In this document: one piece after another, positions 1 through 35,236 of the stretch
Position numbering within the stretch: the stretch's first letter is position 1
Layout of the letters: the number at the start of each line of letters is the position of its first letter
Source: a virus
Taxonomy: Duplodnaviria > Heunggongvirae > Uroviricota > Caudoviricetes
IMG/VR virus record: IMGVR_UViG_2724679058_000007
DNA: 35,236 bases
Strand: one strand, 5' to 3'
Made by a program: the position numbers and the translations under genes
The notes under the pieces: generated by a model
What the model was told of the DNA's origin: nothing
The model's database searches: none
What the model saw: the letters and a program-made list of their open reading frames with translations, nothing else

Positions 1-77
1 ATGAAACCCGGACCTGAACATGTCTTATTGCGTGATTGTTTCTTTCATTTGATACTGCATTTCCCAGAGTTCAGTAA

Positions 78-134
78 GCGAAATGATGCGCCGCGCGATA
101 AATGCGCCCATTTCCGTGAGATAAATGGCATCGC
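78..134. repeat. Candidate transposase-binding end repeats (possible phage right end)
   Basis: Direct repeats of GATAAATG at 97-104 and 120-127 (23 bp apart) plus related AAATGATGCG at about 83-90, immediately outside the invertase gene. Resembles my memory of Mu R-end sites (CGATAAATGCG); not verified. Confidence 0.3.
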
Positions 135-161
135 TGCGGCGTTTCAATATTTGCAAAAGAA

Positions 162-742
162 TTACAATCCTACCGCGTCACCCTTTCTCTGACCATCTAC
201 CGGAAAATACCGGTACAACGTCGATAACCCCACTCCATAGATAATGGCCAACTGCTGACGGGTATGCCCCTTAACCAATAGCCGTGCAATCTGCTCCCGC
301 TCATGCGGCTTTAATGCGTTGGGCCTTCCACCTGTGCGTCCCTGTGCTCTGGCAGCTGCAATCCGGCAAGTGTGCGTTCAACGATCAGCTCACGTTCCAT
401 CTCCGCCAGCGCCGACATCACATGGAAAAAGAAGCGTCCCATAGCAGTGCTGGTATCAATACTGTCTGTTAAAGAGCGGAAGTGGGCACCGCGTTCATGT
501 AACTCTGATATCAATGCGATCAGGTTCTTAACGCTGCGCCCCAGCCTGTCCAGTTTCCACACGACCAGGGTGTCTCCGCTATTAACGCACTTTAAAGCAC
601 GTTTCAGACCGGGACGGCTGGCAACTTTTCCGCTCATACGGTCTTCAAAAATGCGGTCACAGTTTGCGCTTGTGAGTGCATTACGTTGTAAATCGCTGTT
701 CTGGTCGATTGTTGATACGCGGATATAACCAATGACGGCCAT
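162..742 (-). pseudogene. gin: Gin/Hin-family serine DNA invertase, reading frame interrupted by a 1-nt deletion near 350-362
   Basis: From ATG at 740-742 the product reads MAVIGYIRVSTIDQNSDLQRNALTSANCDRIFEDRMSGK...SLTDSIDTSTAMGRFFFHVMSALAEMERELIVERTLAGL, a serine-recombinase catalytic domain. It then runs into a stop at 311, while a shifted frame continues AAARAQGRTGGRPNALKPHEREQIARLLVKGHTRQQLAIIYGVGLSTLYRYF to a stop at 162-164 (HTH domain). Confidence 0.8.
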
Positions 743-805
743 CAATTCTCCTCCTCTATGTTGCGGTGGGAGGATTTTCACAGATTTCGCTACGTGCAAC
801 TGCTT

Positions 806-830
806 TTCCAAAAACCTTGGTTTGGGAGAA
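806..830 (+). repeat. hix/gix-like invertase crossover site (left)
   Basis: TTCCAAAAACCTTGGTTTGGGAGAA; its 19-bp core CAAAAACCTTGGTTTGGGA (809-827) recurs as a perfect inverted copy at 3004-3022. Resembles Hin/Gin sites as I recall them (AAACCAAGGTTTTTGA). Confidence 0.8.
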
Positions 831-1304
831 GGCTCTGCATTGCCTGTTGGTGTGCCTGTTCCGTGGCCTTCAGCCACTCCGCCAACAGGCTGGCTGAAAT
901 GCAATGGTGCGGCTTTTTCTGCTGAAGAATACCCGGAACTGGCAAAGGCTTACCCGACAAATAAATTGCCTGATTTACGCGGTGAATTTATTCGCGGCTG
1001 GGATGACGGGCGCGGGGTTGATGTTGGGCGTGCTTTATTGAGCCTTCAGGCTGGGATGCTGGAAAAGCACCGTCATATTGTTGTTGCCAATGATGGTTAC
1101 GACACAAAAGATGAATGGGAACTGGCTACGATTTTCAAAAAGACATACACACAAGGACGGGGACTTGATGCCACAAATACAGGAGGGAGTCTGATCCCAT
1201 CACCGACACTTCATTCACGAGGGAGTATCGGTAATACTGGCGGGAGTGAAACCCGTCCACGAAATATTGCATTTAACTTTATCGTGAGGCTGCATAATGG
1301 ATAA
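809..1304 (+). CDS. Alternative tail-fibre C-terminal variable region (Sv'-like), promoterless in this orientation
   Basis: ORF 732..1304 contains FSKNLGLGEGSALPVG, matching PALFVKNLGLG in the expressed fibre gene on the other strand. Only the part distal to the crossover site would be fused to the constant region after inversion. Confidence 0.6.
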
Positions 1305-1899
1305 CGCCGTATTAAATAGCGAGCTTATTGCCACGAAGGCGGGGAATATTACCGTCTATAACTATGATGGTGAAACTCGGGAATATATTTCCACTTCAAA
1401 TGAATATCTTGCCATTGGTGTCGGTATCCCTGCATATTCCTGTTTAGATGCCCCTGGCACACATAAGGCGGGTTATGCTATCTGCCGTTCGATGGATTTA
1501 AACTCATGGGAATATGTGCCAGACCATCGCGGTGAAGTTGTCTATAACACCGAAACGGGAGAATCAAAAGAAATCACAGCTCCGGGTGATTACCCTGAAA
1601 ATACAACCACTATCACCCCTTTATCTCCATACGATAAATGGGATGGTGATAAATGGGTGACCGATACTGAGGCACAGCATAGCGCCGCAGTAGACGCGGC
1701 AGAAGCACAGCGTCAGTCACTGATTGATGCTGCAATGGCTTCCATCGGTCTGATTCAGCTGAAATTACAGGCCGGACGGAAGCTGATGCAGGCAGAAACA
1801 ACCCGGCTTAACGCTGTGCTGGATTACATTGACGCGGTGACGGCAACAGATACCAGCACCGCGCCGGATGTCATCTGGCCTGAACTGCCGGAGGCGTAG
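1297..1899 (+). CDS. Tail fibre assembly protein (U'-like, partner of the alternative fibre tip)
   Basis: 200 aa; C-terminal WVTDTEAQHSAAVDAAEAQRQSLIDAA...LNAVLDYIDAVTATDTSTAPDVIWPELP is the typical Tfa chaperone motif; start overlaps the Sv' stop. Confidence 0.75.
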   Translation: MDNAVLNSELIATKAGNITVYNYDGETREYISTSNEYLAIGVGIPAYSCLDAPGTHKAGYAICRSMDLNSWEYVPDHRGEVVYNTETGESKEITAPGDYPENTTTITPLSPYDKWDGDKWVTDTEAQHSAAVDAAEAQRQSLIDAAMASIGLIQLKLQAGRKLMQAETTRLNAVLDYIDAVTATDTSTAPDVIWPELPEA

Positions 1900-2314
1900 G
1901 CCATTCAATATCTGGCGCACCGGAAGTATCGACCATTTCCAGTGCGTCCAGGTAATCCAGCCACGCGTTATACTGTACCTTTTCGGCGTCTTTCAGCCGT
2001 CCCATTGCAGCTTTTCCCGGCCATTGCTTGCTGTTCATGTACTCGTTAGCCTGGTCGATTAGCAGTTGTTTTTGTGCTTCAGTTGCTGCAACAAGTTCAT
2101 CGTGCGTTGGCGGCGGAATATCACCCCAGGCAGGAAAACCATCTTCACCAGCAATGCGGATTTTCCCTTTCGGTGGTTCGCCTGAATACTCAATAAACAG
2201 TTCTTCATCAACCTCCTTAGCATTGTCAAAATTCATTCCATTTGATTCATAAATTTCCTTCATAGCTATCGGATAGAAAGCATTTGTAGATACATCATAA
2301 AAATATTTATTCAT
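1871..2314 (-). CDS. Tail fibre assembly protein (U-like)
   Basis: Start taken at MNKYFYD; C-terminal ATEAQKQLLIDQANEYM...YNAWLDYLDALEMVDTSGAPDIEWPTPP Tfa motif; AT-rich; immediately downstream of the tail-fibre gene. Confidence 0.75.
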   Translation of the reverse strand: MNKYFYDVSTNAFYPIAMKEIYESNGMNFDNAKEVDEELFIEYSGEPPKGKIRIAGEDGFPAWGDIPPPTHDELVAATEAQKQLLIDQANEYMNSKQWPGKAAMGRLKDAEKVQYNAWLDYLDALEMVDTSGAPDIEWPTPPAVQAR

Positions 2315-2319
2315 TCTAA

Positions 2320-3501
2320 TTATCTCCCGATTGCAATCCATCGAGCGTAAATAAAGGCTGGTGATGATGTTGAATTTAATAATTTGAACTGAGTATTGCT
2401 GATAGGTTGAGCTGCAAAGCTATATACAGCTGAAGCGCCAGCGTTATCATAAGAAGCAACAAGCTGAACTGTACTGTAATTTGTAAAAGGTACGGGGAAA
2501 TTTATAGTCTGCGGATCTCCAATTTGACCAGAGGCTGCAATACCCCACTGGATAATAGTACCTCCTGGTAAAGATGCCCAGCCGGTACCGCTTGTAAAAC
2601 TTGACATATCCGGTATTTGTCCAGAACCTGTACCCACATTTTTTGTTGCCGCCGTTCCAAGCCCGGAAATATCAGATGATGTTGGTTTAAATCCTGTGTG
2701 GTACAACTTATACCAGTCAGAAAATGCAGTATCACTCGCTTTTATCCTCACACTAAAGTCAGGAATGGAACCGAGAGACGCACCGCAGATTTGCCACCCG
2801 GTTGAACCTGAGTTAGCAAATGAAATACCACCAGCCCACTGCCCAGGATAAGGACCGATATTATCTGCAGGGGCAAAATAATCAAAGCGACTGACGTCCA
2901 ACGTCGCCATAGTTCCGCTTACCTGGGCTGCCTTTATTCCAAGCCCCCACCCGCCATTTAAAGCAATTTTACCCGTTTTATCTGTGAAGGATGATTGCAG
3001 TGTTCCCAAACCAAGGTTTTTGACAAACAGCGCCGGGTCAGGAATATCAGCGCCGTTCTGGTCTTTGGCCAGCTTCTCCGCCAGCTTGTTCAACACAGTG
3101 GTCGCAAAATTCGGATCGTTGCCGAGGGCATCAGCCAGCTCTTTGAGCGTATCCAGCGTCTCAGGGGCGCTGCCTGCAAGCGCCGCAAGTGCTTTGGCCA
3201 CAAACTCCGTCGTCGCCAGCTTCTTGCTGTTATCGCTATTTGCAGGCGTAGGCGCTGTTGGTGTGCCGGTGAATGTCGGGCTGGCTTTCGGTGCGTACTG
3301 GGTATGCGGGTCTGCTGCCGCGATATGTTTCGCAAGGTCAGAACCGCCATTTTCAACCTGTTGCTTCAGGTACAGCGTGCGGCTGGCCAGTTGTTTACCC
3401 TGACGGTTAGAAATTCCGTCAGGCCCGCCCAGAACGGGGTCAGAGACCTCAATCTGGTAGATGCCCTCTTCCCACTGCGGGGTTTCAGGTAGGTTTGCCA
3501 T
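2320..3501 (-). CDS. Tail fibre protein (constant N-terminal part plus currently expressed variable C-terminal part)
   Basis: 393 aa, MANLPETPQWEEGIYQIEVSDPVLGGPDGISNRQGKQLASRTLYLKQQ; the hix-like site falls at about codon 160; the C-terminal two thirds are AT-rich and Gly/Ser-rich. Confidence 0.85.
   Translation of the reverse strand: MANLPETPQWEEGIYQIEVSDPVLGGPDGISNRQGKQLASRTLYLKQQVENGGSDLAKHIAAADPHTQYAPKASPTFTGTPTAPTPANSDNSKKLATTEFVAKALAALAGSAPETLDTLKELADALGNDPNFATTVLNKLAEKLAKDQNGADIPDPALFVKNLGLGTLQSSFTDKTGKIALNGGWGLGIKAAQVSGTMATLDVSRFDYFAPADNIGPYPGQWAGGISFANSGSTGWQICGASLGSIPDFSVRIKASDTAFSDWYKLYHTGFKPTSSDISGLGTAATKNVGTGSGQIPDMSSFTSGTGWASLPGGTIIQWGIAASGQIGDPQTINFPVPFTNYSTVQLVASYDNAGASAVYSFAAQPISNTQFKLLNSTSSPAFIYARWIAIGR
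3001..3025 (-). repeat. hix/gix-like invertase crossover site (right), inside the tail-fibre gene at the constant/variable junction
   Basis: Plus strand TGTTCCCAAACCAAGGTTTTTGACA; inverted copy of the 806-830 site. It encodes the shared KNLGLG motif in both tail-fibre variants. A compositional break (GC-rich constant part versus AT-rich variable part) coincides with it. Confidence 0.8.
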
Positions 3502-3503
3502 AA

Positions 3504-4081
3504 TTAACTGCTCCCGTGGTTATAGCTACCGTCATAGTTGACGGTGTTGTTGTAGCGAATGGCGACAGACTGATACTCAAGGCTCGCCAGATGGCAGCGG
3601 GCCGGAGCAAAGGCAGCGAGCGTCTGGCGTAACAGCGCCGCCTGATCGTTAGTAATGGGCTGCTGAAGGATGACGCGATAGACCGCCCAGCTTCTGCATC
3701 GCCATGGACGAAAAGCCCGTTGTACGTGTGTTTGCCGTCGTAGCCAATCTGGCCAGTGCCTTCAATCAGATCCACTTCGCCGAAGCCGAAACGGCGGATA
3801 ATTTCCCGGATTGACCACGGCGTCCCTTTATAGCGGTGCAGCTCGATAGCAGATTTGATAAGCATGCGGCGTACATCGTCCGATTCCGCCAGCTCCCAGC
3901 CATCGCCAAACAGCGAGAACTGCTCGCCCAGCCATGGCAGCGCGGAACTGTCGACGATATCGACGAGATAGACCATCAGTACGCTCAGGTCGATGTTATC
4001 CAGCCGCCCGGCCAGTTTTCCCAGCGTTCTGAGGCTGATATCACCCTCAAGCGGCGGCGGGAGTTGTAGCGGCTCAGCCAT
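3504..4081 (-). pseudogene. Tail/baseplate protein, P2 gpI-like (DUF2313-like), with an apparent frameshift near 3685-3702
   Basis: Frame of ORF 3485..4081 gives a plausible N-terminus up to ...GQIGYDGKHTYNGLFVHGDAE, then low-complexity residues (RSIASSFSSPLLTIRRRCYARRSL...). A shifted frame reads ...AVYRVILQQPITNDQAALLRQTLAAFAPARCHLASLEYQSVAIRYNNTVNYDGSYNHGSS and stops at 3504-3506, 2 nt before the tail-fibre start. Confidence 0.6.
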
Positions 4082-5177
4082 CGGACACCCCGGTCATGTT
4101 AAGAGTGATCGCCGTGCAGTTTGCCCATTCGTTTTCTGCCACCACCCGCAGTGGCGGTGTCACCAGTTCAACCTGGTACACCCCGGAGACGGACAACACA
4201 CTGATAATCTGGCTGGGAACAATATCGCGCCCCAGCGTGGCGGTACGTGATGCCACCCAGTTCTGTATGGCGCTGTTGGCGTTGTCCTTTACCGAGTTGG
4301 CATCCTGGTCGCGGTAGATCGTGATATTGGCTTCAATGGTGTAATCCACCTGCAGAGGTGTTTTAGCCCGCACGGTATCAGTAAGTGGCCTGACTTTTTC
4401 GTCAGAACAGAAACTCTCTACCAGCGTGAGGATGCTGTCGTCCGGCAGGCCGGTACTGAGCAGCGGATACAGCTCTACGGTACCGGGGACCGGGGAAAGC
4501 ACGGCAACATCGACAATGTTGGGATGGGCCTGCATGGCATGAAAGCGGTATGCCATACGGCTTCCGGCGTTGGTGAATGACTCCGGGGCCAGTTTGATAC
4601 GCTCGCGGAGCCTGTCATTGTCTTCCTGCTCAGAACCGCCAGAACTGGCCGCCATATTGGTCACCTGCAGGTCGACGTTATCAATCTCATCGAGCAACTG
4701 ACTGACCTGCGCAGGCTGCCAGCCGTTGCCTGCGGCTCCCGGCTCGGTACAGGTGGCCGTGGCATTGACAAGCAGCAATCCGGCTTTCAGCACTACGTCC
4801 GTATCGGTTGCAAAAATAATGCTGTCGGAAGCGCTGACGCGGGTACCTGCCGGAATCAGCACATCAATGGCCAGTTCCTCATCCACGGAGAACTGGAGCG
4901 TGGTGGTGGCAGGCTGCGCGGCCAGTCGGTATACACCAACCAGTTCACCGAGGTAATCAATCATCGGCTCACGGGCAAAGGCGACCAGATTCTGTTTGGC
5001 CGCTTCCTGCGCCGCCACCCTGACCAGCATTTCGCGGTATGCCCACAGGTCAATCAACAGGCGCTCAGCCTGAGCGGGGTATAGCGTCTTGCCAGTTGCG
5101 GCTTCGTACTGTGCAATCATTTCAGCCGTGATTTTGTCAGCATCACGTTCAATAAAATCGGGTTCTGTCAGCGCCAT
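4074..5177 (-). CDS. Baseplate J-like protein (Mu gp47 / P2 gpJ family)
   Basis: 367 aa; position between gpW-like and gpI-like genes; overlaps both neighbours. Confidence 0.75.
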   Translation of the reverse strand: MALTEPDFIERDADKITAEMIAQYEAATGKTLYPAQAERLLIDLWAYREMLVRVAAQEAAKQNLVAFAREPMIDYLGELVGVYRLAAQPATTTLQFSVDEELAIDVLIPAGTRVSASDSIIFATDTDVVLKAGLLLVNATATCTEPGAAGNGWQPAQVSQLLDEIDNVDLQVTNMAASSGGSEQEDNDRLRERIKLAPESFTNAGSRMAYRFHAMQAHPNIVDVAVLSPVPGTVELYPLLSTGLPDDSILTLVESFCSDEKVRPLTDTVRAKTPLQVDYTIEANITIYRDQDANSVKDNANSAIQNWVASRTATLGRDIVPSQIISVLSVSGVYQVELVTPPLRVVAENEWANCTAITLNMTGVSDG

Positions 5178-5515
5178 AGCAACTCCTGAGTCCGGGGTTG
5201 TCCGTCAGAGCCTTTCCAGCTCACCCGGAGCGTAAGATGTTCGCCGTCGACGGCGGGTTTAACCGACATAAGCTGGCAGCGAGGCTCCCAGCGGCGAATG
5301 GCATCGACGGATTCGCGCACCACATGCGGAATAGCCCGGTCAATAGGCCAGTCGATATAAAGGTGCAGATTGCTGCCGAACTCCGGGCGATGCGGGTCGC
5401 TGCCGCGAGGAGTACGCAGGATGATTTGAATGGCCTGCCAGATATCATCCAGCCCCCGGACGATTTCGCCAGGGGCCTGCAGAGCCGGTTGCCAGAATAC
5501 TGAGGTTGTTTTCAT
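5168..5515 (-). CDS. Baseplate wedge protein, GPW/gp25 family (Mu gp46-like)
   Basis: 115 aa; size and synteny; MKTTSVFWQPALQAPGEIVRGLDDIWQAIQIILRTPRGSDPHRPEFGSNLHLY. Confidence 0.7.
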   Translation of the reverse strand: MKTTSVFWQPALQAPGEIVRGLDDIWQAIQIILRTPRGSDPHRPEFGSNLHLYIDWPIDRAIPHVVRESVDAIRRWEPRCQLMSVKPAVDGEHLTLRVSWKGSDGQPRTQELLWR

Positions 5516-5569
5516 GGGGGCAGTATTGCCCCTGTGCGGGAACGCCGATATTAAAGGCGTTTAAGAAGG

Positions 5570-6082
5570 TCAGTGGGAATGGTGATTAGAGTTCGGGCCG
5601 TCAGAGAGCATGCTGCCTGTCGAGTGGGCATTGCCGTTGATTTCAAGGTTGCCGTTCACCGTGGTGGTGTCAGCGGTCAAATCAATGGTTTTCCCCTTCA
5701 GGCTGATACCCACTGCAACCTCGATCACCACATGCTCGATACCACCTTTGACTGTCAGCGTATGGGTCGCACGGTTATAGCTGAACTCTGCGCCATCCGC
5801 GTATTTCGTGCCCCGGACATTTTTGTCGCTGAACGGCGGTTTATCGACTTCTGAGTACACCGCGCCCAGAATGACACCATCCTCGCCGTTGGCATCGAGC
5901 AGCACCTCAACCTGCTCCCCCACGTCAGGGAGCCAGTAATCCTTGTTATCCTGGGTATTGCGCTGCAGCACGTTAAGCCAGTTAGTGCGCAGGTTATCGC
6001 ATTCCGGCAGACGAACGCGGGCCTGAACCTTGTCGGCATCGACGGCGCTGACCGTACCGACCTGACGGGTGACGCCTGTCAT
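5570..6082 (-). CDS. Baseplate assembly protein V-like spike (Mu gp45-like)
   Basis: 170 aa; synteny downstream of the D-like hub gene. Confidence 0.7.
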   Translation of the reverse strand: MTGVTRQVGTVSAVDADKVQARVRLPECDNLRTNWLNVLQRNTQDNKDYWLPDVGEQVEVLLDANGEDGVILGAVYSEVDKPPFSDKNVRGTKYADGAEFSYNRATHTLTVKGGIEHVVIEVAVGISLKGKTIDLTADTTTVNGNLEINGNAHSTGSMLSDGPNSNHHSH

Positions 6083-7251
6083 TATTTTTTCTCCTTTATT
6101 ACCGTGGACGTGCTGCCGTCCGGTTTATAGACGGTCAGCGTCTGGGTTTTTCCGGTCTTTTTACCTTTCTTCGCTTTGCCCTGCGTAACCGGCCCTCGTG
6201 CCACTTCCAGTTCGGTGATGTAGCCGCTGTTACGGTCAAACGCATGGCGGGCAGTAGTTATCAGCCATGGCCCGGATAACTGACCAAAGCCCACCAGTTC
6301 AATTTTGTTGCCTGCTGTTAGTTGAGGCGTCCCCATCAGCGTCAGCGAGCCGTTCTGCTGGTATTCGTTATGCCTGGCCAGCGCCGAATCTGCTTTAATC
6401 CGGGCGCTGTCCGGGTCACTGACGCGGCTGTTGACCTTCAGTGAGTCGGCACTGGTGACCTTACCGCCTTTGGTTTGTTTGTCGCTTTCGCTGGTACCGC
6501 CATCAGCTTCATAAACGATCAGCTTTTTATCGCTGCTCTTCTGGTGTTTTACCTTCGCGGATTTGTAGACGCGGTTGATGGTGTCACGCAGGGAAAAGCT
6601 AGCCACATCCTGCGGCTTTAACTGCCTGATCGGCTCCTGACCGCGCAACGTGGCAAGATGAGAAAAAACCAGCTGGTCGCTGACCACTTTCACGGCATAA
6701 CCATACTCGCTGGCCAGTCGGCGCAGGAAGCCCACGTCCGTTTCAGCATACTGGGTCACCCGGTCAATTTTGATGGACTCAATACTGCCAACCAGCTTCA
6801 GCTGATGCTTTTTGGCAATCCGTCCGGCGATGGCCGCCAGCGTGGTGCTCTCGAAACCACGACTGGATTTTGTCCGCAGGGCGTTGTTGACCGACGTGGC
6901 CACGCCCCGGATAGCGACAACGGACGCGGGCGAACTCACCTCGATCTCGTCTATAGAGAACGTACCGCAGGACAGCAGCTTCTCGCCCTGATAACCCATT
7001 TTCAGCGTCAGCGTGTCACCCTTGCCCGGATACCACTTATCCAGCCAGCGGCCATCGGTGTCGTCCAGTTCCACCTCAATGGTATCGGACTCGCTTTTGA
7101 TGTTATCGCTGTAGGTTACGCGGGTGACATAGGGGGCGATATCGGTGGTTATGTTCTTCTGCAGATACCACAGCGTGAACACCGGACTCAGAACATCGCT
7201 GACGCCAGTTAACGCTGATGCGGCTTGTGCAGTGCTGTTTATCTCAGCCAT
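6082..7251 (-). CDS. Phage late control D-like / baseplate hub protein (Mu gp44 P-like)
   Basis: 389 aa; size and synteny between tail X-like and V-like genes. Confidence 0.7.
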   Translation of the reverse strand: MAEINSTAQAASALTGVSDVLSPVFTLWYLQKNITTDIAPYVTRVTYSDNIKSESDTIEVELDDTDGRWLDKWYPGKGDTLTLKMGYQGEKLLSCGTFSIDEIEVSSPASVVAIRGVATSVNNALRTKSSRGFESTTLAAIAGRIAKKHQLKLVGSIESIKIDRVTQYAETDVGFLRRLASEYGYAVKVVSDQLVFSHLATLRGQEPIRQLKPQDVASFSLRDTINRVYKSAKVKHQKSSDKKLIVYEADGGTSESDKQTKGGKVTSADSLKVNSRVSDPDSARIKADSALARHNEYQQNGSLTLMGTPQLTAGNKIELVGFGQLSGPWLITTARHAFDRNSGYITELEVARGPVTQGKAKKGKKTGKTQTLTVYKPDGSTSTVIKEKK

Positions 7252-7454
7252 GGGGCAATATCCTCTTCTGTACTGGCTTCTTCAGCCTCGATAACCGGAA
7301 TCAGTAACAACAGCCCGGAGGGCAGCACCGGCGTGATGGCCACGTGTGGATTGGCGGCAATTATCCGGGGATAGCCCAGCGGGTCGCCGTAGTACTGCCA
7401 TGCGAGAGAGTCCCAGCGCTCTCCGTCACGGGTGACATGCTCAAGAAACATCAC
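7239..7454 (-). CDS. Tail protein X-like (LysM-like small tail protein)
   Basis: 71 aa, ...WDSLAWQYYGDPLGYPRIIAANPHVAITPVLPSGLLLLIP, a pattern typical of the phage tail X family. Confidence 0.6.
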   Translation of the reverse strand: MMFLEHVTRDGERWDSLAWQYYGDPLGYPRIIAANPHVAITPVLPSGLLLLIPVIEAEEASTEEDIAPWLR

Positions 7455-8335
7455 ACACTCCTCGCCAGAATTTTGGCTGCCATGCTGCTTAACCCCGGCG
7501 ACATACGGGTGAAGGTGGTGCTGGCGGAGTTAAGCTGCCCGGAAACGGCATCCAGCGCCGCTGCGATATTGCTGCCGTCCACGCCGCTCAGTGAAGACTG
7601 TGCCTGTTGTACATACGTGGCCGCATCACTGGTGGCTCTGGCCAGACTGATGGCATCAGGCATGGATTCAGAGAGCGCATTAAATGCCGGAACGCTTTGA
7701 CCCAACGCCCCGGACACGTTGCCGAGCCCGCTCATCAGCCCCGGTACGCGGGTCAGTGCAACGGTGGGGTTATCCTTCATTTTCTGCGCCACCCGAACGG
7801 CGCTGATGGTGGTCTGGAGAACAGACTGCGCCTGTTTGGCATAGTTGACGCCGTCGCGGACGTACTGCGCCACCCCGGAAGGTGAAGGAACGGCACCGGA
7901 GACCGCCCCGACGCCGGGAACCGTTGTGCGTATTGCAGGAGGCTGTAGCGGGTTTTTCGGGTCGCCGATGTACTCCCGGAGAGACGCGGTGGCATTGACG
8001 GCCAGCACGTTGCCGGTGCTGTCGGTTTGCTCGCTGGTCGCAGTAACATCGGTAATCACGAACCAGCCGCGATAGTCACCGTTGCCGAAGACCAGCGCCA
8101 GCGCCTGATGGGCCTTCATGGCCGTTCGCAGCCTCGCCAGCTCCACGTCAGGCACACAATAGTGCTGATGGAAGACCAGGCTTATCTGGATCTCGTCCAG
8201 CTTATCGCCAACGAACTGCAGGCCGGGCTTACCCTCGATACGGGGATGCTCCGCATAATCGACGCCGAACGTGGCTTCGAAGCCGTCCCAGTAGGTAATC
8301 AGTTCAAACTCAATATCACCCAGTACTGCAAACAT
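7451..8335 (-). CDS. Tail protein, DNA circulation (Mu N-like) family
   Basis: 294 aa, MFAVLGDIEFELITYWDGFEATFGVDYAEHPRIEGKPGLQFVGDKLDEI; directly downstream of the tape measure gene. Confidence 0.5.
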   Translation of the reverse strand: MFAVLGDIEFELITYWDGFEATFGVDYAEHPRIEGKPGLQFVGDKLDEIQISLVFHQHYCVPDVELARLRTAMKAHQALALVFGNGDYRGWFVITDVTATSEQTDSTGNVLAVNATASLREYIGDPKNPLQPPAIRTTVPGVGAVSGAVPSPSGVAQYVRDGVNYAKQAQSVLQTTISAVRVAQKMKDNPTVALTRVPGLMSGLGNVSGALGQSVPAFNALSESMPDAISLARATSDAATYVQQAQSSLSGVDGSNIAAALDAVSGQLNSASTTFTRMSPGLSSMAAKILARSV

Positions 8336-10800
8336 CAGCTGTACCTCCTGCGTTGTTGCTGAGCCAGCAGACGCTCCAGCATTTTCTCCAGCTCATGCAG
8401 GCTCATATTCAGTGCGCCGGTCAGTCCGGCAGGCGCGGCTGTCTCTTTACCATTGAGGAAAAACTGAGGATTAAAGCTGACCTGGATACCGCCAGACGTT
8501 CCGCCACCGGACGCTGCTGCGCCACGGCCTGAATATCCCGCAGCCATGATTTCCGGCGACGGGATACGGGGAACATCCGGTGTCATTTCGGCGGCCAGGC
8601 GTTGACCAGCCAGTGCAGCAAGTGGTGTGGTGCGCTGCAGGCCGATAGCGGCACCCTGCGCGATGTTGTCACCAAAGCCTATAAACACGCGGCTCGGCGA
8701 ATGAATACCCAGCTTTTCCTTGAACCAGCCGCCGACGCTGTCGCCCATATCGGTTACGGTGGTTTTGAGCGACTCCCATTTGTTTTTGATGCCGTTTATC
8801 AGCCCGTCAATAAGATGACCACCGAAGTCGGTGAACTTCGCAGGCAGGTCAACGCCGAGATACTTCAGTGCAGCCGCAAAGGCTTTATAGAGCAAACCAA
8901 CCGGCGACCAGTTAATCAGCAGCTTACCAATCCCCACGACACCGCCATTAAACGCCTCTTTAATGTCAGCCCAGCGCTGTTTAAACCAGCTACTGACTGC
9001 GCCCCAGTTGCGATAAATAAGGTAAGCTGCTGCCGCGACGGCGGTGATGGCGAGACCAATGGGATTCATCAGCAGCGCCCGGCCAATCCAGAGAACGGCC
9101 CGCCCGGCGATCATAATGCCGCGAACCAGCCCACCTGACAGCACACCACCCAGTGTTCTGGCTCCTCTGGCGACGCCGCTGAAGCCGGTCACCAGCCAGC
9201 GGAGCTTACCGCCTTCACCGAGTGCAAGCGACAGTCGAAGCCAGTTGGCCCGCAGTAAAACGGCATTTTTCCAGACGTTAACAAAGGGGGAAATAAGGAG
9301 ATTCAGCCCCAGCTTGAGACCGATAGTGGCCATCTTGAAAGCGAGTAATGCTCCTACAACCTTTATGGTGCCGCTGACGATTTGCGGGTTTGCCGCTATC
9401 CATTTGCCGACACTGTCCATTAAAGGAATAAAAGTCTCACCCAGTTGGATCAAGGCCGGGCGTAGTGACTCACCAATGCTGATGGCTGCCTCGTTAAAAC
9501 CAATCTGAGTTCTGCGCCAACGACCTTCGAGCGTATTATTTTGTTTTGCAGCATCCTTATCCAGCGTAGACATTGCTGACGGGGTATTCATTTCCTGCTT
9601 GCTGGAAAGGTATTTATCCCAGCCCTGACGCATTGACAGTAAATGGTTAACGGTCTGAATATCAGTGAAGACTTCTGCCAGACCAAATGACTCCATTAGC
9701 TTCTGCTGGCCTTCCTGATCGCCTCTTGAGCCTGCTGCTTTCCATTGCTGTAAAAACGCCTTACCTTTACCGTCGATAAAACGGTTGGCAATCATCAGTG
9801 AGGCTTCATACTGTGAGAAGCCCTGAGCGACGTAATTCTGCATTGACCCCTGGTAATCCACCCCGGCTTTAGCATATTTCTGGATGGTATCTCCGCGTCC
9901 CATCGCCGCCAGCCAGTTTGACATATTGGTGACGGCCTCTTCCGCTGAGCCGCTGCCTTTACCAACTTCCAGACTGGCGACGATCTGGGTTATGGCATCT
10001 TTGCCGTAAATACCACGTGCAGCGAAGGCTTTGGCCATACCAGGTAACGCTTTCGCCATATCCTTCAGTTCAAACGAGCCTAGCTTAGCCCCAGTTGCCG
10101 CAATCCCAAACGCCTGCTCCAGTTCTTTGGCATCGGTAATTTTCAGTGCATCGCTAAAGGCGTAGGTCATTTTTGCGAGGTCAGTCATATCCGCTTTGGT
10201 GGCCGTGGCAGCTTTACCGAGCATCCCGGCAAAGGTCGCTGCCTGCTGCGGATTCATGCCATCGGCAACCAGTTGACCAACACCGCCCAACAGAGATTCC
10301 TGGAGCTGATTGACCTGCAGGGATGCCCGACGAATGGCAGTACCGATGGCCTGTTCCTGCCTTGAATCCAGATCACCAGTGACACTGATATCCCGCAACT
10401 GCGATTCAAACGAGGCATATTGTTTGACTGAGGCCATGACCGGTGCCCCCAGTGTTCTGCCGATGGCATAGGTTTCTGCTCCCTGGCCATAGAGTGCCAT
10501 GCGGTTAGCTTTCAGCGCGTCACTGGTGGCTGATACTGCTGACAGACGGCGCTGCTGGCGCTCAATTTGCTCCATTGTGCGACTTACCCGCAGCAGGTCG
10601 CTGTTGAGGCGCTGCATACGGGAAGAGCCTAACTGGCCATAACGTTCAGTTGCACGGGTTAAGGCATTCTGGCGTTCCTGCAGGCGGCGCGATGTATCGC
10701 CCAGGGAATCAAGGGCGCGTCGGGTACCGCTGACGGCAGAACGGAAGCTGCTCCCGACAATGCCGCCAATAATGACGCCGACTGAAAATTCACTGGCCAC
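8335..10800 (-). CDS. Tail tape measure protein
   Basis: 821 aa, alpha-helical/Ala-Gly-rich with hydrophobic central segments; probable GTG start with GAGGA upstream; positioned after the tail chaperone. Confidence 0.85.
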   Translation of the reverse strand: MASEFSVGVIIGGIVGSSFRSAVSGTRRALDSLGDTSRRLQERQNALTRATERYGQLGSSRMQRLNSDLLRVSRTMEQIERQQRRLSAVSATSDALKANRMALYGQGAETYAIGRTLGAPVMASVKQYASFESQLRDISVTGDLDSRQEQAIGTAIRRASLQVNQLQESLLGGVGQLVADGMNPQQAATFAGMLGKAATATKADMTDLAKMTYAFSDALKITDAKELEQAFGIAATGAKLGSFELKDMAKALPGMAKAFAARGIYGKDAITQIVASLEVGKGSGSAEEAVTNMSNWLAAMGRGDTIQKYAKAGVDYQGSMQNYVAQGFSQYEASLMIANRFIDGKGKAFLQQWKAAGSRGDQEGQQKLMESFGLAEVFTDIQTVNHLLSMRQGWDKYLSSKQEMNTPSAMSTLDKDAAKQNNTLEGRWRRTQIGFNEAAISIGESLRPALIQLGETFIPLMDSVGKWIAANPQIVSGTIKVVGALLAFKMATIGLKLGLNLLISPFVNVWKNAVLLRANWLRLSLALGEGGKLRWLVTGFSGVARGARTLGGVLSGGLVRGIMIAGRAVLWIGRALLMNPIGLAITAVAAAAYLIYRNWGAVSSWFKQRWADIKEAFNGGVVGIGKLLINWSPVGLLYKAFAAALKYLGVDLPAKFTDFGGHLIDGLINGIKNKWESLKTTVTDMGDSVGGWFKEKLGIHSPSRVFIGFGDNIAQGAAIGLQRTTPLAALAGQRLAAEMTPDVPRIPSPEIMAAGYSGRGAAASGGGTSGGIQVSFNPQFFLNGKETAAPAGLTGALNMSLHELEKMLERLLAQQQRRRYS

Positions 10801-10892
10801 GGTTGTTATCCTCTGAAAGCGGAAAAACGGAAGGAAAATGTCTGAGAGCCATGCAGAACAGCCGCGAGGGGCGGCTGTTAAGTGATGAGTCG

Positions 10893-11000
10893 TTACTGAT
10901 TGTCGCCGAACTCGCTTTTGATTTGCTCTTCAGCCTGCTCCAGCCACATCTCCAGATCGTCAGTATCGAGGGCATCAATCTCCCCCGGCTGAAATCTAAA
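10893..11000 (-). CDS. Possible frameshift extension of the tail assembly chaperone (E'-like)
   Basis: The +1 frame stays open across the chaperone stop and encodes ...LARWFRFQPGEIDALDTDDLEMWLEQAEEQIKSEFGDNQ. No canonical slippery heptamer identified. Confidence 0.3.
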   Translation of the reverse strand, partial: FRFQPGEIDALDTDDLEMWLEQAEEQIKSEFGDNQ

Positions 11001-11310
11001 CCACCTCGCCAGCAGCCCCTGCGCCTGCATCAGCGTTTTCGTCGCTCTTGCCCAGCCCAGTGACTTGCTGAAATCGTTTCTGCAGCTCCATGTAATCGGC
11101 AAGATCCATGTTATCGAGGTCTTCGGGGAGAATACCGGTGCTACGGGCAATGAGCGGCTCGTCCCAGTCAGCCGGGTCTTTACTGATTTTGCGCACCTGC
11201 TTCAGGTCTTTGACCGTCAGGCGTTTCAGTTCAACCTGCTCAACTCTGGTGCCTGCTGCGGTGGTGAAGGGGTAAGACAGCTTAAAAGTATCGGATTGGG
11301 TCTGTGACAT
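10996..11310 (-). CDS. Tail assembly chaperone (P2 gpE-like)
   Basis: 104 aa with ...ILPEDLDNMDLADYMELQKRFQQVTG, resembling gpE-type chaperones; located between tube and tape measure genes. Confidence 0.65.
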   Translation of the reverse strand: MSQTQSDTFKLSYPFTTAAGTRVEQVELKRLTVKDLKQVRKISKDPADWDEPLIARSTGILPEDLDNMDLADYMELQKRFQQVTGLGKSDENADAGAGAAGEVV

Positions 11311-11386
11311 GATCGTGCTCCTGTGTAAGTTCAGAGCAGTATGTCTGGAGGTGGACGTGACGGATATTAAAGGGGATTAAGAAGAA

Positions 11387-11402
11387 AGGGGCCGAAGCCC
11401 CT
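11387..11402 (-). terminator. Rho-independent terminator (minus strand)
   Basis: Minus-strand RNA AGGGGCUUCGGCCCCU (6-bp GC stem, UUCG loop) followed by UUCUUCUU, just after the stop of ORF 11409..11690. Confidence 0.7.
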
Positions 11403-11408
11403 GTGATA

Positions 11409-11690
11409 TCAGTGAGTGCGAAAGCCTTTGCAGTTACGCAGGAAGGCGATAAGAAGCGCCTTTCCTTCAGATTTGCCGATGCCGGTGAACCAGTGGTCAG
11501 GTGGCTCCCATGCCTCAATCAGGTCAGCGAGCTTCCGTGCTTTAGAGCGGGTGCAGTCAATCGGGTCATTGGTTTTCTGGGTATTAAAAAGGTTTTCCAC
11601 CCCCGGAATATCAAGGATGGTAAACCACGTACCATTTCCCATGCCAATCGAACCACAGTTCCTGCCTTTATCTTCAATCTCGACGGTCAC
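11409..11690 (-). CDS. Hypothetical protein (93 aa) between tail tube and tail chaperone genes
   Basis: ORF MTVEIEDKGRNCGSIGMGNGTWFTILDIPGVENLFNTQKTNDPIDCTRSKARKLADLIEAWEPPDHWFTGIGKSEGKALLIAFLRNCKGFRTH; tightly spaced after the tube gene; no family recognised. Confidence 0.5.
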   Translation of the reverse strand: MTVEIEDKGRNCGSIGMGNGTWFTILDIPGVENLFNTQKTNDPIDCTRSKARKLADLIEAWEPPDHWFTGIGKSEGKALLIAFLRNCKGFRTH

Positions 11691-11692
11691 CG

Positions 11693-12214
11693 TCAGCCCC
11701 CGATATTGATGCGGTAGTCAGTCAACTGGTCAACGCCGCCGACTCGGAAGATGTTGGCCAGATAGTCCAGCTCCAGCAGCTCTTCACCATCCAGTACCTG
11801 CTTGATGTACGTGCAGGTGAAGCTGCTAGAGAACTCGGCGTTCTCGTGCTGTTTGAACGTCCCCAGCGGGTTCTTCTTGAACATGATCGTCAGGAATGTG
11901 ACCAGCGGGATTTCGTCAATCAGCCCCTGCGAACTGTAGCGCTGGACGCTGGAACGGCACTGCAGCGCCAGCGACTTATACGGGTTCGCAGCAGACAGCA
12001 TCGCGTCGCGGTAAAAGCTGTTCCACTTGATCTCACCCTCCAGCTTGTCGAAGCCTGCCGGGAGTTCCACTTTGCCCACCATCCCCAGCGCCTTATGCTC
12101 CTGCATGGTCATGGAGACGTCCGGGAGTTTGACCTCCTCGGCCCGGCCCAGCAGGTTAGCGCCATCCAGGTAGATGTTGGCATTCGTGATGCGGTTGATC
12201 TCAATCTTTGCCAT
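11693..12214 (-). CDS. Tail tube protein
   Basis: 173 aa, MAKIEINRITNANIYLDGANLLGRAEEVKLPDVSMTMQEHKALGMVGKVELPAGFDKLEGEIKWNSFYRD; directly after the sheath gene. Confidence 0.85.
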   Translation of the reverse strand: MAKIEINRITNANIYLDGANLLGRAEEVKLPDVSMTMQEHKALGMVGKVELPAGFDKLEGEIKWNSFYRDAMLSAANPYKSLALQCRSSVQRYSSQGLIDEIPLVTFLTIMFKKNPLGTFKQHENAEFSSSFTCTYIKQVLDGEELLELDYLANIFRVGGVDQLTDYRINIGG

Positions 12215-13641
12215 CAGCTATTCCCCTTCAGGGTTAACAGATATTCCGAGGTGATCTCGGTCTCAAACGTCAGTCGCTCCAGCGGTGGTGGTGGCGTGTA
12301 TTTGTAGCTCAGCAACAGGTGACCGGCGGCAAGCTCCGTCTCTTCGTTGCGGGCCGGATCAAACCAGCAGCTGAAGCCCAGCAGCGCACCGTCGCCAATC
12401 AGCTTGCGACCGTAGGCGTTGACCGACTCCGTCAGCGCATCAATCAGCGCCTGGGTAATCGGCATGTCGATGTACTGCTGGCTGAAGTAACGCAGGGACT
12501 CGTTGATCACATCACCGGTACGGCGAACGTTCTCAAAGTTGCGCATATGGGTGACCGTTGGCCATGCCGCCATACGGTTGCCCCACAGACGCAGGCCGCT
12601 GCCGTAGCTGCTGAAGACCGTGGTGATGCCCTGTTCGTTGAGCAGGTTCACCTCGCTCTGCGGGTCGTCAATCATTGCCGACAGCTGGCGCTCCACGCCG
12701 GTGATACCCAGAATTTCCTGGTTGGAGGACGACCACCAGTAGCCCTTGTCCAGGTCGACTTTGGCACGCAGACCTGCAGCACGCTGGCTCAGCGGCTCCA
12801 GCCGTTCGCTGTTGGTGGCCGCGTCGTACACCTTGACGTGCGGGTAGCACAGACGGACGCGGTCGGAGCTGGTGTTGAAGTTAATGGTGCCTTCCGGGCC
12901 ACGCCCCGCCAGAGCCTGCGCAAAAGTGGTACCAATCGGCGCGTCGATGTAGGTCACCGCGCCCAGCTTCTCAGCCATGGCGATAAGCTCAACCGAGACG
13001 CTGTTCTGGGTGCAGAAGACCGGGGCAATCAGTATTTTTGCGAAGTAGCCAAACAGGTTGAAGCTGTCGTTAAGCAGCTTCATGCCGGTACGGTTGCCCG
13101 CAGCGTTAACGGCACCGATGATATCAGCCGGGGTGACTTTAGTTGGATCAGCATAGTTATAGCTGGCCTTCACCGTTGCATCTGCGGCAATGCTCTTACC
13201 AAGGTTGGTAATCACTCCGGTCTGTGCATCAAGCGAGTAGTCCTGACCTTCCACATAAGGCTGGCCATCGCTGTCCGGTTTCAGTACCAGCTGCGCGACC
13301 ACCGGATTAGCCAGCTGTGCCTTGCCCGTCGCCTTGTCGAACGTTACATCTTCATCGGCCACAGCGGTTTTATGCACAGCCGGATCAAGCACGTTAATGA
13401 CCAGAACGGTGCCTGCCCCATGGTCGTAGATCGCATCCAGCGCCTGCGGAATGGTAAAACCGGTGAGCTGGCTGCCAAACGCCGCTGCATCTTTCTCAGA
13501 CAGGCACTGCACCAGCGTATTGACGTCCCCCATCGGGGCGGTACCAATCAGGCCAATGACGGCAGACTTCACCGTTTTTACCGGGCGGGCACCGTTTTCC
13601 ACCTCAATGGTTTCGACGCCATGCAGATAGTTAGCTGCCAT
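12214..13641 (-). CDS. Contractile tail sheath protein
   Basis: 475 aa, MAANYLHGVETIEVENGARPVKTVKSAVIGLIGTAP; size and synteny. Confidence 0.85.
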   Translation of the reverse strand: MAANYLHGVETIEVENGARPVKTVKSAVIGLIGTAPMGDVNTLVQCLSEKDAAAFGSQLTGFTIPQALDAIYDHGAGTVLVINVLDPAVHKTAVADEDVTFDKATGKAQLANPVVAQLVLKPDSDGQPYVEGQDYSLDAQTGVITNLGKSIAADATVKASYNYADPTKVTPADIIGAVNAAGNRTGMKLLNDSFNLFGYFAKILIAPVFCTQNSVSVELIAMAEKLGAVTYIDAPIGTTFAQALAGRGPEGTINFNTSSDRVRLCYPHVKVYDAATNSERLEPLSQRAAGLRAKVDLDKGYWWSSSNQEILGITGVERQLSAMIDDPQSEVNLLNEQGITTVFSSYGSGLRLWGNRMAAWPTVTHMRNFENVRRTGDVINESLRYFSQQYIDMPITQALIDALTESVNAYGRKLIGDGALLGFSCWFDPARNEETELAAGHLLLSYKYTPPPPLERLTFETEITSEYLLTLKGNS

Positions 13642-13885
13642 GGGAGTCCTCCGTTTTCACATCGTTGTCGCCGGCGTTCCTGCGCTTTGGTGACTGCACA
13701 ACCGGTGTGCTGGCGGGTTTAGTCTCTTCAGATACCGGTGTCAGATGCTTCAGCGCCACCAGTACCTTCACATAGTCATGCTCCTCCGGCAGGGAAACAT
13801 TCTTCCCCGGCCAGAGCAGGATTTCGGTTCCGTCCGACAGCGTGACGCCGCTGGCCGGGCCGGAATAGCGGTATTCTTTCATCAC
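13631..13885 (-). CDS. Small phage protein (Mu gp38-like position)
   Basis: 84 aa ORF between the gp37-like and sheath genes. Confidence 0.45.
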   Translation of the reverse strand: MMKEYRYSGPASGVTLSDGTEILLWPGKNVSLPEEHDYVKVLVALKHLTPVSEETKPASTPVVQSPKRRNAGDNDVKTEDSHGS

Positions 13886-14346
13886 TCGCTTTCCTCATAG
13901 TTCACTTCGGTTAACAGCGGGCCGGACGGTAAATCGCTGTCTTCGATAAAGACGCTTTCAGTGGCAAAGTCGAGGGCGTACTGCCACAGCCCCTTGACCT
14001 CACCGATAAACACCTCGCGGGTCAGCCAGATGCGACGGCGGCAGTTCGGCGGGGTGTAGCCACCGAGGATGCGACGGACTGCATCCAGAACGTCAATCGC
14101 GCCTCTTTTACCGTTGAGCTGGCGGAAAACTACCGTGACGCAGAGCTGGATAGTCTGAGTCTGGAGCACCGCACCGATATCATTCGGCTTATCGAAGCGC
14201 GACCCGGCATAGCTCACCAGCAGCGCCCCAACCGGATGATTCAGGCGATACTCAGCCGGTTTCTCCGGGAAGTACTCCACCTGCAGCTGCGGCAGCTTCT
14301 CCCGTAACCGGGTCAGTACTGCATCGAGGACGGGCAGAACGTTCAT
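13882..14346 (-). CDS. Phage virion protein (Mu gp37-like position)
   Basis: 154 aa; synteny. Confidence 0.5.
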   Translation of the reverse strand: MNVLPVLDAVLTRLREKLPQLQVEYFPEKPAEYRLNHPVGALLVSYAGSRFDKPNDIGAVLQTQTIQLCVTVVFRQLNGKRGAIDVLDAVRRILGGYTPPNCRRRIWLTREVFIGEVKGLWQYALDFATESVFIEDSDLPSGPLLTEVNYEESE

Positions 14347-14792
14347 CAGTATTTCTCCAGTAAGCCATCGCGCCCGCCAAAGGTGGGGCGACGTGCCCGC
14401 GCCCGGATTTCACCGGACTCAGGCACGTCTTTTTGAGTGGACTGCAGCCCCAGCGTCAGCTTGTTGTCACGCAACCCCTCCAGCTGTCGCCGGGCCTCTT
14501 TGTGGTCATCCTTCACGGTATCCGGGACAGCCCCTTCCGGGCGGCGGGTGTAGAGCCGGTAACGCACCAGCGTGATGGCAATGTCCCGCAGAACGGTCGG
14601 TATCTCCGCCAGCGGCAGGGTATAGCGTCCGCGCAGATGGGCATCAATCAGTTCATCGGCATAGCGAATACAGCTGTCCACCACCTCAGTTTTCACCGTC
14701 GCGGGCGAGTCGAAGTCCAGCTCCTCATTGGTGAGCTGGATTAGCGTCCGCTCAGGAACCTGTTCAAGCAAATCCGCGAGGGTGCAGTACAT
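14346..14792 (-). CDS. Head-tail connector-like protein (Mu gp36-like)
   Basis: Start taken at MYCTLADLLEQVPERTLIQLTNEELD rather than the longer track ORF, which would overlap the upstream gene. Confidence 0.5.
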   Translation of the reverse strand: MYCTLADLLEQVPERTLIQLTNEELDFDSPATVKTEVVDSCIRYADELIDAHLRGRYTLPLAEIPTVLRDIAITLVRYRLYTRRPEGAVPDTVKDDHKEARRQLEGLRDNKLTLGLQSTQKDVPESGEIRARARRPTFGGRDGLLEKY

Positions 14793-14793
14793 A

Positions 14794-15150
14794 TCACACC
14801 CCGCGCAGGATACGGATAACGTCACCTTCGGCCAGCGCCTCATCCAGCGCAATCCCGGCAGAAATGCCCGCCGGGGTCTCGCCCAATGCGGCTGTCTGGG
14901 GAACGGCGCAGGCATTCTCATCCGACTGGACGTTCTGCCCTTTAGCAATCGCAGCACCAGCCTCGACGGCAACAATACCCAGTACGTTGACCGGCGTTAC
15001 ATCACCGGCAGCAGCATCCACCTCTGCCACACCGAGCGCCACGGCACCGGCCTGACAGGGGCCATTATCGGCACCGACAAAGCGCTGTTGCGTCAGCGCC
15101 GCGCTGGCCGTCACGGTGGTGGTCAGAATGACCTGTTGAGTTGTACCCAT
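14794..15150 (-). CDS. Small head-associated protein (Ala/Gly/Val-rich)
   Basis: 118 aa, immediately downstream of the major capsid gene. Confidence 0.45.
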   Translation of the reverse strand: MGTTQQVILTTTVTASAALTQQRFVGADNGPCQAGAVALGVAEVDAAAGDVTPVNVLGIVAVEAGAAIAKGQNVQSDENACAVPQTAALGETPAGISAGIALDEALAEGDVIRILRGV

Positions 15151-15160
15151 GACCGTCTCC

Positions 15161-16114
15161 TTATTTCACGATGTTGGTGACGAGATACCCGGCATCGCCA
15201 CCGACCACGGCGACTTTGTAGATATCGGTATAACGGCAGTACTTCACTTTGCCGCCGACACCGTCGTATTTATCCGCCACCGGCATCCCTTTACGGCGCA
15301 GGGTGTAACCGAATGACGGCTCGTTTTCGTCGGCGCTGTCGGTGCCTGGTTGCGGTTTGCCAACGTAATGCAGCATCAGGTTGTCACCCCAGATATCGGT
15401 CGGGACTTTGTCCTTGTTCTGCGCGTCTTTCATGGAGGCCATGGAGACCGGCTCGCCGATCGCCACATCTTCCAGTTGGAAAAGGTCTTTCAGAATTTCG
15501 ATGGTGATACGCTTGCGCTCGTTGGCACCAATCGCGGCCTGAATCGCCGGGTGGAACTTCAGCAGCGACATCACGCTGGCCCCCATGGTCATCAGGTTCG
15601 GACGCAGGCCGGTGGCGTTACGCACCGCTTCGATCCCGCCTTCAATGATGCCAATCGGGTCACCCTTGCCACCGCCCCAGCGGTCAGCCGCAGCCAGCGC
15701 TTTGACGTTAGCCGCGCGATAGACGTTTTTGTCCTGGGCCAGACGGGCCGCATACAGTTCGCGCTTCAGGTTGACGCCGCTCGTCACACGGCGAATGGCT
15801 TTGGCCTCTTCGTTGAACATCGACTCCGCCTGCTCGCGATAGTCCACCGGCGCAGCCAGATCGTGCTCGTTGAGAACCAGGTCCAGCTTGCCGGTTTTCT
15901 CGCGCACCAGAACGTTACTGTCAGCCCCCACGGCACGCTCGGTGTCGTACTCCACAAAAGCGGATTTACCGAAGGTCGGCACGGTCACACCTTCCTTATC
16001 GGTAAGGACAATGGGGAAGATGCGTTCGCCGATGAACGCGGCATTTTTATAACCGCGTGCGATGCTGGTCAGCACCGGGTCAACGACGCGCTTACCCTTT
16101 AAATAGTCAGACAT
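15161..16114 (-). CDS. Major capsid protein (Mu T-like)
   Basis: 317 aa, MSDYLKGKRVVDPVLTSIARGYKNAAFIGERIFPIVLTDKEG...; follows the protease/scaffold gene. Confidence 0.8.
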   Translation of the reverse strand: MSDYLKGKRVVDPVLTSIARGYKNAAFIGERIFPIVLTDKEGVTVPTFGKSAFVEYDTERAVGADSNVLVREKTGKLDLVLNEHDLAAPVDYREQAESMFNEEAKAIRRVTSGVNLKRELYAARLAQDKNVYRAANVKALAAADRWGGGKGDPIGIIEGGIEAVRNATGLRPNLMTMGASVMSLLKFHPAIQAAIGANERKRITIEILKDLFQLEDVAIGEPVSMASMKDAQNKDKVPTDIWGDNLMLHYVGKPQPGTDSADENEPSFGYTLRRKGMPVADKYDGVGGKVKYCRYTDIYKVAVVGGDAGYLVTNIVK

Positions 16115-16127
16115 GTTCTCTCCTTAA

Positions 16128-17225
16128 TTACAGGCAGCGGGAGACAGCAGCGTCGTAGCTGATGCCTTCTTTTTTCGACAGTTCCAGCGCTTTCTGATGC
16201 AGCGCCAGACGTTCCGGGTCGGCTTCAGCAAACTCCGCTGACGTCGTTTTGATATCCGTGTTCACGCGGTCTTTGGTCGCGTGCTCACTGAAATTCAGTA
16301 CCGGATCAGTGCTGTCCAGCAGCGTCTTAAACGCCGTGGCCAGCGGGGTGCGGGTATCGCCTTCAGCAAACTCAACCGGCTTGTCACCTGCAGAAACCGC
16401 GTCCAGGATGGCCACGACTACCGACTTCGCTTTGGGGGCCAGGCGGCCATCGCCAACCAGCTTCTCGGCAAAGGAGACGTTCTCCGCGTGCAGTTTGTCC
16501 TGCTTGCTCTTCGCTTCCTGTTCTGCCCGCTGGGTGGCTTCCGCTTTCAGACGTGTGTTTTCCGCCTGAAGCGCTTTGATTTCTTCTTCAGTCATGGTGC
16601 TGTTCTCTTGTTGAGGGTTGGGATTGTGCTCACTGAAGTCCGGTTCAGACTTCCCGGTGTCGCGGTAAGCCTCTTCACGCAGGGAGTCCACCTGCCATGA
16701 AGGAAGCACCTTATCGGTCTCGTCCAGCCCGAACTGAGCAATCAGAAAATCGCGCAGACGGCCCCATAAAGAGGCATTGGTGATATCACTCCAGTCGGCA
16801 AACTCCACGACGCCTTCTTCTTTCTCACCAAACGAAACCTGCTTCAGCCCCTTAATGGAAGGTGGCTGCGCCCCCAGAAAGCCGACATGACGCAGGTAAA
16901 GCGTGCCGGGCTTCGGGTTGTTCGGTGAGTCAGGGAGATAGAACGAGGCGGAGACCTTCTTGAAGCGTCCGTTGCCCACCAGTTCGGCAAACTGCGGGTC
17001 GAGCTGGTCAGGCTCTGCCAGCAGATCGCCGCCGTTAAGCGACAGGGACTTCACCCAGCCCCACGCCGGGTCTTCCGTTTTTGGGTGGCCAATAACGAGT
17101 GGTGCTTCATGGACGGACGGGTCATAGGCTTTCACGCAGGCGGCAAGATCGCTTTGCGTGAACGGCAGTTTCGTGCCGTGCATATCGGTATGAGTACCGG
17201 CTTTAAAAATGTGAATGGCTGGCAT
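16128..17225 (-). CDS. Head maturation protease / scaffold protein (Mu I-like)
   Basis: 365 aa with an acidic coiled-coil C-terminal half (EEEIKALQAENTRLKAEATQRAEQEAKSKQDKLHAEN); synteny. Confidence 0.75.
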   Translation of the reverse strand: MPAIHIFKAGTHTDMHGTKLPFTQSDLAACVKAYDPSVHEAPLVIGHPKTEDPAWGWVKSLSLNGGDLLAEPDQLDPQFAELVGNGRFKKVSASFYLPDSPNNPKPGTLYLRHVGFLGAQPPSIKGLKQVSFGEKEEGVVEFADWSDITNASLWGRLRDFLIAQFGLDETDKVLPSWQVDSLREEAYRDTGKSEPDFSEHNPNPQQENSTMTEEEIKALQAENTRLKAEATQRAEQEAKSKQDKLHAENVSFAEKLVGDGRLAPKAKSVVVAILDAVSAGDKPVEFAEGDTRTPLATAFKTLLDSTDPVLNFSEHATKDRVNTDIKTTSAEFAEADPERLALHQKALELSKKEGISYDAAVSRCL

Positions 17226-17439
17226 TTTGCTGTCCCGCGTTACGTTGTCGGGGACAGTCTGTGGAAAAAGCGTCAGCGGCGCTTTTAATCTGCTTTAGAA
17301 AAAATCGGGGGTATCAGTACGGGGAATGTCACGCTGCAGGCGAATAGTGGTGCAAAGCGGGGGCTGTAAAGCCTTTATAAAGGTAATACAGCCCCTCAGC
17401 GGCTGGCAATGATAAATCACCCGCCTGTAGAGACAAAAC
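17226..17439 (-). promoter_or_regulatory. Structured intergenic spacer between G-like and I-like genes; candidate late promoter/regulatory region
   Basis: Contains an imperfect 36-bp palindrome (17359-17395: GGGGCTGTA..CCTTTATAAAGG..TACAGCCCC), a hairpin AAAAGCG/CGCTTTT (17265-17286), and a stem CTGTCCC/GGGACAG (17230-17257) next to the I-gene start. Confidence 0.4.
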
Positions 17440-17898
17440 TCAGCGACGGGCCGCTGCTTCAAGATGGCGGACAATCGTATCGAGGATGGGGACAACCACT
17501 TCAGGCTGCAGTTCACCGTCCCCCGTCAGCGGCAGGAAAGGACGGGCCGGAAGTTCGACGGACTCATTACGCCCCGTTTTACCCCCACACTGGTGAATAG
17601 CGCCGTAAACAACGTTAGTGCCGACAGCAGCCTGCCGGTCATCATGATCGGTTGATACTGACCCCATCAGACGCCCGGTATCCTGCAGTGTTTGCCCGTC
17701 GCGCTCCTGCGCTGCCAGCGAGGGAGTCCACCCCGGACGCCCCTCATCGAGAAAGTTAAACTGCGTTTCCGCCAGCAGGGTTCCGGCGATTTTGCGCATC
17801 GCGGGTTCCAGGTCTGTGGCAGCCAGATCCAGCGCACGGAGGCTCCGGCGCAGGGATTCATCGTTAATGGTGACATTGACCAGGTTATCGGAAGCCAT
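17440..17898 (-). CDS. Virion morphogenesis protein (Mu G-like)
   Basis: Start taken at MASDNLVNVTINDESLRRSLRALDLAATDLEPAMRKIAG; the longer track ORF would overlap the F-like gene. Confidence 0.7.
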   Translation of the reverse strand: MASDNLVNVTINDESLRRSLRALDLAATDLEPAMRKIAGTLLAETQFNFLDEGRPGWTPSLAAQERDGQTLQDTGRLMGSVSTDHDDRQAAVGTNVVYGAIHQCGGKTGRNESVELPARPFLPLTGDGELQPEVVVPILDTIVRHLEAAARR

Positions 17899-17900
17899 CG

Positions 17901-18722
17901 TTATCCTCTCAGTTCCTGCTGTGCCAGCGGTTGAAGCGTACCCTGATAGCGGGCAAGGTCGGGACGGTATGCAGCCCCCGGCGCATAAGACCAGCCGACG
18001 TCGGTGGCCACCTTCGTGGTGCCGGTATTGAAGGTAGCGACATTCTGCATCTCGCCTGTTTTCTCTGAGACCAGCTTCAGCTCCCATCCCATGGCTGAGC
18101 CAGAACCTGACACCTTCAGGCCACGGGCACGCACATCCGCCGCGCTCAGGGCAATCACGCCACAACGGCAGCGCCAGCCGTTCGGCGGGTAGAACGCCTG
18201 CCAGAACGGGTCATCATAGCGCAGCACCAGACCATGCAGCGCCAGATGGCTCTTGCGGGTATGGCTGTCGTTGATGCCGGTATACATCCAGTACGGCCTG
18301 TCGTCGACGTTCTCCATCTGCTCGGCCCAGCGACCGGCGCTGTAGAGTACGGACATATTGGTGCGAAAGATGGTGTCGAGCCGCCACGGGCTGCCCTGCT
18401 GGATGGTGACCGGCTCGCCCGTTACCGGGTCGGTGGTATCACGTGGCCCCCACCATCCCTTGCGCTGCAGCTCCGGCTCCAGCTCCTGCCGGAACCAGCG
18501 GCCTGTTTTTCCTTCATCGACAGCCTGCTGCAGTGCCCCGCGAATATCTTCCAGGATATCAAGGCGGGTCACTTTGGCGACGGTAAAGGCGCGGGCATGG
18601 GCATCCTGCCACATCTCCTCCCAGTCCCACGTGAAGCTATACCCTTTGGACTTCAGGTAACTGATAGCCCGTTTGGGGGGCAGCGTCATGCAGTACGCCA
18701 GTTCAGCCGTTGTCACGCTCAT
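17901..18722 (-). CDS. Head morphogenesis protein (Mu F-like)
   Basis: Start taken at ATG (MSVTTAELAYCM...) preceded by a GGGGG Shine-Dalgarno-like run; contains YSFTWDWEEMWQDAHARAFTVAKVTRLDILEDIRGAL. Confidence 0.7.
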   Translation of the reverse strand: MSVTTAELAYCMTLPPKRAISYLKSKGYSFTWDWEEMWQDAHARAFTVAKVTRLDILEDIRGALQQAVDEGKTGRWFRQELEPELQRKGWWGPRDTTDPVTGEPVTIQQGSPWRLDTIFRTNMSVLYSAGRWAEQMENVDDRPYWMYTGINDSHTRKSHLALHGLVLRYDDPFWQAFYPPNGWRCRCGVIALSAADVRARGLKVSGSGSAMGWELKLVSEKTGEMQNVATFNTGTTKVATDVGWSYAPGAAYRPDLARYQGTLQPLAQQELRG

Positions 18723-19197
18723 GCAGACGCCCCCAGACAGTTGCAACAAACATAATCCGTGCCAGCCGTTCCTGCAGGTCTTCAGCTTTCATCTGCGGGT
18801 ACAGCTCGGCCAGTTCGCCCAGCAGCTCAGACGGATTGACGCCATCTTCAACCCGCTTAAACAGAGGAGCCAGTACGGGTTCCAGCGTGCCATTTAACGC
18901 GCCTCCGTTCATCAGAATATCCAGCGCGTCGTCCAGGGCCTGCTGTGCCTGAATATCGGCATCAATCGCCTCGGCAAATGACAGCGGCAGCATGTTCTTC
19001 TGGCGTTCTGACGGTGGTGTCTCGTCAATATCACCGTCCTGCAGCTGGTACTCACGCTTGAAGTATTGCGGGGTGAAGACCACACCGGCACGGCTGAGTT
19101 TCTCGTCGCGGGTTGCCTGGGTATCGTCGACCGTTCCCTGTTCCCACATCTTCCAGACGGGGCTGGCCACATCGCCAAAGTTCATTGATACCGCCAT
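18703..19197 (-). CDS. Probable C-terminal part of portal protein (or separate 164-aa protein)
   Basis: Acidic 164-aa ORF that overlaps the stop of the upstream portal ORF by 16 nt; together the two ORFs total about 500 aa. Confidence 0.45.
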   Translation of the reverse strand: MAVSMNFGDVASPVWKMWEQGTVDDTQATRDEKLSRAGVVFTPQYFKREYQLQDGDIDETPPSERQKNMLPLSFAEAIDADIQAQQALDDALDILMNGGALNGTLEPVLAPLFKRVEDGVNPSELLGELAELYPQMKAEDLQERLARIMFVATVWGRLHERDNG

Positions 19198-20198
19198 CCT
19201 GATGGCTGATTCACCGCGCTTTCCACGATATCAGCGTCAGCGTCACGGATATCATCGGTGACTTCCAGTCCGGCCTGCGCGGAGGCGCGGTTACTGTTGG
19301 CCTCGGTGGTCTGGTTCTGCCCCAGCAGGGCGATGGAGATTTCACTGCGGGCAAGCGTGATCAGGTTCTGATAAATATCGCTGCTGTCGGCCTTGCCTGC
19401 GGCCTCCTTAATTTCAATGGAGGAATCGTCGGGGATAGCGGCCACCGCGTCTTCCACCATTGCCTCCATGGAATCCAGCAGCAGGTCAATCTCACCCTGA
19501 GCGGTACCGCGCGGATGCTTGCCGATAACCCACGGTGAGCCATATTTCTCGGCAAAGCGCACCCAGAACTTCATGCCGCCTTTTTTGAAGGTCACGGGCC
19601 AGAAGCACATCGACAGGTCAGGGAAGCCATACGGGTTATCGTAGGTCGCGTCCTGACGCGGTACCACAAACTTGTTCAGCGGTACCGGCTCGCCTTCCAG
19701 CCCGGCGTCCTTGGCGCGAAAGCGCAGCAGGTTGTCGTTGTCGAACTGGAACCACTCAGGGGGTTTACCTACGATATCGGCAATGGCCCAGGATTTAACA
19801 GAGCGTCCCCACATGATCTCACAGGGCTGATACCCGTAGAGAACGGCGTCGGTCATCTCGCCGATGATGCGGGACAGATCCAGATCGTCGAGCATATCCC
19901 GGATGAAGCTGAATACCCGCGCCGGGGCATGACCACGTTCAAGACCGCGCTCCAGCGATTTGACCGCCGCCTTACGCCTGCGGATGCAGCCACCGACCAG
20001 CGGGTCGGTACGCAGCTCGCGATAGATGCGGATATCCCGGCCCTGAGATTTCAGAATGGGGTCAGGGTTAGGCAGGTACATCCCCAGCCCGAAGAAGTCG
20101 ATGGAACGGCTGCGCGAGGCGATCTGCTCCGTCAGTGTTTTATTAGGTTCGGCAAATTTGACGAACTCACTGGGTGAAACCCAGAGTCCACGGGCCAT
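19182..20198 (-). CDS. Portal protein, Mu gp29-like, N-terminal 338 aa
   Basis: MARGLWVSPSEFVKFAEPNKTLTEQIASRSRSIDFFGLGMYLPNPDPILKSQGRDIRIYRELRTDPLVGG; directly downstream of the terminase large subunit. Confidence 0.7.
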   Translation of the reverse strand: MARGLWVSPSEFVKFAEPNKTLTEQIASRSRSIDFFGLGMYLPNPDPILKSQGRDIRIYRELRTDPLVGGCIRRRKAAVKSLERGLERGHAPARVFSFIRDMLDDLDLSRIIGEMTDAVLYGYQPCEIMWGRSVKSWAIADIVGKPPEWFQFDNDNLLRFRAKDAGLEGEPVPLNKFVVPRQDATYDNPYGFPDLSMCFWPVTFKKGGMKFWVRFAEKYGSPWVIGKHPRGTAQGEIDLLLDSMEAMVEDAVAAIPDDSSIEIKEAAGKADSSDIYQNLITLARSEISIALLGQNQTTEANSNRASAQAGLEVTDDIRDADADIVESAVNQPSGWRYQ

Positions 20199-21721
20199 CA
20201 GTAATCCTCCAGCATACGGGCCGCCTGACGACGACGGCGTGAGCTTGCCTTCACCGGCCCTTTGTTAATTTCACGACTGGCGAAGTACGCCAGCGCCAGT
20301 GCGATGGCTGAATCCCCGTGACGCTTGCCACTGTCAGACTTCGCTTTTGAGCGCTGTTCCGGCACGCGGGGAACGCCGTTTACCACCTGAACGGCCCGCA
20401 GGTCATCCAGCGTATCTTCATCCTTCGGTAAATCCACCAGGTTGCCATCTTCCAGCGCAGCCTTGACCGGCGGCATATGCTCGCGATACCAGTTTTCAGT
20501 TGGCATCACCTGCTTAACCCGGCTGGAGCCGTAGCGCTGCATGGCGTATTCGGCGAGGTAAGAGCCGTTACCACGGGCATCAAGCGCCGCGCCTATCAGG
20601 TTTGGCAGGCCGTCCATCAGGTACCAGGCGATTTGCTCCTGCTGTTTGAACGGCACGTTGCGCAGCTCCAGCACGAACGGCACGCGGCGAACCAGGTTCT
20701 TCTCCTGCAGCAGGGGATAGTCCACCGACAGGTCACCGCTGCGGCCAAAGTCGCGACCCAGGAAAGAACGTGCGTCAGCGGGGAGCGCCTCCAGCAACGG
20801 TTTCAGATGTGTATCAAGCCACTCCTGCGTCTCGCTCCAGCGGACATCATCGGGCTTCAGCTCGTAACCCTCCGGGCAGGTCAGACGCAACACCGGCGTG
20901 CCAGCCGACATACGGGACTCAATCAGGGCGCGGGACAGCCAGGCTCCGCCACCGTTGGCCGGAACACAGTCAAGCTCCTCCGATGCACCGGCACCGTAGA
21001 ATTTGTACACCGATGCCATCCACGCCTGCTCGGATGCTTCCGACCATTCTTTCCCGGTACGCAGGCAGACGCGGTGGAACAGCCCTTGGGACACAGCCTC
21101 CTGAAAAGTAATGCGATGTACGCTGCCCCCCTGACGCCCGGCCCGGATATCACCGATAAGCGTATTGAACGGGTTATCGTCACCGTCATGGGTGGAGATA
21201 ACGCGCACTTTACCGCCCCAGATAAGCATCGCCAGCGCCGCCTTCAGCAGTTCGTCCAGTTGCTCATGGAACGCCGCTTCGTCGATAACGATGATGCCCT
21301 GACGGCCACGCAGGTTAGACGGACGGCTGGAGAGCGCGACAACGCGGAAGCCGGAGTCAGGGAATTTGATGGTGTAGGTCTTGATATGCTTGTCGTCTTC
21401 GTCCTCTTCCCAGAAACCCTCTTCGATTTCGCTGGCGGCATAGTTGAATGCCCGCGCCCACATCGCACACGCCTGGATATATTCGACGGTCATGTCCTGG
21501 TTATAGGCGATGTAATACACGTTCATCCCACCCGCAGGGGCTGAAGAGGCTGCGGTCAGCACGTCATCGGACGCCTCAGCCCAGGTGATACCGGTTCGGC
21601 GGCTCTTCTCAATCACCTTGAGCGGAGACGTGTCAGCCACCCAGCGCTGCTGGTAGGGCATCAGAACGGCGGGGATATCCAGCGCCGAGGTGTCAGGCAA
21701 AACAGGAGCAAGCTGGCTCAT
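20198..21721 (-). CDS. Terminase large subunit (Mu gp28-like)
   Basis: 507 aa; size and position upstream of portal. Confidence 0.75.
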   Translation of the reverse strand: MSQLAPVLPDTSALDIPAVLMPYQQRWVADTSPLKVIEKSRRTGITWAEASDDVLTAASSAPAGGMNVYYIAYNQDMTVEYIQACAMWARAFNYAASEIEEGFWEEDEDDKHIKTYTIKFPDSGFRVVALSSRPSNLRGRQGIIVIDEAAFHEQLDELLKAALAMLIWGGKVRVISTHDGDDNPFNTLIGDIRAGRQGGSVHRITFQEAVSQGLFHRVCLRTGKEWSEASEQAWMASVYKFYGAGASEELDCVPANGGGAWLSRALIESRMSAGTPVLRLTCPEGYELKPDDVRWSETQEWLDTHLKPLLEALPADARSFLGRDFGRSGDLSVDYPLLQEKNLVRRVPFVLELRNVPFKQQEQIAWYLMDGLPNLIGAALDARGNGSYLAEYAMQRYGSSRVKQVMPTENWYREHMPPVKAALEDGNLVDLPKDEDTLDDLRAVQVVNGVPRVPEQRSKAKSDSGKRHGDSAIALALAYFASREINKGPVKASSRRRRQAARMLEDY

Positions 21722-22266
21722 GAGGCAATCCCCAGAATTTCACGACGCAGCGCCTGTACCGCATCGGTTGACAGTCCACCCTTACGGGCAATTTTCTCGG
21801 CGTTGCTGGCCGCCTGCTGCGCTCTGGCCCGGACTTCAGACTGGAACTTCTTGAGGTTGACGGAAGCGCGGGACAGCGTGGCCACGTTCTTTGCCACCTT
21901 CGACAACAGCGCCACGCGCTCTTTGGGGTCGACTTCGCCTTCTTCCGCTTCCTGCAGCTGGACGATGCTCTCGAACAGCTCGGTCTGAATCAGGGCGATC
22001 ACCGCCTCCGAACGTGCATCCTGATCGTCAGCCGCACCTTCGGTCAGCATCCGGGCCGCTTCAGTGGCTGCACGGATAGCGCCATAGCGGCGCTCAATCT
22101 TCTGGCCATAGCGATGGATAGCCGATTTGCTGATGACATAACCCTGCTCACGCAGCAGGGACTCCAGCTCGTTATACCCGCTGAAGCCGGATTCAGTCAG
22201 CGCCCGCTCAAGCCAGCGACGCACGTCTTCCGGCAGCTTTTCTATCGTGCTGCGTCTGGCCATCAT
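21718..22266 (-). CDS. Putative terminase small subunit (Mu gp27-like)
   Basis: 182 aa, MMARRSTIEKLPEDVRRWLERALTESGFSGYNELESLLREQGYVISKSAIHRYGQK (HTH-like N-terminus); immediately upstream of the large terminase. Confidence 0.5.
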   Translation of the reverse strand: MMARRSTIEKLPEDVRRWLERALTESGFSGYNELESLLREQGYVISKSAIHRYGQKIERRYGAIRAATEAARMLTEGAADDQDARSEAVIALIQTELFESIVQLQEAEEGEVDPKERVALLSKVAKNVATLSRASVNLKKFQSEVRARAQQAASNAEKIARKGGLSTDAVQALRREILGIAS

Positions 22267-22574
22267 TCACTCCAGTACTTTTCCGGGCGGGCGATGCCGG
22301 GGCCGCATTCCACGGTGTACTCAACCAGATCGACACCGAGGCGGGTCAGGTCGGCAAACCAGTCGCCGGAGGGTTTTTTCTCCAGATCAACCATTTTGCG
22401 ATCAGCCAGATAATCCAGCTCACGGCGCAGTTCCAGCGGTGTGGTGTCCGGGTAGATGGCGCGGGACACGTCCAGCAGCAGCGTCTCGCTGGCGGTGTAC
22501 GGGCGGGTTTTGTTCAGAGCAACCAGCAGACTCCAGCGCAGGGACTCCCGGCGCACGCGGGCGATATCAACCAT
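22263..22574 (-). CDS. Hypothetical phage protein
   Basis: 103 aa ORF between the membrane protein and terminase small-subunit genes. Confidence 0.45.
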   Translation of the reverse strand: MVDIARVRRESLRWSLLVALNKTRPYTASETLLLDVSRAIYPDTTPLELRRELDYLADRKMVDLEKKPSGDWFADLTRLGVDLVEYTVECGPGIARPEKYWSE

Positions 22575-22899
22575 TACGACCTCCTGTATGGCGGTACTGC
22601 TGTACCAGTTCCAGTTTGTTGTAGAGCGCGTCCAGCTTGGCTTCGATGACCGTCTGGCCCCGGATATAATCCTCTCGGCGGACGTAGTTCAGCGGTAAAT
22701 CCGCCTTAAACCGCATAAATTCTTTTTCCAGCTCGCCCCAGTTTGAGGCGGACTGCTGCAGCGACTGCTCAAGGGAGGCGAACCGCGCCGCCTGACGCTC
22801 TTCCGCTTTACTGAACAGCCATTTGGCTATGCCACCGACAAAGCTCATGAAGGTGATGAGGAAACCCACCACCGTCCAGAATTCAACCTGCAACGTCAT
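22567..22899 (-). CDS. Small membrane protein
   Basis: Start taken at MTLQVEFWTVVGFLITFMSFVGGIAKWLF (one TM helix) followed by a coiled-coil region. Confidence 0.45.
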   Translation of the reverse strand: MTLQVEFWTVVGFLITFMSFVGGIAKWLFSKAEERQAARFASLEQSLQQSASNWGELEKEFMRFKADLPLNYVRREDYIRGQTVIEAKLDALYNKLELVQQYRHTGGRNG

Positions 22900-23549
22900 T
22901 TCTGTAATCCTTCCCGTTCGTCCAGCAGACTGTTTATCTGGCTGCGCCAGCTGCGGCACTGCTTCGCGTTGTCGATGATGTTGGCGAGGACGTCACGCTG
23001 AGAGACGCCTGAGTCGCGTAGCCAGGCGTCAGCGGTTTCAGGTCGCCCGGACGCTGCGCCAGTGCCGGTGCCAGCGGCGGCAGTTGCGTCTGAATGACCG
23101 GTGTCGACGGATGCGTTGTCATATCCGAGCGCGGCGTTGTACTGGCGCACGAAACCGCGAGTAAACACGCACTCAATGGGATGGCTCTTACCTTTTTCAT
23201 CAATCCAGCGCTGTGTGACATCGTTAATTTGCCCCTGTAGTTGTTTGTTCTGGCTCTCCAGTTGAGCAATCTGCTCAAGGTAACTGGCTTCAGCCTGCTG
23301 CCCGGCGGCTACCTGCTCCTGATACCGTTTTGCCCATGCTCGCAACGCAGCGTTCTCAAGCGTTGCCTGCTCCGTTTTGTATGTGTCGAATGCTGACTGC
23401 AACTCACTGATCGCCTTATCGCCGTCGCGCGTGGCGTTTTCATGCCCGCTTTTGTAGCCCAGGTAATAAAGTCCAATCAGAAAAGCATTTATGAGCACTG
23501 CCAGCAGCAGACTGCGCCACGGCAGATTTTTTAGCAGGTTAGTCCACAC
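22896..23549 (-). CDS. i-spanin (Rz-like)
   Basis: 217 aa with an N-terminal TM segment (SLLLAVLINAFLIGLYYLGY) then coiled coil; directly downstream of the endolysin; contains an embedded lipoprotein ORF. Confidence 0.65.
   Translation of the reverse strand: MWTNLLKNLPWRSLLLAVLINAFLIGLYYLGYKSGHENATRDGDKAISELQSAFDTYKTEQATLENAALRAWAKRYQEQVAAGQQAEASYLEQIAQLESQNKQLQGQINDVTQRWIDEKGKSHPIECVFTRGFVRQYNAALGYDNASVDTGHSDATAAAGTGTGAASGRPETADAWLRDSGVSQRDVLANIIDNAKQCRSWRSQINSLLDEREGLQK
22934..23200 (-). CDS. o-spanin (Rz1-like outer-membrane lipoprotein), embedded in the i-spanin gene in another frame
   Basis: MKKVRAIPLSACLLAVSCASTTP...: signal peptide with lipobox (AVSC) followed by a Pro-rich mature region. 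Confidence 0.6.
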   Translation of the reverse strand: MKKVRAIPLSACLLAVSCASTTPRSDMTTHPSTPVIQTQLPPLAPALAQRPGDLKPLTPGYATQASLSVTSSPTSSTTRSSAAAGAAR

Positions 23550-24267
23550 AGCTGCCGCCCCCCCATGTCAGATAACGGGGGGCCAGTTCGTGCAGGATGC
23601 GCTGCGGATAATGACGGTTCTCCCGCCAGTTGGCAGTGCTGCGTCCGGCATTCACCGTGGCGACATGACCAAACCAGCGGGTGCTGTCCAGCCCCTGCTG
23701 CGAGGCCAGCCTCTTGTCCCGCTGTACCCAGCCCAGACCGCCGTTATAGCCCGACAGCGTCATGGCCATACGCTCGCAGCCGTTGGCGGCGCTGACGCGC
23801 TGCCACAGCCAGCGGTCATAACTGACCAGCGCCCGGATGGCCCATGCCGGATTAAACGGCTCACGGCTGTTAAGCCCCGGCATCAGCTGGCTTATCCAGT
23901 CGGCGGTGGCGGGCATAAACTGGGCCAGCCCCTGAGCGCCAGCCGGCGAGACCGCATCAGGTCGCCAGCCGCTTTCCTGATGCAGTTGCGCGGCGAAATC
24001 GGCCACCGGCGCAGACAGTCCCCATTCAAGCCGGGCATTACGGATCACATCATCGCGATACTGCAGCGCAGCCTGCGGAGGCTGCGCTGCGCGGGCCTGA
24101 CTGAAGAAGCCGCCACACCAGAGCAGCCAGACAATCACCAGGTTGCCAGCAAGCTGCCACCAGAAGCTGTATTTATCGTTACGTGGTTCTCCGTGTCTGA
24201 TGGCGGTTACGCCCAGACCAAAGGCAAGCAGGATGATGAGGGTGATTTGAGGCCAGTTCATGGTCAC
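23539..24267 (-). CDS. Endolysin, lytic transglycosylase (SLT domain) with N-terminal hydrophobic segments
   Basis: 242 aa; N-terminus has two hydrophobic stretches (ITLIILLAFGLGVTAI, LAGNLVIVWLLWCGGFF); ESGWRPDAVSPAGAQGLAQFMPATA is a typical SLT active-site region. Confidence 0.75.
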   Translation of the reverse strand: MTMNWPQITLIILLAFGLGVTAIRHGEPRNDKYSFWWQLAGNLVIVWLLWCGGFFSQARAAQPPQAALQYRDDVIRNARLEWGLSAPVADFAAQLHQESGWRPDAVSPAGAQGLAQFMPATADWISQLMPGLNSREPFNPAWAIRALVSYDRWLWQRVSAANGCERMAMTLSGYNGGLGWVQRDKRLASQQGLDSTRWFGHVATVNAGRSTANWRENRHYPQRILHELAPRYLTWGGGSCVD

Positions 24268-24614
24268 AGTCCTGTAGCCACAGCCAGACAGACCGCTGCA
24301 ACAATCAGTGCACGGCGGATTAACGCAGCAGAAAATACAAGGTGAAGGCCGGTCTGCACAGGGAAGCGACCATCAGCCATCAGCCTGTCATCATGCTTCA
24401 GGTACTGACCGGGACGGGCTTTGGGGAAAAGCGAACGGTCAAGCCAGTAGCCCAATACTGCCGCCAGCGTGATGAGTGACAGCTTGTAGACAACCACCGG
24501 CAGCTGCTGGGGCGATACCAGACCGATGGTGCCGAGCAGCAGCACTGAGGTCAGCAGCCAGCCGCTGAGACGTGGCTTTTTAACAGGGGGAATGAATTTT
24601 TTCAGGTTTTTCAT
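24264..24614 (-). CDS. Putative holin / lysis membrane protein
   Basis: 116 aa with several hydrophobic helices; first gene of the lysis cassette; AAGGAGA 6 nt upstream of the ATG. Confidence 0.55.
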   Translation of the reverse strand: MKNLKKFIPPVKKPRLSGWLLTSVLLLGTIGLVSPQQLPVVVYKLSLITLAAVLGYWLDRSLFPKARPGQYLKHDDRLMADGRFPVQTGLHLVFSAALIRRALIVAAVCLAVATGL

Positions 24615-24745
24615 GGGTGTCTCCTTGTTGTGTGGGAGACAGCATCACAAATGTGGCGGGATACGGATTTTAAAGCGCGTTATAAGTGTTCGCAGAGGGA
24701 AGCGGCCAGAATGGTGGCACACAAAACACAGGGGAGGCAAGCACG

Positions 24746-25069
24746 ATGACTGAACCGAAACAGACCGGTCTTAAAAAAGGGTTCCTCTTTGGGATCAGAA
24801 CCGGAGAGCAGAATAAAACTTACACGCTAAGCGTGGATGCCAGTTGCCCAACCGAGGCGATTGCAGAACTGAGAAACGCGCTGACGGCGCTTGAAACGCG
24901 AAGCAGCCATTTCGCCAGCGGAGAAAACAACGTCATGATGATTGGCAATGTGGCGGCGACATCACGATATAAAGCCGTACCTAATCCTACTACTCAGTTA
25001 TCCGGCGACCAACGAAGACTGGAAGCGGAATCAGCAGTTCCCAGAACGGTTCTTCCTCACCAGTCTTAA
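24746..25069 (+). CDS. Hypothetical protein (108 aa)
   Basis: ATG preceded by GGGGAGG; MTEPKQTGLKKGFLFGIRTGEQNKTYTLSVDASCPTEAIAELRNALTALE...; its 3' end overlaps the convergent ORF 24990..25556. Confidence 0.4.
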   Translation: MTEPKQTGLKKGFLFGIRTGEQNKTYTLSVDASCPTEAIAELRNALTALETRSSHFASGENNVMMIGNVAATSRYKAVPNPTTQLSGDQRRLEAESAVPRTVLPHQS

Positions 25070-25556
25070 CCGGGGCCGCTTCTCCCGCCCAGTAAAGCCA
25101 GGCCCGGTGATATAATTCCAGCACCGGGCAATCACTGTTCAATAACCTCATATCTCCGCGATGCACCGGCTCATCTGTGATTACTTCATATATCGGTGCC
25201 GTTCTGATTTCGTCTTCGCCTCTCTCATCGGCCAGTAATGCCCGGAACTTCCTGACTTCACTCAGATGCTGACAGGCAAACAGTGACTGATAGCGGGAAG
25301 GTTTGTCAGGAAAATGGCTACGGCGAACTAACTCAAACACCAGACCGACCAGCAGACTTCTGCTGACTCCACTGTCATCTTCCATTTTAGGGCCGGGGTT
25401 ATAGAGATAGTTATGACCGTGCTTGGAAAGACCATCGGGATACATCTGATGAAGGAAAGCGGCCAGCTCCGGCGCTTCAGGTTCGTATTTTCCGGTAATT
25501 ACATGGCAAGGCGAAGGCAGACGATTAGCGGAATCAAGTGTGTAATACGTTCCCAT
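24990..25556 (-). CDS. Hypothetical protein (188 aa), accessory locus
   Basis: ORF MGTYYTLDSANRLPSPCHVITGKYEPEAPELAAFLHQMYPDGLSKHGHNYLYNPGPKMEDDSG...; no family recognised. Confidence 0.5.
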   Translation of the reverse strand: MGTYYTLDSANRLPSPCHVITGKYEPEAPELAAFLHQMYPDGLSKHGHNYLYNPGPKMEDDSGVSRSLLVGLVFELVRRSHFPDKPSRYQSLFACQHLSEVRKFRALLADERGEDEIRTAPIYEVITDEPVHRGDMRLLNSDCPVLELYHRAWLYWAGEAAPVKTGEEEPFWELLIPLPVFVGRRITE

Positions 25557-25664
25557 TCAGAAAACAATCCTTATCGAACAAACACTGCACGTAGGTAACA
25601 CATCCAGTAAATCGCGTTAATAGAAAACAGTTATCCATAAGCCTCATCCTGACAATGAAAGAAC

Positions 25665-25696
25665 GACCAGCCCGGTGCGGTAACACCAGGCTGGTC
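25665..25696. repeat. 13-bp inverted repeat with 6-bp spacer upstream of the methyltransferase gene
   Basis: GACCAGCCCGGTG cggtaa CACCAGGCTGGTC (one mismatch); additional perfect palindrome GTCTCGCGAGAC at 25741-25752; GACCAG occurs three times in the spacer. Confidence 0.5.
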
Positions 25697-25799
25697 ATCA
25701 ACCCACAGGTATGCACTGTGAGCCGACCAGGGTTCAGTCAGTCTCGCGAGACCAGACTAGCCTGCCATATTTTCACTGATTGCAAAAGGCTTACGGATA

Positions 25800-26570
25800 A
25801 TGAAAGAACAATCTTTACCCATCGTTCCATGGATTGGCGGCAAACGTCGTCTGGCTAAGCATATTCTGCCGCTGTTCCCGGCCCATACCTGCTATGTGGA
25901 GCCGTTCTGTGGGGCCGCTGCGCTCTATTTTCTTAAGACACCCAGCAAGACCGAAGTCATTAACGATATCAACGGGGAACTGGTGAACCTCTATCGGGTG
26001 GTCAAGCATCATCTGGAAGAATTTGTTCGCCAGTTCAAATGGGCGCTGGTCAGCCGTCAGATTTACAAATGGTTGCAGGATACGCCGGAAGAAACTCTCA
26101 CCGACATTCAGCGGGCGGCCCGGTTCTACTACCTGCAGAAACAGGCGTTTGGCGGCAAGGTGGCCGATCACTCGTTCGGAACCTCCACCACAAGTGCGCC
26201 GCGCTTTAACCTCCTGCGCATCGAAGAAGAACTGTCGATGGCACACCTGCGCCTGTCGAGAACGCTGATAGAGCATCTGGACTGGCACCAGTGCATAGAG
26301 CGATATGATCGCCCGCATACGCTGTTCTACTGTGACCCACCATACTGGGGAACAGAGGGCTATGGTGTGGAGTTCGGGCTGGAAAACTATGATCACATGG
26401 CAGATTTAGCGCGAAGGATCAAAGGGAAGATGATTATATCAGTGAACGATATCCCGGAAATGCGGCAGGTATTCAACGGTCTGAACATGCAGTCGGTTGA
26501 TATCAGCTACAACCTTAAGGTAACAGGTAAACCCAGCCCGAAGAAAGAGCTGGTAATTTGTAATTTTTGA
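25800..26570 (+). CDS. dam: DNA adenine (N6) methyltransferase, Dam family, orphan
   Basis: 256 aa; N-terminal PIVPWIGGKRRLAKHILPLFP, AdoMet motif EPFCGAAALYF and catalytic DPPY (FYCDPPYWG); no adjacent restriction enzyme recognised. Confidence 0.8.
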   Translation: MKEQSLPIVPWIGGKRRLAKHILPLFPAHTCYVEPFCGAAALYFLKTPSKTEVINDINGELVNLYRVVKHHLEEFVRQFKWALVSRQIYKWLQDTPEETLTDIQRAARFYYLQKQAFGGKVADHSFGTSTTSAPRFNLLRIEEELSMAHLRLSRTLIEHLDWHQCIERYDRPHTLFYCDPPYWGTEGYGVEFGLENYDHMADLARRIKGKMIISVNDIPEMRQVFNGLNMQSVDISYNLKVTGKPSPKKELVICNF

Positions 26571-26584
26571 AAGAGGTAGTTAAA

Positions 26585-26610
26585 GGTGGTGGTGCATCTG
26601 CAGCACCACC
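26585..26610. terminator. Hairpin terminator between convergent methyltransferase and lipoprotein genes
   Basis: GGTGGTGC atctgca GCACCACC, 8-bp stem; T-rich run follows on the minus strand (ACCTTTAACTACCTCTTT). Confidence 0.5.
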
Positions 26611-26617
26611 TAAACAT

Positions 26618-27151
26618 TTAATCCTGCCTTGGACAAGTCCAATAATCATTATCTGGCTCTGGTGAATAAGCTTTCAAACAACCTGCTCGCGGGGTCTTAC
26701 CATCATCTGTCATAGGAACTTTTTCCTTATCAAGTTTCACGGTCAGGTCTCCACCAGGAACATCCGTTTTATCGAAAAAAACAGCCTGACATGCTGATTT
26801 AGATATTTTCACTTCGTGGGCATTATTTGATATGAACAAATAACAATTATGACCAGAGGCTATGTAGTCACTTGGAATATTATTTTCGTCTTTAATATGA
26901 AACTGCACCGTTGTCACCGGGCGTTCGCTATCCTCGGATACTTCGACTTTTTCAAAACTGTCCGCGTACTTATCCAGGCCGGGGAGTTGTTGGCGAATAA
27001 ACGGTAATTCGCGATTTACAACCGGATTATCTGTTTCAACGCTAAAAACCGCGTGCTCCTTAGCTGTGGTGGACGTATCAGCAGGATCGGTATTATCTCC
27101 ACACCCAGATAAAACAAATATCAACGGTAAAAATAATTTGCGCATAGTCAT
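26618..27151 (-). CDS. Lipoprotein of unknown function, AT-rich moron immediately downstream of the repressor gene
   Basis: MTMRKLFLPLIFVLSGCGDNT: signal peptide with lipobox LSGC; gene visibly more AT-rich than the phage backbone; same strand as the repressor with a 35-nt gap. Confidence 0.7.
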   Translation of the reverse strand: MTMRKLFLPLIFVLSGCGDNTDPADTSTTAKEHAVFSVETDNPVVNRELPFIRQQLPGLDKYADSFEKVEVSEDSERPVTTVQFHIKDENNIPSDYIASGHNCYLFISNNAHEVKISKSACQAVFFDKTDVPGGDLTVKLDKEKVPMTDDGKTPRAGCLKAYSPEPDNDYWTCPRQD

Positions 27152-27186
27152 GTCCTTATACCTCTAATGTTCTTAATAGGAACAGA

Positions 27187-27597
27187 TTAACCCGTATTTT
27201 TTAATCTTTCGAACGCTGCGGACAGCTCCTTAAGCTGTTTTTCCATATCAATCATTCGCTGTTTTTCCTCAGCGCCTCGCAGCAACTCTTTTCGCACCTC
27301 TGGCTCCAGTTGGTTGAGCAGCTCCAATAACTTCAGATCAGACTGGTTGAAATGCTGCTCCTGATTAGCTGGCTGTGCTTTCTCTACCCCAACAGCTTCC
27401 CCTTTACCAGTAAGTAGCCAATCTATTGATATGTTCAAATGGGTGCTTAGCGCAACAAGAGCCTCTGCATTAGGTTCTCTCTCTCCACGCAGATAGTTTT
27501 GAAGTGAGCGATATGGAATTTTTGACAAGTCTGACAATGCCTTAATTGTCAGACCCTTAGCATCCATCGCTTCGCGCAATCTCTCTTTTATACTCAT
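27187..27597 (-). CDS. Phage repressor, XRE-family HTH (c-like)
   Basis: Start taken at MSIKERLREAMDAKGLTIKALSDLSKIPYRSLQNYLRGEREPNAEALVALSTHLNISIDWLL (HTH_XRE pattern); divergent from the Ner-like gene. Confidence 0.75.
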   Translation of the reverse strand: MSIKERLREAMDAKGLTIKALSDLSKIPYRSLQNYLRGEREPNAEALVALSTHLNISIDWLLTGKGEAVGVEKAQPANQEQHFNQSDLKLLELLNQLEPEVRKELLRGAEEKQRMIDMEKQLKELSAAFERLKNTG

Positions 27598-27685
27598 TTG
27601 AACATATCTCAATTTGACATACCCGTTTGGGTGCGTACAATAGACCCAATAGAGTACATCATAACCCAACAGGAACACGGTGCAT
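27598..27685. promoter_or_regulatory. Divergent repressor/early promoter and operator region
   Basis: Plus-strand TTGACA (27614-27619), 16 nt, TACAAT (27636-27641) aimed at the early operon; direct repeats CAATAGA at 27638-27644 and 27647-27653 overlap the -10 region. Confidence 0.55.
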
Positions 27686-27910
27686 ATGAACAAACAACAA
27701 GTTCGGGCACGGCTGGTTGAAAGAGGCAGTAGCTTGCGCCAGTTCGCGCTTAACGCGGGCTATGAGCCACGAACAGTCACCCAGGCTGTCAGCCGCTGGG
27801 CAGGCAAAAGCGAACTTCCACGCGGTCGTTTGACTTATCGGATTTTGCGAGACCTTTCGGTCGCAATAGGCAAAGAAGTTACCCCCGGCATCCTCAAGGA
27901 GGCGTCATGA
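27686..27910 (+). CDS. ner: Ner-like DNA-binding protein
   Basis: MNKQQVRARLVERGSSLRQFALNAGYEPRTVTQAVSRWAGKSELPRGRLTYRILRDLSVAIGKEV; small HTH protein, first gene of the early operon. Confidence 0.7.
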   Translation: MNKQQVRARLVERGSSLRQFALNAGYEPRTVTQAVSRWAGKSELPRGRLTYRILRDLSVAIGKEVTPGILKEAS

Positions 27911-28212
27911 GTAAACCAAATACATCAAGCTCAGGTACCCGTATTTTGCGTGTCCTTAAGGCTTTACGCGGTCACGCTCTGAACGGTGTTTCTAACGGCG
28001 AGCTGGCGTCAGCTCTGGGCGAGTCCCCGGCGAATATCAATCGGGCGCTCAATACCCTTATCGAAGAAGGACTGGCCCTGAAACTGGATAACGGGCGTTT
28101 TGCCCCAGGAGTCCAGCTCTTACAAATCGCCATGGCGCACAGTACCGAAATGGCGCGGGCGCAGGATCGTATCAATGAAATTAACCAGCGTGTTATGGCT
28201 GGTAGTCGCTAA
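27907..28212 (+). CDS. Small winged-helix (IclR-type HTH-like) DNA-binding protein
   Basis: 101 aa; TRILRVLKALRGHALNGVSNGELASALGESPANINRALNTLIEEGLALKLDNGRFAPGVQLLQIAMAH. Confidence 0.5.
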   Translation: MSKPNTSSSGTRILRVLKALRGHALNGVSNGELASALGESPANINRALNTLIEEGLALKLDNGRFAPGVQLLQIAMAHSTEMARAQDRINEINQRVMAGSR

Positions 28213-28221
28213 GGAGTTGAA

Positions 28222-29133
28222 ATGGGACGCACAAAATCACAACCAGTTGAACTAGTGGAAGATGCACCGCTGACCGATGGTCTCAGTGTCAGTCTTAATG
28301 CTATGTCCGAACATCGCCTCGAAATCATGCAGCAGTTTGGTGATGGGCTGCCGTATGAACGCGATCGTATTGTTCATGAAACACGTTTTTACATGGCTCA
28401 GAGTGCAGAAGCCATGCTAGAGGCGGGTAAGCGACTGGTAATTCTCAAGGAGAATGAACCTCACGGCGATTTTATAAATATTCTCGAAAATGACCTCGGC
28501 CTTGAGCCGCGCGTCGCACGCCGCATGATGCAGGCCAGTGTGAAATTTTTGGGTAATGGCGATCAAAATTCAAAACGGACAGCGCTGACCGTTTTAGGTA
28601 AGACCAAGTTATATGAACTGATGGTTCTGGATGACGAAGAACTCGACGCATTAGCTGATGGTGGAACCGTCGCCGGGGCAACGCTTGATGATATTGATCG
28701 CATGACAAGCCGCGAACTGAAGGCTGCCCTACGCGAAGCCCGCGAAACCAACGCAGCACAACAGCGCGTGCTCGCCGACAAAAACGAAAAAATCGACTCT
28801 CTCTCCACCAAACTGGAGAAGAAATCCCGTATCCAGCCGCCCAAGCCTGACGAAGAGGTGAAGAAGCTGCGTGCGGAAGTTACAGCGTTAGCGGTTGAGG
28901 CAGAATCTGCCATCGCCGTTCGACTGTCCAGCGCCTTTGAGACCCTGTGCGCATACTGTGCTGAAAATATGATTGATACCCCCAGAGACTTTATGGCCGG
29001 TCTGGTCTGCCAGCTGGAAAGCACCGCGCGTAGCCTGCGCTCCACATTTGACCTGCCGGACGAGCCGACAGGCAACGCCGCCCCTTCATGGCTGACTGAC
29101 CCGACGCCAGAGATTAACGGGCAGGAGGCATAA
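28222..29133 (+). CDS. Hypothetical early protein (303 aa)
   Basis: ORF with GGAG upstream of the ATG; central coiled-coil/acidic region; sits directly upstream of the transposase. Confidence 0.5.
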   Translation: MGRTKSQPVELVEDAPLTDGLSVSLNAMSEHRLEIMQQFGDGLPYERDRIVHETRFYMAQSAEAMLEAGKRLVILKENEPHGDFINILENDLGLEPRVARRMMQASVKFLGNGDQNSKRTALTVLGKTKLYELMVLDDEELDALADGGTVAGATLDDIDRMTSRELKAALREARETNAAQQRVLADKNEKIDSLSTKLEKKSRIQPPKPDEEVKKLRAEVTALAVEAESAIAVRLSSAFETLCAYCAENMIDTPRDFMAGLVCQLESTARSLRSTFDLPDEPTGNAAPSWLTDPTPEINGQEA

Positions 29134-29136
29134 CCC

Positions 29137-30906
29137 ATGAGTGCCGCCCTGACTGAACGACTGGTTTATGTTGCCCGCGCGGCACGTGACGCGGGGCATG
29201 GTAAGCGTGGTGCGATATATGATGCCGCCTGCGCCGAACTGGGCATTTCCCGCGCCACCCTGCTGCGCAAGCTGAAGGAGGTATCAGTGACTGACAAACG
29301 TAAAAAACGCGCCGATGCCGGGCGCAGTGCTCTGAGCCGCGACGAAGCCGCGCTGATATCTGCCACGCTGCGCGAGGCCACCCGTAAGAACGGTAAGCGC
29401 CTGTATTCCATCGCGGATGCGGTGGAGACCCTGCGGTCAAACGGCTTTATCACTGCTGGCAGAACGGACGAGGCCACAGGCGAGTTTTTCCCGCTTTCCG
29501 AGGACACTATCAGCCGCGCCCTGCGGAACTATGGTTTGCACCCGGAACAGCTTGACGCACCGGCTCCGTCATCCGAGATGGCCAGCCTGCATCCCAATCA
29601 CGTCTGGGAGATTGATGCCTCACTTTGTACGCTTTACTACCTGAGCAACGGTCATAAAGGGCTGCAGGTGATGGACAGCGCTAAGTTCTACAAGAACAAG
29701 CCTGCCAACATCGCCCGCATCGCCAGTGACCGCGTGTGGAGTTATGAGATTACCGACCATACCAGCGGCTGGATTTACGTTGAATACGTGATGGGCGCGG
29801 AGTCCGGTGAGAACCTCTGTTCTGTTCTTATTAACGCCATGCAGGAACGCGGCGGCGCTGACGTGCTGCACGGCGTGCCCAAAATACTCTACCTCGACCC
29901 CGGCTCGGCGAACACCGCTGGCATGACGAAAAACATGTGCCGCTCGCTGGGCATCAATCTGATAGCGCACAAGCCGCATAACGCCCGCGCCACCGGGCAG
30001 GTGGAAAAGGCCCGTGACATTATCGAACGCAAACTGGAGCCAGGTCTCAAATTCCAGCCGGTTCATAGCCTGGACGAACTGAACGCGCTGGCGGTGAAAT
30101 GGCGCAGCCACTTTAACGCCACGGCGGTCCACAGCCGCCACGGTAAAACCCGCACGGATATCTGGCTGAAGATTACTGCTGACCAGCTGAAAAAAGCGCC
30201 ATCCGTTGAGGTTTGCCGCGAACTGGCGGTGGCCGCACCTGAACTCCGCAAGGTTACGTCAAAACTGCGCGTCTCGTTCCGGGGCAATGAGTTTGACGTT
30301 TCGACGGTACCGGGCGTACTGGTCGGCGAAAAACTGATGATTACCCGTAACCCGTGGCGCAACGATGTGGCGCAGGTGGTACTGACCGGTGAGGACGGGC
30401 ACGAGACGTTCTTCCTGGTCGAAGAGGTCAGAAAGAACGAGTTCGGCTTTGCCGAAAGCGCGGCGGTATTTGGCGAAAACTACAAAGCCCTGCCAGAGAC
30501 CCCGGCGCAGACGGCGGCAAAAGAAATCGAAGAGCTGGTCACGGGCACCGATAACGCCGCCGATGCAGCTGCTGCACGCAAGGCGAAGGCGCTGCCGTTC
30601 GGCGGGCGACTTGACCCTTACAAACATATCGACGACACCACGCTTCCGGCCTATATGCCGAAGCGCGGTCAGGCTTCAGACGTGCGCGGGCCGCGTATTG
30701 AGCAGCGTCCTATGACTCATGTGGAGGCGGCGAAAGCCCTGCGCGAGAAGTTCAGCGCTAACGGCCATACCTGGACGCCGGAACATTACCGCCAGTTAAC
30801 GGCGCAGTACCCGGATGGCGTACCGGAAGCTGCGCTGGATGAGGTCATGGTCGCCCTGACCACTCCGGCCCGCAACAGCGTTATCAGCATCGTTAACGGT
30901 AACTGA
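29137..30906 (+). CDS. DDE transposase (Mu A-like function, integrase-core/rve-type fold)
   Basis: 589 aa; N-terminal HTH-like region; core begins HPNHVWEIDASLCTLYYL with later KILYLDPGSANTA, typical of DDE integrase-core transposases; followed by a MuB-like ATPase. Confidence 0.8.
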   Translation: MSAALTERLVYVARAARDAGHGKRGAIYDAACAELGISRATLLRKLKEVSVTDKRKKRADAGRSALSRDEAALISATLREATRKNGKRLYSIADAVETLRSNGFITAGRTDEATGEFFPLSEDTISRALRNYGLHPEQLDAPAPSSEMASLHPNHVWEIDASLCTLYYLSNGHKGLQVMDSAKFYKNKPANIARIASDRVWSYEITDHTSGWIYVEYVMGAESGENLCSVLINAMQERGGADVLHGVPKILYLDPGSANTAGMTKNMCRSLGINLIAHKPHNARATGQVEKARDIIERKLEPGLKFQPVHSLDELNALAVKWRSHFNATAVHSRHGKTRTDIWLKITADQLKKAPSVEVCRELAVAAPELRKVTSKLRVSFRGNEFDVSTVPGVLVGEKLMITRNPWRNDVAQVVLTGEDGHETFFLVEEVRKNEFGFAESAAVFGENYKALPETPAQTAAKEIEELVTGTDNAADAAAARKAKALPFGGRLDPYKHIDDTTLPAYMPKRGQASDVRGPRIEQRPMTHVEAAKALREKFSANGHTWTPEHYRQLTAQYPDGVPEAALDEVMVALTTPARNSVISIVNGN

Positions 30907-30916
30907 GGAGGAAGGC

Positions 30917-32083
30917 ATGCTGGTACTGAAGCAACAACTGAAAGAGGCCCGCATCCCGCAGGCGGTGGTGGCAAGAGCTGTCGCCGTTTCCGAGGCCACG
31001 CTGGCCCAGATTGTGAACCATAACGAGTGGCCCCGCACCAGCCCGGAAGAAGTGCGCCAGCGTCTGGCGTCCTGGCTGGAAAGTCAGGGGATTGATACAG
31101 AGAAGAGTTTTGATGCTGCACAGGGCGCAGCCACGCCCCGTACAGCGGGTACTACCGATAAAACCAACCTCAGTGAGGAAGAGAACATGTTACTCAAAAA
31201 GCAGGTGTTATTTCCAGCGACCAAAAAAGCGTTTGGCCTTTTCCGTGACCCGTTCGCCGATGAAGCCATGCAGGGCGCGGACGATGTGTTCACCACGCCG
31301 GATATCCGCTACGTGCGTGAGGCACTGTTCCAGACCGCCCGTCATGGTGGCTTTCTGGCGGTTATCGGCGAGTCCGGTGCGGGTAAATCCACGCTGCGCC
31401 GCGACCTGATTGAACGCGTCAACCGCGAGAACGCGCCGGTGATTGTAATCGAGCCATACATCATCGCCATGGAAGACAACGACGTGAAGGGCAAAACTCT
31501 CAAGGCGGCAGCTATCGCCGAGGCCATCATCAGCACCATCGCGCCACTGGAGAGCATCAAACGCAGCCAGGACGCCCGCTTCCGACAGTTGCACCGCGTC
31601 CTGAAGGACAGCAGCCAGGCGGGTTTTAGCCACGTTCTGGTGATTGAGGAGGCCCACAGTCTGCCCATCCCGACGCTGAAGCACCTCAAACGCTTCTTTG
31701 AGCTGGAATCCGGCTTCAAAAAACTGCTGTCCATCGTGCTGATTGGCCAGCCTGAGCTGGCGGACAAACTGTCCGAACGCAACATGGAAGTCCGTGAGGT
31801 CGTCCAGCGCTGCGAGGTGGTTGAACTGCTGCCGCTGGACAACAGCCTCGAAGAGTTTCTGACGTTCAAACTGCAACGTGCCGGTAAGCAGCTGGCCGAC
31901 ATCATGGACGCCAGCGCAGTGGAAGCCATCCGTGCTCGCCTGAGCAATCTGGGCAGCAACCGTAAAAGCATGGTCAGCCTGCTGTATCCGCTGGCCGTCA
32001 GTAACCTGGTGATAGCCGCCATGAATCTGGCTGCTGAAATCGGGGTTCCGCAGGTCAACGCCGACGTCGTTAAAGGGGTTTAA
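30917..32083 (+). CDS. Transposition ATPase (Mu B-like AAA+ protein)
   Basis: 388 aa; strong RBS GAGGAGG before the ATG; Walker A GESGAGKST; N-terminal HTH-like segment. Confidence 0.75.
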   Translation: MLVLKQQLKEARIPQAVVARAVAVSEATLAQIVNHNEWPRTSPEEVRQRLASWLESQGIDTEKSFDAAQGAATPRTAGTTDKTNLSEEENMLLKKQVLFPATKKAFGLFRDPFADEAMQGADDVFTTPDIRYVREALFQTARHGGFLAVIGESGAGKSTLRRDLIERVNRENAPVIVIEPYIIAMEDNDVKGKTLKAAAIAEAIISTIAPLESIKRSQDARFRQLHRVLKDSSQAGFSHVLVIEEAHSLPIPTLKHLKRFFELESGFKKLLSIVLIGQPELADKLSERNMEVREVVQRCEVVELLPLDNSLEEFLTFKLQRAGKQLADIMDASAVEAIRARLSNLGSNRKSMVSLLYPLAVSNLVIAAMNLAAEIGVPQVNADVVKGV

Positions 32084-32085
32084 TC

Positions 32086-32355
32086 ATGAAATCCATCGCC
32101 GATATCAACCAGCAGATGAACAAGGTGCAGTCCGCCATTATGGCGCTCAACGCCATGAACACCACCGTGCAGAGCGTCATGATTGCGGGCAGTAAGCCGG
32201 TTATCCGTATCGCCCGCAACGGGCACTGTGCCCGCCTGCTGGAGCAGGGCAAAGCGAGTTATACCCATGTTGGTCATGACGGTTCAGGGCGCTTTCGTCA
32301 GGGCGTCTTTGAGTTGCATGGCTGCCGTATTACCTGGTCAGAGTCATTACATTAA
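32086..32355 (+). CDS. Hypothetical protein (89 aa)
   Basis: ORF with AAAGGGG upstream; no family recognised. Confidence 0.4.
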   Translation: MKSIADINQQMNKVQSAIMALNAMNTTVQSVMIAGSKPVIRIARNGHCARLLEQGKASYTHVGHDGSGRFRQGVFELHGCRITWSESLH

Positions 32356-32372
32356 CCACAAGGTGAACAGAG

Positions 32373-32984
32373 ATGAGCGAAGTAAATAAAGAAGACTACA
32401 TGAAAGACCGCAAGGGGCGTCTGGTGCCGGTTGACCAGGTGTCTGACTATGACCTTGCGATGGATTCTTTCGTTAAAGAACAGGTTGCCGCCGCGAAAGT
32501 TAAACGCGATGAACTCAGCGACTTCAAGCGTCGTGCCTTTGACGAGTGCTATGCCTGGCTTGACCTTGTGGCCGAGAAGTACGGCAGAACGCGTGGCGGT
32601 GCCAAAGGCAACGTGACCTTCAGCAGCTTCGACGGTGCTCAGCAGATCACCATCCGCGTGCAGGAAACCCTGACCTTCGGGCCAGAGCTGCAGATTGCCA
32701 AAGACCTGATAGACGAGTGCGTCACCGAGTGGTCGGAAGGCGCGAACGCCAACCTGCGGGCCATCATTAGCGATGCTTTTCAGGTGGACAAAGAGGGCCA
32801 GCTTAATACCGGGCGTATTCTTTCCCTGCGCCGCGTCAAGATTCAGGACGAGCGCTGGAACCGGGCAATGGAGGCCATATCGGAATCACTGCAGGTGGCA
32901 ATGTCCAAAACCTATATTAATTTCCGGGAGAAAGATAAACACGGGAAGCTAATTAATATTCCGTTAGATATCGCTGCCATTTAA
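32373..32984 (+). CDS. Mu-like prophage early protein (DUF3164-like)
   Basis: 203 aa, MSEVNKEDYMKDRKGRLVPVDQVSDYDLAMDSFVKEQVAAAKVKRDELSDFKRRAFDECYAWLDLVAEKYG; position after the B-like gene. Confidence 0.5.
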   Translation: MSEVNKEDYMKDRKGRLVPVDQVSDYDLAMDSFVKEQVAAAKVKRDELSDFKRRAFDECYAWLDLVAEKYGRTRGGAKGNVTFSSFDGAQQITIRVQETLTFGPELQIAKDLIDECVTEWSEGANANLRAIISDAFQVDKEGQLNTGRILSLRRVKIQDERWNRAMEAISESLQVAMSKTYINFREKDKHGKLINIPLDIAAI

Positions 32985-33062
32985 TTTTAATTCAATTTCT
33001 TTTTATTTCGGCGTCAGCGCCGTGGGCTTCTGCACGCCGAAAACAGTATTGAGGAATAAATC

Positions 33063-33251
33063 ATGTCCATCAAATGTTCCAACTGTAAGAAAGGTATCAC
33101 CACCCTGAAGTTCAGCGACGCCAGCGTCATCGCCTCTGGCAAATACCATGTGCCAGCCGTCCTCATCACGCTGGTATGCCCTCACTGCAGCCAGCATTAC
33201 TACACCGAAGTCCCGACCATGGAGTTCATCCCCTGCGAGGCAACAAAATGA
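33063..33251 (+). CDS. Small zinc-ribbon protein
   Basis: 62 aa with two Cys pairs (CSNCKKG ... CPHCSQH). Confidence 0.45.
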   Translation: MSIKCSNCKKGITTLKFSDASVIASGKYHVPAVLITLVCPHCSQHYYTEVPTMEFIPCEATK

Positions 33252-33544
33252 AAGGCATGAAATTATATAACCGTTCGACGATCTACAATCTGGCCCTGAA
33301 AACCTTTGGTCCTGAAGCACAGGCGCTGAAGCTGATGGAGGAAGCCTCCGAGCTGGCCGCAGCTGCCGCCCGCAACATGAACGGACTGGGCAATGAAGTT
33401 GATCTGGCTGGCGAACTCGCTGACGTTGAAATCATGATTGAACAGTTCCGCCTTAACGGGATGGGCCTGATGATTGATTTTCATAAACAGAAAAAGCTGG
33501 AACGCCTTGCCGAACGCCTGGGGGTGACTTATGCCGCAGAATAA
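33248..33544 (+). CDS. Possible MazG-like nucleotide pyrophosphohydrolase
   Basis: Start at MKGMKLYN (ATGA overlap with upstream stop); LMEEASELAAAAARN and LAGELADVEIMIEQF resemble MazG-like EExxE/ELADV helices. Confidence 0.4.
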   Translation: MKGMKLYNRSTIYNLALKTFGPEAQALKLMEEASELAAAAARNMNGLGNEVDLAGELADVEIMIEQFRLNGMGLMIDFHKQKKLERLAERLGVTYAAE

Positions 33545-34220
33545 TGAAAAGCTGCTGGAGAAGTTAAAAAAGCTACTTGCGCTGGCTAAATCCGATAACC
33601 CCCATGAAGCGGCACTGGCACTGCAACGCGCCCAGAAACTGATGCAGGCCTATAACATCACCCAGGCTGACCTCGCACTCAGTGATATTGATGAAAGCGT
33701 CAGTAACTACTGGGCAGCAGGTAGCGTTAATCCGCCGCGTTACATGCTGGGTCTGCTGGACATTATCCAGGTGGCATTTGGCGTTAAGTCTATTATTCAC
33801 TCCGGCTTTAAACCCAGCGTTGGCTTTTACGGTAATAAAGACCGGGTTGAACTGGCCTCATATACATGGGAGGTACTGGCCAGACAATTAATCATGGCCC
33901 GTAAAAACTATATTCGACAGCAGAATAAAAGGATCAAAAACACGACCAAGACCAGCCGTGGTGACAAATTTGCCGAAGGGTGGGTTCTGGCCGTGCGTAG
34001 CGAGGTTCATTTATTTGCTATGTCCCGCGAAGAACGGGAGCTGGCAAGCCTCTGGCTTGAACAAAAATACCCTGATTCAGGAACAACCTCTGGCCGCAAA
34101 GCCGGTAAATCCCGTGACGCGGACATGTCCCGCCACATCGGTTACAGAGAGGGAGAAAACGTCCGCCTGCATCAGCCTGTCAGCGGGCAGGAACAGCGGA
34201 AGCTGGGGAGTGGCTTATGA
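33531..34220 (+). CDS. DUF2786-like phage protein
   Basis: N-terminus LLEKLKKLLALAKSDNPHEAALALQRAQKLMQAYNIT matches the characteristic start of this family as I recall it. Confidence 0.5.
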   Translation: MPQNNEKLLEKLKKLLALAKSDNPHEAALALQRAQKLMQAYNITQADLALSDIDESVSNYWAAGSVNPPRYMLGLLDIIQVAFGVKSIIHSGFKPSVGFYGNKDRVELASYTWEVLARQLIMARKNYIRQQNKRIKNTTKTSRGDKFAEGWVLAVRSEVHLFAMSREERELASLWLEQKYPDSGTTSGRKAGKSRDADMSRHIGYREGENVRLHQPVSGQEQRKLGSGL

Positions 34221-34432
34221 TGGCTGAATCTATTGTATGTTCCCTGTTCTGGTATGGTCTCGTGGGGTGGTGTACCGCTGAACTGCATCGCCGCTCAGGG
34301 TTTTACTCACGTTACAGCGGTGCCGGACACTGGATCAGTTGGGCCGTTATGTTCCTGTGCTGGCCTGTAGCGCTTCCTTTATATGTCGATTATATCGGTG
34401 GCGCAGGTAAAAGGAGTGGCGATGATGACTAG
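34217..34432 (+). CDS. Small membrane protein
   Basis: 71 aa with two hydrophobic helices (IVCSLFWYGLVGWCTA, ISWAVMFLCWPVALPLYV). Confidence 0.4.
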   Translation: MMAESIVCSLFWYGLVGWCTAELHRRSGFYSRYSGAGHWISWAVMFLCWPVALPLYVDYIGGAGKRSGDDD

Positions 34433-34850
34433 GCAGCGTTTTATTCAACTCATCCATATTGCCCGCAATGACCTCCAGATGGATGAGGATACCTACCGCC
34501 AGATGCTACAGGGGCTGACCGGCAAAGCCTCAACCAAAGGGATGGATACCACACAACTAAACCGCGTGCTGGACTCCATGAAAAAGAAAGGCTTTCGCAT
34601 TAAGTCTGCCGGGAAAGCCAGGCCCGGCTTACCGCTGGATAGCCATCCGCAGTCAAAGAAAATCCGTGCGCTATGGCTTGAAATGGCTACGGCAGGCGTC
34701 GTCCGAGACAGTTCAGAGCAGGCGCTGGCGCTATGGGTTAAACGGGAAACGGGCATCAGCGCGTTACGCTGGCTCAGCAATGAGCAAGCAAGTAGCGTGA
34801 TTGAGAAACTGAAGAAGTGGCAGCGCAGAGCTGCGGGGGTGAAGCAATGA
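34422..34850 (+). CDS. gemA: GemA-like protein (Mu gp16 family)
   Basis: Start at ATGATG with AAGGAG 6 nt upstream; MMTRQRFIQLIHIARNDLQMDEDTYRQMLQGLTGKASTKGMDTTQLNRVLDSMKKKGF. Confidence 0.6.
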   Translation: MMTRQRFIQLIHIARNDLQMDEDTYRQMLQGLTGKASTKGMDTTQLNRVLDSMKKKGFRIKSAGKARPGLPLDSHPQSKKIRALWLEMATAGVVRDSSEQALALWVKRETGISALRWLSNEQASSVIEKLKKWQRRAAGVKQ

Positions 34851-35236
34851 GCGACCTGAATCAGTTTCGTAGTAAAGGGCCGGAACTGTTGGTAGAGCTG
34901 GCACAGCATACCTCTGAGACCGTCCGCGAGATTATTGATATCGAACCCGCAGTTGCCGACCAGATTGGTCAGGCCGTAGCGAACCGCATGATGCAGGTCT
35001 GGGGCGGGCAAAACGTCTATTTCCCGATGGGCATGGTCTGGAAGGTCAGCCAGCGCGATCGGGAAATCTTTCTGGAGTTTGACGGGCGCAACCATCACGA
35101 ACTGGCCCGCAAATTTGGTGTTTCGCTACAGTGGGTTTACAGCGTGGTGAAGCGGGTCAGAAAAGAAGAACTGGATCGGATGCAGGGCAAACTGTTTGAT
35201 GGCGAACCTGATGCCGATACGGGGAAAAAGGAGTAA
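34847..35236 (+). CDS. mor: Mor/C-family transcriptional activator
   Basis: Start at MSDLNQF (ATGA overlap with the gemA-like stop); C-terminal HTH region ...REIFLEFDGRNHHELARKFGVSLQWVYSVVKRVRKEE; ends at the last base of the window. Confidence 0.65.
   Translation: MSDLNQFRSKGPELLVELAQHTSETVREIIDIEPAVADQIGQAVANRMMQVWGGQNVYFPMGMVWKVSQRDREIFLEFDGRNHHELARKFGVSLQWVYSVVKRVRKEELDRMQGKLFDGEPDADTGKKE

Follow-up and report, generated by a model that had tools for sequence, protein, structure and literature searches.

Does the stretch of viral DNA analysed here (the window, 35,236 nucleotides) hold one transposable phage whose early and late genes run in opposite directions, or two prophages lying side by side? 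The original prediction was a single, near-complete Mu-like phage of the BcepMu-like group. Our reading, to which we give a probability of about 0.93, is that positions 84-35236 are a single BcepMu-type transposable prophage, a temperate myovirus, with both of its arms, in an Escherichia coli chromosome. It is an ordinary prophage, of a well-known type and with near-identical copies already public. Each gene of the window was searched by BLASTP against BcepMu, Mu and P2.

Termini, insertion site and the region between the arms

Positions 1-83 are host flank, part of a DUF2625-domain gene of the E. coli chromosome that the prophage splits; they are 100% identical to the annotated gene and have a match in 1853 complete E. 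coli genomes. The phage start had been put at position 60, but comparison with three other insertions maps the junction to position 84, the first base homologous to the other phage copies. The late-arm terminus (84..127, plus strand) starts with 5'-TG and bears two GMGATAAAT repeats, at 95-103 and 118-126, 23 bp apart, which are presumed transposase-binding sites. This paired motif occurs once in the window (95-126; 0.04 expected by chance), and BcepMu has the same layout, TGA-N8-GMGATAWWT, at both its ends. The last codon of the window is the Mor stop codon, and complete relatives extend about 160 bp further to their early end, so that the term near-complete was well chosen; past 35236 we would expect the early terminus, ...TCTAATCA, and a GCGAAA repeat. 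Because the early terminus lies outside the window, the target duplication of this copy is not readable. Both termini are seen in three near-identical E. coli copies, each with TG...CA termini, with a target duplication of 6 bp and in a different, split host gene. The copy of strain 21KM1392 (NZ_CP151067, 3293867-3328818) is complete, with 34,952 bp, and interrupts rlmC with the duplication CTATGG; the two others interrupt barA (ATGAAT) and dedA (CTCAAC), and the DUF2625 gene is thus a fourth insertion gene.

The gene layout bears out the predicted divergence: the early operon (27686-35236, plus strand) and the late arm (24614-2320, minus strand) point away from a repressor and accessory region at the centre. 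BcepMu has this arrangement too, but not Mu, whose early and late genes are colinear, as had been stated and as the Mu record confirms. The variable accessory (moron) region (24990..27145) encodes a DUF2441 protein (24990-25556, minus strand; Pfam), a D12-class Dam methylase (25800-26570, plus strand; Pfam and PADLOC) and a 175-aa protein of no known kind (26618-27145, minus strand). The methylase, absent from the original prediction, is the sole PADLOC match among the accessory genes, whose content varies between E. coli copies.

The divergent arms, a drop in GC content, to 47-51%, at 25-28 kb, and the lack of any BLASTP match in BcepMu for the three accessory genes would all suit two neighbouring prophages, an early-gene transposable element and a P2/Mu-like structural prophage, with a junction at 24.6-27.6 kb. 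However, a second set of phage ends between the arms was looked for and not found: neither a search for the terminal motif pair nor a BLAST comparison of the two termini with the window gave any match within 24.6-27.7 kb. In the absence of end-like repeats there, this alternative is rejected as extremely improbable. The three E. coli genomes hold the whole unit of about 35 kb between the halves of one host gene, with a single TG...CA pair and one 6-bp duplication; BcepMu has the same junction architecture; and among the window genes there is neither an integrase nor a second set for packaging or regulation.

Early operon, repressor and transposition proteins

The early operon (27686..35236, plus strand) carries the functions of transposition and regulation, as judged from Pfam, PHROG and BLASTP matches to BcepMu gp01, 02, 05, 08, 09, 10 and 12. 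Its products, all encoded on the plus strand, are a 74-aa Ner/gp16-like HTH protein (27686-27910), a 101-aa gp12-like HTH protein (27907-28212), a gp10-like DUF3102 protein (28222-29133), an rve DDE transposase (29137-30906), an AAA_22/ExeA transposition ATPase (30917-32083), an 89-aa ORF (32086-32355), a DUF3164 protein (32373-32984), small ORFs (33063-33544), a DUF2786 protein (33531-34220), a 71-aa ORF (34217-34432), GemA (34422-34850; Pfam E=3e-41) and Mor (34847-35236; Pfam E=1e-42). The first of these had been called ner; an HTH gene does lie at 27686, but its matches are weak (HTH_35, E=0.007; phrog_769, E=5e-5).

The transposase and ATPase are 68% and 59% identical in amino acids to BcepMu gp09 and gp08 by BLASTP, a search in which neither matches MuA or MuB. 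The families PHROG 310 and 296, which cover the pair, are common to MuA/MuB and to BcepMu gp09/gp08, so that the predicted MuB-like nature of the ATPase holds at the level of profiles (PHROG 296) and not at that of BLASTP. Close homology to MuA and MuB was rejected for these BcepMu-kind rve and ExeA-type proteins. A search for a solved structure of a close relative found none, and as BLASTP links neither protein to MuA or MuB, the transposition chemistry is inferred from family membership only. The rve transposase of the BcepMu kind is related to that of Tn552, and in combination with TG...CA termini it is a hallmark of BcepMu relatives (PMC2628397).

Divergent from the early operon, and in the position of BcepMu gp17, is the gene of a 136-aa CI/Cro-type HTH repressor (27187..27597, minus strand; Pfam HTH_3 E=3e-12, Phage_CI_repr E=2e-6). 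The 88-bp gap between it and the first early gene contains a candidate early promoter (27614..27641, plus strand), TTGACA-16-TACAAT, with 11 of 12 consensus positions.

Late arm and invertible fibre segment

All genes of the late arm lie on the minus strand. The lysis cassette with two small conserved genes (22263..24614; Pfam Holin_2-3 and SLT, BLASTP to BcepMu gp21, gp22, gp23, gp25 and gp26) consists of a holin (24264-24614), an SLT transglycosylase as lysin (23539-24261), an Rz-like protein (22896-23549) and gp25-like (22567-22899) and gp26-like (22263-22574) proteins. The head, neck and packaging module (13631..22263) matches BcepMu gp27-gp38 and Mu gp27-31 and gp36, with the Pfam families Phage_Mu_Gp27, Portal_Mu, Phage_Mu_F, Phage_tail_S, Phage_Mu_Gp36 and Gp37. 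It comprises a Mu Gp27-type TerS (21718-22263), TerL (20198-21721), a Mu-type portal (18703-20198), Mu F-like (17901-18722) and G-like (17440-17898) proteins, a protease/scaffold (16128-17225; PHROG 976, head maturation protease), the capsid (15161-16114), a DUF2190/cement protein (14794-15150), a Mu gp36-like protein (14346-14792), Gp37 (13882-14346) and an 83-aa ORF (13631-13882). The head genes had been described as Mu-like; this is true of the packaging and connector genes, but the protease and capsid have no BLASTP match to Mu I or T.

The contractile tail and baseplate module (2320..13641) is of the P2 type, as predicted (D, V, W, J, I, fibre and Tfa), by BLASTP to P2 and BcepMu and by the Pfam families Baseplate_J, GPW_gp25, Phage_base_V, Phage_GPD, Phage_tail_X, Phage_P2_GpU, Phage_TAC_7, Phage_tube and Phage_sheath_1. 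It encodes the sheath (12214-13641; 79% amino acid identity to BcepMu), tube (11693-12217), a 93-aa ORF (11409-11690), the tail chaperone E (10996-11310) and E' (10896-11030), the tape measure (8335-10800), U (7451-8335), X (7239-7451), D (6082-7251), V (5570-6082), W (5168-5515), J (4074-5177), I (3485-4081) and the fibre (2320-3501).

Four candidate late promoters on the minus strand, which the original prediction did not mention, have a common TTAA-N4-CTTTAAWAT-like motif. Three lie upstream of the holin (24664..24685, TTATAACGCGCTTTAAAATCCG), of tail chaperone E (11361..11382, TCTTAATCCCCTTTAATATCCG) and of W-J-I-fibre (5545..5566, TCTTAAACGCCTTTAATATCGG; BcepMu has GCTTTAATATCC upstream of gp49, its W), and a variant (17280..17297, TAAAGCAGATTAAAAGCG) lies in the intergenic space that separates the G-like gene from the protease gene. 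There are three copies of the 12-mer CTTTAAWATCSG, always on the minus strand and in late-arm intergenic gaps, and at least three copies were found in 0 of 100 shuffles; the motif is also present at the syntenic gaps of Escherichia phage PhiKM and partly of BcepMu, and a promoter function is suggested by these features. The G-like/protease gap holds a second element (17366-17381, TTTATAAAGGCTTTAC), conserved like TAAAGCAGATTAAAAGCG across the window, PhiKM and BcepMu; in Mu the syntenic gap, between G and I, has a gyrase cut site annotated in the Mu record, and both elements are putatively functional.

At the far end of the late arm we observed a Gin/Hin-type serine DNA invertase (162..742, minus strand) and a 2.2-kb invertible tail-fibre segment (804..3027), neither of them in the original prediction. 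The intact invertase homologue of the 21KM1392 prophage is 69% identical in amino acids to Mu Gin (BLASTP). Inverted crossover sites (804-827 and 3004-3027) flank the segment; they form a 24-nt inverted repeat with 92% complementarity whose core, CAAAACCTTGGTTT, matches Mu gix. Between them lie two alternative fibre C-termini, each with its own Tfa chaperone (732-1304 and 1297-1899 on the plus strand, 1871-2341 and 2320-3004 on the minus strand; PHROG tail fibre and tail fibre assembly families). Part of the segment has the opposite orientation in 21KM1392.

Relatives, integrity of the copy and proposed life cycle

The assignment to the BcepMu-like group rather than to Mu proper agrees with the BLASTP comparison, in which 36 of the 51 genes have BcepMu counterparts in the same uninterrupted order, with amino acid identities of 30-79%. 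BcepMu as deposited (NC_005882; Summer et al. 2004) also has divergent arms, with gp16 to gp01 leftward and the repressor gp17 and the lysis and structural genes rightward. It shares with the window phage the central repressor, DUF3102, DUF3164, GemA, Mor, the holin/SLT/Rz lysis cassette, Mu-type packaging, the P2-type tail, related late-gap motifs and TG...CA ends with a repeated GMGATAWWT motif. At the nucleotide level, alignment with it is confined to about 6% of the late arm, at 75% identity, and the window phage therefore belongs to the BcepMu-like group but not to the same species. BcepMu gp03, 04 (HU), 06, 07, 13-15 and 18-20 are absent from the window, Dam, DUF2441 and DUF2786 are absent from BcepMu, and the late end of BcepMu has one long fibre gene and an acyltransferase where the window has the Gin invertase and fibre cassette. 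Described relatives include SalMu, PhotoMu and ChromoMu, of Salmonella Typhi, Photorhabdus and Chromobacterium (PMC3417384, PMC2628397).

Mu (NC_000929), likewise a transposable temperate myovirus, shares Mor, GemA, TerS, TerL, portal, F, G, gp36, Gin, TG...CA ends, the MuA/MuB PHROG families and a G-segment-like invertible fibre cassette with gix-like sites, which could suggest a Muvirus with a rearranged early region. There is next to no chance of this, since BLASTP is blank for MuA, MuB, repressor c, Ner and all Mu tail genes except a weak gp47 match, and the gene order is that of BcepMu throughout. Furthermore, Mu has its repressor at the left end, a Mu-type instead of a P2-type tail and baseplate, and the genes C, com and mom, none of which is present in the window phage; its target duplication is 5 bp, against 6 bp in the relatives of the window phage. 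A P2-like (Peduoviridae) prophage with an acquired transposon would account for the nine P2 matches, all to tail and baseplate genes (FI, FII, U, D, V, W, J, I and H), but the search is blank for the P2 portal Q, terminase P/M, scaffold O, capsid N, integrase, cox and the replication genes A and B, head and packaging are of the Mu type, and the ends are of the transposon type instead of att sites; we give this reading hardly any credence.

Within the BcepMu type, the 21KM1392 prophage is essentially the same phage, with the same gene order and 99.5% identity across window positions 3005-35236 (99.9% across 84-831), but it lies in rlmC instead of the DUF2625 gene. OM835952 ('Klebsiella phage KP12 clone KP12_2') has the same gene order at 93-97% identity. 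As differences from the window, the invertible segment (831-3005) has another content and another orientation, and greater divergence is seen in the baseplate genes (3-8 kb), with 170 substitutions. PhiKM (PQ738613), placed in Bcepmuvirus by NCBI, is 86% identical to the window, and prophages of about 89.5% identity occur in about 600 complete E. coli genomes, ST131 included; these have the architecture and modules of the window, and most of the genome is 81-92% identical in nucleotides, but they differ in middle and early accessory genes. PhiKM has an annotated Gam-like protein and an immunity region unlike that of the window, and its partial record has no annotated invertase. Among complete E. 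coli genomes, about 12% harbour a relative.

Three 1-bp deletions relative to 21KM1392, also absent from the original prediction, frameshift the invertase (359), gpI (3690) and the portal (19206). If they are real, the window copy could not make virions. A defective, decaying copy of the same element, with no particles and no fibre flipping, is a possible but rather doubtful explanation. Each deletion truncates an essential or functional gene despite 99.5% identity, and the strain 571 copy in E. coli has a frameshifted ExeA ATPase (PGAP annotation), so that inactivated copies exist. However, the regions near-identical to 21KM1392 (84-831 and 9-35.2 kb; about 27 kb) show two indels against only one substitution, all three deletions drop one base from a doubled base (CC or GG), a pattern that suits errors of sequencing or assembly better than decay by mutation, and the window has no large deletions or IS insertions and all its other genes are intact.

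For an intact BcepMu-type element, homology with BcepMu and Mu suggests the following cycle. The CI-type repressor (27187-27597) would keep the divergent early promoter (27614-27641) shut. Upon induction, the rightward operon would yield the Ner/gp16-like regulator, the rve DDE transposase and its ExeA-type AAA+ partner, which would act on the TG...CA ends with their repeated GMGATAAAT sites, and the genome would replicate by transposing to target sites that are essentially random, each marked by a 6-bp duplication. The late promoters of the opposite strand would then be turned on by Mor, whose gene closes the early operon, and the late arm would express the genes for lysis, for the head and headful packaging of the Mu type and for the P2-type contractile tail. 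The Gin-type invertase would flip the 2.2-kb segment, alternating two fibre tips and thus changing the host range.

Gene layout and relationship to BcepMu, Mu and P2

The layout of the window was established from an ORF map, from PGAP annotation carried over from a 99.5%-identical E. coli prophage, and from Pfam and PHROG scans; all of these confirm the original prediction that early genes run rightward on the plus strand and lysis and structural genes leftward on the minus strand. The early operon starts at 27686 (+) and encodes a 74-aa and then a 101-aa HTH protein, a DUF3102 protein, an rve transposase (29137-30906), an AAA_22/ExeA ATPase (30917-32083), a DUF3164 protein, small ORFs and a DUF2786 protein, GemA (34422-34850) and finally Mor (34847-35236), the gene nearest the early end. 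The late arm (24614-2320, -) begins with the holin, an SLT lysin, an Rz-like protein, a Mu Gp27-type TerS, TerL, a Mu-type portal and Mu F and G, continues with protease, capsid, gp36 and Gp37, and ends in a P2-type tail module (sheath, tube, E/E', tape measure, U, X, D, V, W, J, I, fibre, Tfa). The two arms are separated by a CI-type repressor (27187-27597) and three further genes, for a DUF2441 protein, a Dam methylase and a 175-aa protein. The early and late operons diverge from this central repressor region, a layout identical to that of Burkholderia phage BcepMu. No tRNA genes were found in the window.

The E and E' tail-chaperone ORFs overlap (10896-11310, -), as in P2, in which the E+E' product arises by a -1 frameshift; no canonical slippery heptamer was identified in the overlap. 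An embedded Rz1 candidate (22934-23278) has no PHROG match. A 107-aa ORF divergent from the holin (24746-25069, +) was dropped: it also has no PHROG match, and the 23 sites at which it differs from a 95%-identical relative fall evenly on the three codon positions (9/6/8), so that it carries no coding signature.

The mosaic nature of the element, a P2-like tail with Mu-like head and packaging genes, is borne out by both Pfam families and BLASTP. The packaging and connector families are of Mu type (Phage_Mu_Gp27, Portal_Mu, Phage_Mu_F, Phage_Mu_Gp36) and the tail families of P2 type (Phage_tube, P2_GpU, GPD, GPW_gp25, Baseplate_J). When the 51 proteins were compared by BLASTP, 36 matched BcepMu in unbroken synteny at 30-79% identity, including the transposase (68%), ATPase (59%), sheath (79%), TerL (62%) and portal (62%). 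Matches to Mu are limited to Mor, GemA, TerS, TerL, portal, F, G, gp36, Gin and, weakly, parts of fibre or baseplate genes, and those to P2 to FI, FII, U, D, V, W, J, I, H and a weak repressor match; the portal matches both BcepMu and Mu, and the transposase matches BcepMu but not MuA. Since the arms are divergent in the deposited BcepMu genome, whereas Mu is colinear, this pattern shows that the assignment to a BcepMu-like group rather than to Mu proper was correct.

The transposase is 68% identical to BcepMu gp09 over 581 aa and the ATPase 59% identical to gp08 over 404 aa. The rve domain of the transposase scores 31.5 bits in Pfam, slightly below the cutoff of 32.6, and AAA_22 is found in the ATPase with E=3e-20. 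PHROG families 310 (transposase) and 296 (ATPase) are remote-homology families common to MuA/MuB and gp09/gp08; pairwise similarity of the two proteins to MuA and MuB was absent by BLASTP, and sequence searches of solved structures returned no MuA, TnsB, MuB or TnsC relative. The description of the ATPase as MuB-like thus stands at the level of PHROG family 296, but not as a BLASTP match to MuB. The ner gene proposed at the start of the early operon is a weak call (HTH_35, E=0.007; phrog_769, which holds Mu Ner, E=5e-5; phrog_925, that of BcepMu gp16, E=6e-6). A candidate promoter, strong and sigma-70-like (TTGACA-16-TACAAT, 27614-27641), faces this operon in the 88-bp gap beside the divergent repressor.

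The features of BcepMu-like phages are all present: divergent arms, gp09 and gp08 homologues, TG...CA ends, insertion at multiple sites, and Mu packaging combined with a P2 tail. The genus Bcepmuvirus in the strict sense would call for high nucleotide identity to BcepMu throughout the genome (ICTV guideline, about 70%), and by megablast the window falls short of this: only 11695-13170 aligns to BcepMu, at 75% identity, 6% of the 25-kb query. Muvirus is characterized by colinear early-to-late order, MuA/MuB, a Mu-type tail and a 5-bp duplication; this assignment was rejected because the arms are divergent, MuA and MuB have no BLASTP match, Mu tail genes appear at most as weak pieces and the duplications of complete copies are of 6 bp. 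Peduoviridae was likewise rejected, as BLASTP gave no match to P2 Q, P, O, N, M or integrase and the ends are of transposon type.

The element is an already known phage. By megablast it shares 96-97% identity over more than 90% of its length with OM835952 (KP12_2), about 96% with Escherichia phage Phi06_2974 B and about 86% with Escherichia phage PhiKM, a member of Bcepmuvirus according to NCBI; identity to the prophage of E. coli 21KM1392 is 99.5% over 3005-35236 and 99.9% over 84-831. GenBank classes OM835952 ('Klebsiella phage KP12 clone KP12_2, partial sequence') in Vequintavirinae, but its 34.9 kb are those of a transposable phage of BcepMu type, probably a prophage contig that was co-assembled and given the wrong taxonomy.

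Termini, insertion sites and unity of the element

Positions 1-83 of the window are 100% identical to the DUF2625 gene of the E. coli chromosome, and from position 84 (TGATGCGCCGCGCGATAAATG...), the late end, the sequence resembles every other copy. The prophage, predicted as near-complete, is indeed so, but its start has to be moved from 60 to 84. The window end coincides with the Mor stop codon, and complete copies extend about 160 bp further, ending ...TCTAATCA. The early end is known from three near-identical E. coli copies (L003, L007 and L008), as the window stops before it and its own duplication is unreadable. Past 35236, about 160 bp ending ...CATTTATCTCAAGTCTAATCA would be expected; GCGAAA, the sequence at 78-83, should then recur before the DUF2625 gene resumes. 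L007 and KP12_2 have an additional gene of 330 bp ('Gp27 family') between Mor and the early end, which is absent in the 21KM1392 lineage.

Each of the three complete E. coli copies is bounded by TG...CA, flanked by a 6-bp direct repeat and inserted in a different host gene: L003 (34,952 bp, strain 21KM1392) splits rlmC with duplication CTATGG, L008 splits barA with ATGAAT, and L007 splits dedA with CTCAAC. Together with the window, near-identical copies interrupt four host genes (DUF2625, rlmC, barA and dedA), and these four different insertion sites are direct evidence of transposition. The duplication differs from that of Mu, which is 5 bp, in all three independent insertions.

At each end the GMGATAWWT motif occurs twice, at a spacing of 23 bp, a layout shared by the ends of BcepMu; TG...CA termini with repeated transposase-binding motifs are characteristic of BcepMu-like phages (PMC2628397). 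These ends bear on the alternative that the two arms belong to two adjacent prophages, in which a second set of phage ends would lie between them. The paired terminal motif occurs once in the window, at 95-126 (0.04 expected by chance), and BLAST of both termini against the window gave no match in 24.6-27.7 kb. Because the motif pair is single, internal termini were not found there, and the copies of about 35 kb are singly bounded in three genomes, the two-prophage alternative was rejected and the reading as one element holds.

Late-gene regulation and the accessory region

Four intergenic gaps are present in the late arm, and three of them carry CTTTAAWATCSG on the coding strand, at 24664, 11361 and 5545; three or more occurrences were seen in none of 100 shuffles. 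In the fourth, which separates the G-like gene from the protease gene, the variant TAAAGCAGATTAAAAG is found at 17282-17297. The resulting candidate late promoters (-), sharing TTAA-N4-CTTTAAWATCSG or the variant, are located at 24664-24685, 17280-17297, 11361-11382 and 5545-5566. In PhiKM a CTTTAAWATC motif is found in the three syntenic gaps, and in BcepMu the motif precedes W, while holin and protease are each preceded by a variant. The window has a single Mor/C-family gene, and it is plausible that the shared gap motifs are Mor-dependent late promoters; the mechanism of early and late regulation would mostly be that inferred from the phage family.

Another element, TTTATAAAGGCTTTAC (17366-17381, -), also lies in the G-like/protease gap and is kept in the window, PhiKM and BcepMu, despite an identity of just 44-49% between the flanking proteins. 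The syntenic gap in Mu, between G and I, is annotated with a strong gyrase site in the Mu record, and TTTATAAAGGCTTTAC is a candidate gyrase site or promoter part.

The accessory slot (24990-27145) contains the DUF2441 gene, the D12-class Dam methylase and the 175-aa protein; its content differs among otherwise near-identical copies (L007, L008) and its GC content is 47-51%, versus 56-60% in the phage core. PADLOC defence models match only the methylase in this slot. Two further proposals are rather improbable: the slot, which lies between the late promoter and the repressor, could be a hotspot for uncharacterised superinfection-exclusion or anti-phage cargo, and a single Mor-family activator may drive the four late promoters directly. 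Late activation in Mu is a two-step Mor-to-C cascade; were a single activator to operate, this cascade would have been replaced in the BcepMu-type phage.

Fibre switch, frameshifts and distribution

A Gin-type serine invertase (162-742, -) is frameshifted in the window, and its intact homologue in 21KM1392 is 69% identical to Mu Gin. It adjoins a 2.2-kb segment (804-3027) delimited by inverted gix-like crossover sites (804-827 and 3004-3027), which in the PHROG/ORF map contains two alternative pairs of fibre tip and Tfa and part of which is in opposite orientation in 21KM1392. Crossover sites in the Gin/Hin/Cin/Pin systems are inverted and about 26 bp long, and the components of such a fibre switch (serine invertase, inverted crossover sites, alternative fibre C-termini with Tfa) are all found here. 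As the gene is frameshifted, invertase activity in the window copy is uncertain.

This frameshift is one of three caused by 1-bp deletions relative to 21KM1392, in the invertase (359), baseplate gpI (3690) and portal (19206), each of which shortens a CC or GG doublet by one base. In about 27 kb of otherwise near-identical sequence the two prophages differ by two indels versus one substitution. This excess of indels and the loss of doubled bases make sequencing or assembly error a somewhat better explanation of the frameshifts than real decay.

Of 5426 complete E. coli genomes, 640 (about 12%) have a relative of the transposase-ATPase segment; identity reaches at least 95% in 22 of these and is close to 89.5% in most. 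Transposase relatives span Enterobacterales and Betaproteobacteria, and BcepMu-like superclusters occur in Pasteurellaceae too (PMC6776037). The record NZ_CP132021.1 (E. coli JCH8249, 40,540 bp) consists nearly entirely of a related prophage with the carbamate-kinase flank of the GON1437 chromosomal copy; such a record could reflect active replication or packaging, or else an error of assembly.

The BcepMu family (BcepMu, SalMu, PhotoMu, ChromoMu) was described in 2004 (summarised in PMC3417384), and with the phage type known since then and near-identical sequences in GenBank/RefSeq, the element has little discovery value. Its value is for annotation: the boundary is fixed at position 84, three probable sequencing-error frameshifts and the mislabelled KP12_2 record are flagged, and the element is shown to transpose into random genes, duplicating 6 bp of the target. 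BcepMu itself is without the invertase and fibre-switch module and has an acyltransferase there instead; in the enterobacterial lineage the end of BcepMu that carries fibre and acyltransferase has given way to an invertible fibre switch in the style of Mu and P1.

Follow-up and report, generated by a model that had tools for sequence, protein, structure and literature searches.

As it was deposited, the DNA invertase gene at the right end of this Mu-like prophage is out of frame by a single base. We put the probability at roughly 93% that this frameshift is an error of the draft assembly LNZU01000044.1 rather than a phage mutation; for the invertase site, this judgement rests on its association with the other lesions that we describe below. 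Most likely, the true gene encodes an intact serine invertase of 193 amino acids from the Gin/Hin family, and there is no new biology in the frameshift. The DNA that we analysed (35,236 nucleotides; "the window") comes from Escherichia coli and contains a transposable, Mu-like prophage whose tail resembles that of P2. Its features, and the differences in the host DNA beside it, are collected in Table 1.

Table 1. Features of the window, and indels in the adjoining host DNA
Feature	Position	Strand	Remarks
E. coli host flank (DUF2625 gene)	1..83		prophage end starts at 84 with TG
Gin/Hin-family serine DNA invertase gene	162..742	-	581 nt, out of frame as recorded; 582 nt and 193 aa with one base restored
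Minor-groove arm and HTH_7 DNA-binding domain, residues 128-193	162..362	-	readable only in the -1 frame; Pfam PF02796
Premature stop of the predicted 143-aa invertase product	311..313	-	sequence as recorded
Missing-base site in the invertase gene	359	-	single C (gene-strand G); all relatives compared have two
Catalytic (resolvase) domain segment, residues 1-128	359..742	-	Pfam PF00239, Gin alignment (PDB 4M6F/3UJ3), tblastn
Left crossover site, TTTCCAAAAACCTTGGTTTGGGAGAA	805..830		inverted repeat; inverted partner of 3001-3026
Silent alternative fibre C-terminal segment	822..1304	+	3' end changed by a one-base G loss
Invertible tail-fibre segment, about 2.2 kb	831..3000		bounded by the crossover sites; layout matches annotated relatives
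Alternative tail-fibre assembly chaperone	1297..1899	+	
Tail-fibre assembly chaperone for variable part 1	1871..2341	-	Pfam Caudo_TAP on the equivalent gene in relatives
Tail-fibre gene, presently expressed orientation	2320..3501	-	393-aa ORF through the right site; constant N-terminal part and variable part 1
Right crossover site, TGTTCCCAAACCAAGGTTTTTGACAA	3001..3026		within the tail-fibre gene, codons for KNLGLG
Tail protein I gene, frameshifted by one missing G	3485..4081	-	single G at 3690; relatives have CCAGGCTT
Mu-type portal gene (DUF935), frameshifted by one missing base	18703..20198	-	GGC at 19204-19206; relatives have GGCC
Host-flank indel 1			T10 vs T8 in NZ_CP042896.1
Host-flank indel 2			A7 vs A6, at the start of chiQ
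Host-flank indel 3			T8 vs T7
Host-flank indel 4			CCAGGCTTC -> CCAGCTTC; breaks the chiP frame
Host-flank indel 5			CGGGGCT -> CGGGCT, in chiQ
Host-flank indel 6			CAGGCTTGG -> CAGGTTGG

The two halves of the invertase gene

The gene starts with the ATG at 742-740. Its first frame runs from MAVIGYIRVST (opening MAVIGYIRVSTIDQ) to ERTLAGL and then goes on as QLPEHRDAQVEGPTH until the premature stop. The -1 frame picks up from AAARAQGRTGGRP and carries AAARAQGRTGGRPNALKPHEREQIARLLVKGHTRQQLAIIYGVGLSTLYRYFPVDGQRKGDAVGL as far as the TAA at 164-162; this downstream frame is wholly open, and its amino acids are identical to those of an intact relative. Pfam finds the resolvase domain in the first piece (PF00239, E = 3e-44, residues 3-129) and HTH_7 in the second (PF02796, E = 1e-13). 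Similarly, when the repaired protein is compared with the window by tblastn, residues 1-128 match 742-359 in frame -1 and residues 128-193 match 362-165 in frame -3, and no second invertase is found in the window. The DNA-binding domain joins the catalytic domain in a single 193-residue chain only once one base is restored. An initial annotation of this DNA had described a catalytic domain that reads cleanly up to ERTLAGL with the helix-turn-helix in another frame, and the frames, Pfam, and tblastn all agree with it. It had also proposed that one G was lost from a GG run near 357-358: a G is indeed lost, while the position is 359, so the proposed site was off by one or two bases.

At that position the window has a lone C where the relatives have CC, or on the gene strand TTGCA in place of TTGGCA. 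For example, the prophage of E. coli 21KM1392 has GCTGCCAATCC and the window has GCTGCAATCC. Apart from this missing base, the window from 84 to 831 is identical to the prophage of 21KM1392, with no substitutions.

With the base added back, the protein is identical at all residues to WP_119174190.1 from E. coli 21KM1392. The initial annotation had also suggested aligning the repaired protein to Gin, Hin, and Cin; when we did so, it proved to be a Gin/Hin-type invertase. Residues 3-182 align with Gin of Mu (PDB 4M6F and 3UJ3; E about 3e-77), and Ser10 aligns with Ser9 of Gin, which is the residue that was mutated to alanine in 3UJ3. So the gene encodes the resolvase-type N-terminal catalytic domain with a nucleophilic serine that is found in the Din invertases. 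The 52-residue DNA-binding domain of Hin (PDB 1HCR) aligns to residues 139-187, all of which lie downstream of the lesion. The repaired protein is 65-69% identical to Cin of P1 and to other phage invertases.

The exact repaired protein sequence is present on 34 contigs, and we found an intact 582-nt gene in all four of the relatives that we opened and an intact 193-aa gene in three further relatives. Complete E. coli genomes gave 24 matching records from 23 genomes, and in every one of them a gene annotated as "recombinase family protein" lies under the match. In contrast, the frameshifted products (143 or 197 amino acids) match none of about 15 billion proteins, and we found no independent support for the lesion within the same lineage. 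An exact search with 32-mers, in both the frameshifted and the intact form, found neither among viral contigs, metagenome contigs, or contigs from species-representative genomes. Nor did an exact look-up return a match for the truncated invertase, the fibre protein of 393 aa, or the ORF across the junction, because the source record has no protein products for these genes. Its copies of these genes are probably annotated as pseudogenes.

Errors across the source contig

We identified the source of the window by an exact look-up of one of its chaperone proteins, which led to the GenBank draft contig LNZU01000044.1 (GCA_001611725.1); positions 1-5899 of the window are 100% identical to this contig. 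The one paper we found that cites LNZU00000000 describes it as an E. coli from Brazil with a blaKPC-2 IncQ1 plasmid and states that nothing further about it is available. Host DNA precedes the prophage on the contig, and a comparison of 9,263 nt of it to the complete genome NZ_CP042896.1 gave no substitutions and six indel events, all of the homopolymer type (Table 1). The frame of chiQ is shifted twice. The frame of chiP is visibly broken, and the contig has no ChiP protein on record. About one indel per 1.5 kb in core genes without a single substitution is not biology; it is the signature of miscalled homopolymer lengths.

The prophage part of the window has lesions of the same class. Besides the invertase gene, the genes for tail protein I and for the portal are each frameshifted by one missing base, and the downstream frame of tail protein I is intact and matches that of its relatives. 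Also, the alternative fibre segment has GG at 1288-1289 where three relatives have GGG, which alters the last codons before the chaperone start. In all four cases, a run of G followed by C is one G short: the contexts are TT[GG]CAG in the invertase gene, CA[GG]CTT in tail protein I, CA[GG]CCA in the portal, and GA[GGG]CTG in the alternative fibre segment. A CAGGCTT context is common to the host flank and the lesion in tail protein I.

Substitutions are few in the prophage too. From 9000 to 35236, the window differs from the prophage of 21KM1392 by one substitution and by the deletion in the portal gene. A mosaic block at 3-9 kb contains a further deletion relative to 21KM1392, in tail protein I. 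Outside of the mosaic block, the comparison with this prophage gives 3 deletions and 1 substitution, and the fourth deletion in the prophage, at the end of the alternative fibre, shows up against the three other relatives. Thus, indels far outnumber substitutions against near-identical references, and this holds for core genes too. The conserved genes around the invertase are not free of such lesions, as a true pseudogene would lead one to expect: chiP, chiQ, the portal gene, and the gene for protein I all have single-base indels.

The portal lesion recurs. A frameshifted portal fragment that lacks the same base is on record in the Logan contig ERR4561406_502. This contig represents a different haplotype: it is 97.3% identical overall, it differs from the window by 15 SNPs over the 1.7-kb portal region that we compared, and it has four further one-base deletions in T runs. 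The intact GGCC is present in eleven other loci from ten different assemblies. Error-rich data that show one lesion on unrelated backgrounds speak for a reproducible miscall and against inheritance. Such recurrence on another haplotype in error-prone data was seen at the portal site only; we observed none for the invertase site.

The pattern on this contig resembles the errors in homopolymer length that affect drafts: A/T runs of 6-8 nt gain a base, short runs of G lose one, substitutions are absent, and core genes come to look like pseudogenes. Artificial frameshifts that arise from such miscalls have been documented for flow-based and for long-read data (PMC10688829; PMC12007338). A difference is the marked preference for a GGC context that we see here. 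We did consider methylation by Dcm or Dam as the cause of the errors and dropped this idea, as only the site in protein I lies in a CCWGG motif.

Error, mutation, or recoding

Given these observations, we infer that the invertase lesion is one of the contig's errors, in which case one G of the GG run before the C would have been under-called in the deposited draft. The initial annotation had mentioned a homopolymer sequencing error as a caveat, and the indels in the host flank, the other lesions in the prophage, and the recurrence at the portal all support this explanation. Its headline idea, that the fibre switch may be locked, is not supported: core host genes without any substitutions have the same class of lesion, and the prophage has three more. 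Some points do count against an artefact. The run at this site comprises only two bases, fewer than in classic homopolymer errors, and the window's runs of 5-7 nt all agree with the relative. So if this is a sequencing error, then the error model is not the textbook one of long homopolymers. Also, apparently genuine frameshifted invertases exist elsewhere (P0116, from five runs).

An alternative is that the phage recently lost this base. The deposited sequence does read that way, the lesion precedes the entire Hin-type DNA-binding domain, and other data sets contain invertases with frameshifts in the same codons or close to them. A genuine mutation would leave a 143-aa catalytic domain that lacks the arm and the helix-turn-helix and is unable to bind to the crossover sites, and the fibre would stay in its current orientation unless an invertase such as PinE of e14 acted in trans. 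Yet lesions of this class also occur in the core host genes, once in about 1.5 kb and with 0 substitutions, and if these were real they would be incompatible with a viable genome. Two of the three other lesions in the prophage are in essential virion genes, the early and head-tail regions are nearly identical to those of an intact copy that is inserted elsewhere, and the mutant product is absent from all other assemblies. If indels make up 10% of real changes, then the chance of at least three indels in four events is about 0.004. All told, we consider a genuine mutation to be improbable. More improbable still is that the strain has an unusual mutational process specific to the GGC context and that all of the losses of G there are real; a freshly acquired Mu-like prophage would then have lost its invertase, portal, and baseplate genes at once, and the switch would be locked. 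Full expression of the protein by programmed ribosomal frameshifting or by transcriptional slippage at the junction has in its favour that two open frames abut, and nothing else. The junction, GGA TTG CAG CTG, contains neither a slippery heptamer nor a long homopolymer, and all of the relatives encode the invertase in a single frame, so we give almost no credence to recoding.

The frameshifted invertases in other data deserve a comment of their own. We found them in read-derived contigs, five with P0116 and one with P0081, and their frameshifts fall within about 8 nt of the homologous AGL/AAAR codons. Five separate sequencing runs contain P0116, which adjoins an EPSP-synthase (aroA-type) gene that is split in two in one of these contigs; P0116 may mark a real lineage or be a recurrent error. 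The proximity is not evidence that these codons are a real hotspot for frameshifts: it reflects ascertainment, as products with the aberrant tail rank higher in the search.

A real lesion would not automatically mean a frozen fibre segment, because invertases of this family act in trans. PinE of e14 inverts the G segment of Mu and the H segment of Salmonella, the latter of which is also a target of Fin from Fels-2 (PMC12529663), so the fibre segment could still be inverted by a resident Pin. More practically, the apparent pseudogenes on this contig (the invertase, tail protein I, the portal, and chiP) should not be taken as biology. Counting indels against substitutions in the flanking core genes is an effective quick filter for findings of "frameshifts."

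The prophage and its fibre switch

The prophage genes include a Mu-type portal, head genes similar to gp27, F, and G of Mu, an rve transposase and its AAA partner, GemA, Mor, and, at 25800-26570 of the window, a D12-class N6-adenine DNA methyltransferase. Close relatives occupy chromosomal sites that vary from strain to strain (at rlmC, at csgC, beside yihU, and at many other sites), which fits with transposition. The window ends at the stop codon of Mor, and the far end of the prophage and the target-site duplication lie outside of it. Near-identical copies of the prophage (window 84-35236; 13 loci compared) occur at many chromosomal sites in E. coli and are on record in other Enterobacteriaceae too. 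A 34.9-kb record that is filed under Vequintavirinae, OM835952.1 ("Klebsiella phage KP12 clone KP12_2"), matches this Mu-like prophage as well, and its invertase is 97% identical. It looks like OM835952.1 is a co-assembled prophage rather than a part of a Vequintavirinae phage. The prophage in the window is probably a complete Mu-like phage that has been active recently and has a functioning host-range switch.

Next to the invertase gene, two inverted sites of about 26 bp flank the adjacent segment, as in the Din family. A repeat finder reported them as 24-nt arms that are 92% complementary and 2,176 nt apart. The predicted invertase would flip the segment of about 2.2 kb between the 26-bp sites and would thereby swap the C-terminal half of the fibre and the chaperone. 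The inversion switch is probably intact and working. For the Fis-dependent recombinational enhancer that genes of Din invertases carry in their 5' part, a loose scan for Fis-like 15-mers (an unvalidated model) gave scattered matches and no convincing pair. The content of the invertible segment (window 832-3004) varies among otherwise near-identical prophages at seven loci. Those prophages differ in their fibre ends and in their chaperones, one of which matches in the inverted orientation; the differing content suggests that cassettes are exchanged at the crossover sites.

A close comparison is with the locus of WP_119174190.1, annotated as a recombinase family protein in E. coli 21KM1392 and in other Enterobacteriaceae. 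The surrounding 748 nt are identical, and the only differences are base 359 and the chromosomal insertion site (rlmC there, the DUF2625 gene here). Among better-known systems, the repaired protein resembles Gin of Mu and the rest of the Din family (Hin, Cin, Pin, and Fin) in keeping the RVSTxDQ active-site motif, the GRxGGRP arm, and the helix-turn-helix. As in Mu, the invertase gene adjoins an invertible tail-fibre segment that lies between 26-bp inverted sites with the core AAACC-NN-GGTTT, and like the G segment of Mu, this segment carries two alternative C-termini of the fibre, each with its own chaperone. We compared the crossover sites with gix as taken from the Mu record and with a hixL sequence; they differ from gix at 8 of 26 positions. 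Unlike Mu, the phage has an rve-type transposase with an ExeA/AAA partner and P2-like tail genes, its early operon ends with Mor at the other end of the prophage, and there are no com or mom genes past the invertase. Nevertheless, by every feature that could be tested at the sequence level, its tail-fibre switch is of the ordinary Din-family type.

Follow-up and report, generated by a model that had tools for sequence, protein, structure and literature searches.

A Din-family invertible tail-fibre segment predicted in a BcepMu-like transposable prophage of Escherichia coli

Most probably (with a probability of about 0.85), the locus described here is a programmed inversion of the Din family (Hin/Gin/Cin/Pin-type), by which the tail fibre of a BcepMu-like prophage of E. 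coli changes its receptor-binding tip. The segment is real but it is an ordinary, textbook Din-family switch, already annotated in public records. Coordinates refer to the window, that is, the whole stretch of 35,236 nt that was analysed. A first-pass annotation had proposed an invertible host-range segment at this place, within a phage whose other modules were thought not to be of Mu type. The hallmarks of a Hin/Gin-type invertible segment were recovered in our analysis; the description of the phage had to be abandoned.

The segment is bounded by a 19-nt inverted repeat, CAAAAACCTTGGTTTGGGA, present at 809-827 (+ strand) and at 3004-3022 (- strand) with 0 mismatches. It forms a single pair: no further copy was found in the 35-kb window when 3 mismatches were allowed, and none in 100 shuffles. 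If mismatches are tolerated between the arms, the inverted repeat extends to 24 nt (92%; arms 804-827 and 3004-3027, separated by 2176 nt). Both copies read AAA AAC CTT GGT TTG GGA, which is translated as K-N-L-G-L-G; these codons occupy 810-827 on the + strand, and on the - strand they are numbers 161-166 in the fibre ORF (393 aa; 3501->2320). The perfect repeat and its position on the KNLGLG codons, both pointed out in the first-pass annotation, were thus found as described.

Each arm is contained in a 26-bp hix-like site. The invertase-proximal site (805-830), which holds the left arm, reads TTTCCAAAAACC TT GGTTTGGGAGAA, with its core TT at 817-818. The fibre-proximal site (3001-3026), which holds the right arm, reads TTGTCAAAAACC TT GGTTTGGGAACA in the direction of the fibre gene, its core appearing on the + strand as AA at 3013-3014. 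The two sites are therefore inverted 26-bp sequences with imperfect 12-bp half-sites and a common, symmetric 2-bp core (TT/AA), as is the rule in the Din family, and they adjoin an invertase gene, in agreement with the hix/gix-like boundaries initially proposed. Most of the 28 IMG/VR relatives examined likewise have two sites with a TT/AA core, arranged as here, and their tip cassettes are many and varied. In 27 of these 28 relatives (the exception being L033), a site is located at one fixed distance upstream of the invertase ATG, and its outer half-site, GGTTTTTGGAAA, is constant. The distance between site core and invertase ATG is 75 nt, which equals the hix-hin spacing. A multiple-inversion system (Min of p15B) and an Rci shufflon were also considered. 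Multiple-inversion systems have more than two crossover sites, and shufflons use a tyrosine recombinase; both were rejected, since only two sites were detected (3 mismatches allowed) and the recombinase is of the serine type.

The genes are arranged as in a switch of the Mu G-segment type, with a constant 5' part outside the segment and two opposed cassettes inside, each made of a tip and a chaperone. The constant N-terminal part of the tail-fibre gene (3015-3501, - strand; codons 1-162 and the first base of codon 163) immediately follows the gene for tail protein I, and is 88-99% conserved in most members of the family. It is now fused to fibre tip A (2320-3014, - strand; Gp53-like_C, PF21882, E = 1.5e-13), giving the 393-aa fibre, and the 147-aa tail-fibre assembly chaperone A has the same orientation as tip A (1871-2314, - strand; Caudo_TAP, 1e-30; phrog_188, 1.1e-58). 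The opposite strand carries a silent fibre tip of the collar type, tip B (810-1304, + strand; Collar, 1.1e-15; phrog_523, 8.5e-75), which has no N-terminal part of its own, together with the co-oriented, TfaE-like assembly chaperone B of 200 aa (1297-1899, + strand; Caudo_TAP, 8.7e-31; phrog_105, 6.1e-97). The 3' ends of the two chaperone genes overlap by 29 nt (1871-1899). These domain matches give substance to the initial description of two opposed fibre C-terminal regions, each with its own assembly gene, within about 2.2 kb. The proposal that inversion swaps the fibre tip was equally sustained: in a simulated inversion, tip B joined the constant part in frame. Because the crossover point is inside codon 163 (Leu), the constant part of the fibre gene is joined in frame either to tip A and chaperone A (fibre of 393 aa) or to tip B and chaperone B (324 aa).

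A gene for a Hin-like serine DNA invertase (162-742, - strand; Resolvase, 3.1e-44; HTH_7, 1.2e-13) directly adjoins the segment, on its outside. Din-family invertases are small serine recombinases (about 190 aa) whose N-terminal domain is catalytic, with Ser10, and whose C-terminal domain is an HTH. The assembled ORF lacks one nucleotide near base 359 (GG to G), which leaves the gene in two pieces: 742->311 (143 aa) encodes the catalytic domain and 359->162, in another frame, the HTH DNA-binding domain. This deletion is absent from the first-pass annotation. Apart from the one missing G, the gene is 100% identical to an intact gene of E. coli 21KM1392, whose product has 193 aa. The repaired invertase is full length and matches the Gin structures 4M6F and 3UJ3 (E = 3e-77); 160 of 190 residues (84%) are identical to those of Hin, and identity to Gin is 65% in a global alignment and 69% in a local one. 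Hin residues K47, R/K48, K/R51, Q151, R154 and L155 contact Fis and the enhancer, and are specific to DNA invertases (PMC3798978). The repaired protein has the same six (K47, R48, K51, Q151, R154 and L155), and Ser10, Arg8 and Arg43 are present as well.

A candidate recombinational enhancer was predicted by sequence at 655-718 (- strand), in the 5' portion of the invertase gene and colinear with the hin enhancer. In the Din family, the enhancer consists of two Fis sites and is situated where the invertase gene begins, some 100 bp away from one recombination site. The candidate contains two 15-bp Fis-type cores (704-718 and 655-669), each matching hin at 13 of 15 positions; between them, the AT-rich motifs ATTTA and TAATG are both kept, without indels and at equal spacing. 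The positions of the hin Fis cores used in this comparison are presumed, in part from PMC3798978. Identity to hin is 83% over the enhancer stretch, compared to 92% over the following 300 nt of coding sequence. As the stretch is no better conserved than the next 300 nt, its conservation can be explained by coding constraint alone, and conservation was dropped as a functional test of the enhancer.

By comparison with the rest of the family, dimers of the invertase would bind the two 26-bp sites (805-830 and 3001-3026), and a Fis-bound enhancer at approximately 655-718 would assemble an invertasome on supercoiled DNA. Both sites would be cut at the central TT/AA, half of the tetramer would rotate by 180 degrees, and the ends would be rejoined, leaving the segment of about 2.2 kb (817-3014) flipped. 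Dependence on Fis, the position of cleavage and the change of host range are what the homologues lead us to expect. As in Mu and P1, a population of lysogens would release virions of two host ranges.

Judging by its genes and by the one phage end present in the window, the host phage is a BcepMu-like transposable prophage of E. coli, of Mu type in the broad sense. The transposition genes are those of a DDE transposase (phrog_310, 3.7e-146) and an AAA+ DNA transposition ATPase (phrog_296), and they are accompanied by Mor (1.2e-42) and Portal_Mu (1.6e-79). The right end of the prophage (84-160; TGATGCGCCGCGCGATAAATGCG) is Mu-attR-like, with a TG end at base 84, while bases 1-83 are E. coli chromosome (DUF2625 gene). 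This phage end, which resembles the Mu right end, is identical in relatives L001, L002 and L006 but joined to different host DNA, and the insertion site of the relatives differed in every genome examined, usually being inside a gene. The transposase, the AAA+ protein, Mor, the Mu-type head genes, the many insertion sites and, for the end that is visible, the TG...CA termini are the traits by which Mu-like and BcepMu-like phages are recognised; they contradict the initial claim that the other modules are not Mu-type. Muvirus, or Mu proper, was nevertheless rejected as the host, given that nucleotide relatedness is lacking, the transposase is of BcepMu type, and the tail resembles those of P2 and BcepMu. 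A megablast search with 25 kb of the window gave no DNA similarity to Mu, and matched KP12, Phi06_2974 B, PhiKM and BcepMu-like phages. In backbone, KP12 and Phi06_2974 B share 96-98% identity with the window and PhiKM 86%; for BcepMu and phiE255 the figure, taken over the tail sheath, is about 75%. The window also carries a recombinant baseplate-fibre block (3005-8335), 93-98% identical to 21KM1392.

The window is a single assembled sequence in which one orientation of the segment is visible. When bases 1-4100 were compared with complete E. coli genomes, both as they stand and after simulated inversion, no genome reached a coverage of 80%. Since this exact combination of flank and cassettes is absent there, evidence on orientation was taken from sister pairs. 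Between relatives L014 and L016, the segment is 99.2% identical and inverted relative to the invertase gene. The cassette made of the collar tip and the 200-aa chaperone occupies the expressed position in L001, L006 and L008, and is silent in the window and in L002. E. coli strains UPEC132 and N50 carry, in their P2-like prophage, a segment 98% identical to that of the window; its orientation is reversed from one strain to the other, and the flanks are 99.97% identical. Judging by the joints, the exchange lies within 4 bp spanning the central TT, a stretch common to all four half-sites.

These pairs bear directly on whether the repeat could be a mere coding motif, KNLGLG, carried by two paralogous opposed fibre genes in which no site-specific recombination occurs. 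The repeat does lie wholly within coding sequence, and the motif is common to many fibre genes. A coding motif, however, would account neither for the 26-bp hix/gix architecture with its symmetric TT/AA core, nor for the fixed 75 nt to a Hin-like invertase gene, nor for a tip B without its own N-terminal part, nor for natural pairs of near-identical prophages in which just this inversion is the difference and the exchange maps within a few bases of the core. This explanation can be set aside with near certainty. It is also very improbable that the switch is maintained chiefly because it serves the host, with inversion yielding fibre-derived proteins that block the adsorption of other phages. 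The idea has a precedent in PinQ, encoded by the cryptic prophage Qin; this serine recombinase is reported to invert cryptic prophage DNA, with the effect of inhibiting adsorption of phage T2 (PMC12529663). Against it, the prophage is complete except for three suspect deletions and is under purifying selection, close relatives have been deposited as phage records, and the cassettes are ordinary tip and chaperone pairs fused to a baseplate-attached fibre, with no pointer to defence in the window.

Whether this switch is still operative in the window depends on how the deletions are read. Over about 27.6 kb (8335-35236 plus 84-831), comparison with the 21KM1392 prophage gave 0 substitutions and two single-base deletions; a third single-base deletion is located in the diverged block. 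Frameshifts are thus present at 359, 3690 and 19206, and the genes affected are those for the portal, tail protein I and, at 359, the invertase. Each of the three deletions removes one base from a 2-nt homopolymer and disrupts an ORF that relatives have intact. Among real mutations, substitutions are normally much commoner than indels; 27.6 kb with 0 substitutions but two deletions thus leads us to regard the base missing from the invertase gene as a probable error of assembly. Methylation-related nanopore error was rejected as a general explanation, because two of the three deletions are outside CCWGG (Dcm) contexts.

If the three deletions were real, the prophage would be defective, and the segment would be locked unless another Din invertase acted in trans. 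The locus would then be a decaying switch in a defective remnant, with an invertase deprived of its HTH domain, a broken portal and baseplate protein I, and a fibre frozen at tip A, and any flipping would have to come from another resident Din invertase. We regard this as unlikely. The frameshifts do stand in the assembly, and decayed relatives do exist, such as the IS26-truncated L016 and the segment-less L038. In addition, no public contig offered an independent copy: the truncated invertase and the 393-aa fibre had no exact match in public assemblies, and a 28-mer spanning the invertase deletion had none in IMG/VR. For real mutations, however, 0 substitutions beside two 1-nt deletions in some 27.6 kb would be very unlikely, and the restriction of all deletions to single bases in 2-nt homopolymers also speaks against decay. 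So does the state of the coding sequences, as no nonsense mutation was found in the 47 CDSs compared, and substitutions in the diverged block amount to 121 synonymous versus 17 non-synonymous.

The import of the locus beyond correct annotation is small: it is one more textbook case of temperate phages hedging their host range. For annotation, the fibre gene and its tip merit listing as two alternative products, and the apparent pseudogenes (invertase, portal and tail protein I) call for caution before the prophage is called defective. More tentatively, the segment may serve as a portable host-range cartridge, passed from one prophage lineage to an unrelated one through exchange at hix-like cores; in E. 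coli, the same cartridge circulates among P2-like and Mu-like prophages. This possibility is suggested by the 98% identity between a BcepMu-like and a P2-like prophage, with similarity ending at both crossover sites. It might be added, with the same reserve, that the invertase lineage of the phage family, which is unusually close to Hin (84-88% identity, equal site-ATG spacing and colinear candidate enhancer), may be the stock that supplied Salmonella with its hin-hix-enhancer module.

Among known phages, the nearest in backbone are the BcepMu-like ones, namely the Bcepmuvirus members BcepMu and phiE255 and the enterobacterial KP12, Phi06_2974 B and PhiKM; the window differs from them in its pair of tip cassettes and its recombinant baseplate-fibre block. 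The KP12 record already annotates a DNA-invertase beside the fibre genes, and a preprint mentions in passing that a phiE255-like prophage of ST131 E. coli has an invertase and shows rearrangement of its fibre. Besides this passing note and general surveys of programmed inversions, our literature searches found no dedicated description of the segment in this BcepMu-like family, nor of the closeness of its invertase to Hin. The P segment of e14 with Pin, and the fibre segments of P2-like prophages (UPEC132 and N50), have the same cassette organisation, and e14 has a related site, CGAAAACCTTGGTTTGGGAGAA, and a tfaE homologue. Their invertases, however, are 66-67% identical to that of the window, their outer half-sites and constant fibre parts differ, and their hosts are lambdoid or P2-like integrating phages, compared to a transposable one here.

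The closest invertase is that of the Salmonella Hin/hix/H segment system (84%), with all Fis and enhancer-contact residues kept, the same 75-nt spacing from core to ATG, and a colinear candidate enhancer; the outer half-site is GGTTTTTGGAAA here and GGTTTTTGATAA in hin. The two systems differ in what is inverted: Hin lies inside its own 1-kb segment and flips a promoter for fljBA, whereas the invertase of the window is outside the segment, and inversion exchanges the coding 3' ends of a fibre gene. In this respect the locus resembles the Mu G segment with Gin, and in parallel the P1 C segment with Cin. The genes follow the same order (constant part, site, tip and chaperone, opposed chaperone and tip, site), the invertase is outside the segment and read in the same direction as the fibre, and the host phage is transposable. 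The sites are also of 26 bp, the fibre-proximal one matching gixL at 17 of 26 positions by our count, and the invertase is 65-69% identical to Gin. The segment differs from that of Mu in its length (2.2 kb compared to about 3 kb), in its core (TT/AA compared to TC/GA), in tips and chaperones that are unrelated at the DNA level, and in its BcepMu-type backbone.

With a probability of about 85%, the segment between the two 26-bp sites is a host-range switch of the Hin/Gin type. Directly legible in the DNA are two inverted 26-bp sites, an adjoining Hin-like invertase gene, two tip-and-chaperone cassettes, an in-frame swap and natural inversion products in sister elements. A perfect 19-bp inverted repeat, CAAAAACCTTGGTTTGGGA, lies at window 809-827 (+ strand) and 3004-3022 (- strand) with 0 mismatches, as the first-pass annotation had claimed. 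No further copy was found in the 35,236-base window with 3 mismatches tolerated, and matches occurred in 0 of 100 dinucleotide-preserving shuffles. With mismatches permitted, the arms reach 24 nt at 92% identity, with a spacing of 2176 nt between them. Both arms read AAA AAC CTT GGT TTG GGA and encode K-N-L-G-L-G in the fibre reading frames, where the motif had been placed earlier: on the + strand as codons 810-827, on the - strand as codons 161-166 of the 393-aa ORF. Each arm falls within a 26-bp hix/gix-type unit, namely the fibre-proximal site (3026 to 3001, in fibre-gene direction; TTGTCAAAAACC TT GGTTTGGGAACA) and the invertase-proximal site (805-830; TTTCCAAAAACC TT GGTTTGGGAGAA).

The tail fibre ORF (3501 to 2320, - strand, 393 aa) matches fibre families in its N-terminal part and ends in tip A, a Gp53-like_C domain (E = 1.5e-13); assembly chaperone A (2314 to 1871, - strand, 147 aa) is a Caudo_TAP protein (1e-30). 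On the + strand, tip B (810-1304), a collar-type fibre C-terminus (Collar, 1.1e-15), begins precisely at the left repeat without an N-terminal part of its own, and chaperone B (1297-1899, + strand, 200 aa) is TfaE-like (Caudo_TAP, 8.7e-31). These are the two opposed C-terminal regions, each with its assembly gene, that had been described from the sequence. The mapped positions and strands of fibre parts, chaperones, repeats and recombinase gene give this arrangement: the constant fibre part, a site, tip A with chaperone A, chaperone B with tip B on the opposite strand, the second site and the invertase. A simulated cut of the window at both central dinucleotides (817-818 and 3013-3014), followed by reversal of the segment, fused tip B to the same 162 N-terminal codons in an unbroken fibre of 324 aa. 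The swap is thus in frame in both states, in agreement with the exchange of tips that had been proposed.

Evidence that such segments flip comes from sister elements, not from the source genome itself. The P2-like prophage of E. coli UPEC132 contains a segment with 98% identity to window 800-3017, the whole of the invertible segment. Strain N50 carries this same prophage, with flanks 99.97% identical and flanking proteins of identical accession, and its 2352-bp segment, 99.83% identical to that of UPEC132, is inverted. The exchange is bounded by AAACG or ATACC on the outside and by GGTTTA or GGTTTG on the inside; because these four half-sites differ mutually, the joints fix it within a 4-bp identical stretch around the central TT. 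Two IMG/VR members of the Mu-like family, L014 and L016, likewise have a common 1722-bp segment (99.2%) in opposite orientation relative to the invertase gene. An IS26-type transposase cuts the L016 prophage (1-3036) short right upstream of this segment. The cassette of collar tip and 200-aa chaperone occupies the expressed position in 21KM1392, G5 and KP12, and the silent position in the window and Ecol_542.

The sites were surveyed in 28 IMG/VR relatives whose invertase is at least 94% identical. In 27 of the 28, 81 nt (in two loci, 80 nt) separate the start codon from the invertase-proximal site upstream of it, whose outer half is always GGTTTTTGGAAA. At the fibre-proximal site, most loci have TTGTCAAAAACC as outer half; the central dinucleotide is TT/AA, and the inner halves differ from cassette to cassette. 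One family member, L038 (5438-6001), is devoid of the invertible segment: a single hybrid site, TTCTTAAAAACC TT GGTTTTTGGAAA, joins both outer half-sites, and the fibre ORF ends 8 codons past it, which leaves a tipless fibre. The loss is precise, in a family whose sites are in inverted orientation.

The serine recombinase gene starts at 742 on the - strand, immediately outside the left repeat (Resolvase, 3.1e-44; HTH_7, 1.2e-13). As assembled, its ORF ends after 143 residues and the HTH domain lies in another frame. The 748 nt from phage end to site are equal to those of the E. coli 21KM1392 prophage, where the gene is intact (193 aa), except for one absent G (TTGGC to TTGC, near base 359). 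The repaired invertase matches the Gin crystal structures 4M6F and 3UJ3 over its full length (E = 3e-77); its identity is 65% to Gin by global alignment (69% by local BLAST), 67% to Pin of e14, and 84% (160/190) to genuine Salmonella Hin, the latter taken from locus L040, where the gene adjoins fljB and fljA (L040 5914-6573). Catalytic Ser10, Arg8 and Arg43 are kept, as are K47, R48, K51, Q151, R154 and L155, residues specific to Fis/enhancer-dependent invertases (PMC3798978). Over its first 90 nt the gene is colinear with the hin enhancer, with two 15-bp Fis-type cores (13/15 each compared to hin) and the intervening ATTTA and TAATG segments retained; this is consistent with a candidate recombinational enhancer. 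The stretch is 83% identical to hin, compared to 92% for the coding sequence after it; being no better conserved than the downstream coding sequence, it fits an enhancer but adds no independent evidence.

Phage tail-fibre invertases include a whole clade with 79 to 88% identity to Hin; of the 80 loci recovered, those of the window's family come closest (84 to 88%, compared to 79 to 83% in other phage backgrounds). A literature search found no paper discussing this closeness. Many Salmonella 'viral' contigs of IMG/VR (L040-L072) terminate exactly at hin and carry fljB and fljA, and are therefore the chromosomal flagellar switch swept into provirus predictions; in some of them the H segment is oriented with hin and fljB divergent.

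The break in the invertase gene is more probably an assembly artefact than a true mutation. Three single bases of the 21KM1392 prophage are missing from the window, each from a 2-nt homopolymer: at 359, breaking the invertase; at 3690, breaking tail protein I; and at 19206, breaking the Mu-type portal. Window 8335-35236 together with 84-831 (approximately 27.6 kb) holds two of these deletions and 0 substitutions relative to 21KM1392, which is unlike what real mutation is expected to leave, and assembly errors are therefore the probable source of all three. Nonsense codons were absent from the 47 genes compared with 21KM1392, and the diverged block shows 121 synonymous and 17 non-synonymous substitutions. 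If the invertase deletion were real, inversion could still come in trans, as Din invertases are known to cross-complement.

The observation of the first-pass annotation is confirmed and its reading partly supported: an invertible fibre switch is probable, but its denial of Mu-type modules elsewhere in the phage is contradicted. The window encodes a DDE transposase (29137-30906; phrog_310, 3.7e-146; rve), an AAA+ DNA transposition protein (30917-32083; phrog_296, 2.2e-91) and a Mor activator (34817-35236; 1.2e-42), grouped at its far end (28222-35236), as well as a Mu-type portal (Portal_Mu, 1.6e-79) and a virion morphogenesis protein. Base 84 is where likeness to relatives begins; the sequence there, TGATGCGCCGCGCGATAAATGCG (TGATGCGCC...), is similar to the right end of Mu, TGAAGCGGCGCACGAAAAACGCG. 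Bases 1-83 are host flank, 100% identical to an E. coli DUF2625 gene. In other E. coli genomes the same phage end adjoins a truncated rlmC (split by the prophage in 21KM1392), an aldolase gene, yjfY and further loci, as transposition would be expected to produce. The nearest deposited phages are Klebsiella phage KP12 (98%), Escherichia phage Phi06_2974 B (96%) and PhiKM (86%); remoter DNA similarity extends to BcepMu and phiE255, and none to Mu was found among deposited phages. Transposition genes, portal, phage end, insertion pattern and closest phages mark the window as a transposable prophage of the BcepMu-like kind, inserted in the DUF2625 gene; its tail is of the P2/BcepMu type. The window breaks off with the stop codon of Mor, so that neither the other phage end nor the target duplication is part of it. 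The early/accessory region includes a DNA adenine methylase gene (25800-26570) with 78% DNA identity over approximately 310 nt to that of Vibrio phage VP882.

The window is a mosaic. Deletions apart, it is 100% identical to the 21KM1392 prophage from 8335 onward; identity drops to 93 to 98% in the baseplate-to-fibre block (3005-8335), and the invertible segment differs. Recombination appears to have replaced the tail module at its host-range end. Compared with the P2-like prophage loci L003 (3001-5360) and L005, window 800-3027 shares the segment at 98%, but flanks, invertases (66%) and outer half-sites differ. That similarity stops inside the 26-bp sites on both sides suggests exchange of whole cartridges between unrelated phages at the crossover sites.

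By analogy with Hin and Gin (PMC3798978) and with established knowledge of the family, invertase dimers on the two sites and Fis on the enhancer would assemble an invertasome on supercoiled DNA; the 2-bp core would be cleaved, half of the tetramer would turn 180 degrees, and the ends would be religated. Each lysogen would make one fibre type, so that a population would release two host-range types. A switch of this textbook kind is already known: tail fibre, tail protein I and tail fibre assembly genes are among the most enriched targets and neighbours in surveys of programmed inversions (PMC9881135), a DNA-invertase is annotated beside the fibre genes in the KP12 record, and a preprint mentions an invertase and a rearranged fibre for a phiE255-like ST131 E. 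coli prophage. Mildly interesting are the occurrence of one segment in P2-like and Mu-like prophages at 98%, and the closeness of the invertase family to Hin. The locus belongs to the Din-family inversion systems and operates as the Mu G segment does, with the same gene order; Mu differs in core dinucleotide, cassettes and backbone, its gixL (TTATCCAAAACC TC GGTTTACAGGAA) matching the fibre-proximal site at 17 of 26 positions. The Salmonella hin system shares with window 162-830 a nearly identical outer half-site and the same 75 nt from site core to start codon, and differs in what is switched.

Follow-up and report, generated by a model that had tools for sequence, protein, structure and literature searches.

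A small accessory gene at a recurrent insertion site between the tail tube and tail chaperone genes of a BcepMu-like prophage

The window, which is the whole stretch of 35,236 nucleotides of viral DNA analyzed here (IMG/VR record IMGVR_UViG_2724679058_000007, Caudoviricetes), consists essentially of a single transposable prophage of the BcepMu-like kind; its head and transposition genes are of Mu type and its tail is of P2 type. Over the query it is 100% identical to a prophage of E. coli CFSAN051542 inserted in the nap-ccm region; it shares 99.8% identity with "Klebsiella phage KP12" and 88.6% with Escherichia phage PhiKM, a Bcepmuvirus by classification. A 1.4-kb query was matched in 643 of 5426 complete E. 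coli genomes, and 632 of these 643 genomes, including ST131 and ABU 83972, have the complete tube-ORF93-chaperone arrangement described below.

The late region on the minus strand contains, in this order, the sheath gene, the tube gene, a 93-codon open reading frame (ORF93), a hairpin, a gpE-type chaperone gene with its frameshift extension, and the tape measure gene (Table 1). An earlier note on this DNA had placed the 93-aa ORF after the tube gene and the hairpin after the ORF; both were confirmed at the coordinates listed, and the neighbors it described (sheath, tube and chaperone) were confirmed by Pfam and PHROG matches. In RefSeq, the genes at the chaperone locus are named "phage tail assembly protein" and "GpE family phage tail protein".

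Table 1. Positions of the genes and sequence elements discussed in the text.
Feature	Positions	Strand	Basis
Tail sheath gene	12214-13641	minus	PF04984 + PF17482, phrog_23
Tail tube gene (FII type), directly upstream of ORF93	11693-12214	minus	PF04985, E 1.1e-54
GGGGG run, Shine-Dalgarno-like	11697-11701	minus	sequence reading
ORF93, 93-aa accessory gene, PHROG 1239, DUF7739-like	11409-11690	minus	ORF translation + PHROG match
Intrinsic-terminator-like element (stem 11402-11387, U-rich tail 11386-11375)	11375-11402	minus	fold energy + conservation
Two-box motif TTTAATATC-N20-ATACTG, candidate Mor-dependent late promoter of the chaperone/tape-measure operon	11337-11371	minus	
Tail assembly chaperone, gpE-type ORF	10996-11310	minus	PF10109, E 6.8e-23
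Chaperone frameshift-extension ORF (total chaperone span 10893-11310)	10893-11030 or 10893-11150	minus	
Tape measure gene	8335-10800	minus	
Exact copy of the two-box motif between baseplate genes V and W, candidate third late promoter	5521-5555	minus	
Near-copy of the two-box motif upstream of the holin gene, candidate first late promoter	24640-24674	minus	
Mor-family transcription activator gene	34817-35236	plus	PF08765, E 1.2e-42

ORF93 starts with GTG, 2 nt past the tube stop codon (11693-11695), and encodes a protein of 10.4 kDa with a pI of 6.7 and a net charge of -0.3. The protein has no hydrophobic segment (the maximum Kyte-Doolittle average over 19 residues is 0.66), and neither a signal peptide nor a membrane segment was found in it. 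Between the window and PhiKM the dN/dS ratio is 0.15 for ORF93, compared with 0.14 for the sheath, 0.15 for the chaperone and 0.03 for the tube gene. An alignment of 50 family members, with identities down to about 30%, features the conserved motifs MxVE, NGTWF, TNDP, W.PP and F..C.GF.T, and conserved motifs lie at both the N- and the C-terminal ends; N19, D42, C87, G89 and F90 are among the conserved residues. Some pipelines call a 77-aa version starting at Met17; because the N-terminus is conserved, we prefer the 93-aa start, the position of which is kept in relatives, as GTG in E. coli and as ATG in Photorhabdus. The antisense ORFs differ in length from one relative to another. Judged by these comparisons, ORF93 is a genuine gene. 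Its composition is foreign relative to that of the tube gene (GC 51% and GC3 57% in ORF93; GC 57% and GC3 82% in the tube gene).

The distribution of ORF93 was analyzed in a survey of the tube locus in one genome per species, which yielded 74 loci, 69 of them with both the tube and the chaperone gene. The interval between these two genes was cargo-free, measuring from -1 to 172 nt, in 32 of the 69 loci, and held an intact ORF93 in 14, a truncated (Photorhabdus, Mixta) or frameshifted (Apirhabdus) ORF93 in six or seven and other genes in twelve; in the four Lonsdalea loci it spans 290-345 nt and has no assignable ORF. The tube gene is followed by the chaperone gene, with no gene between them, in BcepMu, phiE255, a Salmonella SARB27 prophage, Ralstonia YO107_2 and the Pseudomonas phage Bise. 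A prophage of Erwinia tracheiphila encodes a tube protein with 98% identity and has no ORF93, its interval being 128 nt. The earlier note had regarded ORF93 as inserted between tube and chaperone and had proposed to check its presence in related prophages; the comparison bears this out, and by its distribution ORF93 is a lineage-specific and dispensable insertion in an enterobacterial BcepMu-like sub-lineage. The accompanying statement that this junction is "normally direct" did not hold, since the interval in cargo-free enterobacterial relatives is typically 120-170 nt long and contains both the predicted terminator and a conserved promoter-like motif.

The hairpin AGGGGC-UUCG-GCCCCU, which is followed by UUCUUCUUAAU, begins 6 nt past the ORF93 stop codon and consists of a 6-bp stem with five G-C pairs and a cUUCGg loop; seven of the first nine nucleotides after GCCCC are U. 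The description of this element as a "near-ideal" terminator is correct as to the GC stem, the UUCG loop and the U-rich tail and too strong as to the rest, the stem being only 6 bp long and the U-tract interrupted. The fold energy is -11.8 kcal/mol (z = -3.0 relative to shuffled sequences, 3 of 200 of which fold equally well). A plain pattern scan of the region identified seven terminator-like sites, compared with 7.4 +/- 2.6 in shuffled sequences, i.e. no enrichment, so the significance of the hairpin rests on its conservation. A hairpin with a T-tail is present in 54 of the 69 related loci, with or without cargo; across the enterobacterial clade, 71-97 nt separate it from the chaperone start downstream in both cases. 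Cargo-free Pectobacterium prophages have the identical AGGGGCTTCGGCCCCT hairpin; the equivalents are GGCCCGC-UUCG-GCGGGCC followed by U6 in BcepMu and phiE255 (-16.6 kcal/mol), GCCCAC-UUCG-GUGGGC in Ralstonia (-12.0 kcal/mol) and CUUCGGGGC-UGCG-GCCCCGAA in Salmonella (-16.5 kcal/mol). Within the ORF93-bearing lineage the stem is fixed and the loop varies (UUCG, UCCG, AUCA), and across lineages the stem sequence is wholly different and a hairpin is retained at the same position: the stems found there together with a T-tail are GGGGC/GCCCC, GGCCCGC/GCGGGCC, GCCCAC/GUGGGC, GGAGGGA/TCCCTCC and GGGAGAG/CTCTCCC. The element thus combines the characteristics of an intrinsic terminator, namely a G+C-rich stem, a short loop, a 3' U-tract, a position after a stop codon and conservation of structure over sequence. 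Rfam gave no match over positions 10700-12400.

Because a hairpin is found at the same place in cargo-free relatives, the predicted terminator belongs to the phage backbone, is ancestral and is older than the ORF93 insertion. The claim that the terminator was inserted together with the gene has to be abandoned, and ORF93 entered between the tube stop codon and an already existing predicted terminator.

Downstream of the hairpin lies the two-box motif. The exact pattern TTTAATATC-N20-ATACTG occurs twice in the window (11371-11337 and 5555-5521), compared with 0.00 occurrences expected from shuffled sequences. The two exact copies and the near-copy are all intergenic, lie on the late-gene strand and have a common upstream extension. 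The motif was found in 36 of the 69 relatives, with or without cargo, at a constant distance from the chaperone ATG that is 28 nt in most cases; its 20-nt spacer has diverged and there is one hit per 5.5-kb locus. These observations suggest activator-dependent late promoters, which are probably Mor-dependent, the likely activator being the Mor-family protein encoded at the end of the window. Mu has middle and late promoters that depend on Mor and C. The situation here resembles that of Mu in that the early operon ends with the gene of a Mor-family activator and in that a conserved box over the -35 region is combined with a weak -10-like box at a fixed spacing at three intergenic sites; it differs in that the motif sequence is clade-specific. 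The hairpin itself was also considered as an activator site of the downstream promoter. This reading was rejected: the spacing between the hairpin and the -10-like boxes differs in BcepMu, and Pectobacterium has 19 additional nucleotides between the T-tail and the promoter boxes.

The search for a promoter of ORF93, which covered the sigma-70 consensus, revealed no convincing candidate in the 3' end of the tube gene, the best one being TTGACC-19 nt-CAATAT with 8 of 12 matches. Since ORF93 lies upstream of the predicted terminator, its co-expression with sheath and tube, as suggested in the earlier note, can reasonably be assumed, and it is most likely co-transcribed with these genes late in lytic growth. 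The G-run that stems from the conserved C-terminal Gly-Gly codons of the tube gene is located 6 nt upstream of the ORF93 GTG. The 2-nt gap, the GTG start and this Shine-Dalgarno-like run together suggest that ORF93 is translationally coupled to the tube gene.

ORF93 is not the only cargo at this site. In five genera a gene of the Gp49/Sf6-gp66 family (PF13876) is stacked between the tube gene and ORF93, the stop and start codons overlapping; the overlaps used by the stacked cargo genes of Buttiauxella at this spot are TGATCATG and ATGA. Six Pectobacterium species have a ferredoxin-like ORF of 110 aa in the slot, and four loci have an ORF of 66 aa. A Neisseriaceae genome has the gene of a CdiA-CT RNase-A toxin there together with one for CdiI_2 immunity, Chromobacterium has an island of 2.2 kb, and Pantoea has an IS element. 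By this record the tube-chaperone junction is a cargo hotspot. It would be an operon boundary, with a predicted terminator followed by a predicted promoter, and insertions may be tolerated there because such a boundary can take up an extra gene without polar effects.

Searches of the kind recommended in the earlier note assigned ORF93 to a family and yielded neither a function-bearing family nor a PDB fold at E <= 1e-3. ORF93 matches PHROG 1239 over its whole length (E 1.8e-45; residues 1-93 align with positions 1-96 of the 96-position profile), so that the description "no recognisable family" is too strict; it is apt insofar as neither PHROG 1239 nor the Pfam family DUF7739 (PF24881) has an assigned function and the match to the latter falls below the cut-off (18.9 bits at a gathering cut-off of 27 bits, E 0.0022, residues 15-63 only). 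DUF7739 is matched by 12 of the 50 family members at E up to 0.1, the best value being 7.3e-19, and ORF93 appears by these scores to be a weak, sub-threshold relative of DUF7739. When 1.84 billion representatives (clustering at 50% identity) were searched exhaustively with a profile, only 78 clusters were retrieved, nearly all of them stand-alone proteins of about 90-100 aa, with a few weak matches to longer proteins. In two large homology searches and a cluster look-up, no homolog had a named function, every database name being "hypothetical protein". NCBIfam and PADLOC profiles gave no match to ORF93 at E up to 10, PDB sequences searched with a profile yielded no hit, and literature searches for DUF7739 came back empty.

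Homologs with 37-51% identity were found by TBLASTN in Sf6 (gene 22), HK75 (gp27), CUS-3, phiv205-1, EPP-1, the P1-like phage vB_EcoM-813R1 and other phages of about 95 kb. In lambdoid and P22-like phages the gene belongs to the early-left operon, where it lies between the recombination genes and xis/int beside Ea22-type genes; this position between recombination genes and integrase was seen for Sf6 gene 22, HK75 gp27, EPP-1 and several prophages. In the P1-like phage 813R1 the homolog is in a variable region. No conserved partner gene was found near the distant homologs beyond the usual Ea22-type neighbors. In all these phage settings the gene would be silent in the lysogen and expressed in lytic growth. 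A homolog with 39% identity in the Yersinia phage fHe-Yen8-01 is annotated as "particle associated protein" and is located beside other particle-associated proteins.

The AlphaFold (AF2) model of ORF93 (pLDDT 87, pTM 0.79) predicts a small alpha/beta fold with the order beta-beta-alpha-beta-alpha-alpha-beta. Foldseek gave no hit against PDB at E <= 1e-3, the fold matches being weak (7-16% identity), and the structure search in BFVD retrieved uncharacterized viral proteins only. The predicted fold weakly resembles those of small inhibitor and immunity proteins. Charge differs widely across the family, from about -10 to +5 (pI 4.05 to 9.74); P0007, a common E. coli variant, has a pI of 8.8.

From this we propose an account that, taken as a whole, we consider probable with some reservation: a dispensable accessory gene captured at an operon boundary, co-expressed late and encoding a host-directed binding or inhibitor protein. 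ORF93 would have been captured between the tube stop codon and the pre-existing terminator in an enterobacterial BcepMu-like sub-lineage. The terminator would end a long late transcription unit that runs from the lysis genes through the head genes to sheath and tube, and the downstream late promoter, probably Mor-dependent, would restart transcription for the chaperone, tape-measure and baseplate genes. ORF93, which has no convincing promoter of its own, would share the transcript of sheath and tube, and its translation would be coupled to that of the tube gene; its soluble alpha/beta product, a small binding or inhibitor protein, would act on a host factor in the course of lytic development. 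Among the points against this account are that no member of the family has an experimental or annotated function and that the terminator and the promoter are sequence predictions, the pattern scan by itself showing no enrichment over shuffled sequences.

Our best guess for the function itself is that the soluble ORF93 protein binds a host target in lytic growth, in counter-defense or host takeover; this is speculative and we hold it only tentatively. An anti-defense or host-interaction role, which the earlier note had brought up, fits the usual place of the family in phage accessory regions, and the weakness of the fold matches speaks against it. Counter-defense proteins are usually needed early in infection, and the placement of ORF93 in a late operon thus speaks against counter-defense. 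The lack of a conserved charge in the family argues against any single electrostatic mechanism such as DNA mimicry. The label of the fHe-Yen8-01 homolog, too, could point to association with the virion and away from an intracellular role. A bolder reading, which we regard as doubtful, is that BcepMu-like phages have a dedicated "ride-along" site between the tube stop codon and the terminator at the operon end, any small gene at this site being made in bulk with the tube protein, and that ORF93 represents a new family of host-directed inhibitors (counter-defense or host takeover) distributed among Mu-like, lambdoid/P22-like and P1-like temperate phages.

Transposable phages depend on HU. A more specific version of this bolder reading, suggested by a fold match to DMP12, is that ORF93 may modulate a nucleoid protein such as HU. 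[quoted passage not shown] The reading of ORF93 as a DNA mimic was rejected, the protein being neutral and the charge of the family not being conserved.

A different possibility, which we think unlikely, is that ORF93 is a lysogenic-conversion gene that is expressed by the repressed prophage and protects the lysogen, for instance as an orphan immunity protein directed at a secreted or contact-dependent toxin, or as a superinfection-exclusion factor. The best upstream sigma-70 candidate from which such expression could start lies inside the tube coding sequence and has the imperfect boxes and the 19-nt spacer described above; elsewhere the family is found in early-left operons, which lysogens likewise keep silent; a signal peptide and a membrane segment are both missing from the protein, and the gene has decayed in several lineages. 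A cognate toxin gene adjoining ORF93, as for CdiI-type immunity genes, was not found.

Still less likely, in our opinion, is a virion-associated passenger, made late, packaged into or attached to particles and delivered to the next host like an injected anti-restriction protein. The position of ORF93 beside the tube gene, in the most highly expressed late segment, and the annotation of the fHe-Yen8-01 homolog would agree with this; however, our literature search found no paper on fHe-Yen8-01 that gives the basis of the annotation, most homologs are located in lambdoid early operons, and ORF93 is absent from phages with 98% identical tube proteins.

That ORF93 serves tail structure or assembly in this phage family specifically, a finding that the earlier note had named as contradicting its own reading, is very improbable and largely refuted by the comparative data. 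The position between tube and chaperone and the presumed late co-expression would be expected of such a component, but ORF93 is missing from the 32 cargo-free modules, near-identical ones included, is broken in Photorhabdus, Mixta and Apirhabdus, and has podovirus and siphovirus homologs outside structural modules. The absence or decay in most related tail modules and the foreign composition therefore exclude a structural role in BcepMu/P2-type tails. Least probable, to the point of being negligible, is a spurious or non-functional ORF (untranslated filler or a decaying passenger): the annotation as "hypothetical protein" only, the 77-aa calls and the truncated copies in several lineages are outweighed by the low dN/dS, the full-length conservation that includes the first residues, the 78 clusters, the confident AF2 model and the variable length of the antisense ORFs.

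ORF93 is thus an ordinary uncharacterized accessory gene at a recurrent, reusable insertion site. A classical moron brings along a promoter and a terminator, and the prophage expresses it; HK97 gp15 is a membrane protein. Lambdoid morons such as HK97 gene 15 in the tail-gene region were reportedly described by Juhala et al. in 2000 and Cumby et al. in 2012. Like a classical moron, ORF93 is an extra gene, compositionally foreign and dispensable, that separates two structural genes which adjoin each other in relatives; unlike one, it has no evident promoter of its own and uses the terminator of the backbone, and, unlike HK97 gp15, its product is soluble. Set against the moron concept (PMC9122126) in the definition of Hendrix, ORF93 therefore shows the extra gene and the foreign composition and lacks an own terminator and, as far as sigma-70 consensus sites go, an own promoter.

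In P2-like phages and P4 satellites, unrelated cassettes swap at fixed sites, and defense systems are expressed from them in lysogens (PMC9122126). The tube-chaperone slot is similar in that unrelated small cassettes interchange at a fixed site of the backbone, and the tail module is of P2 type here, too. It differs in lying at the 3' terminus of a late operon of structural genes, in holding mostly single small ORFs and in giving no PADLOC hit, and the P2/P4 hotspots lie elsewhere in the genome.

ORF93 also resembles anti-CRISPR loci as a small, interchangeable accessory gene within the late structural region of a transposable phage. Anti-CRISPR loci in the head-gene region of Pseudomonas Mu-like phages were reportedly described by Bondy-Denomy et al. 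in 2013. The loci of these phages have their own promoter, an aca regulator, early expression and a proven function, none of which is evident for ORF93.

The prophage is common in E. coli and, if co-expression is correctly assumed, ORF93, its sole unexplained gene in the tail region, would be made together with an abundant structural protein. The predicted terminator and the likely late promoter would mark an operon boundary, at which unrelated small genes have inserted repeatedly. Further accessory genes of phages could be sought in this slot, and engineered Mu-like phages could express payloads from it. ORF93 and its lambdoid relatives could further be tested as one family. Sf6 gene 22, HK75 gp27 and the homologs in CUS-3, phiv205-1, EPP-1 and vB_EcoM-813R1 match ORF93 over the full length, are equal to it in size and have the conserved motifs and often a GTG start in common with it; unlike ORF93, these relatives are located in an early-left accessory or, in the P1-like phage, a variable region and not in a tail operon.

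The slot between the tail tube and tail assembly chaperone genes, which in the window prophage holds ORF93 (a 93-aa accessory ORF), is occupied by other cargo in related tail modules (see the table). In Buttiauxella, Pseudocitrobacter, Limnobaculum, Pantoea and Apirhabdus a gene of the Gp49/Sf6-gp66 family lies between the tube gene and ORF93, and the stacked cargo shows overlapping stop and start codons (TGATCATG; ATGA). Elsewhere, both this family and the ORF93 family occur in accessory regions of lambdoid phages. At the tube-chaperone junctions of L073 and L071 the cargo is larger and is located after the terminator, the L073 genes being an RNase-A-type CdiA-CT toxin gene (PF18431, E 1e-31) and an immunity gene matching CdiI_2 (PF18593, E 1e-17).

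In six Pectobacterium prophages the slot that holds ORF93 in the window contains a 110-aa ORF, which matches 2Fe-2S ferredoxins (PF00111) at a borderline score of 21.6 bits (cut-off 21). Its cluster-binding cysteines look replaced (PYSSRAGADPSSAARL) when the sequence is read against the canonical plant-type ferredoxin motif. Import of plant ferredoxin is known in Pectobacterium, whose pectocin M bacteriocins enter cells via a ferredoxin domain; the 110-aa ORF may therefore be worth a look as a phage-borne, cluster-less ferredoxin mimic.

The ORF93 homologue of L016 is intact in a decayed prophage remnant, where the sheath, tube and chaperone genes are fragmented and the terminator stem has one mismatch. 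Since this is a single case, it hints weakly at retention of ORF93 by the host. Phage P2 resembles the window prophage in having a hairpin after its tube gene, but the P2 hairpin after FII has no U-tract. Its presence suggests that a structured element 3' of the tube gene may be general to P2-type tail modules.

Features of the window prophage and of the loci of relatives (L-numbers, each in its own coordinates)
Feature	Coordinates	Strand	Sequence	Position or remark
Two-box motif copy	24640-24674	-	window	upstream of holin gene
Two-box motif copy	11337-11371	-	window	upstream of chaperone gene
Two-box motif copy	5521-5555	-	window	upstream of baseplate W gene
Mor gene	34817-35236	+	window	
Non-coding gap, 214 nt	17226-17439	-	window	between Mu G-like virion morphogenesis gene and next head gene
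DUF2441 gene (-) and DNA adenine methylase gene (+)	within 24991-26571		window	between late and early regions; annotation
Gp49/Sf6-gp66 family gene, 99 aa	about 3019-3318		L018, L019, L021, L025, L029	PF13876, E 2e-12
110-aa ORF	about 3040-3372 in each locus		L055, L057, L059, L062, L063, L064 (Pectobacterium)	tube-chaperone slot
ORF93 homologue, 93 aa	3001-3282		L016 (Logan SRR21898912 contig)	intact, 70% identity
CdiA-CT toxin and immunity gene cargo	3096-4343		L073 (Neisseriaceae bacterium TC5R-5)	
2.2-kb island	about 740-2900		L071 (Chromobacterium sphagni)	minus-strand ORFs
Hairpin CCGGTCAGC-CUG-GCUGACCGG	1990-2045		L017 (phage P2)	just 3' of tube gene FII

The three two-box sites of the window share the consensus TTTAAWATC-N20-AT(A/G)CTG and an upstream extension, CTTMTTAA..C.CC; the chance expectation for the exact two-box pattern is 0.00. 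In enterobacterial relatives the two boxes and their spacing are conserved and the spacer sequence has diverged. These sites are probably Mor-dependent late promoters, which would probably split the late region into three operons. Because just 5 nt separate the end of the -10-like box from the annotated ATG at the W site, the mRNA from this site might be leaderless, or the W start codon might be mis-set.

The non-coding gap among the head genes contains a hairpin (GGGGCTGTA...TACAGCCCC), and the annotation of the nearly identical Klebsiella phage KP12 places a 41-aa ORF in the equivalent gap. In Pseudomonas Mu-like phages, anti-CRISPR genes occupy this position. The interval with the DUF2441 and methylase genes is a probable further accessory region. 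By coordinate offset to the E. coli CFSAN051542 counterpart (L097), window positions 1-430 are host DNA (napB). The CFSAN051542 prophage lies in the nap-ccm region, adjoining an IS421 that interrupts ccmA, which is the kind of chromosomal site expected for a transposable phage.

Follow-up and report, generated by a model that had tools for sequence, protein, structure and literature searches.

A mobile prophage cassette pairing a DUF2441 protein of ADP-ribosyltransferase-type fold with a small convergent partner

DUF2441 has had a solved structure since 2005, and in the literature we searched no function was addressed for any member of the family. The solved member, BC2332 of Bacillus cereus (PDB 2AUA), is a structural-genomics protein; Pfam places DUF2441 in its ADP-ribosyltransferase (ART) clan (PMC7955679), SCOP has a 'BC2332-like' entry under the ADP-ribosylation superfamily (PMC3000352), and in a template search the site of BC2332 came up as a match to the active-site template of diphtheria toxin (PMC3024214). 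Among described ART-based pairs, DarTG combines the DNA ADP-ribosyltransferase toxin DarT with the macrodomain antitoxin DarG in an operon, and the RES-Xre type II toxin-antitoxin (TA) systems (ParST, MbcTA and NatRT) join a RES toxin to a partner with an Xre-type helix-turn-helix (HTH). CmdTAC, which we take to be the system that PADLOC lists as PD-T4-9, is prophage-carried, uses its ART effector, an mRNA ADP-ribosyltransferase toxin, for abortive infection and has three genes, one each for the toxin, its antitoxin and a SecB-like chaperone. The T4 proteins Alt, ModA and ModB and the anti-CRISPR AcrIF11, the last of these in the context of type I-F CRISPR, modify host machinery or a host defence protein. 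As for genomic setting, the defence hotspots of P2-like phages and P4 satellites have a fixed backbone site, swappable accessory cassettes and an empty-site allele.

The window analysed here, a stretch of 35,236 nt from a tailed-phage record (IMG/VR IMGVR_UViG_2724679058_000007), carries a pair of convergent genes that recalls several of these systems and departs from each. The larger product, a 188-aa DUF2441 protein, is 22% identical to BC2332, in which the glutamate of the phage clade's IYEV strand (Glu124) is not conserved; we know of no small convergent partner reported for BC2332. There is no sequence homology to DarT, the partner here is a 77-aa beta-beta-alpha-beta-beta protein instead of a macrodomain, the genes are convergent and not in an operon, and the PADLOC models do not match. 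Where the RES-Xre systems have a RES toxin, Pfam assigns DUF2441, and the partner lacks an HTH and any similarity to Xre or COG5642; the layout differs here too, since type II TA systems are co-directional bicistronic operons and our genes are convergent in all of the ~40 loci. Nor is the small protein homologous to known antitoxins of the macrodomain, Xre-HTH or MbcA/ParS kinds. The likeness to CmdTAC lies in a prophage-carried ART effector, but there are two genes instead of three and no PADLOC match. With AcrIF11 only 69 residues align, sequence similarity is absent, no aca regulator gene lies next to the gene, and the hosts of DUF2441 range well beyond carriers of type I-F systems. The site itself shares with the P2-like and P4 hotspots a fixed backbone, swappable cassettes and an empty allele, whereas its backbone is BcepMu-like and transposable and its occupants match no known defence model above noise. 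Neither protein matches the defence or TA models in PADLOC, NCBIfam or Pfam, and PADLOC-DB v2.0.0 returned zero families for either at E <= 1. By analogy, then, the pair resembles ART-based TA and defence pairs (DarTG, RES-Xre, CmdTAC) but belongs to no named system: its partner and gene order are different and no model matches it.

Position and architecture of the locus

The gene content of its two arms, together with the RefSeq label 'BcepMu gp16 family' given to the neighbouring early gene of a close relative, identifies the window as a transposable prophage of the BcepMu-like kind whose early and late arms diverge. Late functions are encoded on the minus strand of the left arm, from holin through SLT endolysin, terminase, Mu gp29-like portal and head to tail; next come a tail-fibre segment, in which two assembly genes oppose each other, and a Gin-like serine recombinase. 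Early functions are encoded on the plus strand of the right arm: a Ner-like gene, a DDE transposase, a MuB-like gene, DUF3164, GemA and Mor. A CI-type repressor at 27187-27693 is on the minus strand. The record 'Klebsiella phage KP12 clone KP12_2' and the window share 99.9% identity, and across this region prophages in ~20 complete E. coli genomes are 96-100% identical to the window. A preliminary description, made from the letters of the window and its open reading frames, had put the pair at the point of early/late divergence, between the lysis promoter region and a methyltransferase gene, and this placement holds: on the left a Holin_2-3 gene starts at 24614 on the minus strand and the late genes run leftward from it, and on the right a D12-class Dam methylase gene occupies 25800-26570 on the plus strand, with the repressor, Ner-like gene, transposase, GemA and Mor rightward.

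From the open reading frame table and the sequence, the small plus-strand gene runs from an ATG at 24746 to a stop ending at 25069. The table gives the frame as 24686..25069; the conserved ATG is the one at 24746. The product has 107 aa, so that the ORF of the preliminary description exists but its '108 aa' is a count of 108 codons including the stop. The good ribosome-binding site attributed to it can be read from the sequence as GGAGG at 24733..24737 on the plus strand, 8 nt 5' of the ATG. The 188-aa protein is encoded on the minus strand at 24990-25556, and the two genes overlap tail-to-tail by 80 nt at 24990..25069, again as described. On the left, the phage backbone between the holin gene and the cassette (24615..24688) is conserved whether the site is empty or holds other cargo and, from its position upstream of the holin, is presumed to contain the late (Mor-dependent) promoter; on the right, the backbone upstream of dam (25650..25799) is matched, in the rows sampled, by E. 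coli genomes whatever the cargo and contains a hairpin with a 17-bp stem at 25662-25699.

Signals for expression of the pair itself were sparse. A consensus scan found no sigma-70 promoter-like sites for either gene, no Rfam family reached threshold for the 25662-25699 hairpin or the small-gene region, and a hairpin scan of the pair gave weak terminator-like structures only. One of these, a 5-bp stem with a T-rich tail on the minus (DUF2441) strand inside the small gene (24823..24835), is kept in the window, Pseudomonas and Arsenophonus types. In four other types it is disrupted, which makes a function doubtful, and we rejected it as a conserved terminator.

Two genes and their products

The window holds many long antisense ORFs, and ORF length therefore proves little here. 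Substitution rates, calculated by the Nei-Gojobori method between lineages 65-88% identical in DNA, are more telling. The DUF2441 gene (24990..25556, minus strand) has a dN/dS of 0.06-0.31; the core of the small gene, residues 1-76 (24746..24973, plus strand), has a pS of 0.6-0.8, a pN of 0.20-0.26 and a dN/dS of 0.09-0.5. Both genes are under purifying selection, the small one in its core only, which settles a question that the preliminary description had left for checking, namely whether only one of the two is conserved. The C-terminal tail of the small ORF (residues 77-107 and the stop; 24974..25069, plus strand) behaves differently: its dN/dS is ~0.8-3 and there is hardly any synonymous change between close relatives, a pattern expected if the C-terminus of the 188-aa protein on the opposite strand is the sole constraint there. 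The Pseudomonas, L021 and L033 types lack the tail, and in lineages without it the two stop codons lie 4-20 nt apart. The tail is not selected as protein, and the 80-nt overlap is a lineage-specific read-through. With the tail's dN/dS near or above 1, its low pLDDT and its absence elsewhere, we rejected a functional role for the overlap in the small protein.

It might be argued that one of the ORFs is non-coding and only shadows its neighbour, or that the DNA of the small ORF acts only as an RNA or promoter element, and indeed the small ORF is left out of the KP12 and most RefSeq annotations and its 3' tail shows no protein-level constraint. We find this scarcely credible. The overlap covers only 80 of the 324 nt, and over the non-overlapping core, with pS so far above pN, a six-frame test singles out the annotated frame as the only one without stops (pN/pS 0.27-0.50), a frame that stays open across lineages 65-70% identical in DNA. 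All five other frames contain stops; four of them have a pN/pS of 0.7-1.9, and the exact antisense frame, which shares wobble positions with the annotated one, has a low value (0.3-0.8) but is interrupted by stops nonetheless. The small gene also has a strong ribosome-binding site and models as a compact fold, and with no Rfam family at threshold a known RNA at this place was rejected as well. A collection of 5.8 billion proteins contains 28 clusters of small-protein homologues, the most distant 59% identical; Arsenophonus, Symbiopectobacterium and Pseudomonas contribute proteins of 77-107 aa at 59-66% identity. The family is small, since an exhaustive profile search gave only 18 clusters at the 50% level.

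The preliminary description had recognised neither product as a phage core protein, and profile searches of both ORFs turned up no ordinary structural or replication protein. The 188-aa protein, named 'DUF2441 domain-containing protein' by RefSeq, passes the curated cut-off of Pfam DUF2441 (PF10386; 29.1 bits versus 25, E 1.1e-6, residues 71-158) and matches phrog_5663, whose function is uncharacterised. Its AlphaFold model is confident (pLDDT 89.7), has the same fold as BC2332 and shows the split beta-sheet of ARTs. The protein is DUF2441/BC2332-like, with an ART-type fold, and is presumably cytoplasmic. Besides BC2332, its closest structural neighbours are intracellular ARTs of TA or defence type. 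In an alignment of 17 very diverse DUF2441 members, which include Gordonia and Streptococcus phage proteins, S44, E75, R88, F93, L139, Y155, W156 and E173 are invariant and D8, R78 and D135 nearly so, and because of this pattern the family may well be enzymatic. R88 and E173, the latter in a WExLIPLP strand, follow the order expected for the ART arginine and catalytic glutamate; in terms of the H-Y-E and R-S-E signatures, the alignment alone puts these two in canonical order and leaves the middle motif without a confident assignment. The Pfam score, the Pfam ART clan, the SCOP class and diphtheria-toxin template match of BC2332, and the arginine and glutamate invariant in 17 members all speak for the ART fold.

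The small protein matched no Pfam, PHROG, NCBIfam or PADLOC model, and no solved structure or known family. Its core of ~76-77 residues is predicted to fold as a beta-hairpin, a helix and a second beta-hairpin (pLDDT 82-95 over residues 11-70, ~50 in the tail) and constitutes a previously undescribed family. It evolves faster than its DUF2441 partner: identities are 82% versus 94% between close alleles and 31% versus 63% in the L021 type, whose partner is a clear small-protein homologue despite this divergence (hhalign 98%).

A mobile cassette at a polymorphic site

The two ORFs form one mobile accessory cassette of temperate phages. DUF2441 loci were gathered from genomes, viral contigs and exact-protein look-ups, and each was examined for both genes; where the two occur together, in ~40 loci, they are always convergent and tail-to-tail. 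Wherever the DUF2441 protein is at least 58% identical to that of the window, the small gene lies directly downstream on the other strand, with two exceptions that both involve insertion sequences: in Pantoea stewartii an IS66-family element interrupts the small gene and leaves DUF2441 intact, and in Erwinia tracheiphila an IS lies in the 3' end of DUF2441. The junction itself varies, from overlaps of 80-89 nt in the window type, 107 nt in L032 and 77 nt in the Arsenophonus, Symbiopectobacterium and Pantoea type, to gaps of 8 nt in L033, 20 nt in the L021 type and 4 nt in Pseudomonas. Farther out, a clade of loci (L044-L050) with a DUF2441 protein only 38% identical has a convergent 66-aa gene (phrog_10826) with an 11-nt overlap, whose product is probably a distant homologue of the small protein by profile comparison (hhalign 66%, E 5.5e-5). 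A 70-aa convergent ORF beside a further clade (L015/L052; DUF2441 36-38% identical) is not alike by eye and is inconsistently placed, and was rejected as a homologue; tblastn of these loci found no small-protein homologue. Viral contigs scanned with the small-protein alignment yielded no loci beyond those already known.

The pair occurs in four backbones: between holin and dam in BcepMu-like prophages of Enterobacterales, just after mor in Mu-like prophages of Arsenophonus, beside cI/cro in lambdoid prophages of Pseudomonas, and, in enterobacterial lambdoid contigs (L044), adjoining the holin in the orientation opposite to that of the window. The Pseudomonas unit, 0.97 kb long and GC-poor relative to its flanks, has 67-nt direct repeats on both sides; the window cassette has no flanking repeats like these. 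Its limits are given by an empty site in E. coli FAM21845, which has the same backbone with nothing between holin and dam: homology to the window breaks off at 24688 and sets in again at 25650, and so the cargo unit is the 961 bp of 24689..25649, comprising both genes and their upstream regions. The cassette has a GC content of 50.4%, lower than the 55.6% of the window and the 60.8% of the lysis genes next to it. The empty-site allele, the low GC, the four backbones, the near-constant tail-to-tail pairing and the probable homologue in the 38% clade all favour a cassette.

The suggestion in the preliminary description that accessory cargo accumulates at this position is likewise supported, by the empty site in a related E. 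coli prophage and by other gene pairs in other relatives. In prophage L086 the occupant is a 232-aa protein that has the small protein's N-terminal hairpin and helix and faces, with a 4-nt overlap, a 162-aa phrog_1244 protein; the latter was considered as a cryptic DUF2441 and rejected (hhalign probability 0.1%). In ZH063 a 247-aa phrog_3787-like protein faces a 134-aa protein with a 25-nt overlap, and there is an additional 71-aa gene. About 140 E. coli genomes match the backbone flanks only partially, most of them, judging from sampled rows, just over 25650..25799, and the ZH063 arrangement, seen in the one genome inspected, may account for many of them. Proteins of 230 and 349 aa, which carry the small domain C-terminally and face no convergent gene, are further occupants, as is an 83-aa chimeric small protein that faces a lipoprotein-like gene. 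None of these alternative occupants matches a known defence model above noise. A recombination joint inside the small gene is indicated by its first ~30 codons, which are near-identical (98.7% in nucleotides) in prophage L013, where the downstream cargo is different; in L086 the figure is 83%. Since the small domain is found at the same site fused to other domains, facing other partners or without any, its family is modular and not tied exclusively to DUF2441.

DUF2441, for its part, occurs without the small gene. Distant relatives lie beside integrase, repressor or RelBE genes, in the Gordonia phages Yeezy and JuJu and in Streptococcus Javan prophages; one is located between the terminase and lysis genes of an Enterobacter prophage and another lies 9 nt upstream of an AbiV gene. 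In Pseudomonas an AbiC/AbiP-like gene is found 1.2 kb from the pair.

What the pair may do

The pair is a credible candidate for a new phage-carried defence or toxin/antidote module. We put at roughly 40% the probability of a more definite reading, that it consists of an NAD-using effector expressed in the lysogen and a cognate regulator, with a role in exclusion, abortive infection or addiction. The DUF2441 protein would then be the effector, using NAD+ to ADP-ribosylate a target or else degrading it, and the small protein, made from its own promoter, would most likely neutralise its partner or sense the trigger. Because the 3' ends abut or overlap and there are no convincing terminators, each transcript would extend antisense into the other gene, and the mutually antisense 3' transcripts might provide a reciprocal control, transcriptional or at the RNA level, that couples the expression of the two. 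In a lysogen, such a module could act like a toxin and its antidote to exclude other phages or abort their infection, or it could serve addiction.

Several features of the locus are in keeping with an accessory function in the lysogen: the polymorphic site, relatives of DUF2441 in lysogeny and integrase regions beside RelBE-type genes, the AbiV and AbiC/AbiP-like neighbours and the faster evolution of the small protein. Others sit less easily with a toxin and its antidote. Linkage is not obligate, as the small domain occurs without DUF2441 and many DUF2441 genes without the small one; the intact DUF2441 gene of Pantoea stewartii beside a small gene broken by IS66 would be unexpected if the protein were lethal when not neutralised; and a convergent layout is atypical of type II TA operons. 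The lack of a match among catalogued defence and TA models, the promoter scan that gave no site for either gene and the unassigned middle motif of the ART signature also count against this reading.

An alternative is that the ART acts in the lytic phase, in counter-defence or host take-over in the manner of the T4 enzymes or AcrIF11, the small protein being a cofactor, a specificity factor or an unrelated neighbour. In the window DUF2441 is indeed co-directional with the lysis and late genes and just upstream of them. However, the cassette is found in either orientation relative to the lysis genes, as a comparison of L044 with the window makes clear, its place in Pseudomonas, Gordonia and Streptococcus phages is in the lysogeny or immunity region, it contains no aca-type HTH regulator gene, and its ART has no sequence homology to AcrIF11, Alt or Mod; we regard this possibility as unlikely. 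We also doubt that the two genes are functionally independent and merely travel together, although the case can be made. The small-domain gene would be a resident of the hotspot, shuffled among its alleles and perhaps a regulator, given its divergence from the late promoter or its place after mor, and DUF2441 would be a separate piece of cargo. The occurrence of the small domain at the same site without DUF2441 would fit such an arrangement, as would the joint inside the small gene and the fact that, from lineage to lineage, the identities of the two proteins correlate only moderately (r = 0.70; one lineage is strongly discordant). Less easily accommodated are the same tail-to-tail geometry in four unrelated backbones, at different sites and in either orientation, the gain and loss of the pair as one 0.96-kb unit, and the probable small-protein homologue beside a DUF2441 only 38% identical.

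Phages encode many of the classical ART exotoxins, and an ART fold in a prophage naturally brings to mind lysogenic conversion, with DUF2441 as a secreted or injected ADP-ribosylating virulence factor. BC2332 has in fact been speculated to be a toxin (PMC3024214). Yet read by eye the 188 residues contain no obvious N-terminal signal peptide and no translocation or receptor-binding domain, the nearest structural neighbours other than BC2332 are the intracellular ARTs mentioned above, and members of the family come from soil Actinobacteria, insect symbionts and Pseudomonas prophages instead of pathogens, so that we consider this very improbable.

A bolder reading takes in the site as a whole. 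The interval between the lysis operon and the dam/repressor genes of BcepMu-like phages could be an unrecognised hotspot of interchangeable convergent cassettes that overlap at their ends; DUF2441 and its partner would be a new phage-borne immune or counter-immune system, the partner family would be modular, either fused to alternative effectors or paired with them, and expression would be set by convergent transcription. We put this forward tentatively, as a possibility and not as the expected outcome.

Whichever account proves correct, one clade of DUF2441, a family whose function has hitherto gone unstudied, is a mobile phage cassette with a novel small partner, and the polymorphic site, with empty and alternative alleles in sequenced E. 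coli, makes its function directly testable. If it is an NAD-dependent exclusion module, it would add to the ART-based systems a new one, unusual in its convergent architecture, and would mark a defence hotspot in transposable phages; if it is not, it would still be a clean example of a cargo gene pair.

Exchange of the small-protein domain and the borders of its cassette

In one relative, P0054, the product of the gene at 584-1153 of locus L088, the small-protein domain is joined to a C-terminal part resembling replication initiator O (phrog_678, E 1.4e-26), which adds to the evidence that this domain is a shuffled module; the fusion gene lies directly 3' of mor. The N-terminal ~55 residues of the small protein are also common to a 232-aa protein that, at 4001-5184 of L086, opposes a 162-aa protein (phrog_1244) in the cargo site between holin and dam. 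In E. coli ZH063 (L089, 2119-3456) the same site holds another pair, of 247 aa and 134 aa, and in both loci the genes are convergent, overlap at their ends and are of unknown function.

In a Pseudomonas lambdoid prophage (L005), the small-gene/DUF2441 cassette is enclosed exactly by the two copies of a 67-nt direct repeat (4879-4945 and 5848-5914), which are 85% identical and spaced 969 nt apart. This repeat, which has no counterpart in the window or in the Arsenophonus locus, may be a scar left by recombination or insertion, or else a regulatory element present twice. Either gene of the cassette can be found disrupted with the other intact: in Pantoea stewartii (L023, 4669-7340) an IS66-family element interrupts the small gene, and in Erwinia tracheiphila (L020, ~4464-5672) an IS lies within the 3' end of the DUF2441 gene.

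The phage backbone and the origin of a matching record

Upstream of dam lies a non-coding segment of ~145 nt (25650-25799) that holds a hairpin with a 17-bp stem (25662-25699) and matches no Rfam family. The E. coli genomes that match the window only here probably number >100, and in those sampled the segment is kept at 84-99% whatever the neighbouring cargo; it is conserved also in SF-088, where dam is absent. The segment probably belongs to the phage backbone or has a regulatory role. At the other end of the late arm, a Gin-like serine recombinase gene (311-904, minus strand) adjoins a tail-fibre segment comprising a Collar-domain ORF and two opposed tail-fibre assembly genes (732-1304, plus; 1297-1899, plus; 1871-2341, minus), and the whole region, 311-3501, looks like an invertible host-range switch of the Mu G-segment type.

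The window, a BcepMu-like prophage whose last nucleotide (35236) is also that of the Mor stop codon, is 99.9% identical over the 1.5-kb region compared to OM835952.1 ('Klebsiella phage KP12 clone KP12_2, partial sequence'), a record filed under Vequintavirinae, and E. coli chromosomes are 100% identical to the window in that region. The genes annotated in OM835952.1 are Mu-like, and the record looks like a co-purified induced prophage and not part of KP12.

Possible accessory and defence-like neighbours

A gene adjoining the repressor (26618-27151, minus strand) encodes a protein of 177 aa whose N-terminus resembles that of a lipoprotein. It has internal and C-terminal motifs (IP.DY..G.NC; PRAGCL....P......W.CP) in common with the product of the 258-aa gene that opposes the small-gene chimera in the prophage L013, and may be a further accessory or exclusion gene of the region. 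In the viral contig L060, the region 3992-5280 carries a DUF2441 gene of only distant similarity (27% identity) and, starting 9 nt beyond it and in the same direction, an AbiV gene (HEPN_AbiV, E 1.6e-37); the two may form a DUF2441-AbiV operon.

Follow-up and report, generated by a model that had tools for sequence, protein, structure and literature searches.

The palindromes in the 243-bp spacer upstream of the dam gene of a BcepMu-like phage are probably the stems of a conserved RNA of approximately 110 nucleotides, whose most likely part is that of a cis antisense, or divergent, regulator of dam carrying a terminator that insulates the late promoter. Judged by comparative sequence analysis, the element is a widespread and uncatalogued structured RNA coupled to phage dam genes.

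The spacer and its surroundings

The window, i.e. the whole stretch of 35,236 nucleotides analysed here, reads as a BcepMu-like transposable phage. An 801-bp query from it (25300-26100) shows 100% identity to the record 'Klebsiella phage KP12 clone KP12_2', and there is also kinship with Escherichia phage PhiKM, which is classed under Bcepmuvirus. The minus strand carries the tail, head, terminase and lysis genes, and the plus strand carries the early operon with, in rightward order, a Ner-like gene, transposase, B, GemA and a Mor-family activator. To the right of dam lie a lipoprotein gene and then a CI-like repressor gene, both on the minus strand. The repressor operon of BcepMu-like phages is oriented toward the late operon. 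Given the gene order around it (Table 1), the spacer parts dam from the start of the late gene block. The window also has another hairpin, between dam and the lipoprotein gene.

Table 1. Positions of genes, predicted RNA elements and promoter-like motifs in the window.
Feature	Position	Strand	Description
Holin gene	24264-24614	minus	
Extended -10, TGtGATGCT	24641-24649	minus	40 nt downstream of 24686, where the matched 16-nt motif starts
Second Mor-box-like dyad, TATAA-CGCGCT-TTAAA	24669-24684	minus	Before the holin gene
188-aa ORF	24990-25556	minus	Pfam DUF2441
Spacer under study	25557-25799		Between the DUF2441 ORF and dam
Mor-box-like dyad, ATTAA-CGCGAT-TTACT	25606-25621	written on minus	5-bp inverted repeats, GC-rich 6-bp spacer
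Predicted conserved RNA core, about 109 nt	25655-25763	minus	5'-AGGCU, P1, P2, P3, P4, pyrimidine-rich tail
Tail, GUUCUUUCAU	25655-25664	minus	P2 3' strand and U-rich tract; conservation ends sharply here on the left
P4, the 13-bp inverted repeat	25665-25696	minus	GC-rich hairpin of intrinsic-terminator form
P3	25697-25727	minus	11-bp hairpin with internal loop, four G.U pairs and hypervariable 7-nt loop
P2, 5' strand GAAC	25732-25735	minus	Pairs with GUUC, 25661-25664; closes the junction holding P3 and P4 (RNAalifold)
P1	25736-25758	minus	Outer 4-bp stem, hypervariable bulge, inner palindrome stem, CGCG loop
P0 region	25759-25791	plus	AGCCU (25759-25763), complementary to the dam Shine-Dalgarno AGGCU (25787-25791)
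dam, D12-class N6-adenine DNA methyltransferase	25800-26570	plus	Pfam PF02086, E = 1.5e-27
Mor-family activator gene	34817-35236	plus	PF08765, E = 1.2e-42; preceded by GemA

The initial annotation of the spacer had listed an inverted repeat, a palindrome and a repeated hexamer, and all of these are indeed present. Namely, the inverted repeat at 25665-25696 has the arms GACCAGCCCGGTG (25665-25677) and CACCAGGCTGGTC (25684-25696) separated by 6 nt, the 12-bp palindrome GTCTCGCGAGAC at 25741-25752 is perfect, and GACCAG occurs three times on the plus strand (25665, 25725 and 25750). The arms of the repeat are imperfect, being complementary at 12 of the 13 positions; the remaining one reads C:A on the plus strand and becomes G.U when read on the minus strand. 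GACCAG also occurs once on the minus strand (25691), with approximately 0.28 occurrences expected per 243 bp from its window-wide frequency. Taken singly, such features are statistically weak, and the palindrome alone is not remarkable: the whole window contains 4 perfect 12-bp palindromes, and 80% of shuffled sequences yield a 12-bp palindrome with up to 2 mismatches. On the comparative evidence given below, it is conservation that lifts the features of the spacer above chance. We rejected GACCAG as a repeated half-site, because its second and third copies are unconserved even in close relatives (GACCAA, GACCTG), and the repetition of the hexamer is consequently best seen as incidental. No further close copy of either the 13-mer arm or the palindrome was found in the window. 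The proposed search for copies of the half-site elsewhere ended with one element per prophage and no genome-wide repeat.

A fold conserved with compensatory change on the antisense strand

In alignments with E. coli prophages and phages, similarity has an abrupt left boundary at 25655/6 (TGAAAGAAC) and extends across the spacer into dam, and the DNA to the left of this point varies from phage to phage. The block 25655-25799 is present in 556 of the 5426 complete E. coli genomes, ST131 included, where it is never annotated, as well as in dozens of IMG/VR contigs. In BcepMu-like phages the left neighbours of the element vary (the holin gene directly, DUF2441, others), with dam constant at the right, and in TW14425-type E. 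coli prophages dam is truncated and the RNA intact. We collected 40 distinct close versions of the block. Note that the invariance of the palindrome among the IMG/VR contigs is partly forced, because the retrieval pattern contained the palindrome. Across the 40 close homologues hypervariability marks the hairpin loops and one bulge, the stems are retained, and the top of the 13-bp repeat exhibits compensatory changes. In particular, out of 1253 pair cells, 1063 are Watson-Crick, 179 are G.U pairs on the minus strand and 3 are A.C, which amounts to 99.1% of cells being paired, compared with 25-51% if the partners are slid. When the region 25640-25830 is folded, the minus strand attains -82.9 kcal/mol (z = -5.7) and the plus strand -53.9 kcal/mol (z = -2.0), with the minus strand forming three hairpins, the last of which is followed by GUUCUUUCA.

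Two further explanations for the conserved block were considered and rejected. A coding role for the 67-aa ORF at 25655-25858 is at odds with the frame being broken by loop indels and the start codon being variable. A small mobile insertion with target duplication could be read from the direct repeat GACAATGAAAGAAC / GATAATGAAAGAAC, whose copies lie 145 bp apart, and was dismissed because the second copy is the dam start itself and differs in the other E. coli clade (ATGAAAATGC).

A covariance model built from the alignment of close homologues (R1) was then applied to 80 loci fetched by the dam protein, one per species. It finds a full-length match in 54 of them, always antisense to dam, in taxa that include Serratia, Photorhabdus, Xenorhabdus, Burkholderia, Iodobacter, Nitrosomonas, Variovorax, Nevskia, Geobacter and Desulfuromonas. 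In these loci 8-59 nt separate the end of the element from the first start codon of the module, which is that of dam or, if a com gene comes first, that of com. A second model (R2), made from the diverse matches, adds 16 loci for a total of approximately 70 of the 80, with all matches again antisense and with a range covering the Gamma-, Beta- and Deltaproteobacteria. For the window core itself the models give 130 bits (R1) and 109 bits (R2). In phage B3 the element lies upstream of an annotated com-dam pair, beneath two tiny 'hypothetical' ORFs; phage Mu has no copy of it.

In the distant homologues the stem sequences are very different and the palindrome is gone, with pairing nevertheless retained. 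In an alignment of 59 sequences, 93.4% of cells are paired and two-sided changes occur at 35 of the 37 pairs, there are 428 double-change cells as opposed to 116 +/- 12 after shuffling, and the covariation score is 0.611, compared with 0.224 for shuffled and at most 0.125 for slid alignments. Among the one-sided changes of the distant loci, read on the antisense strand, G.U outnumbers A.C by 297 to 46. A covariance-model alignment is fitted to its model, and the de novo alignment of 33 sequences (MAFFT and RNAalifold), which recovers P2-P4 and not P1, gives -43.7 kcal/mol with 32 pairs for the antisense strand and -21.3 kcal/mol with 19 pairs for the sense strand. In other words, these comparisons show a fold that is conserved with abundant compensatory change and that belongs to the antisense strand, where both the strand and the expression of the predicted RNA are read from the pattern of substitutions.

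The individual helices contribute to this picture as follows. The inner stem of P1 is the palindrome of the window, which is swapped for other sequences in distant homologues (e.g. GCCGUGUGCACGGU, GCUCUGAUCGGAGC) with its pairing intact, and two-sided changes are found at 9/9 of the P1 pairs. P2, which joins the P1-P3 linker to the tail, covaries between GC, CG and AU at its first position and between AU and GC at its second and third. In the upper stem of P3, CACAG/CUGUG gives way to CACUG/CAGUG, GCAG/CUGC or ACGG/CCGU in other taxa, and P4 has two-sided changes at 13/13 pairs. Within the tail, GTTCTTTCA is invariant across the 40 distinct close homologues, and the unpaired motifs AGGCU, AGCCUUGG and GUGUU..GCA are kept across bacterial classes. 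A lengthening of P1 by pairing of the 5' AGGCU with the AGCCU linker was also considered and, by inspection, rejected, the variants at the 5' end being uncompensated.

What accompanies the element? In the distant loci late genes of any kind (tail fibre, tail, holin, portal-like) occur to its left, mostly in the same direction as dam, and in many of these loci the element lies between two co-directional genes of the sense strand; in B3 it lies between tail genes. As the genes on the left vary and dam is constant, the RNA travels with dam and not with the late promoter. Comparison of the loci shows the predicted RNA and dam (or com-dam) as a portable two-part module, found in prophages of three proteobacterial classes and in phage B3, of which dam, as far as genome comparison can tell, is the conserved partner gene. 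The link to the methyltransferase that the initial annotation had proposed therefore stands, with the RNA directly upstream of dam in approximately 70 of 80 dam loci, and the part of the proposal that involved operator sites is unsupported. A search of Rfam 15 at gathering and at permissive thresholds, covering the window and ten distant loci, returned no family matching the element: the window region gave two sub-threshold chance matches only (mir-374 and int-alpA), and the matches in the distant loci lie elsewhere. Likewise, the published work that we consulted on BcepMu late promoters, sRNAs of Mu-like prophages, dam antisense RNA and the palindrome does not describe the element.

A probable terminator, a putative late promoter and the dam ribosome-binding site

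The initial annotation had argued against a terminator for want of a U-run. On the minus strand, a hairpin is in fact followed by GUUCUUUCA, invariant after P4 in close relatives, and a terminator scan of this strand flags the hairpin, with 17 pairs (9 GC) and then CTTTCATTGT; in distant homologues the tails are pyrimidine-rich. The U tract of P4 is interrupted, and it is CUGUCUCUU-like in GC-rich hosts. Owing to this imperfect tract, the termination efficiency of P4 is uncertain. More telling are the relatives without dam. In the dam-less BcepMu-like locus L068, and also in L072, P1 and the 5' half of P3 are absent, and what is retained is the 3' half of P3, the whole of P4 and the U-rich tail, placed directly after the lipoprotein stop codon, which is the last stop codon of the repressor operon, and on the same strand. 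The putative late promoter of L068 is the same as in the window. This retention of P4 and its tail supports a role of the predicted hairpin as a minus-strand terminator, and from its position we infer that P4 would insulate the late genes from transcription coming from the repressor side. In particular, P4 and the tail would end minus-strand transcription, stopping transcripts that originate on the repressor side or at the element's own start approximately 35 bp before a Mor-box late promoter, from which the DUF2441 gene and the lysis and late genes would then be transcribed. A late-gene antitermination leader (lambda Q- or HK022 put-like) was rejected, given that the dam-less relative has the late promoter without P1-P3 and that the element follows dam and not the late operon. 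A strong gyrase site or a Mu-like transposition enhancer was set aside by reasoning alone, their position and form being unfit.

The candidate activator site in the spacer is a Mor-box-like dyad approximately 35 nt past the terminator on the minus strand, which keeps a fixed distance from the element whatever gene follows. It is, incidentally, a true dyad to which a dimeric activator could bind, and one that the initial annotation had not listed. The Mor-box-like motif has 4 matches in the window against 0.37 expected. In phage Mu, the Mor site of the Pm promoter spans 16 bp, a GC-rich 6-bp spacer being flanked on either side by a 5-bp inverted repeat; it is centred near -43.5, and the promoter has a -10 and lacks a -35 (PMC4390567). 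The copy before the holin gene has just this geometry: its centre is approximately 43 bp from the inferred start site, with a -10 present and no -35, and the same arrangement of dyad and -10 is repeated in dam-less L068 and in Burkholderia phage vB_E433 (GATGAC, at equal spacing). This geometry agrees with the form of Mor/C-dependent promoters, and a Mor-family activator is encoded by the same phage, so the region 24641-24684 is a probable Mor-dependent late promoter. The half-sites in the window are TTAA-like, and the likeness to Pm is one of geometry. Unlike Pm, the copy in the spacer has the dyad with only a poor -10 on the minus strand. In plus-strand orientation, the spacer dyad together with CATCCT (25645-25650) would, on geometry alone, place a sense start at approximately 25657, the edge of conservation. 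If this start were true, dam would have a leader of 143 nt complementary to the RNA. Whether the RNA overlaps the dam mRNA would be set by the position of the dam transcription start, and such overlap would be expected with this start as well as in co-directional operons.

On the side of dam, AGCCU and AGGCU of the P0 region are separated by the A/T-rich loop CCATATTTTCAC. AGGCU is an unusual Shine-Dalgarno sequence. A full 5-bp P0 match overlapping the Shine-Dalgarno sequence is found in 31 of the 46 loci without com, P0 covaries to GAAUU/AAUUC in Paraburkholderia, and the wobble variants on the Shine-Dalgarno side slightly favour the plus, i.e. sense, strand. Taken together, these observations suggest a sense helix that could mask the ribosome-binding site and one of whose arms is complementary to the 5' end of the RNA, such that the RNA, or RNase III, might modulate the synthesis of Dam. 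Namely, the RNA would be complementary to the sense sequence just upstream of dam, and its 5' AGGCU would be the complement of the anti-Shine-Dalgarno AGCCU that is able to pair with the ribosome-binding site of dam. Because of this complementarity, the RNA is most likely a cis regulator of the amount or timing of Dam. Pairing, or cutting by RNase III, would remove or free the inhibitory arm, and both activation and repression are possible outcomes.

As for the promoter of the RNA, a strict sigma-70 search placing the start at AGGCU was passed by 1 of 43 distinct sequences, compared with approximately 1% of controls, so that a canonical sigma-70 promoter is generally not recognisable by this strict test. 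On the minus strand, AAAAT shows weak enrichment at -10 to -6 relative to AGGCU. The RNA may also start farther upstream or depend on an activator. For the window, Com-type control was rejected: the zinc-finger (CxxC) ORF at 33063-33251 has no match to Com in Pfam. B3 does have Com, as do several distant loci when inspected by eye.

Other explanations and related systems

Would the element be conserved in this way if it did not regulate dam? It could be a terminator and insulator alone, in which case it would form the structured 3' end of transcripts crossing dam on the minus strand, antisense to the gene and with no regulatory effect on it. In the window these transcripts would come from the repressor/lipoprotein operon, with P4 terminating them and P1-P3 stabilising their 3' end. 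P4 and its tail do have the form of a terminator, it is this part alone that the dam-less derivative has kept behind the last repressor-operon gene, the repressor operon of BcepMu-like phages is oriented toward the late genes, and a promoter belonging to the RNA itself is unrecognisable, all of which would fit. That said, all four helices and not only P4 are conserved with covariation, the element stays at its fixed 8-59 nt from the dam or com start in unrelated backbones, loci without a minus-strand operon downstream of dam exist, e.g. in B3, and the window already has the hairpin between dam and the lipoprotein gene, which makes this explanation an unlikely one in our view. It is very unlikely, in turn, that the structure acts on the sense strand, as a 5' UTR or intercistronic structure of the dam (or com-dam) mRNA that controls translation through the anti-Shine-Dalgarno/Shine-Dalgarno helix, similar to the Com-opened hairpin at Mu mom. 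Sense helices would carry 297 C.A mismatches where the antisense strand has G.U, and the consensus fold is only half as stable, with 19 pairs against 32. Speaking for a sense leader are the site directly upstream of the first start codon of the module, which is typical of leaders, the co-directional neighbours in many distant loci, the ability of AGCCU...AGGCU to sequester the Shine-Dalgarno sequence in the 31 of 46 loci, wobble variants that fit the sense strand, and a Mor box at -43.5 which, with the -10-like CATCCT, would lead to the start at the conservation edge near 25657. The P0 helix, however, is compatible with an antisense RNA, and the sense strand need not carry P1-P4 for P0 to form.

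The initial annotation had taken the palindromes for DNA sites of a dimeric regulator that controls dam, the divergent gene or both. Dyad symmetry is indeed seen in the inverted repeat as well as in the palindrome, a possible dam promoter (CATATT, 25766-25771) would have its -35 position overlapped by the palindrome, and the palindrome is invariant in the alignment at the E. coli level and in the 40 homologues (whose retrieval pattern contained it). Nevertheless, the comparative data already largely refute such operator sites, which we consider highly improbable. Distant homologues preserve pairing and not sequence, having swapped the palindrome and the 13-bp arms for unrelated sequences that still pair; the loops and the spacer vary in length and sequence; and the half-site has no other copy in the phage. 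What is more, nearly every one-sided change yields G.U on the minus strand, the ratio of G.U to A.C being 179:3 in close and 297:46 in distant homologues, and this strong bias is the signature of an RNA made from that strand, one that a symmetric DNA site would lack. Another suggestion is that the RNA has a function of its own, either trans-acting or protein-binding, and lies beside dam because the two cooperate, for example with the RNA inhibiting the methyltransferase, serving as its cofactor or acting in anti-defence. The junction architecture and the unpaired motifs conserved across classes agree with this, as does the intact RNA of TW14425-type prophages with a truncated dam. However, the fixed distance to the start codon and the anti-Shine-Dalgarno complementarity point to coupling in cis, and the truncated dam genes may be recent deletions; overall, we regard an independent function as very improbable. 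A bolder proposal, and a quite unlikely one, is that of a new family of structured non-coding RNAs that are functional partners of phage Dam, for instance by binding the enzyme and restraining or directing it, or as catalytic or ligand-sensing RNAs, in a role beyond simple antisense. If true, it would account for the persistence of the four-helix junction and its fixed unpaired motifs all the way from Enterobacterales to Geobacter, and for the survival of the RNA beside a truncated dam. In this connection it should be noted that a multi-helix junction kept across classes exceeds the needs of a plain antisense RNA, and this excess of structural conservation hints at some other function or partner.

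Returning to cis regulation of dam combined with insulation of the late promoter, which we take, from the comparative data, to be the most likely roles of the RNA in the window phage, several known systems offer a comparison. Cis-encoded antisense RNAs control a harmful or timed neighbour gene in Sok/hok, SymR/symE, P22 sar/ant and lambda OOP/cII. The element described here resembles them in being small and structured, in lying opposite its partner gene at the 5' end of the latter, in its terminal hairpin with a U-rich tail, and in being co-inherited with the partner as a cassette. While these RNAs are simple and restricted to certain lineages, the present element is a four-helix junction across three proteobacterial classes. 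Also unlike them, its core stops 8-59 nt before the start codon and leaves the ribosome-binding site uncovered, and it is a predicted RNA with no recognisable promoter.

Genes for orphan Dam methyltransferases rank with the commonest accessory genes that temperate phages carry. These enzymes affect the escape from restriction, and overproduction of Dam is thought to be harmful to the cell. To our knowledge, the control of their expression in phages is mostly unknown outside Mu mom. In the com-mom system of Mu, transcription starts from a C-dependent promoter and a hairpin at the start of mom is opened by Com. The parallels with the present locus are a late-expressed DNA-modification gene under layered control, an encoded activator of the Mor/C family, a com gene between the element and dam in some relatives, B3 included, and a helix that can mask the ribosome-binding site. 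The differences are that Mu lacks the element, that the window lacks a Com recognisable by Pfam, that the gene encodes a D12 Dam instead of Mom, and that the conserved structure is antisense. With its presence in approximately 70 of the 80 sampled dam loci and in approximately one tenth of complete E. coli genomes, the RNA would be a testable control element for these genes, as well as a candidate for a new RNA family.

Finally, P4 invites comparison with the intrinsic (Rho-independent) terminators that serve as insulators in temperate phages. It shares with them a 13-bp GC-rich hairpin followed by GUUCUUUCA, a position between repressor-side transcription and the late promoter, and its being kept alone in dam-less relatives. 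It differs from plain intrinsic terminators in that the U tract is interrupted, in that the tail is predicted to pair in part with an upstream strand (P2), and in that three conserved helices precede it. For the wiring of lysogeny and lysis in this group of phages, the analysis locates a predicted terminator that would shield the late operon, with a putative Mor-box late promoter just behind it.

The RNA element and dam apart

The predicted structured RNA that lies antisense just upstream of dam, the D12-class adenine methyltransferase gene, does not always accompany an intact copy of that gene. In particular, three E. coli loci of the TW14425 type (L006, L046 and L064) carry an intact RNA element although only some 100 nt of dam are left, interrupted by a frameshift and a stop codon. 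Such an arrangement could mean that the RNA does something independently of dam, or it could simply reflect a recent deletion. In the Pantoea stewartii locus L075 (about 2800-3000), dam is 98% identical. Here, unrelated DNA ending exactly at TAGCCT takes the place of the RNA gene, and upstream of dam only the anti-SD (the short stretch complementary to the dam Shine-Dalgarno), the A/T-rich stretch and the Shine-Dalgarno itself are retained.

Com-like genes and the annotation of phage B3

The RNA element and dam are separated by a zinc-finger gene resembling com (e.g. MQDIRCGNCHKKL...) in many of the distant loci, namely in L139, L143, L134, L114, L125, L129, L101, L100, L110, L111, L122 and L137, as well as in phage B3 (L155, 2834-3019). 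The RNA element lies 17-27 nt upstream of the com start in these loci, and the com-like gene overlaps the start of dam in the same manner as com overlaps mom in Mu. In B3, the hypothetical ORFs 45 and 46 are annotated on the other strand (2567-2792), overlapping the RNA element; of the two, at least ORF46 is unlikely to be a real gene. Judged by eye from its sequence, a small ORF of the window also looks like a Com-type zinc finger, its sole Pfam match being a weak, LITAF-like one.

Activators, dyads and other features of the window

Further features of the window
Feature	Position	Strand	Remarks
Gin/Hin-type DNA invertase gene (MAVIGYIRVSTIDQ...)	about 180-750	minus	read by eye
Dyad copy with -10	24641-24684		16 bp; 5-bp inverted repeats (TTAA-like) around a GC-rich 6-bp spacer
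Second dyad copy	25606-25621		as above
GC-rich hairpin GGTGGTGCA..TGCAGCACCACC	26584-26606		in 47-bp gap between convergent dam and lipoprotein genes
62-aa ORF	33063-33251		two CxxC pairs (MSIKCSNCKK...CPHC)
GemA (PF06252), then Mor-family activator (PF08765, E = 1.2e-42)	34383-35236		early operon end

GemA and Mor close the early operon in the order known from Mu, and no C-like second activator was seen within the window. The dyad copy preceding the holin gene is accompanied, at Mor-type spacing, by an extended -10 (TGtGATGCT), the two together forming a probable Mor-dependent late promoter. The Mor-box motif also has one chance match (579-594), inside the invertase region. Between both dyad copies lies the DUF2441 gene, which resembles a moron whose insertion was accompanied by duplication of the promoter motif. 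The hairpin following dam could be a bidirectional terminator.

The invertase gene adjoins tail-fibre genes of opposite orientation, which suggests an invertible host-range segment; its counterpart in KP12 is annotated as 'DNA-invertase'. The public KP12 record (OM835952.1, clone KP12_2) is classified under Vequintavirinae, whereas the genes it contains (transposase, Mor, GemA and Mu-like head genes) are those of a transposable phage of the BcepMu-like type. The record probably represents an induced prophage that was co-purified.

Follow-up and report, generated by a model that had tools for sequence, protein, structure and literature searches.

An uncharacterised repressor-linked envelope protein of a BcepMu-type prophage, putatively a lipoprotein, from an unannotated family with strict synteny

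The stretch of DNA analysed here (35,236 nt, IMG/VR record IMGVR_UViG_2724679058_000007; hereafter, the window) is a BcepMu-type (Mu-like) transposable prophage that encodes a small protein directly behind its repressor. Judged from its sequence and context, this appears to be an uncharacterised, repressor-linked prophage envelope protein from a family that lacks annotation and has strict synteny. Our preferred reading, to which we give a probability of roughly 0.45, is that it is a lysogen-made, membrane-tethered periplasmic binding protein that would exclude incoming phages. If true, this would provide a first handle on envelope-level protection of lysogens by BcepMu/Mu-like prophages of Enterobacterales and Pseudomonas.

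The features of the window are collected in Table 1. Between its late and early arms lie four genes, i.e., those for a DUF2441 protein (- strand), a Dam methyltransferase (+), the lipoprotein (-) and a HTH_3/CI-like repressor (-), the last of which is divergent from the early operon of ner-like, transposase and MuB genes. "Klebsiella phage KP12 clone KP12_2" was 100% identical to the window over the 3.1 kb compared, and the part carrying the repressor and the lipoprotein (26571-27700) was found with 100% identity in several E. coli chromosomes. The lipoprotein gene is rare in E. coli, being detected in 22 of 5426 complete genomes, always as a single chromosomal copy.

Table 1 Position and description of the features discussed in the text.
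Feature	Position	Strand	Description
Late operon	~300-24614	-	holin (24264-24614), SLT lysin, then terminase, portal and tail genes (tape-measure gene 8335-10800) to the tail fibres
Lysis-cassette lipoprotein	22896-23549		the cassette's own; distinct from the repressor-linked lipoprotein
D12-class Dam methyltransferase gene	25800..26570	+	convergent; Pfam MethyltransfD12 1.5e-27; right-hand boundary of the cargo slot
GC-rich hairpin	26610-26585		GGTGGTGCTGCAGATGCACCACCACC; between the convergent lipoprotein and dam genes, 7 nt after the lipoprotein stop; -19 kcal/mol, z = -3.1
Lipoprotein gene	26618..27151	-	ORF, 177 aa; 37 homologues; dN/dS 0.15-0.20 vs distant copies
C-terminal extension	26621..26746	-	second Cys pair C158/C173; specific to the enterobacterial subfamily (alignments)
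Conserved extracytoplasmic core domain (predicted)	26747..27046	-	residues ~36-135; motif LPxIR..PGLDKY ... IPxxYxAxGHxC ... KxxCxxxxxD
Signal peptide II (predicted)	27101..27151	-	lipobox L14-S15-G16-C17; Cys17 codon 27101-27103
Spacer	27152..27186	-	35 nt, between repressor stop and lipoprotein start; ribosome-binding motifs GAGG (27161-27164) and AAGGA (27153-27157)
CI/DicA-like HTH_3 repressor gene	27187..27597	-	136 aa; Pfam HTH_3 3e-12, Phage_CI_repr 2e-06; PHROG repressor families; NCBIfam RstR/DicA-like
Divergent control region	27596..27695		promoter-like TTGACA-16-TACAAT at 27614-27641 (+) and two flanking candidate operators
Divergent early operon	from 27680	+	ner-like, IclR-HTH, DUF3102, DDE transposase, MuB-like ATPase, GemA, Mor

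The ORF at 26618-27151 is a real, conserved coding gene, given its low dN/dS against distant copies (0.15-0.20), its close homologues (n = 37) and the 184 clusters of its wider family. The close homologues come from Escherichia, Salmonella, Citrobacter, Yersinia, Morganella, Serratia and other genera and are all named "hypothetical", and the gene itself is annotated as "hypothetical protein" both by PGAP and in KP12. The start codon is ambiguous by two codons, as PGAP in E. coli picks 27145 (MRK..., 175 aa), and the signal peptide is unchanged by this choice. At the N-terminus, MTMRKLFLPLIFVLSGC, R4 and K5 make up a basic n-region, which is followed by a hydrophobic core of 9-10 residues (stretch 6-14) and the lipobox LSGC, with its Cys at a position (17) within the ~15-35 typical of signal peptidase II substrates; G16 and C17 were invariant across the 21 homologues aligned. 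These features identify a putative lipoprotein with a canonical signal peptide II, as the first-pass annotation had claimed. That annotation was also correct in placing the gene on the repressor strand at a distance of 35 nt (from the repressor stop, with its end at 27187, to the ATG at 27151), and in describing it as AT-rich, with a GC content of 41.8% (GC3 35%) compared to 55.6% for the window. Equally AT-rich 534-nt segments made up 1.7% of the total, and besides those overlapping the gene all were located in the tail-fibre chaperone region (starts ~1900-2300). The repressor gene is likewise AT-rich (GC 44.8%), so the low-GC island spans both genes.

The mature protein has 161 aa, and the Gly at position +2 predicts Lol transfer to the outer membrane (inner leaflet). 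G58, G100, C103 and C121 were invariant in the family alignment, and in a comparison of 185 family sequences positions 103 and 121 were both Cys in 174 of 179. Positions 56 and 125 were both Cys in 118 sequences, neither was Cys in 43 (among them the window protein, with L56 and F125) and 12 were mixed, and the C-terminal tail was gained or lost jointly with C158/C173. Such paired covariation fits a disulfide-bonded domain in an oxidising extracytoplasmic (periplasmic) compartment. Some relatives (P0038 and P0043) have an insert of ~130 aa ahead of the C-terminal extension. An AlphaFold2 model built from the family alignment was confident (mean pLDDT 82.6), with block means of 89-96 over residues 41-170 and disorder limited to residues 1-31; its predicted secondary structure consists of two helices (43-55 and 119-126), a four-stranded sheet and hairpins at the C-terminus.

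A profile search against 1.84 billion representatives returned 184 clusters, 72 of them at E <= 1e-10, with a common core of ~100 aa (mostly residues 43-135) and the motifs PGLxKY, GHxC and KxxC. The window protein belongs to this core-domain family, as it has all three motifs and the C103/C121 pair and its gene lies 3' of a Mu-like repressor. The clusters define a widespread protein family without annotation or structural relative. The window protein matched the C-terminal part of phrog_10002 (5e-14), to which no function is assigned and which was the only PHROG matched. Scans with Pfam (E <= 0.01), NCBIfam and PADLOC assigned the window protein to no family, BFVD contained no relative of it, and a profile search of the PDB yielded a best E of 0.71 and thus no solved-chain relative. 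In a phage collection searched with tblastn, the gene was detected in KP12_2 and Phi06_2974 B only, and a fused relative (P0055) used as query obtained almost no matches there. No description of this family turned up in the literature searched on BcepMu/Mu-like phages and on repressor-downstream or exclusion lipoproteins.

The anchoring of family members differs, and includes lipoproteins with G, S or D at +2, proteins secreted via signal peptidase I, proteins with an N-terminal transmembrane segment, and proteins with a zinc ribbon plus a transmembrane segment. A further form of ~320 aa has an N-terminal cytoplasmic domain and a membrane span. This variety is more in line with a target in the periplasm than with exposure at the cell surface.

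Synteny was assessed wherever a relative had usable context, and in all 38 loci other than the window (30 from IMG/VR and 8 others) the family member was encoded 3' of, and co-oriented with, a Mu-like repressor, including those of Pseudomonas (chlororaphis), Morganella, Serratia, Xenorhabdus and Pseudocitrobacter. The same order was observed in L007 (Pantoea) and L008 (Apirhabdus). In these loci, the ner-like, IclR-like and transposase genes run in one direction and, divergently from them, the repressor, often a gene for a Flk_N-like protein, and the family member run in the other. Gaps within these operons are often 4-14 nt, or the stop and start codons overlap. Rather than a recent foreign insert, the family is a long-standing and rapidly evolving component of the immunity operon in BcepMu-like phages, whose hosts range from Pseudomonas to Enterobacterales.

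The first-pass annotation had proposed that the lipoprotein gene is transcribed together with the repressor gene in the lysogen, up to a hairpin at 26585-26610. The hairpin was indeed found, folding at -19 kcal/mol (z = -3.1) and starting 7 nt past the lipoprotein stop, and a scan of the minus strand from 27151 to 27600 revealed no sigma-70-like promoter site, so the gene appears dependent on the repressor promoter. The terminator scan made no call at the hairpin, as its U-tract is weak. A hairpin of unrelated sequence is kept at this position in every lineage with the convergent dam arrangement, and that of Xenorhabdus is flanked on both sides by runs of A and T; the hairpin is probably a bidirectional terminator. 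Given the conserved gene order, the small gaps or overlaps, the lack of a promoter-like site between the two genes in the scan, and the hairpin conserved by position, co-transcription of repressor and lipoprotein ending at this hairpin would be the parsimonious arrangement. The gene had also been called a moron. Its atypical composition, its presence/absence polymorphism and its exchange as a gene-sized cassette agree with this term, but a promoter of its own was not found and its long residence in the immunity operon does not suit it.

Several comparisons suggest that the lipoprotein gene behaves as exchangeable cargo. Relative to a Morganella prophage, the neighbouring genes share 85-95% protein identity with those of the window, compared to 43% for the lipoprotein; nucleotide homology covers the repressor, the spacer and the first ~46 codons (signal peptide and linker), breaks off at 27013 and is found again from the dam stop onwards. 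The similarity to Serratia sp. Ag1 is limited to the segment 27159-26613 (ribosome-binding site plus gene; 78.6%), with upstream homology ending 8 nt before the lipoprotein ATG, and the backbone transposase is 50% identical. The Serratia copy is located in tandem behind a fused Flk_N-TM-core paralogue, i.e., a second family member. PhiKM (Bcepmuvirus) has a different repressor and no lipoprotein gene. In 19 E. coli genomes (KE50-type), a homologous repressor (~81% nucleotide identity) is followed by genes for a YejK/NA37 protein and a 401-aa protein instead of the lipoprotein. The homology to the KE50-type genomes breaks at 27167, just ahead of the ribosome-binding site, and the recombination breakpoint of sister prophages thus falls in the spacer between the two genes; homology to sister phages picks up again at 26551-26591, near the end of dam. 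The gene-sized breakpoints, the low identity amid conserved flanks, the tandem paralogues, the absence from PhiKM and the replacement in KE50-type genomes all argue for cargo behaviour.

The 401-aa protein matched the NCBIfam model DS1_2_antiphage (3e-21) and, weakly, KwaA. As the DS-1 match reached 75.9 bits against a curated cut-off of 315 bits, we consider the KE50-type cassette only related to DS-1. It occupies the identical slot, right after the homologous repressor and before the convergent dam gene, but is a two-gene system of unrelated proteins that are cytoplasmic or membrane-bound. The DefensePredictor study (PMC13092281) confirmed by experiment that one YejK-domain system is antiphage. 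The site that follows the repressor can be viewed as a cargo hotspot, filled by the lipoprotein gene or by the DS-1-like cassette, and a useful hunting ground for more defence genes.

The rate of change was compared between the lipoprotein and its neighbours. In close pairs, the lipoprotein had a dN/dS of 0.45-0.81 at a dS of 0.02, compared to 0.00-0.09 at a dS of 0.05-0.29 for the neighbours, which suggests recent transfer plus relaxed or diversifying change, though the estimate is based on only ~8 substitutions. Across 13 enterobacterial-type loci, the mean pairwise identity of the core domain was 0.49, similar to the immunity genes (repressor 0.33, ner 0.49) and unlike backbone genes (0.74-0.88). 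No other gene in the neighbourhood evolves as fast or is exchanged as freely as that of the lipoprotein. A search for partners by pairwise divergence, in which the core domain was compared with the repressor, ner, IclR-like protein, transposase, Dam, holin, SLT and gp27, gave a generic phylogenetic signal only (r 0.37-0.77).

Among known systems, Ltp of TP-J34 seems the closest functional analogue, with Llp and Cor next. Ltp, from a Streptococcus thermophilus phage, is a lipoprotein of the lysogeny module that is encoded 3' of the repressor, transcribed from the prophage, and blocks DNA injection (PMC3952083). The window protein resembles it in being a (putative) prophage lipoprotein of the lysogeny module, encoded on the repressor strand just 3' of the repressor (the TP-J34 order is crh, orf3, ltp), and one distant family member (P0049) has the core domain fused to two Ltp repeats (PF07553, 5.5e-28). 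The window protein itself showed no PF07553 match (Pfam, E <= 0.01), its predicted fold is another helix-plus-sheet arrangement, and its setting is the Gram-negative periplasm and a Mu-like contractile-tailed phage. Llp (T5) and Cor (phi80/N15) are outer-membrane lipoproteins that inactivate FhuA. They are small phage lipoproteins too, and the Gly at +2 predicts the same destination for the window protein, which is however larger in its mature form; the inner-membrane-anchored or anchorless members of its family argue against an obligatory outer-membrane receptor partner. Llp of T5 acts on the periplasmic side, at the inner leaflet of the outer membrane (bioRxiv 2026.03.26.714494). The window protein matched none of the Bor/Iss, TraT and Llp/Cor families or folds (Pfam, NCBIfam, PADLOC and solved chains), and the homology and structure check proposed in the first-pass annotation returned no sequence or fold match to a known exclusion or conversion factor (Ltp, Bor, TraT or solved chains). 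An identity as o-spanin (Rz1-type) was considered and rejected, the gene being neither nested in nor adjacent to an i-spanin gene and ~2 kb from the holin and SLT genes, past the hairpin and the convergent dam.

A different set of relatives links the family to Flk. In many loci, the family member either is fused to a Flk_N-like membrane protein or is preceded by one, the gene of which then separates it from the repressor; the assignment is based on PF27202 (precomputed), NCBIfam Flk PRK10715 (8e-14 and 2e-15) and phrog_5825, to which no function is assigned either. Relatives of phrog_10002 are Flk_N-TM-core fusions, the N-terminal half of which matches Flk positions 24-158 (NCBIfam PRK10715, 2e-15). 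The window protein has neither the Flk_N half nor the membrane span and carries a predicted lipid anchor instead, whereas Salmonella Flk (Fluke) is without the periplasmic domain. The fusions lie directly 3' of the repressor (P0055, P0093, P0112 and 4870-5844 of the Serratia locus L009), and in the split versions the Flk_N protein and then the lipoprotein likewise follow it. Where a Flk_N gene exists, the C-terminal tail of the repressor and the N-terminus of Flk_N carry one common short motif, which co-varies by lineage as FHGxVGQ..G.I.N or NRxAGRDYxE, for example FHGAVGQAVAGNITN / FHGEVGQAAGGDINN / FHGNFGQVAGGNIYN in L016 and NRAAGRDYHE / NRVAGRDYYE in L019. The motif recurs in a third protein, small and membrane-located, in L016 and similar Pseudomonas loci. 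Repressors without the motif have no Flk_N gene, and this includes the repressor of the window, which ends in a coiled coil.

The common motif suggests docking of the Flk_N membrane protein with the repressor, mimicry of the repressor or competition with it, and the Flk_N fusions together with this motif hint that the immunity switch is connected to the periplasm. Based on the fusion or adjacency of Flk_N and on the repressor-tail motif mirrored at its N-terminus, a trans-envelope module not recognised before could be wired to the BcepMu-like repressor, with the core domain as its periplasmic arm and the window lipoprotein as its autonomous periplasmic half; we regard this as improbable. Through such a module, periplasmic events (an incoming phage, envelope damage or a host signal) may influence the choice between lysis and lysogeny, or exclusion.

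Superinfection exclusion or lysogenic conversion, the roles named in the first-pass annotation, were read from gene position only. The exclusion reading that we prefer draws on the position in the immunity operon, the immunity-like hypervariability, the exchange of cassettes, the tandem paralogues, the defence-like alternative cargo, the Ltp-fused relative and the non-conserved anchoring. According to it, the lipoprotein, as second cistron of the repressor operon, would be made in the lysogen from the repressor promoter, with transcription terminated at 26585-26610. After Sec export and lipidation it would be held in the periplasm on a tether of ~15-20 residues, where its domain may bind a component crossing or facing the periplasm, either the injection machinery of a related phage or a host envelope protein that the phage needs. 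Superinfecting phages would thereby be excluded without cell death, and the protein would act as a specificity-bearing partner to repressor immunity. No lipoprotein is known to exclude Mu-like phages with contractile tails, and this counts against the reading, as do the lack of a match to known exclusion or conversion factors and the failure of pairwise divergence to single out a partner among the genes compared.

The Flk_N pairing or fusion in many relatives is easier to reconcile with regulation or signalling than with a mere blocker in the periplasm. The window protein might be the stand-alone remnant of a trans-envelope regulatory module, in which a cytoplasmic Flk_N-like domain, a membrane span and a periplasmic domain, in one protein or in two neighbouring ones, communicate with the repressor. 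Such a module would couple a periplasmic cue, e.g., envelope damage or an incoming phage, to the lysis-lysogeny switch, and the window lipoprotein would retain just its ligand-binding periplasmic part and modulate or titrate the same cue. That both the fused Flk_N-TM-core and the split forms directly follow the repressor, that the motif of repressor tail and Flk_N N-terminus co-varies between lineages, and that motif-less repressors such as that of the window come without Flk_N all speak for this possibility. Nevertheless, we consider it unlikely for the window protein, as both Flk_N and the repressor motif are missing from the window and a lone lipoprotein cannot signal across the inner membrane; moreover, many Enterobacterales stably carry the stand-alone form, on which purifying selection acts, and this argues for a self-sufficient periplasmic function.

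A lysogenic-conversion factor unrelated to phage defence, conferring serum or complement resistance (Bor/Iss- or TraT-like), stress tolerance, or immunity to a periplasm-acting toxin, would likewise be a lysogen-expressed lipoprotein, and the predicted outer-membrane-type sorting (Gly at +2) and the occurrence in prophages of commensal and pathogenic Enterobacterales are what it would predict. However, the confinement of the family to Mu-like immunity operons across soil Pseudomonas, Xenorhabdus, Serratia and gut bacteria points to a phage-centred rather than a niche-centred role, many members are inner-membrane-anchored or soluble so that surface exposure is not conserved, and the Bor and TraT families were not matched, all of which makes conversion of this kind rather doubtful. 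We hold a lytic-cycle role to be very improbable, be it as a spanin-like protein, as a protein that inhibits the SLT endolysin of the same phage in the periplasm, or as a structural component. The gene is on the same strand as the holin/SLT/spanin-like cassette and ~2 kb upstream of it, and in Pseudomonas relatives the repressor operon leads straight towards the gp27, terminase and portal late genes; but in the window the hairpin, the convergent dam and the DUF2441 gene intervene before the lysis cassette, which already has a lipoprotein (22896-23549). In addition, the lipoprotein gene is absent (PhiKM) or replaced (KE50-type) where the lysis and structural genes are the same, and the divergence of the family does not follow that of SLT or holin.

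The control region between the repressor and the early operon was inspected for operators. A 17-nt repeat within the lipoprotein gene (26830-26846) is more similar to the ner start region than expected by chance; it was rejected as an operator because the sequence persists in homologues with unrelated repressors and encodes the conserved peptide C(Y/F)LFISN. The early promoter-like site at 27614-27641 (+) had 11 of 12 matches in the promoter scan, and candidate operators of the sequence GATATGWWCAAAT are located on either side of it, at 27596-27608 and 27683-27695. Within the window, this candidate motif is confined to 26829-27700 except for one match with two mismatches at 15214-15226, and it is kept in phages with related repressors.

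Comparison of the region behind the repressor gene showed that the segment of the window carrying the lipoprotein gene (26552-27166) has a counterpart in two E. coli sister prophages, which encode homologous repressors but different cargo. There, the slot holds a gene for a YejK/NA37 nucleoid-associated protein (match 1e-80) and one for a 401-aa protein that matched NCBIfam DS1_2_antiphage below the cut-off (3e-21) and, weakly, KwaA. Because YejK/NA37 and DS1_2-like cargo replaces the lipoprotein in both prophages, the slot downstream of the repressor looks, from gene content, like a hotspot for defence cargo.

Features of the window and of the compared prophage loci
Feature	Locus	Coordinates	Strand	Detail
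Alternative cargo replacing the lipoprotein	L014 (E. coli KE50 prophage)	1239-3454		
Alternative cargo replacing the lipoprotein	L015 (E. coli AREA_C483 prophage)	1234-3449		
Fused Flk_N-TM-core protein	L009 (Serratia sp. Ag1)	4870-5844		324 aa
Lipoprotein	L009	6004-6531		175 aa, 74% identical to the window's
Repressor and Flk_N-like region with shared motif	L009	4376-5844		
Repressor and Flk_N-like region with shared motif	L016 (Pseudomonas)	5976-7793		
Repressor and Flk_N-like region with shared motif	L019	5874-6984		
Repressor and Flk_N-like region with shared motif	L020	6463-7957		
DUF2441 gene	Window	24990-25556		phrog_5663; between dam and holin
Hairpin	Window	25662-25699	-	17-bp stem, 9 GC pairs; called by terminator scan
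Serine recombinase	Window	311-904	-	Resolvase domain 8.7e-44
Tail-fibre and tail-fibre-chaperone gene pair	Window	732-1899	+	
Tail-fibre and tail-fibre-chaperone gene pair, opposed to the plus-strand pair	Window	1871-3501	-	
24-nt inverted repeat bracketing the tail-fibre/chaperone pairs	Window	804-827 / 3004-3027		

The Serratia sp. Ag1 prophage has a tandem pair of family members 3' of an unrelated repressor, and the lipoprotein gene of this pair was acquired as a cassette the size of a single gene. This locus and three others (L016, L019 and L020) also have a short Gly-rich motif common to the C-terminal tail of the repressor and the N-terminus of the Flk_N-like membrane protein encoded after it, and the motif co-varies by lineage, reading either FHGxVGQ..G.I.N or NRxAGRDYxE. 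The motif recurs in a third small membrane protein of Pseudomonas loci, L016 among them. Neither this motif nor an Flk_N gene is present in the window.

The motif GATATGWWCAAAT occurs at 27428-27440, 27596-27608, 27683-27695 and 26829-26841, and, across the 35-kb window, is confined to the immunity region except for one match with two mismatches at 15214-15226. An early promoter-like site (27614-27641) is flanked by two copies, both kept in phages with related repressors, which makes them candidate operators. The copy within the lipoprotein gene was set aside, as it is accounted for by the coding of a conserved peptide.

The DUF2441 gene is variable too: the window carries it, as do the Apirhabdus and Pseudocitrobacter loci, and among the loci compared it is absent from the Morganella and KE50-type prophages. 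The predicted terminator hairpin is placed between the start of this gene and that of dam.

The 1.1-kb repressor-lipoprotein region (26571-27700) was identical to that of E. coli prophages. The GenBank match to the window, OM835952.1, is classified under Vequintavirinae with the title 'Klebsiella phage KP12 clone KP12_2' and has the gene content of a BcepMu-type transposable phage. The record probably represents a prophage that was co-induced and sequenced along with a lytic phage, and the taxonomy label therefore looks wrong.

At the left end of the window, the arrangement at 311-3501 resembles the Mu G segment, in that a serine recombinase gene adjoins opposed tail-fibre/chaperone pairs within an inverted repeat. 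The recombinase may lack the usual C-terminal DNA-binding region, given that its ORF stops only ~14 residues past the catalytic-domain match.
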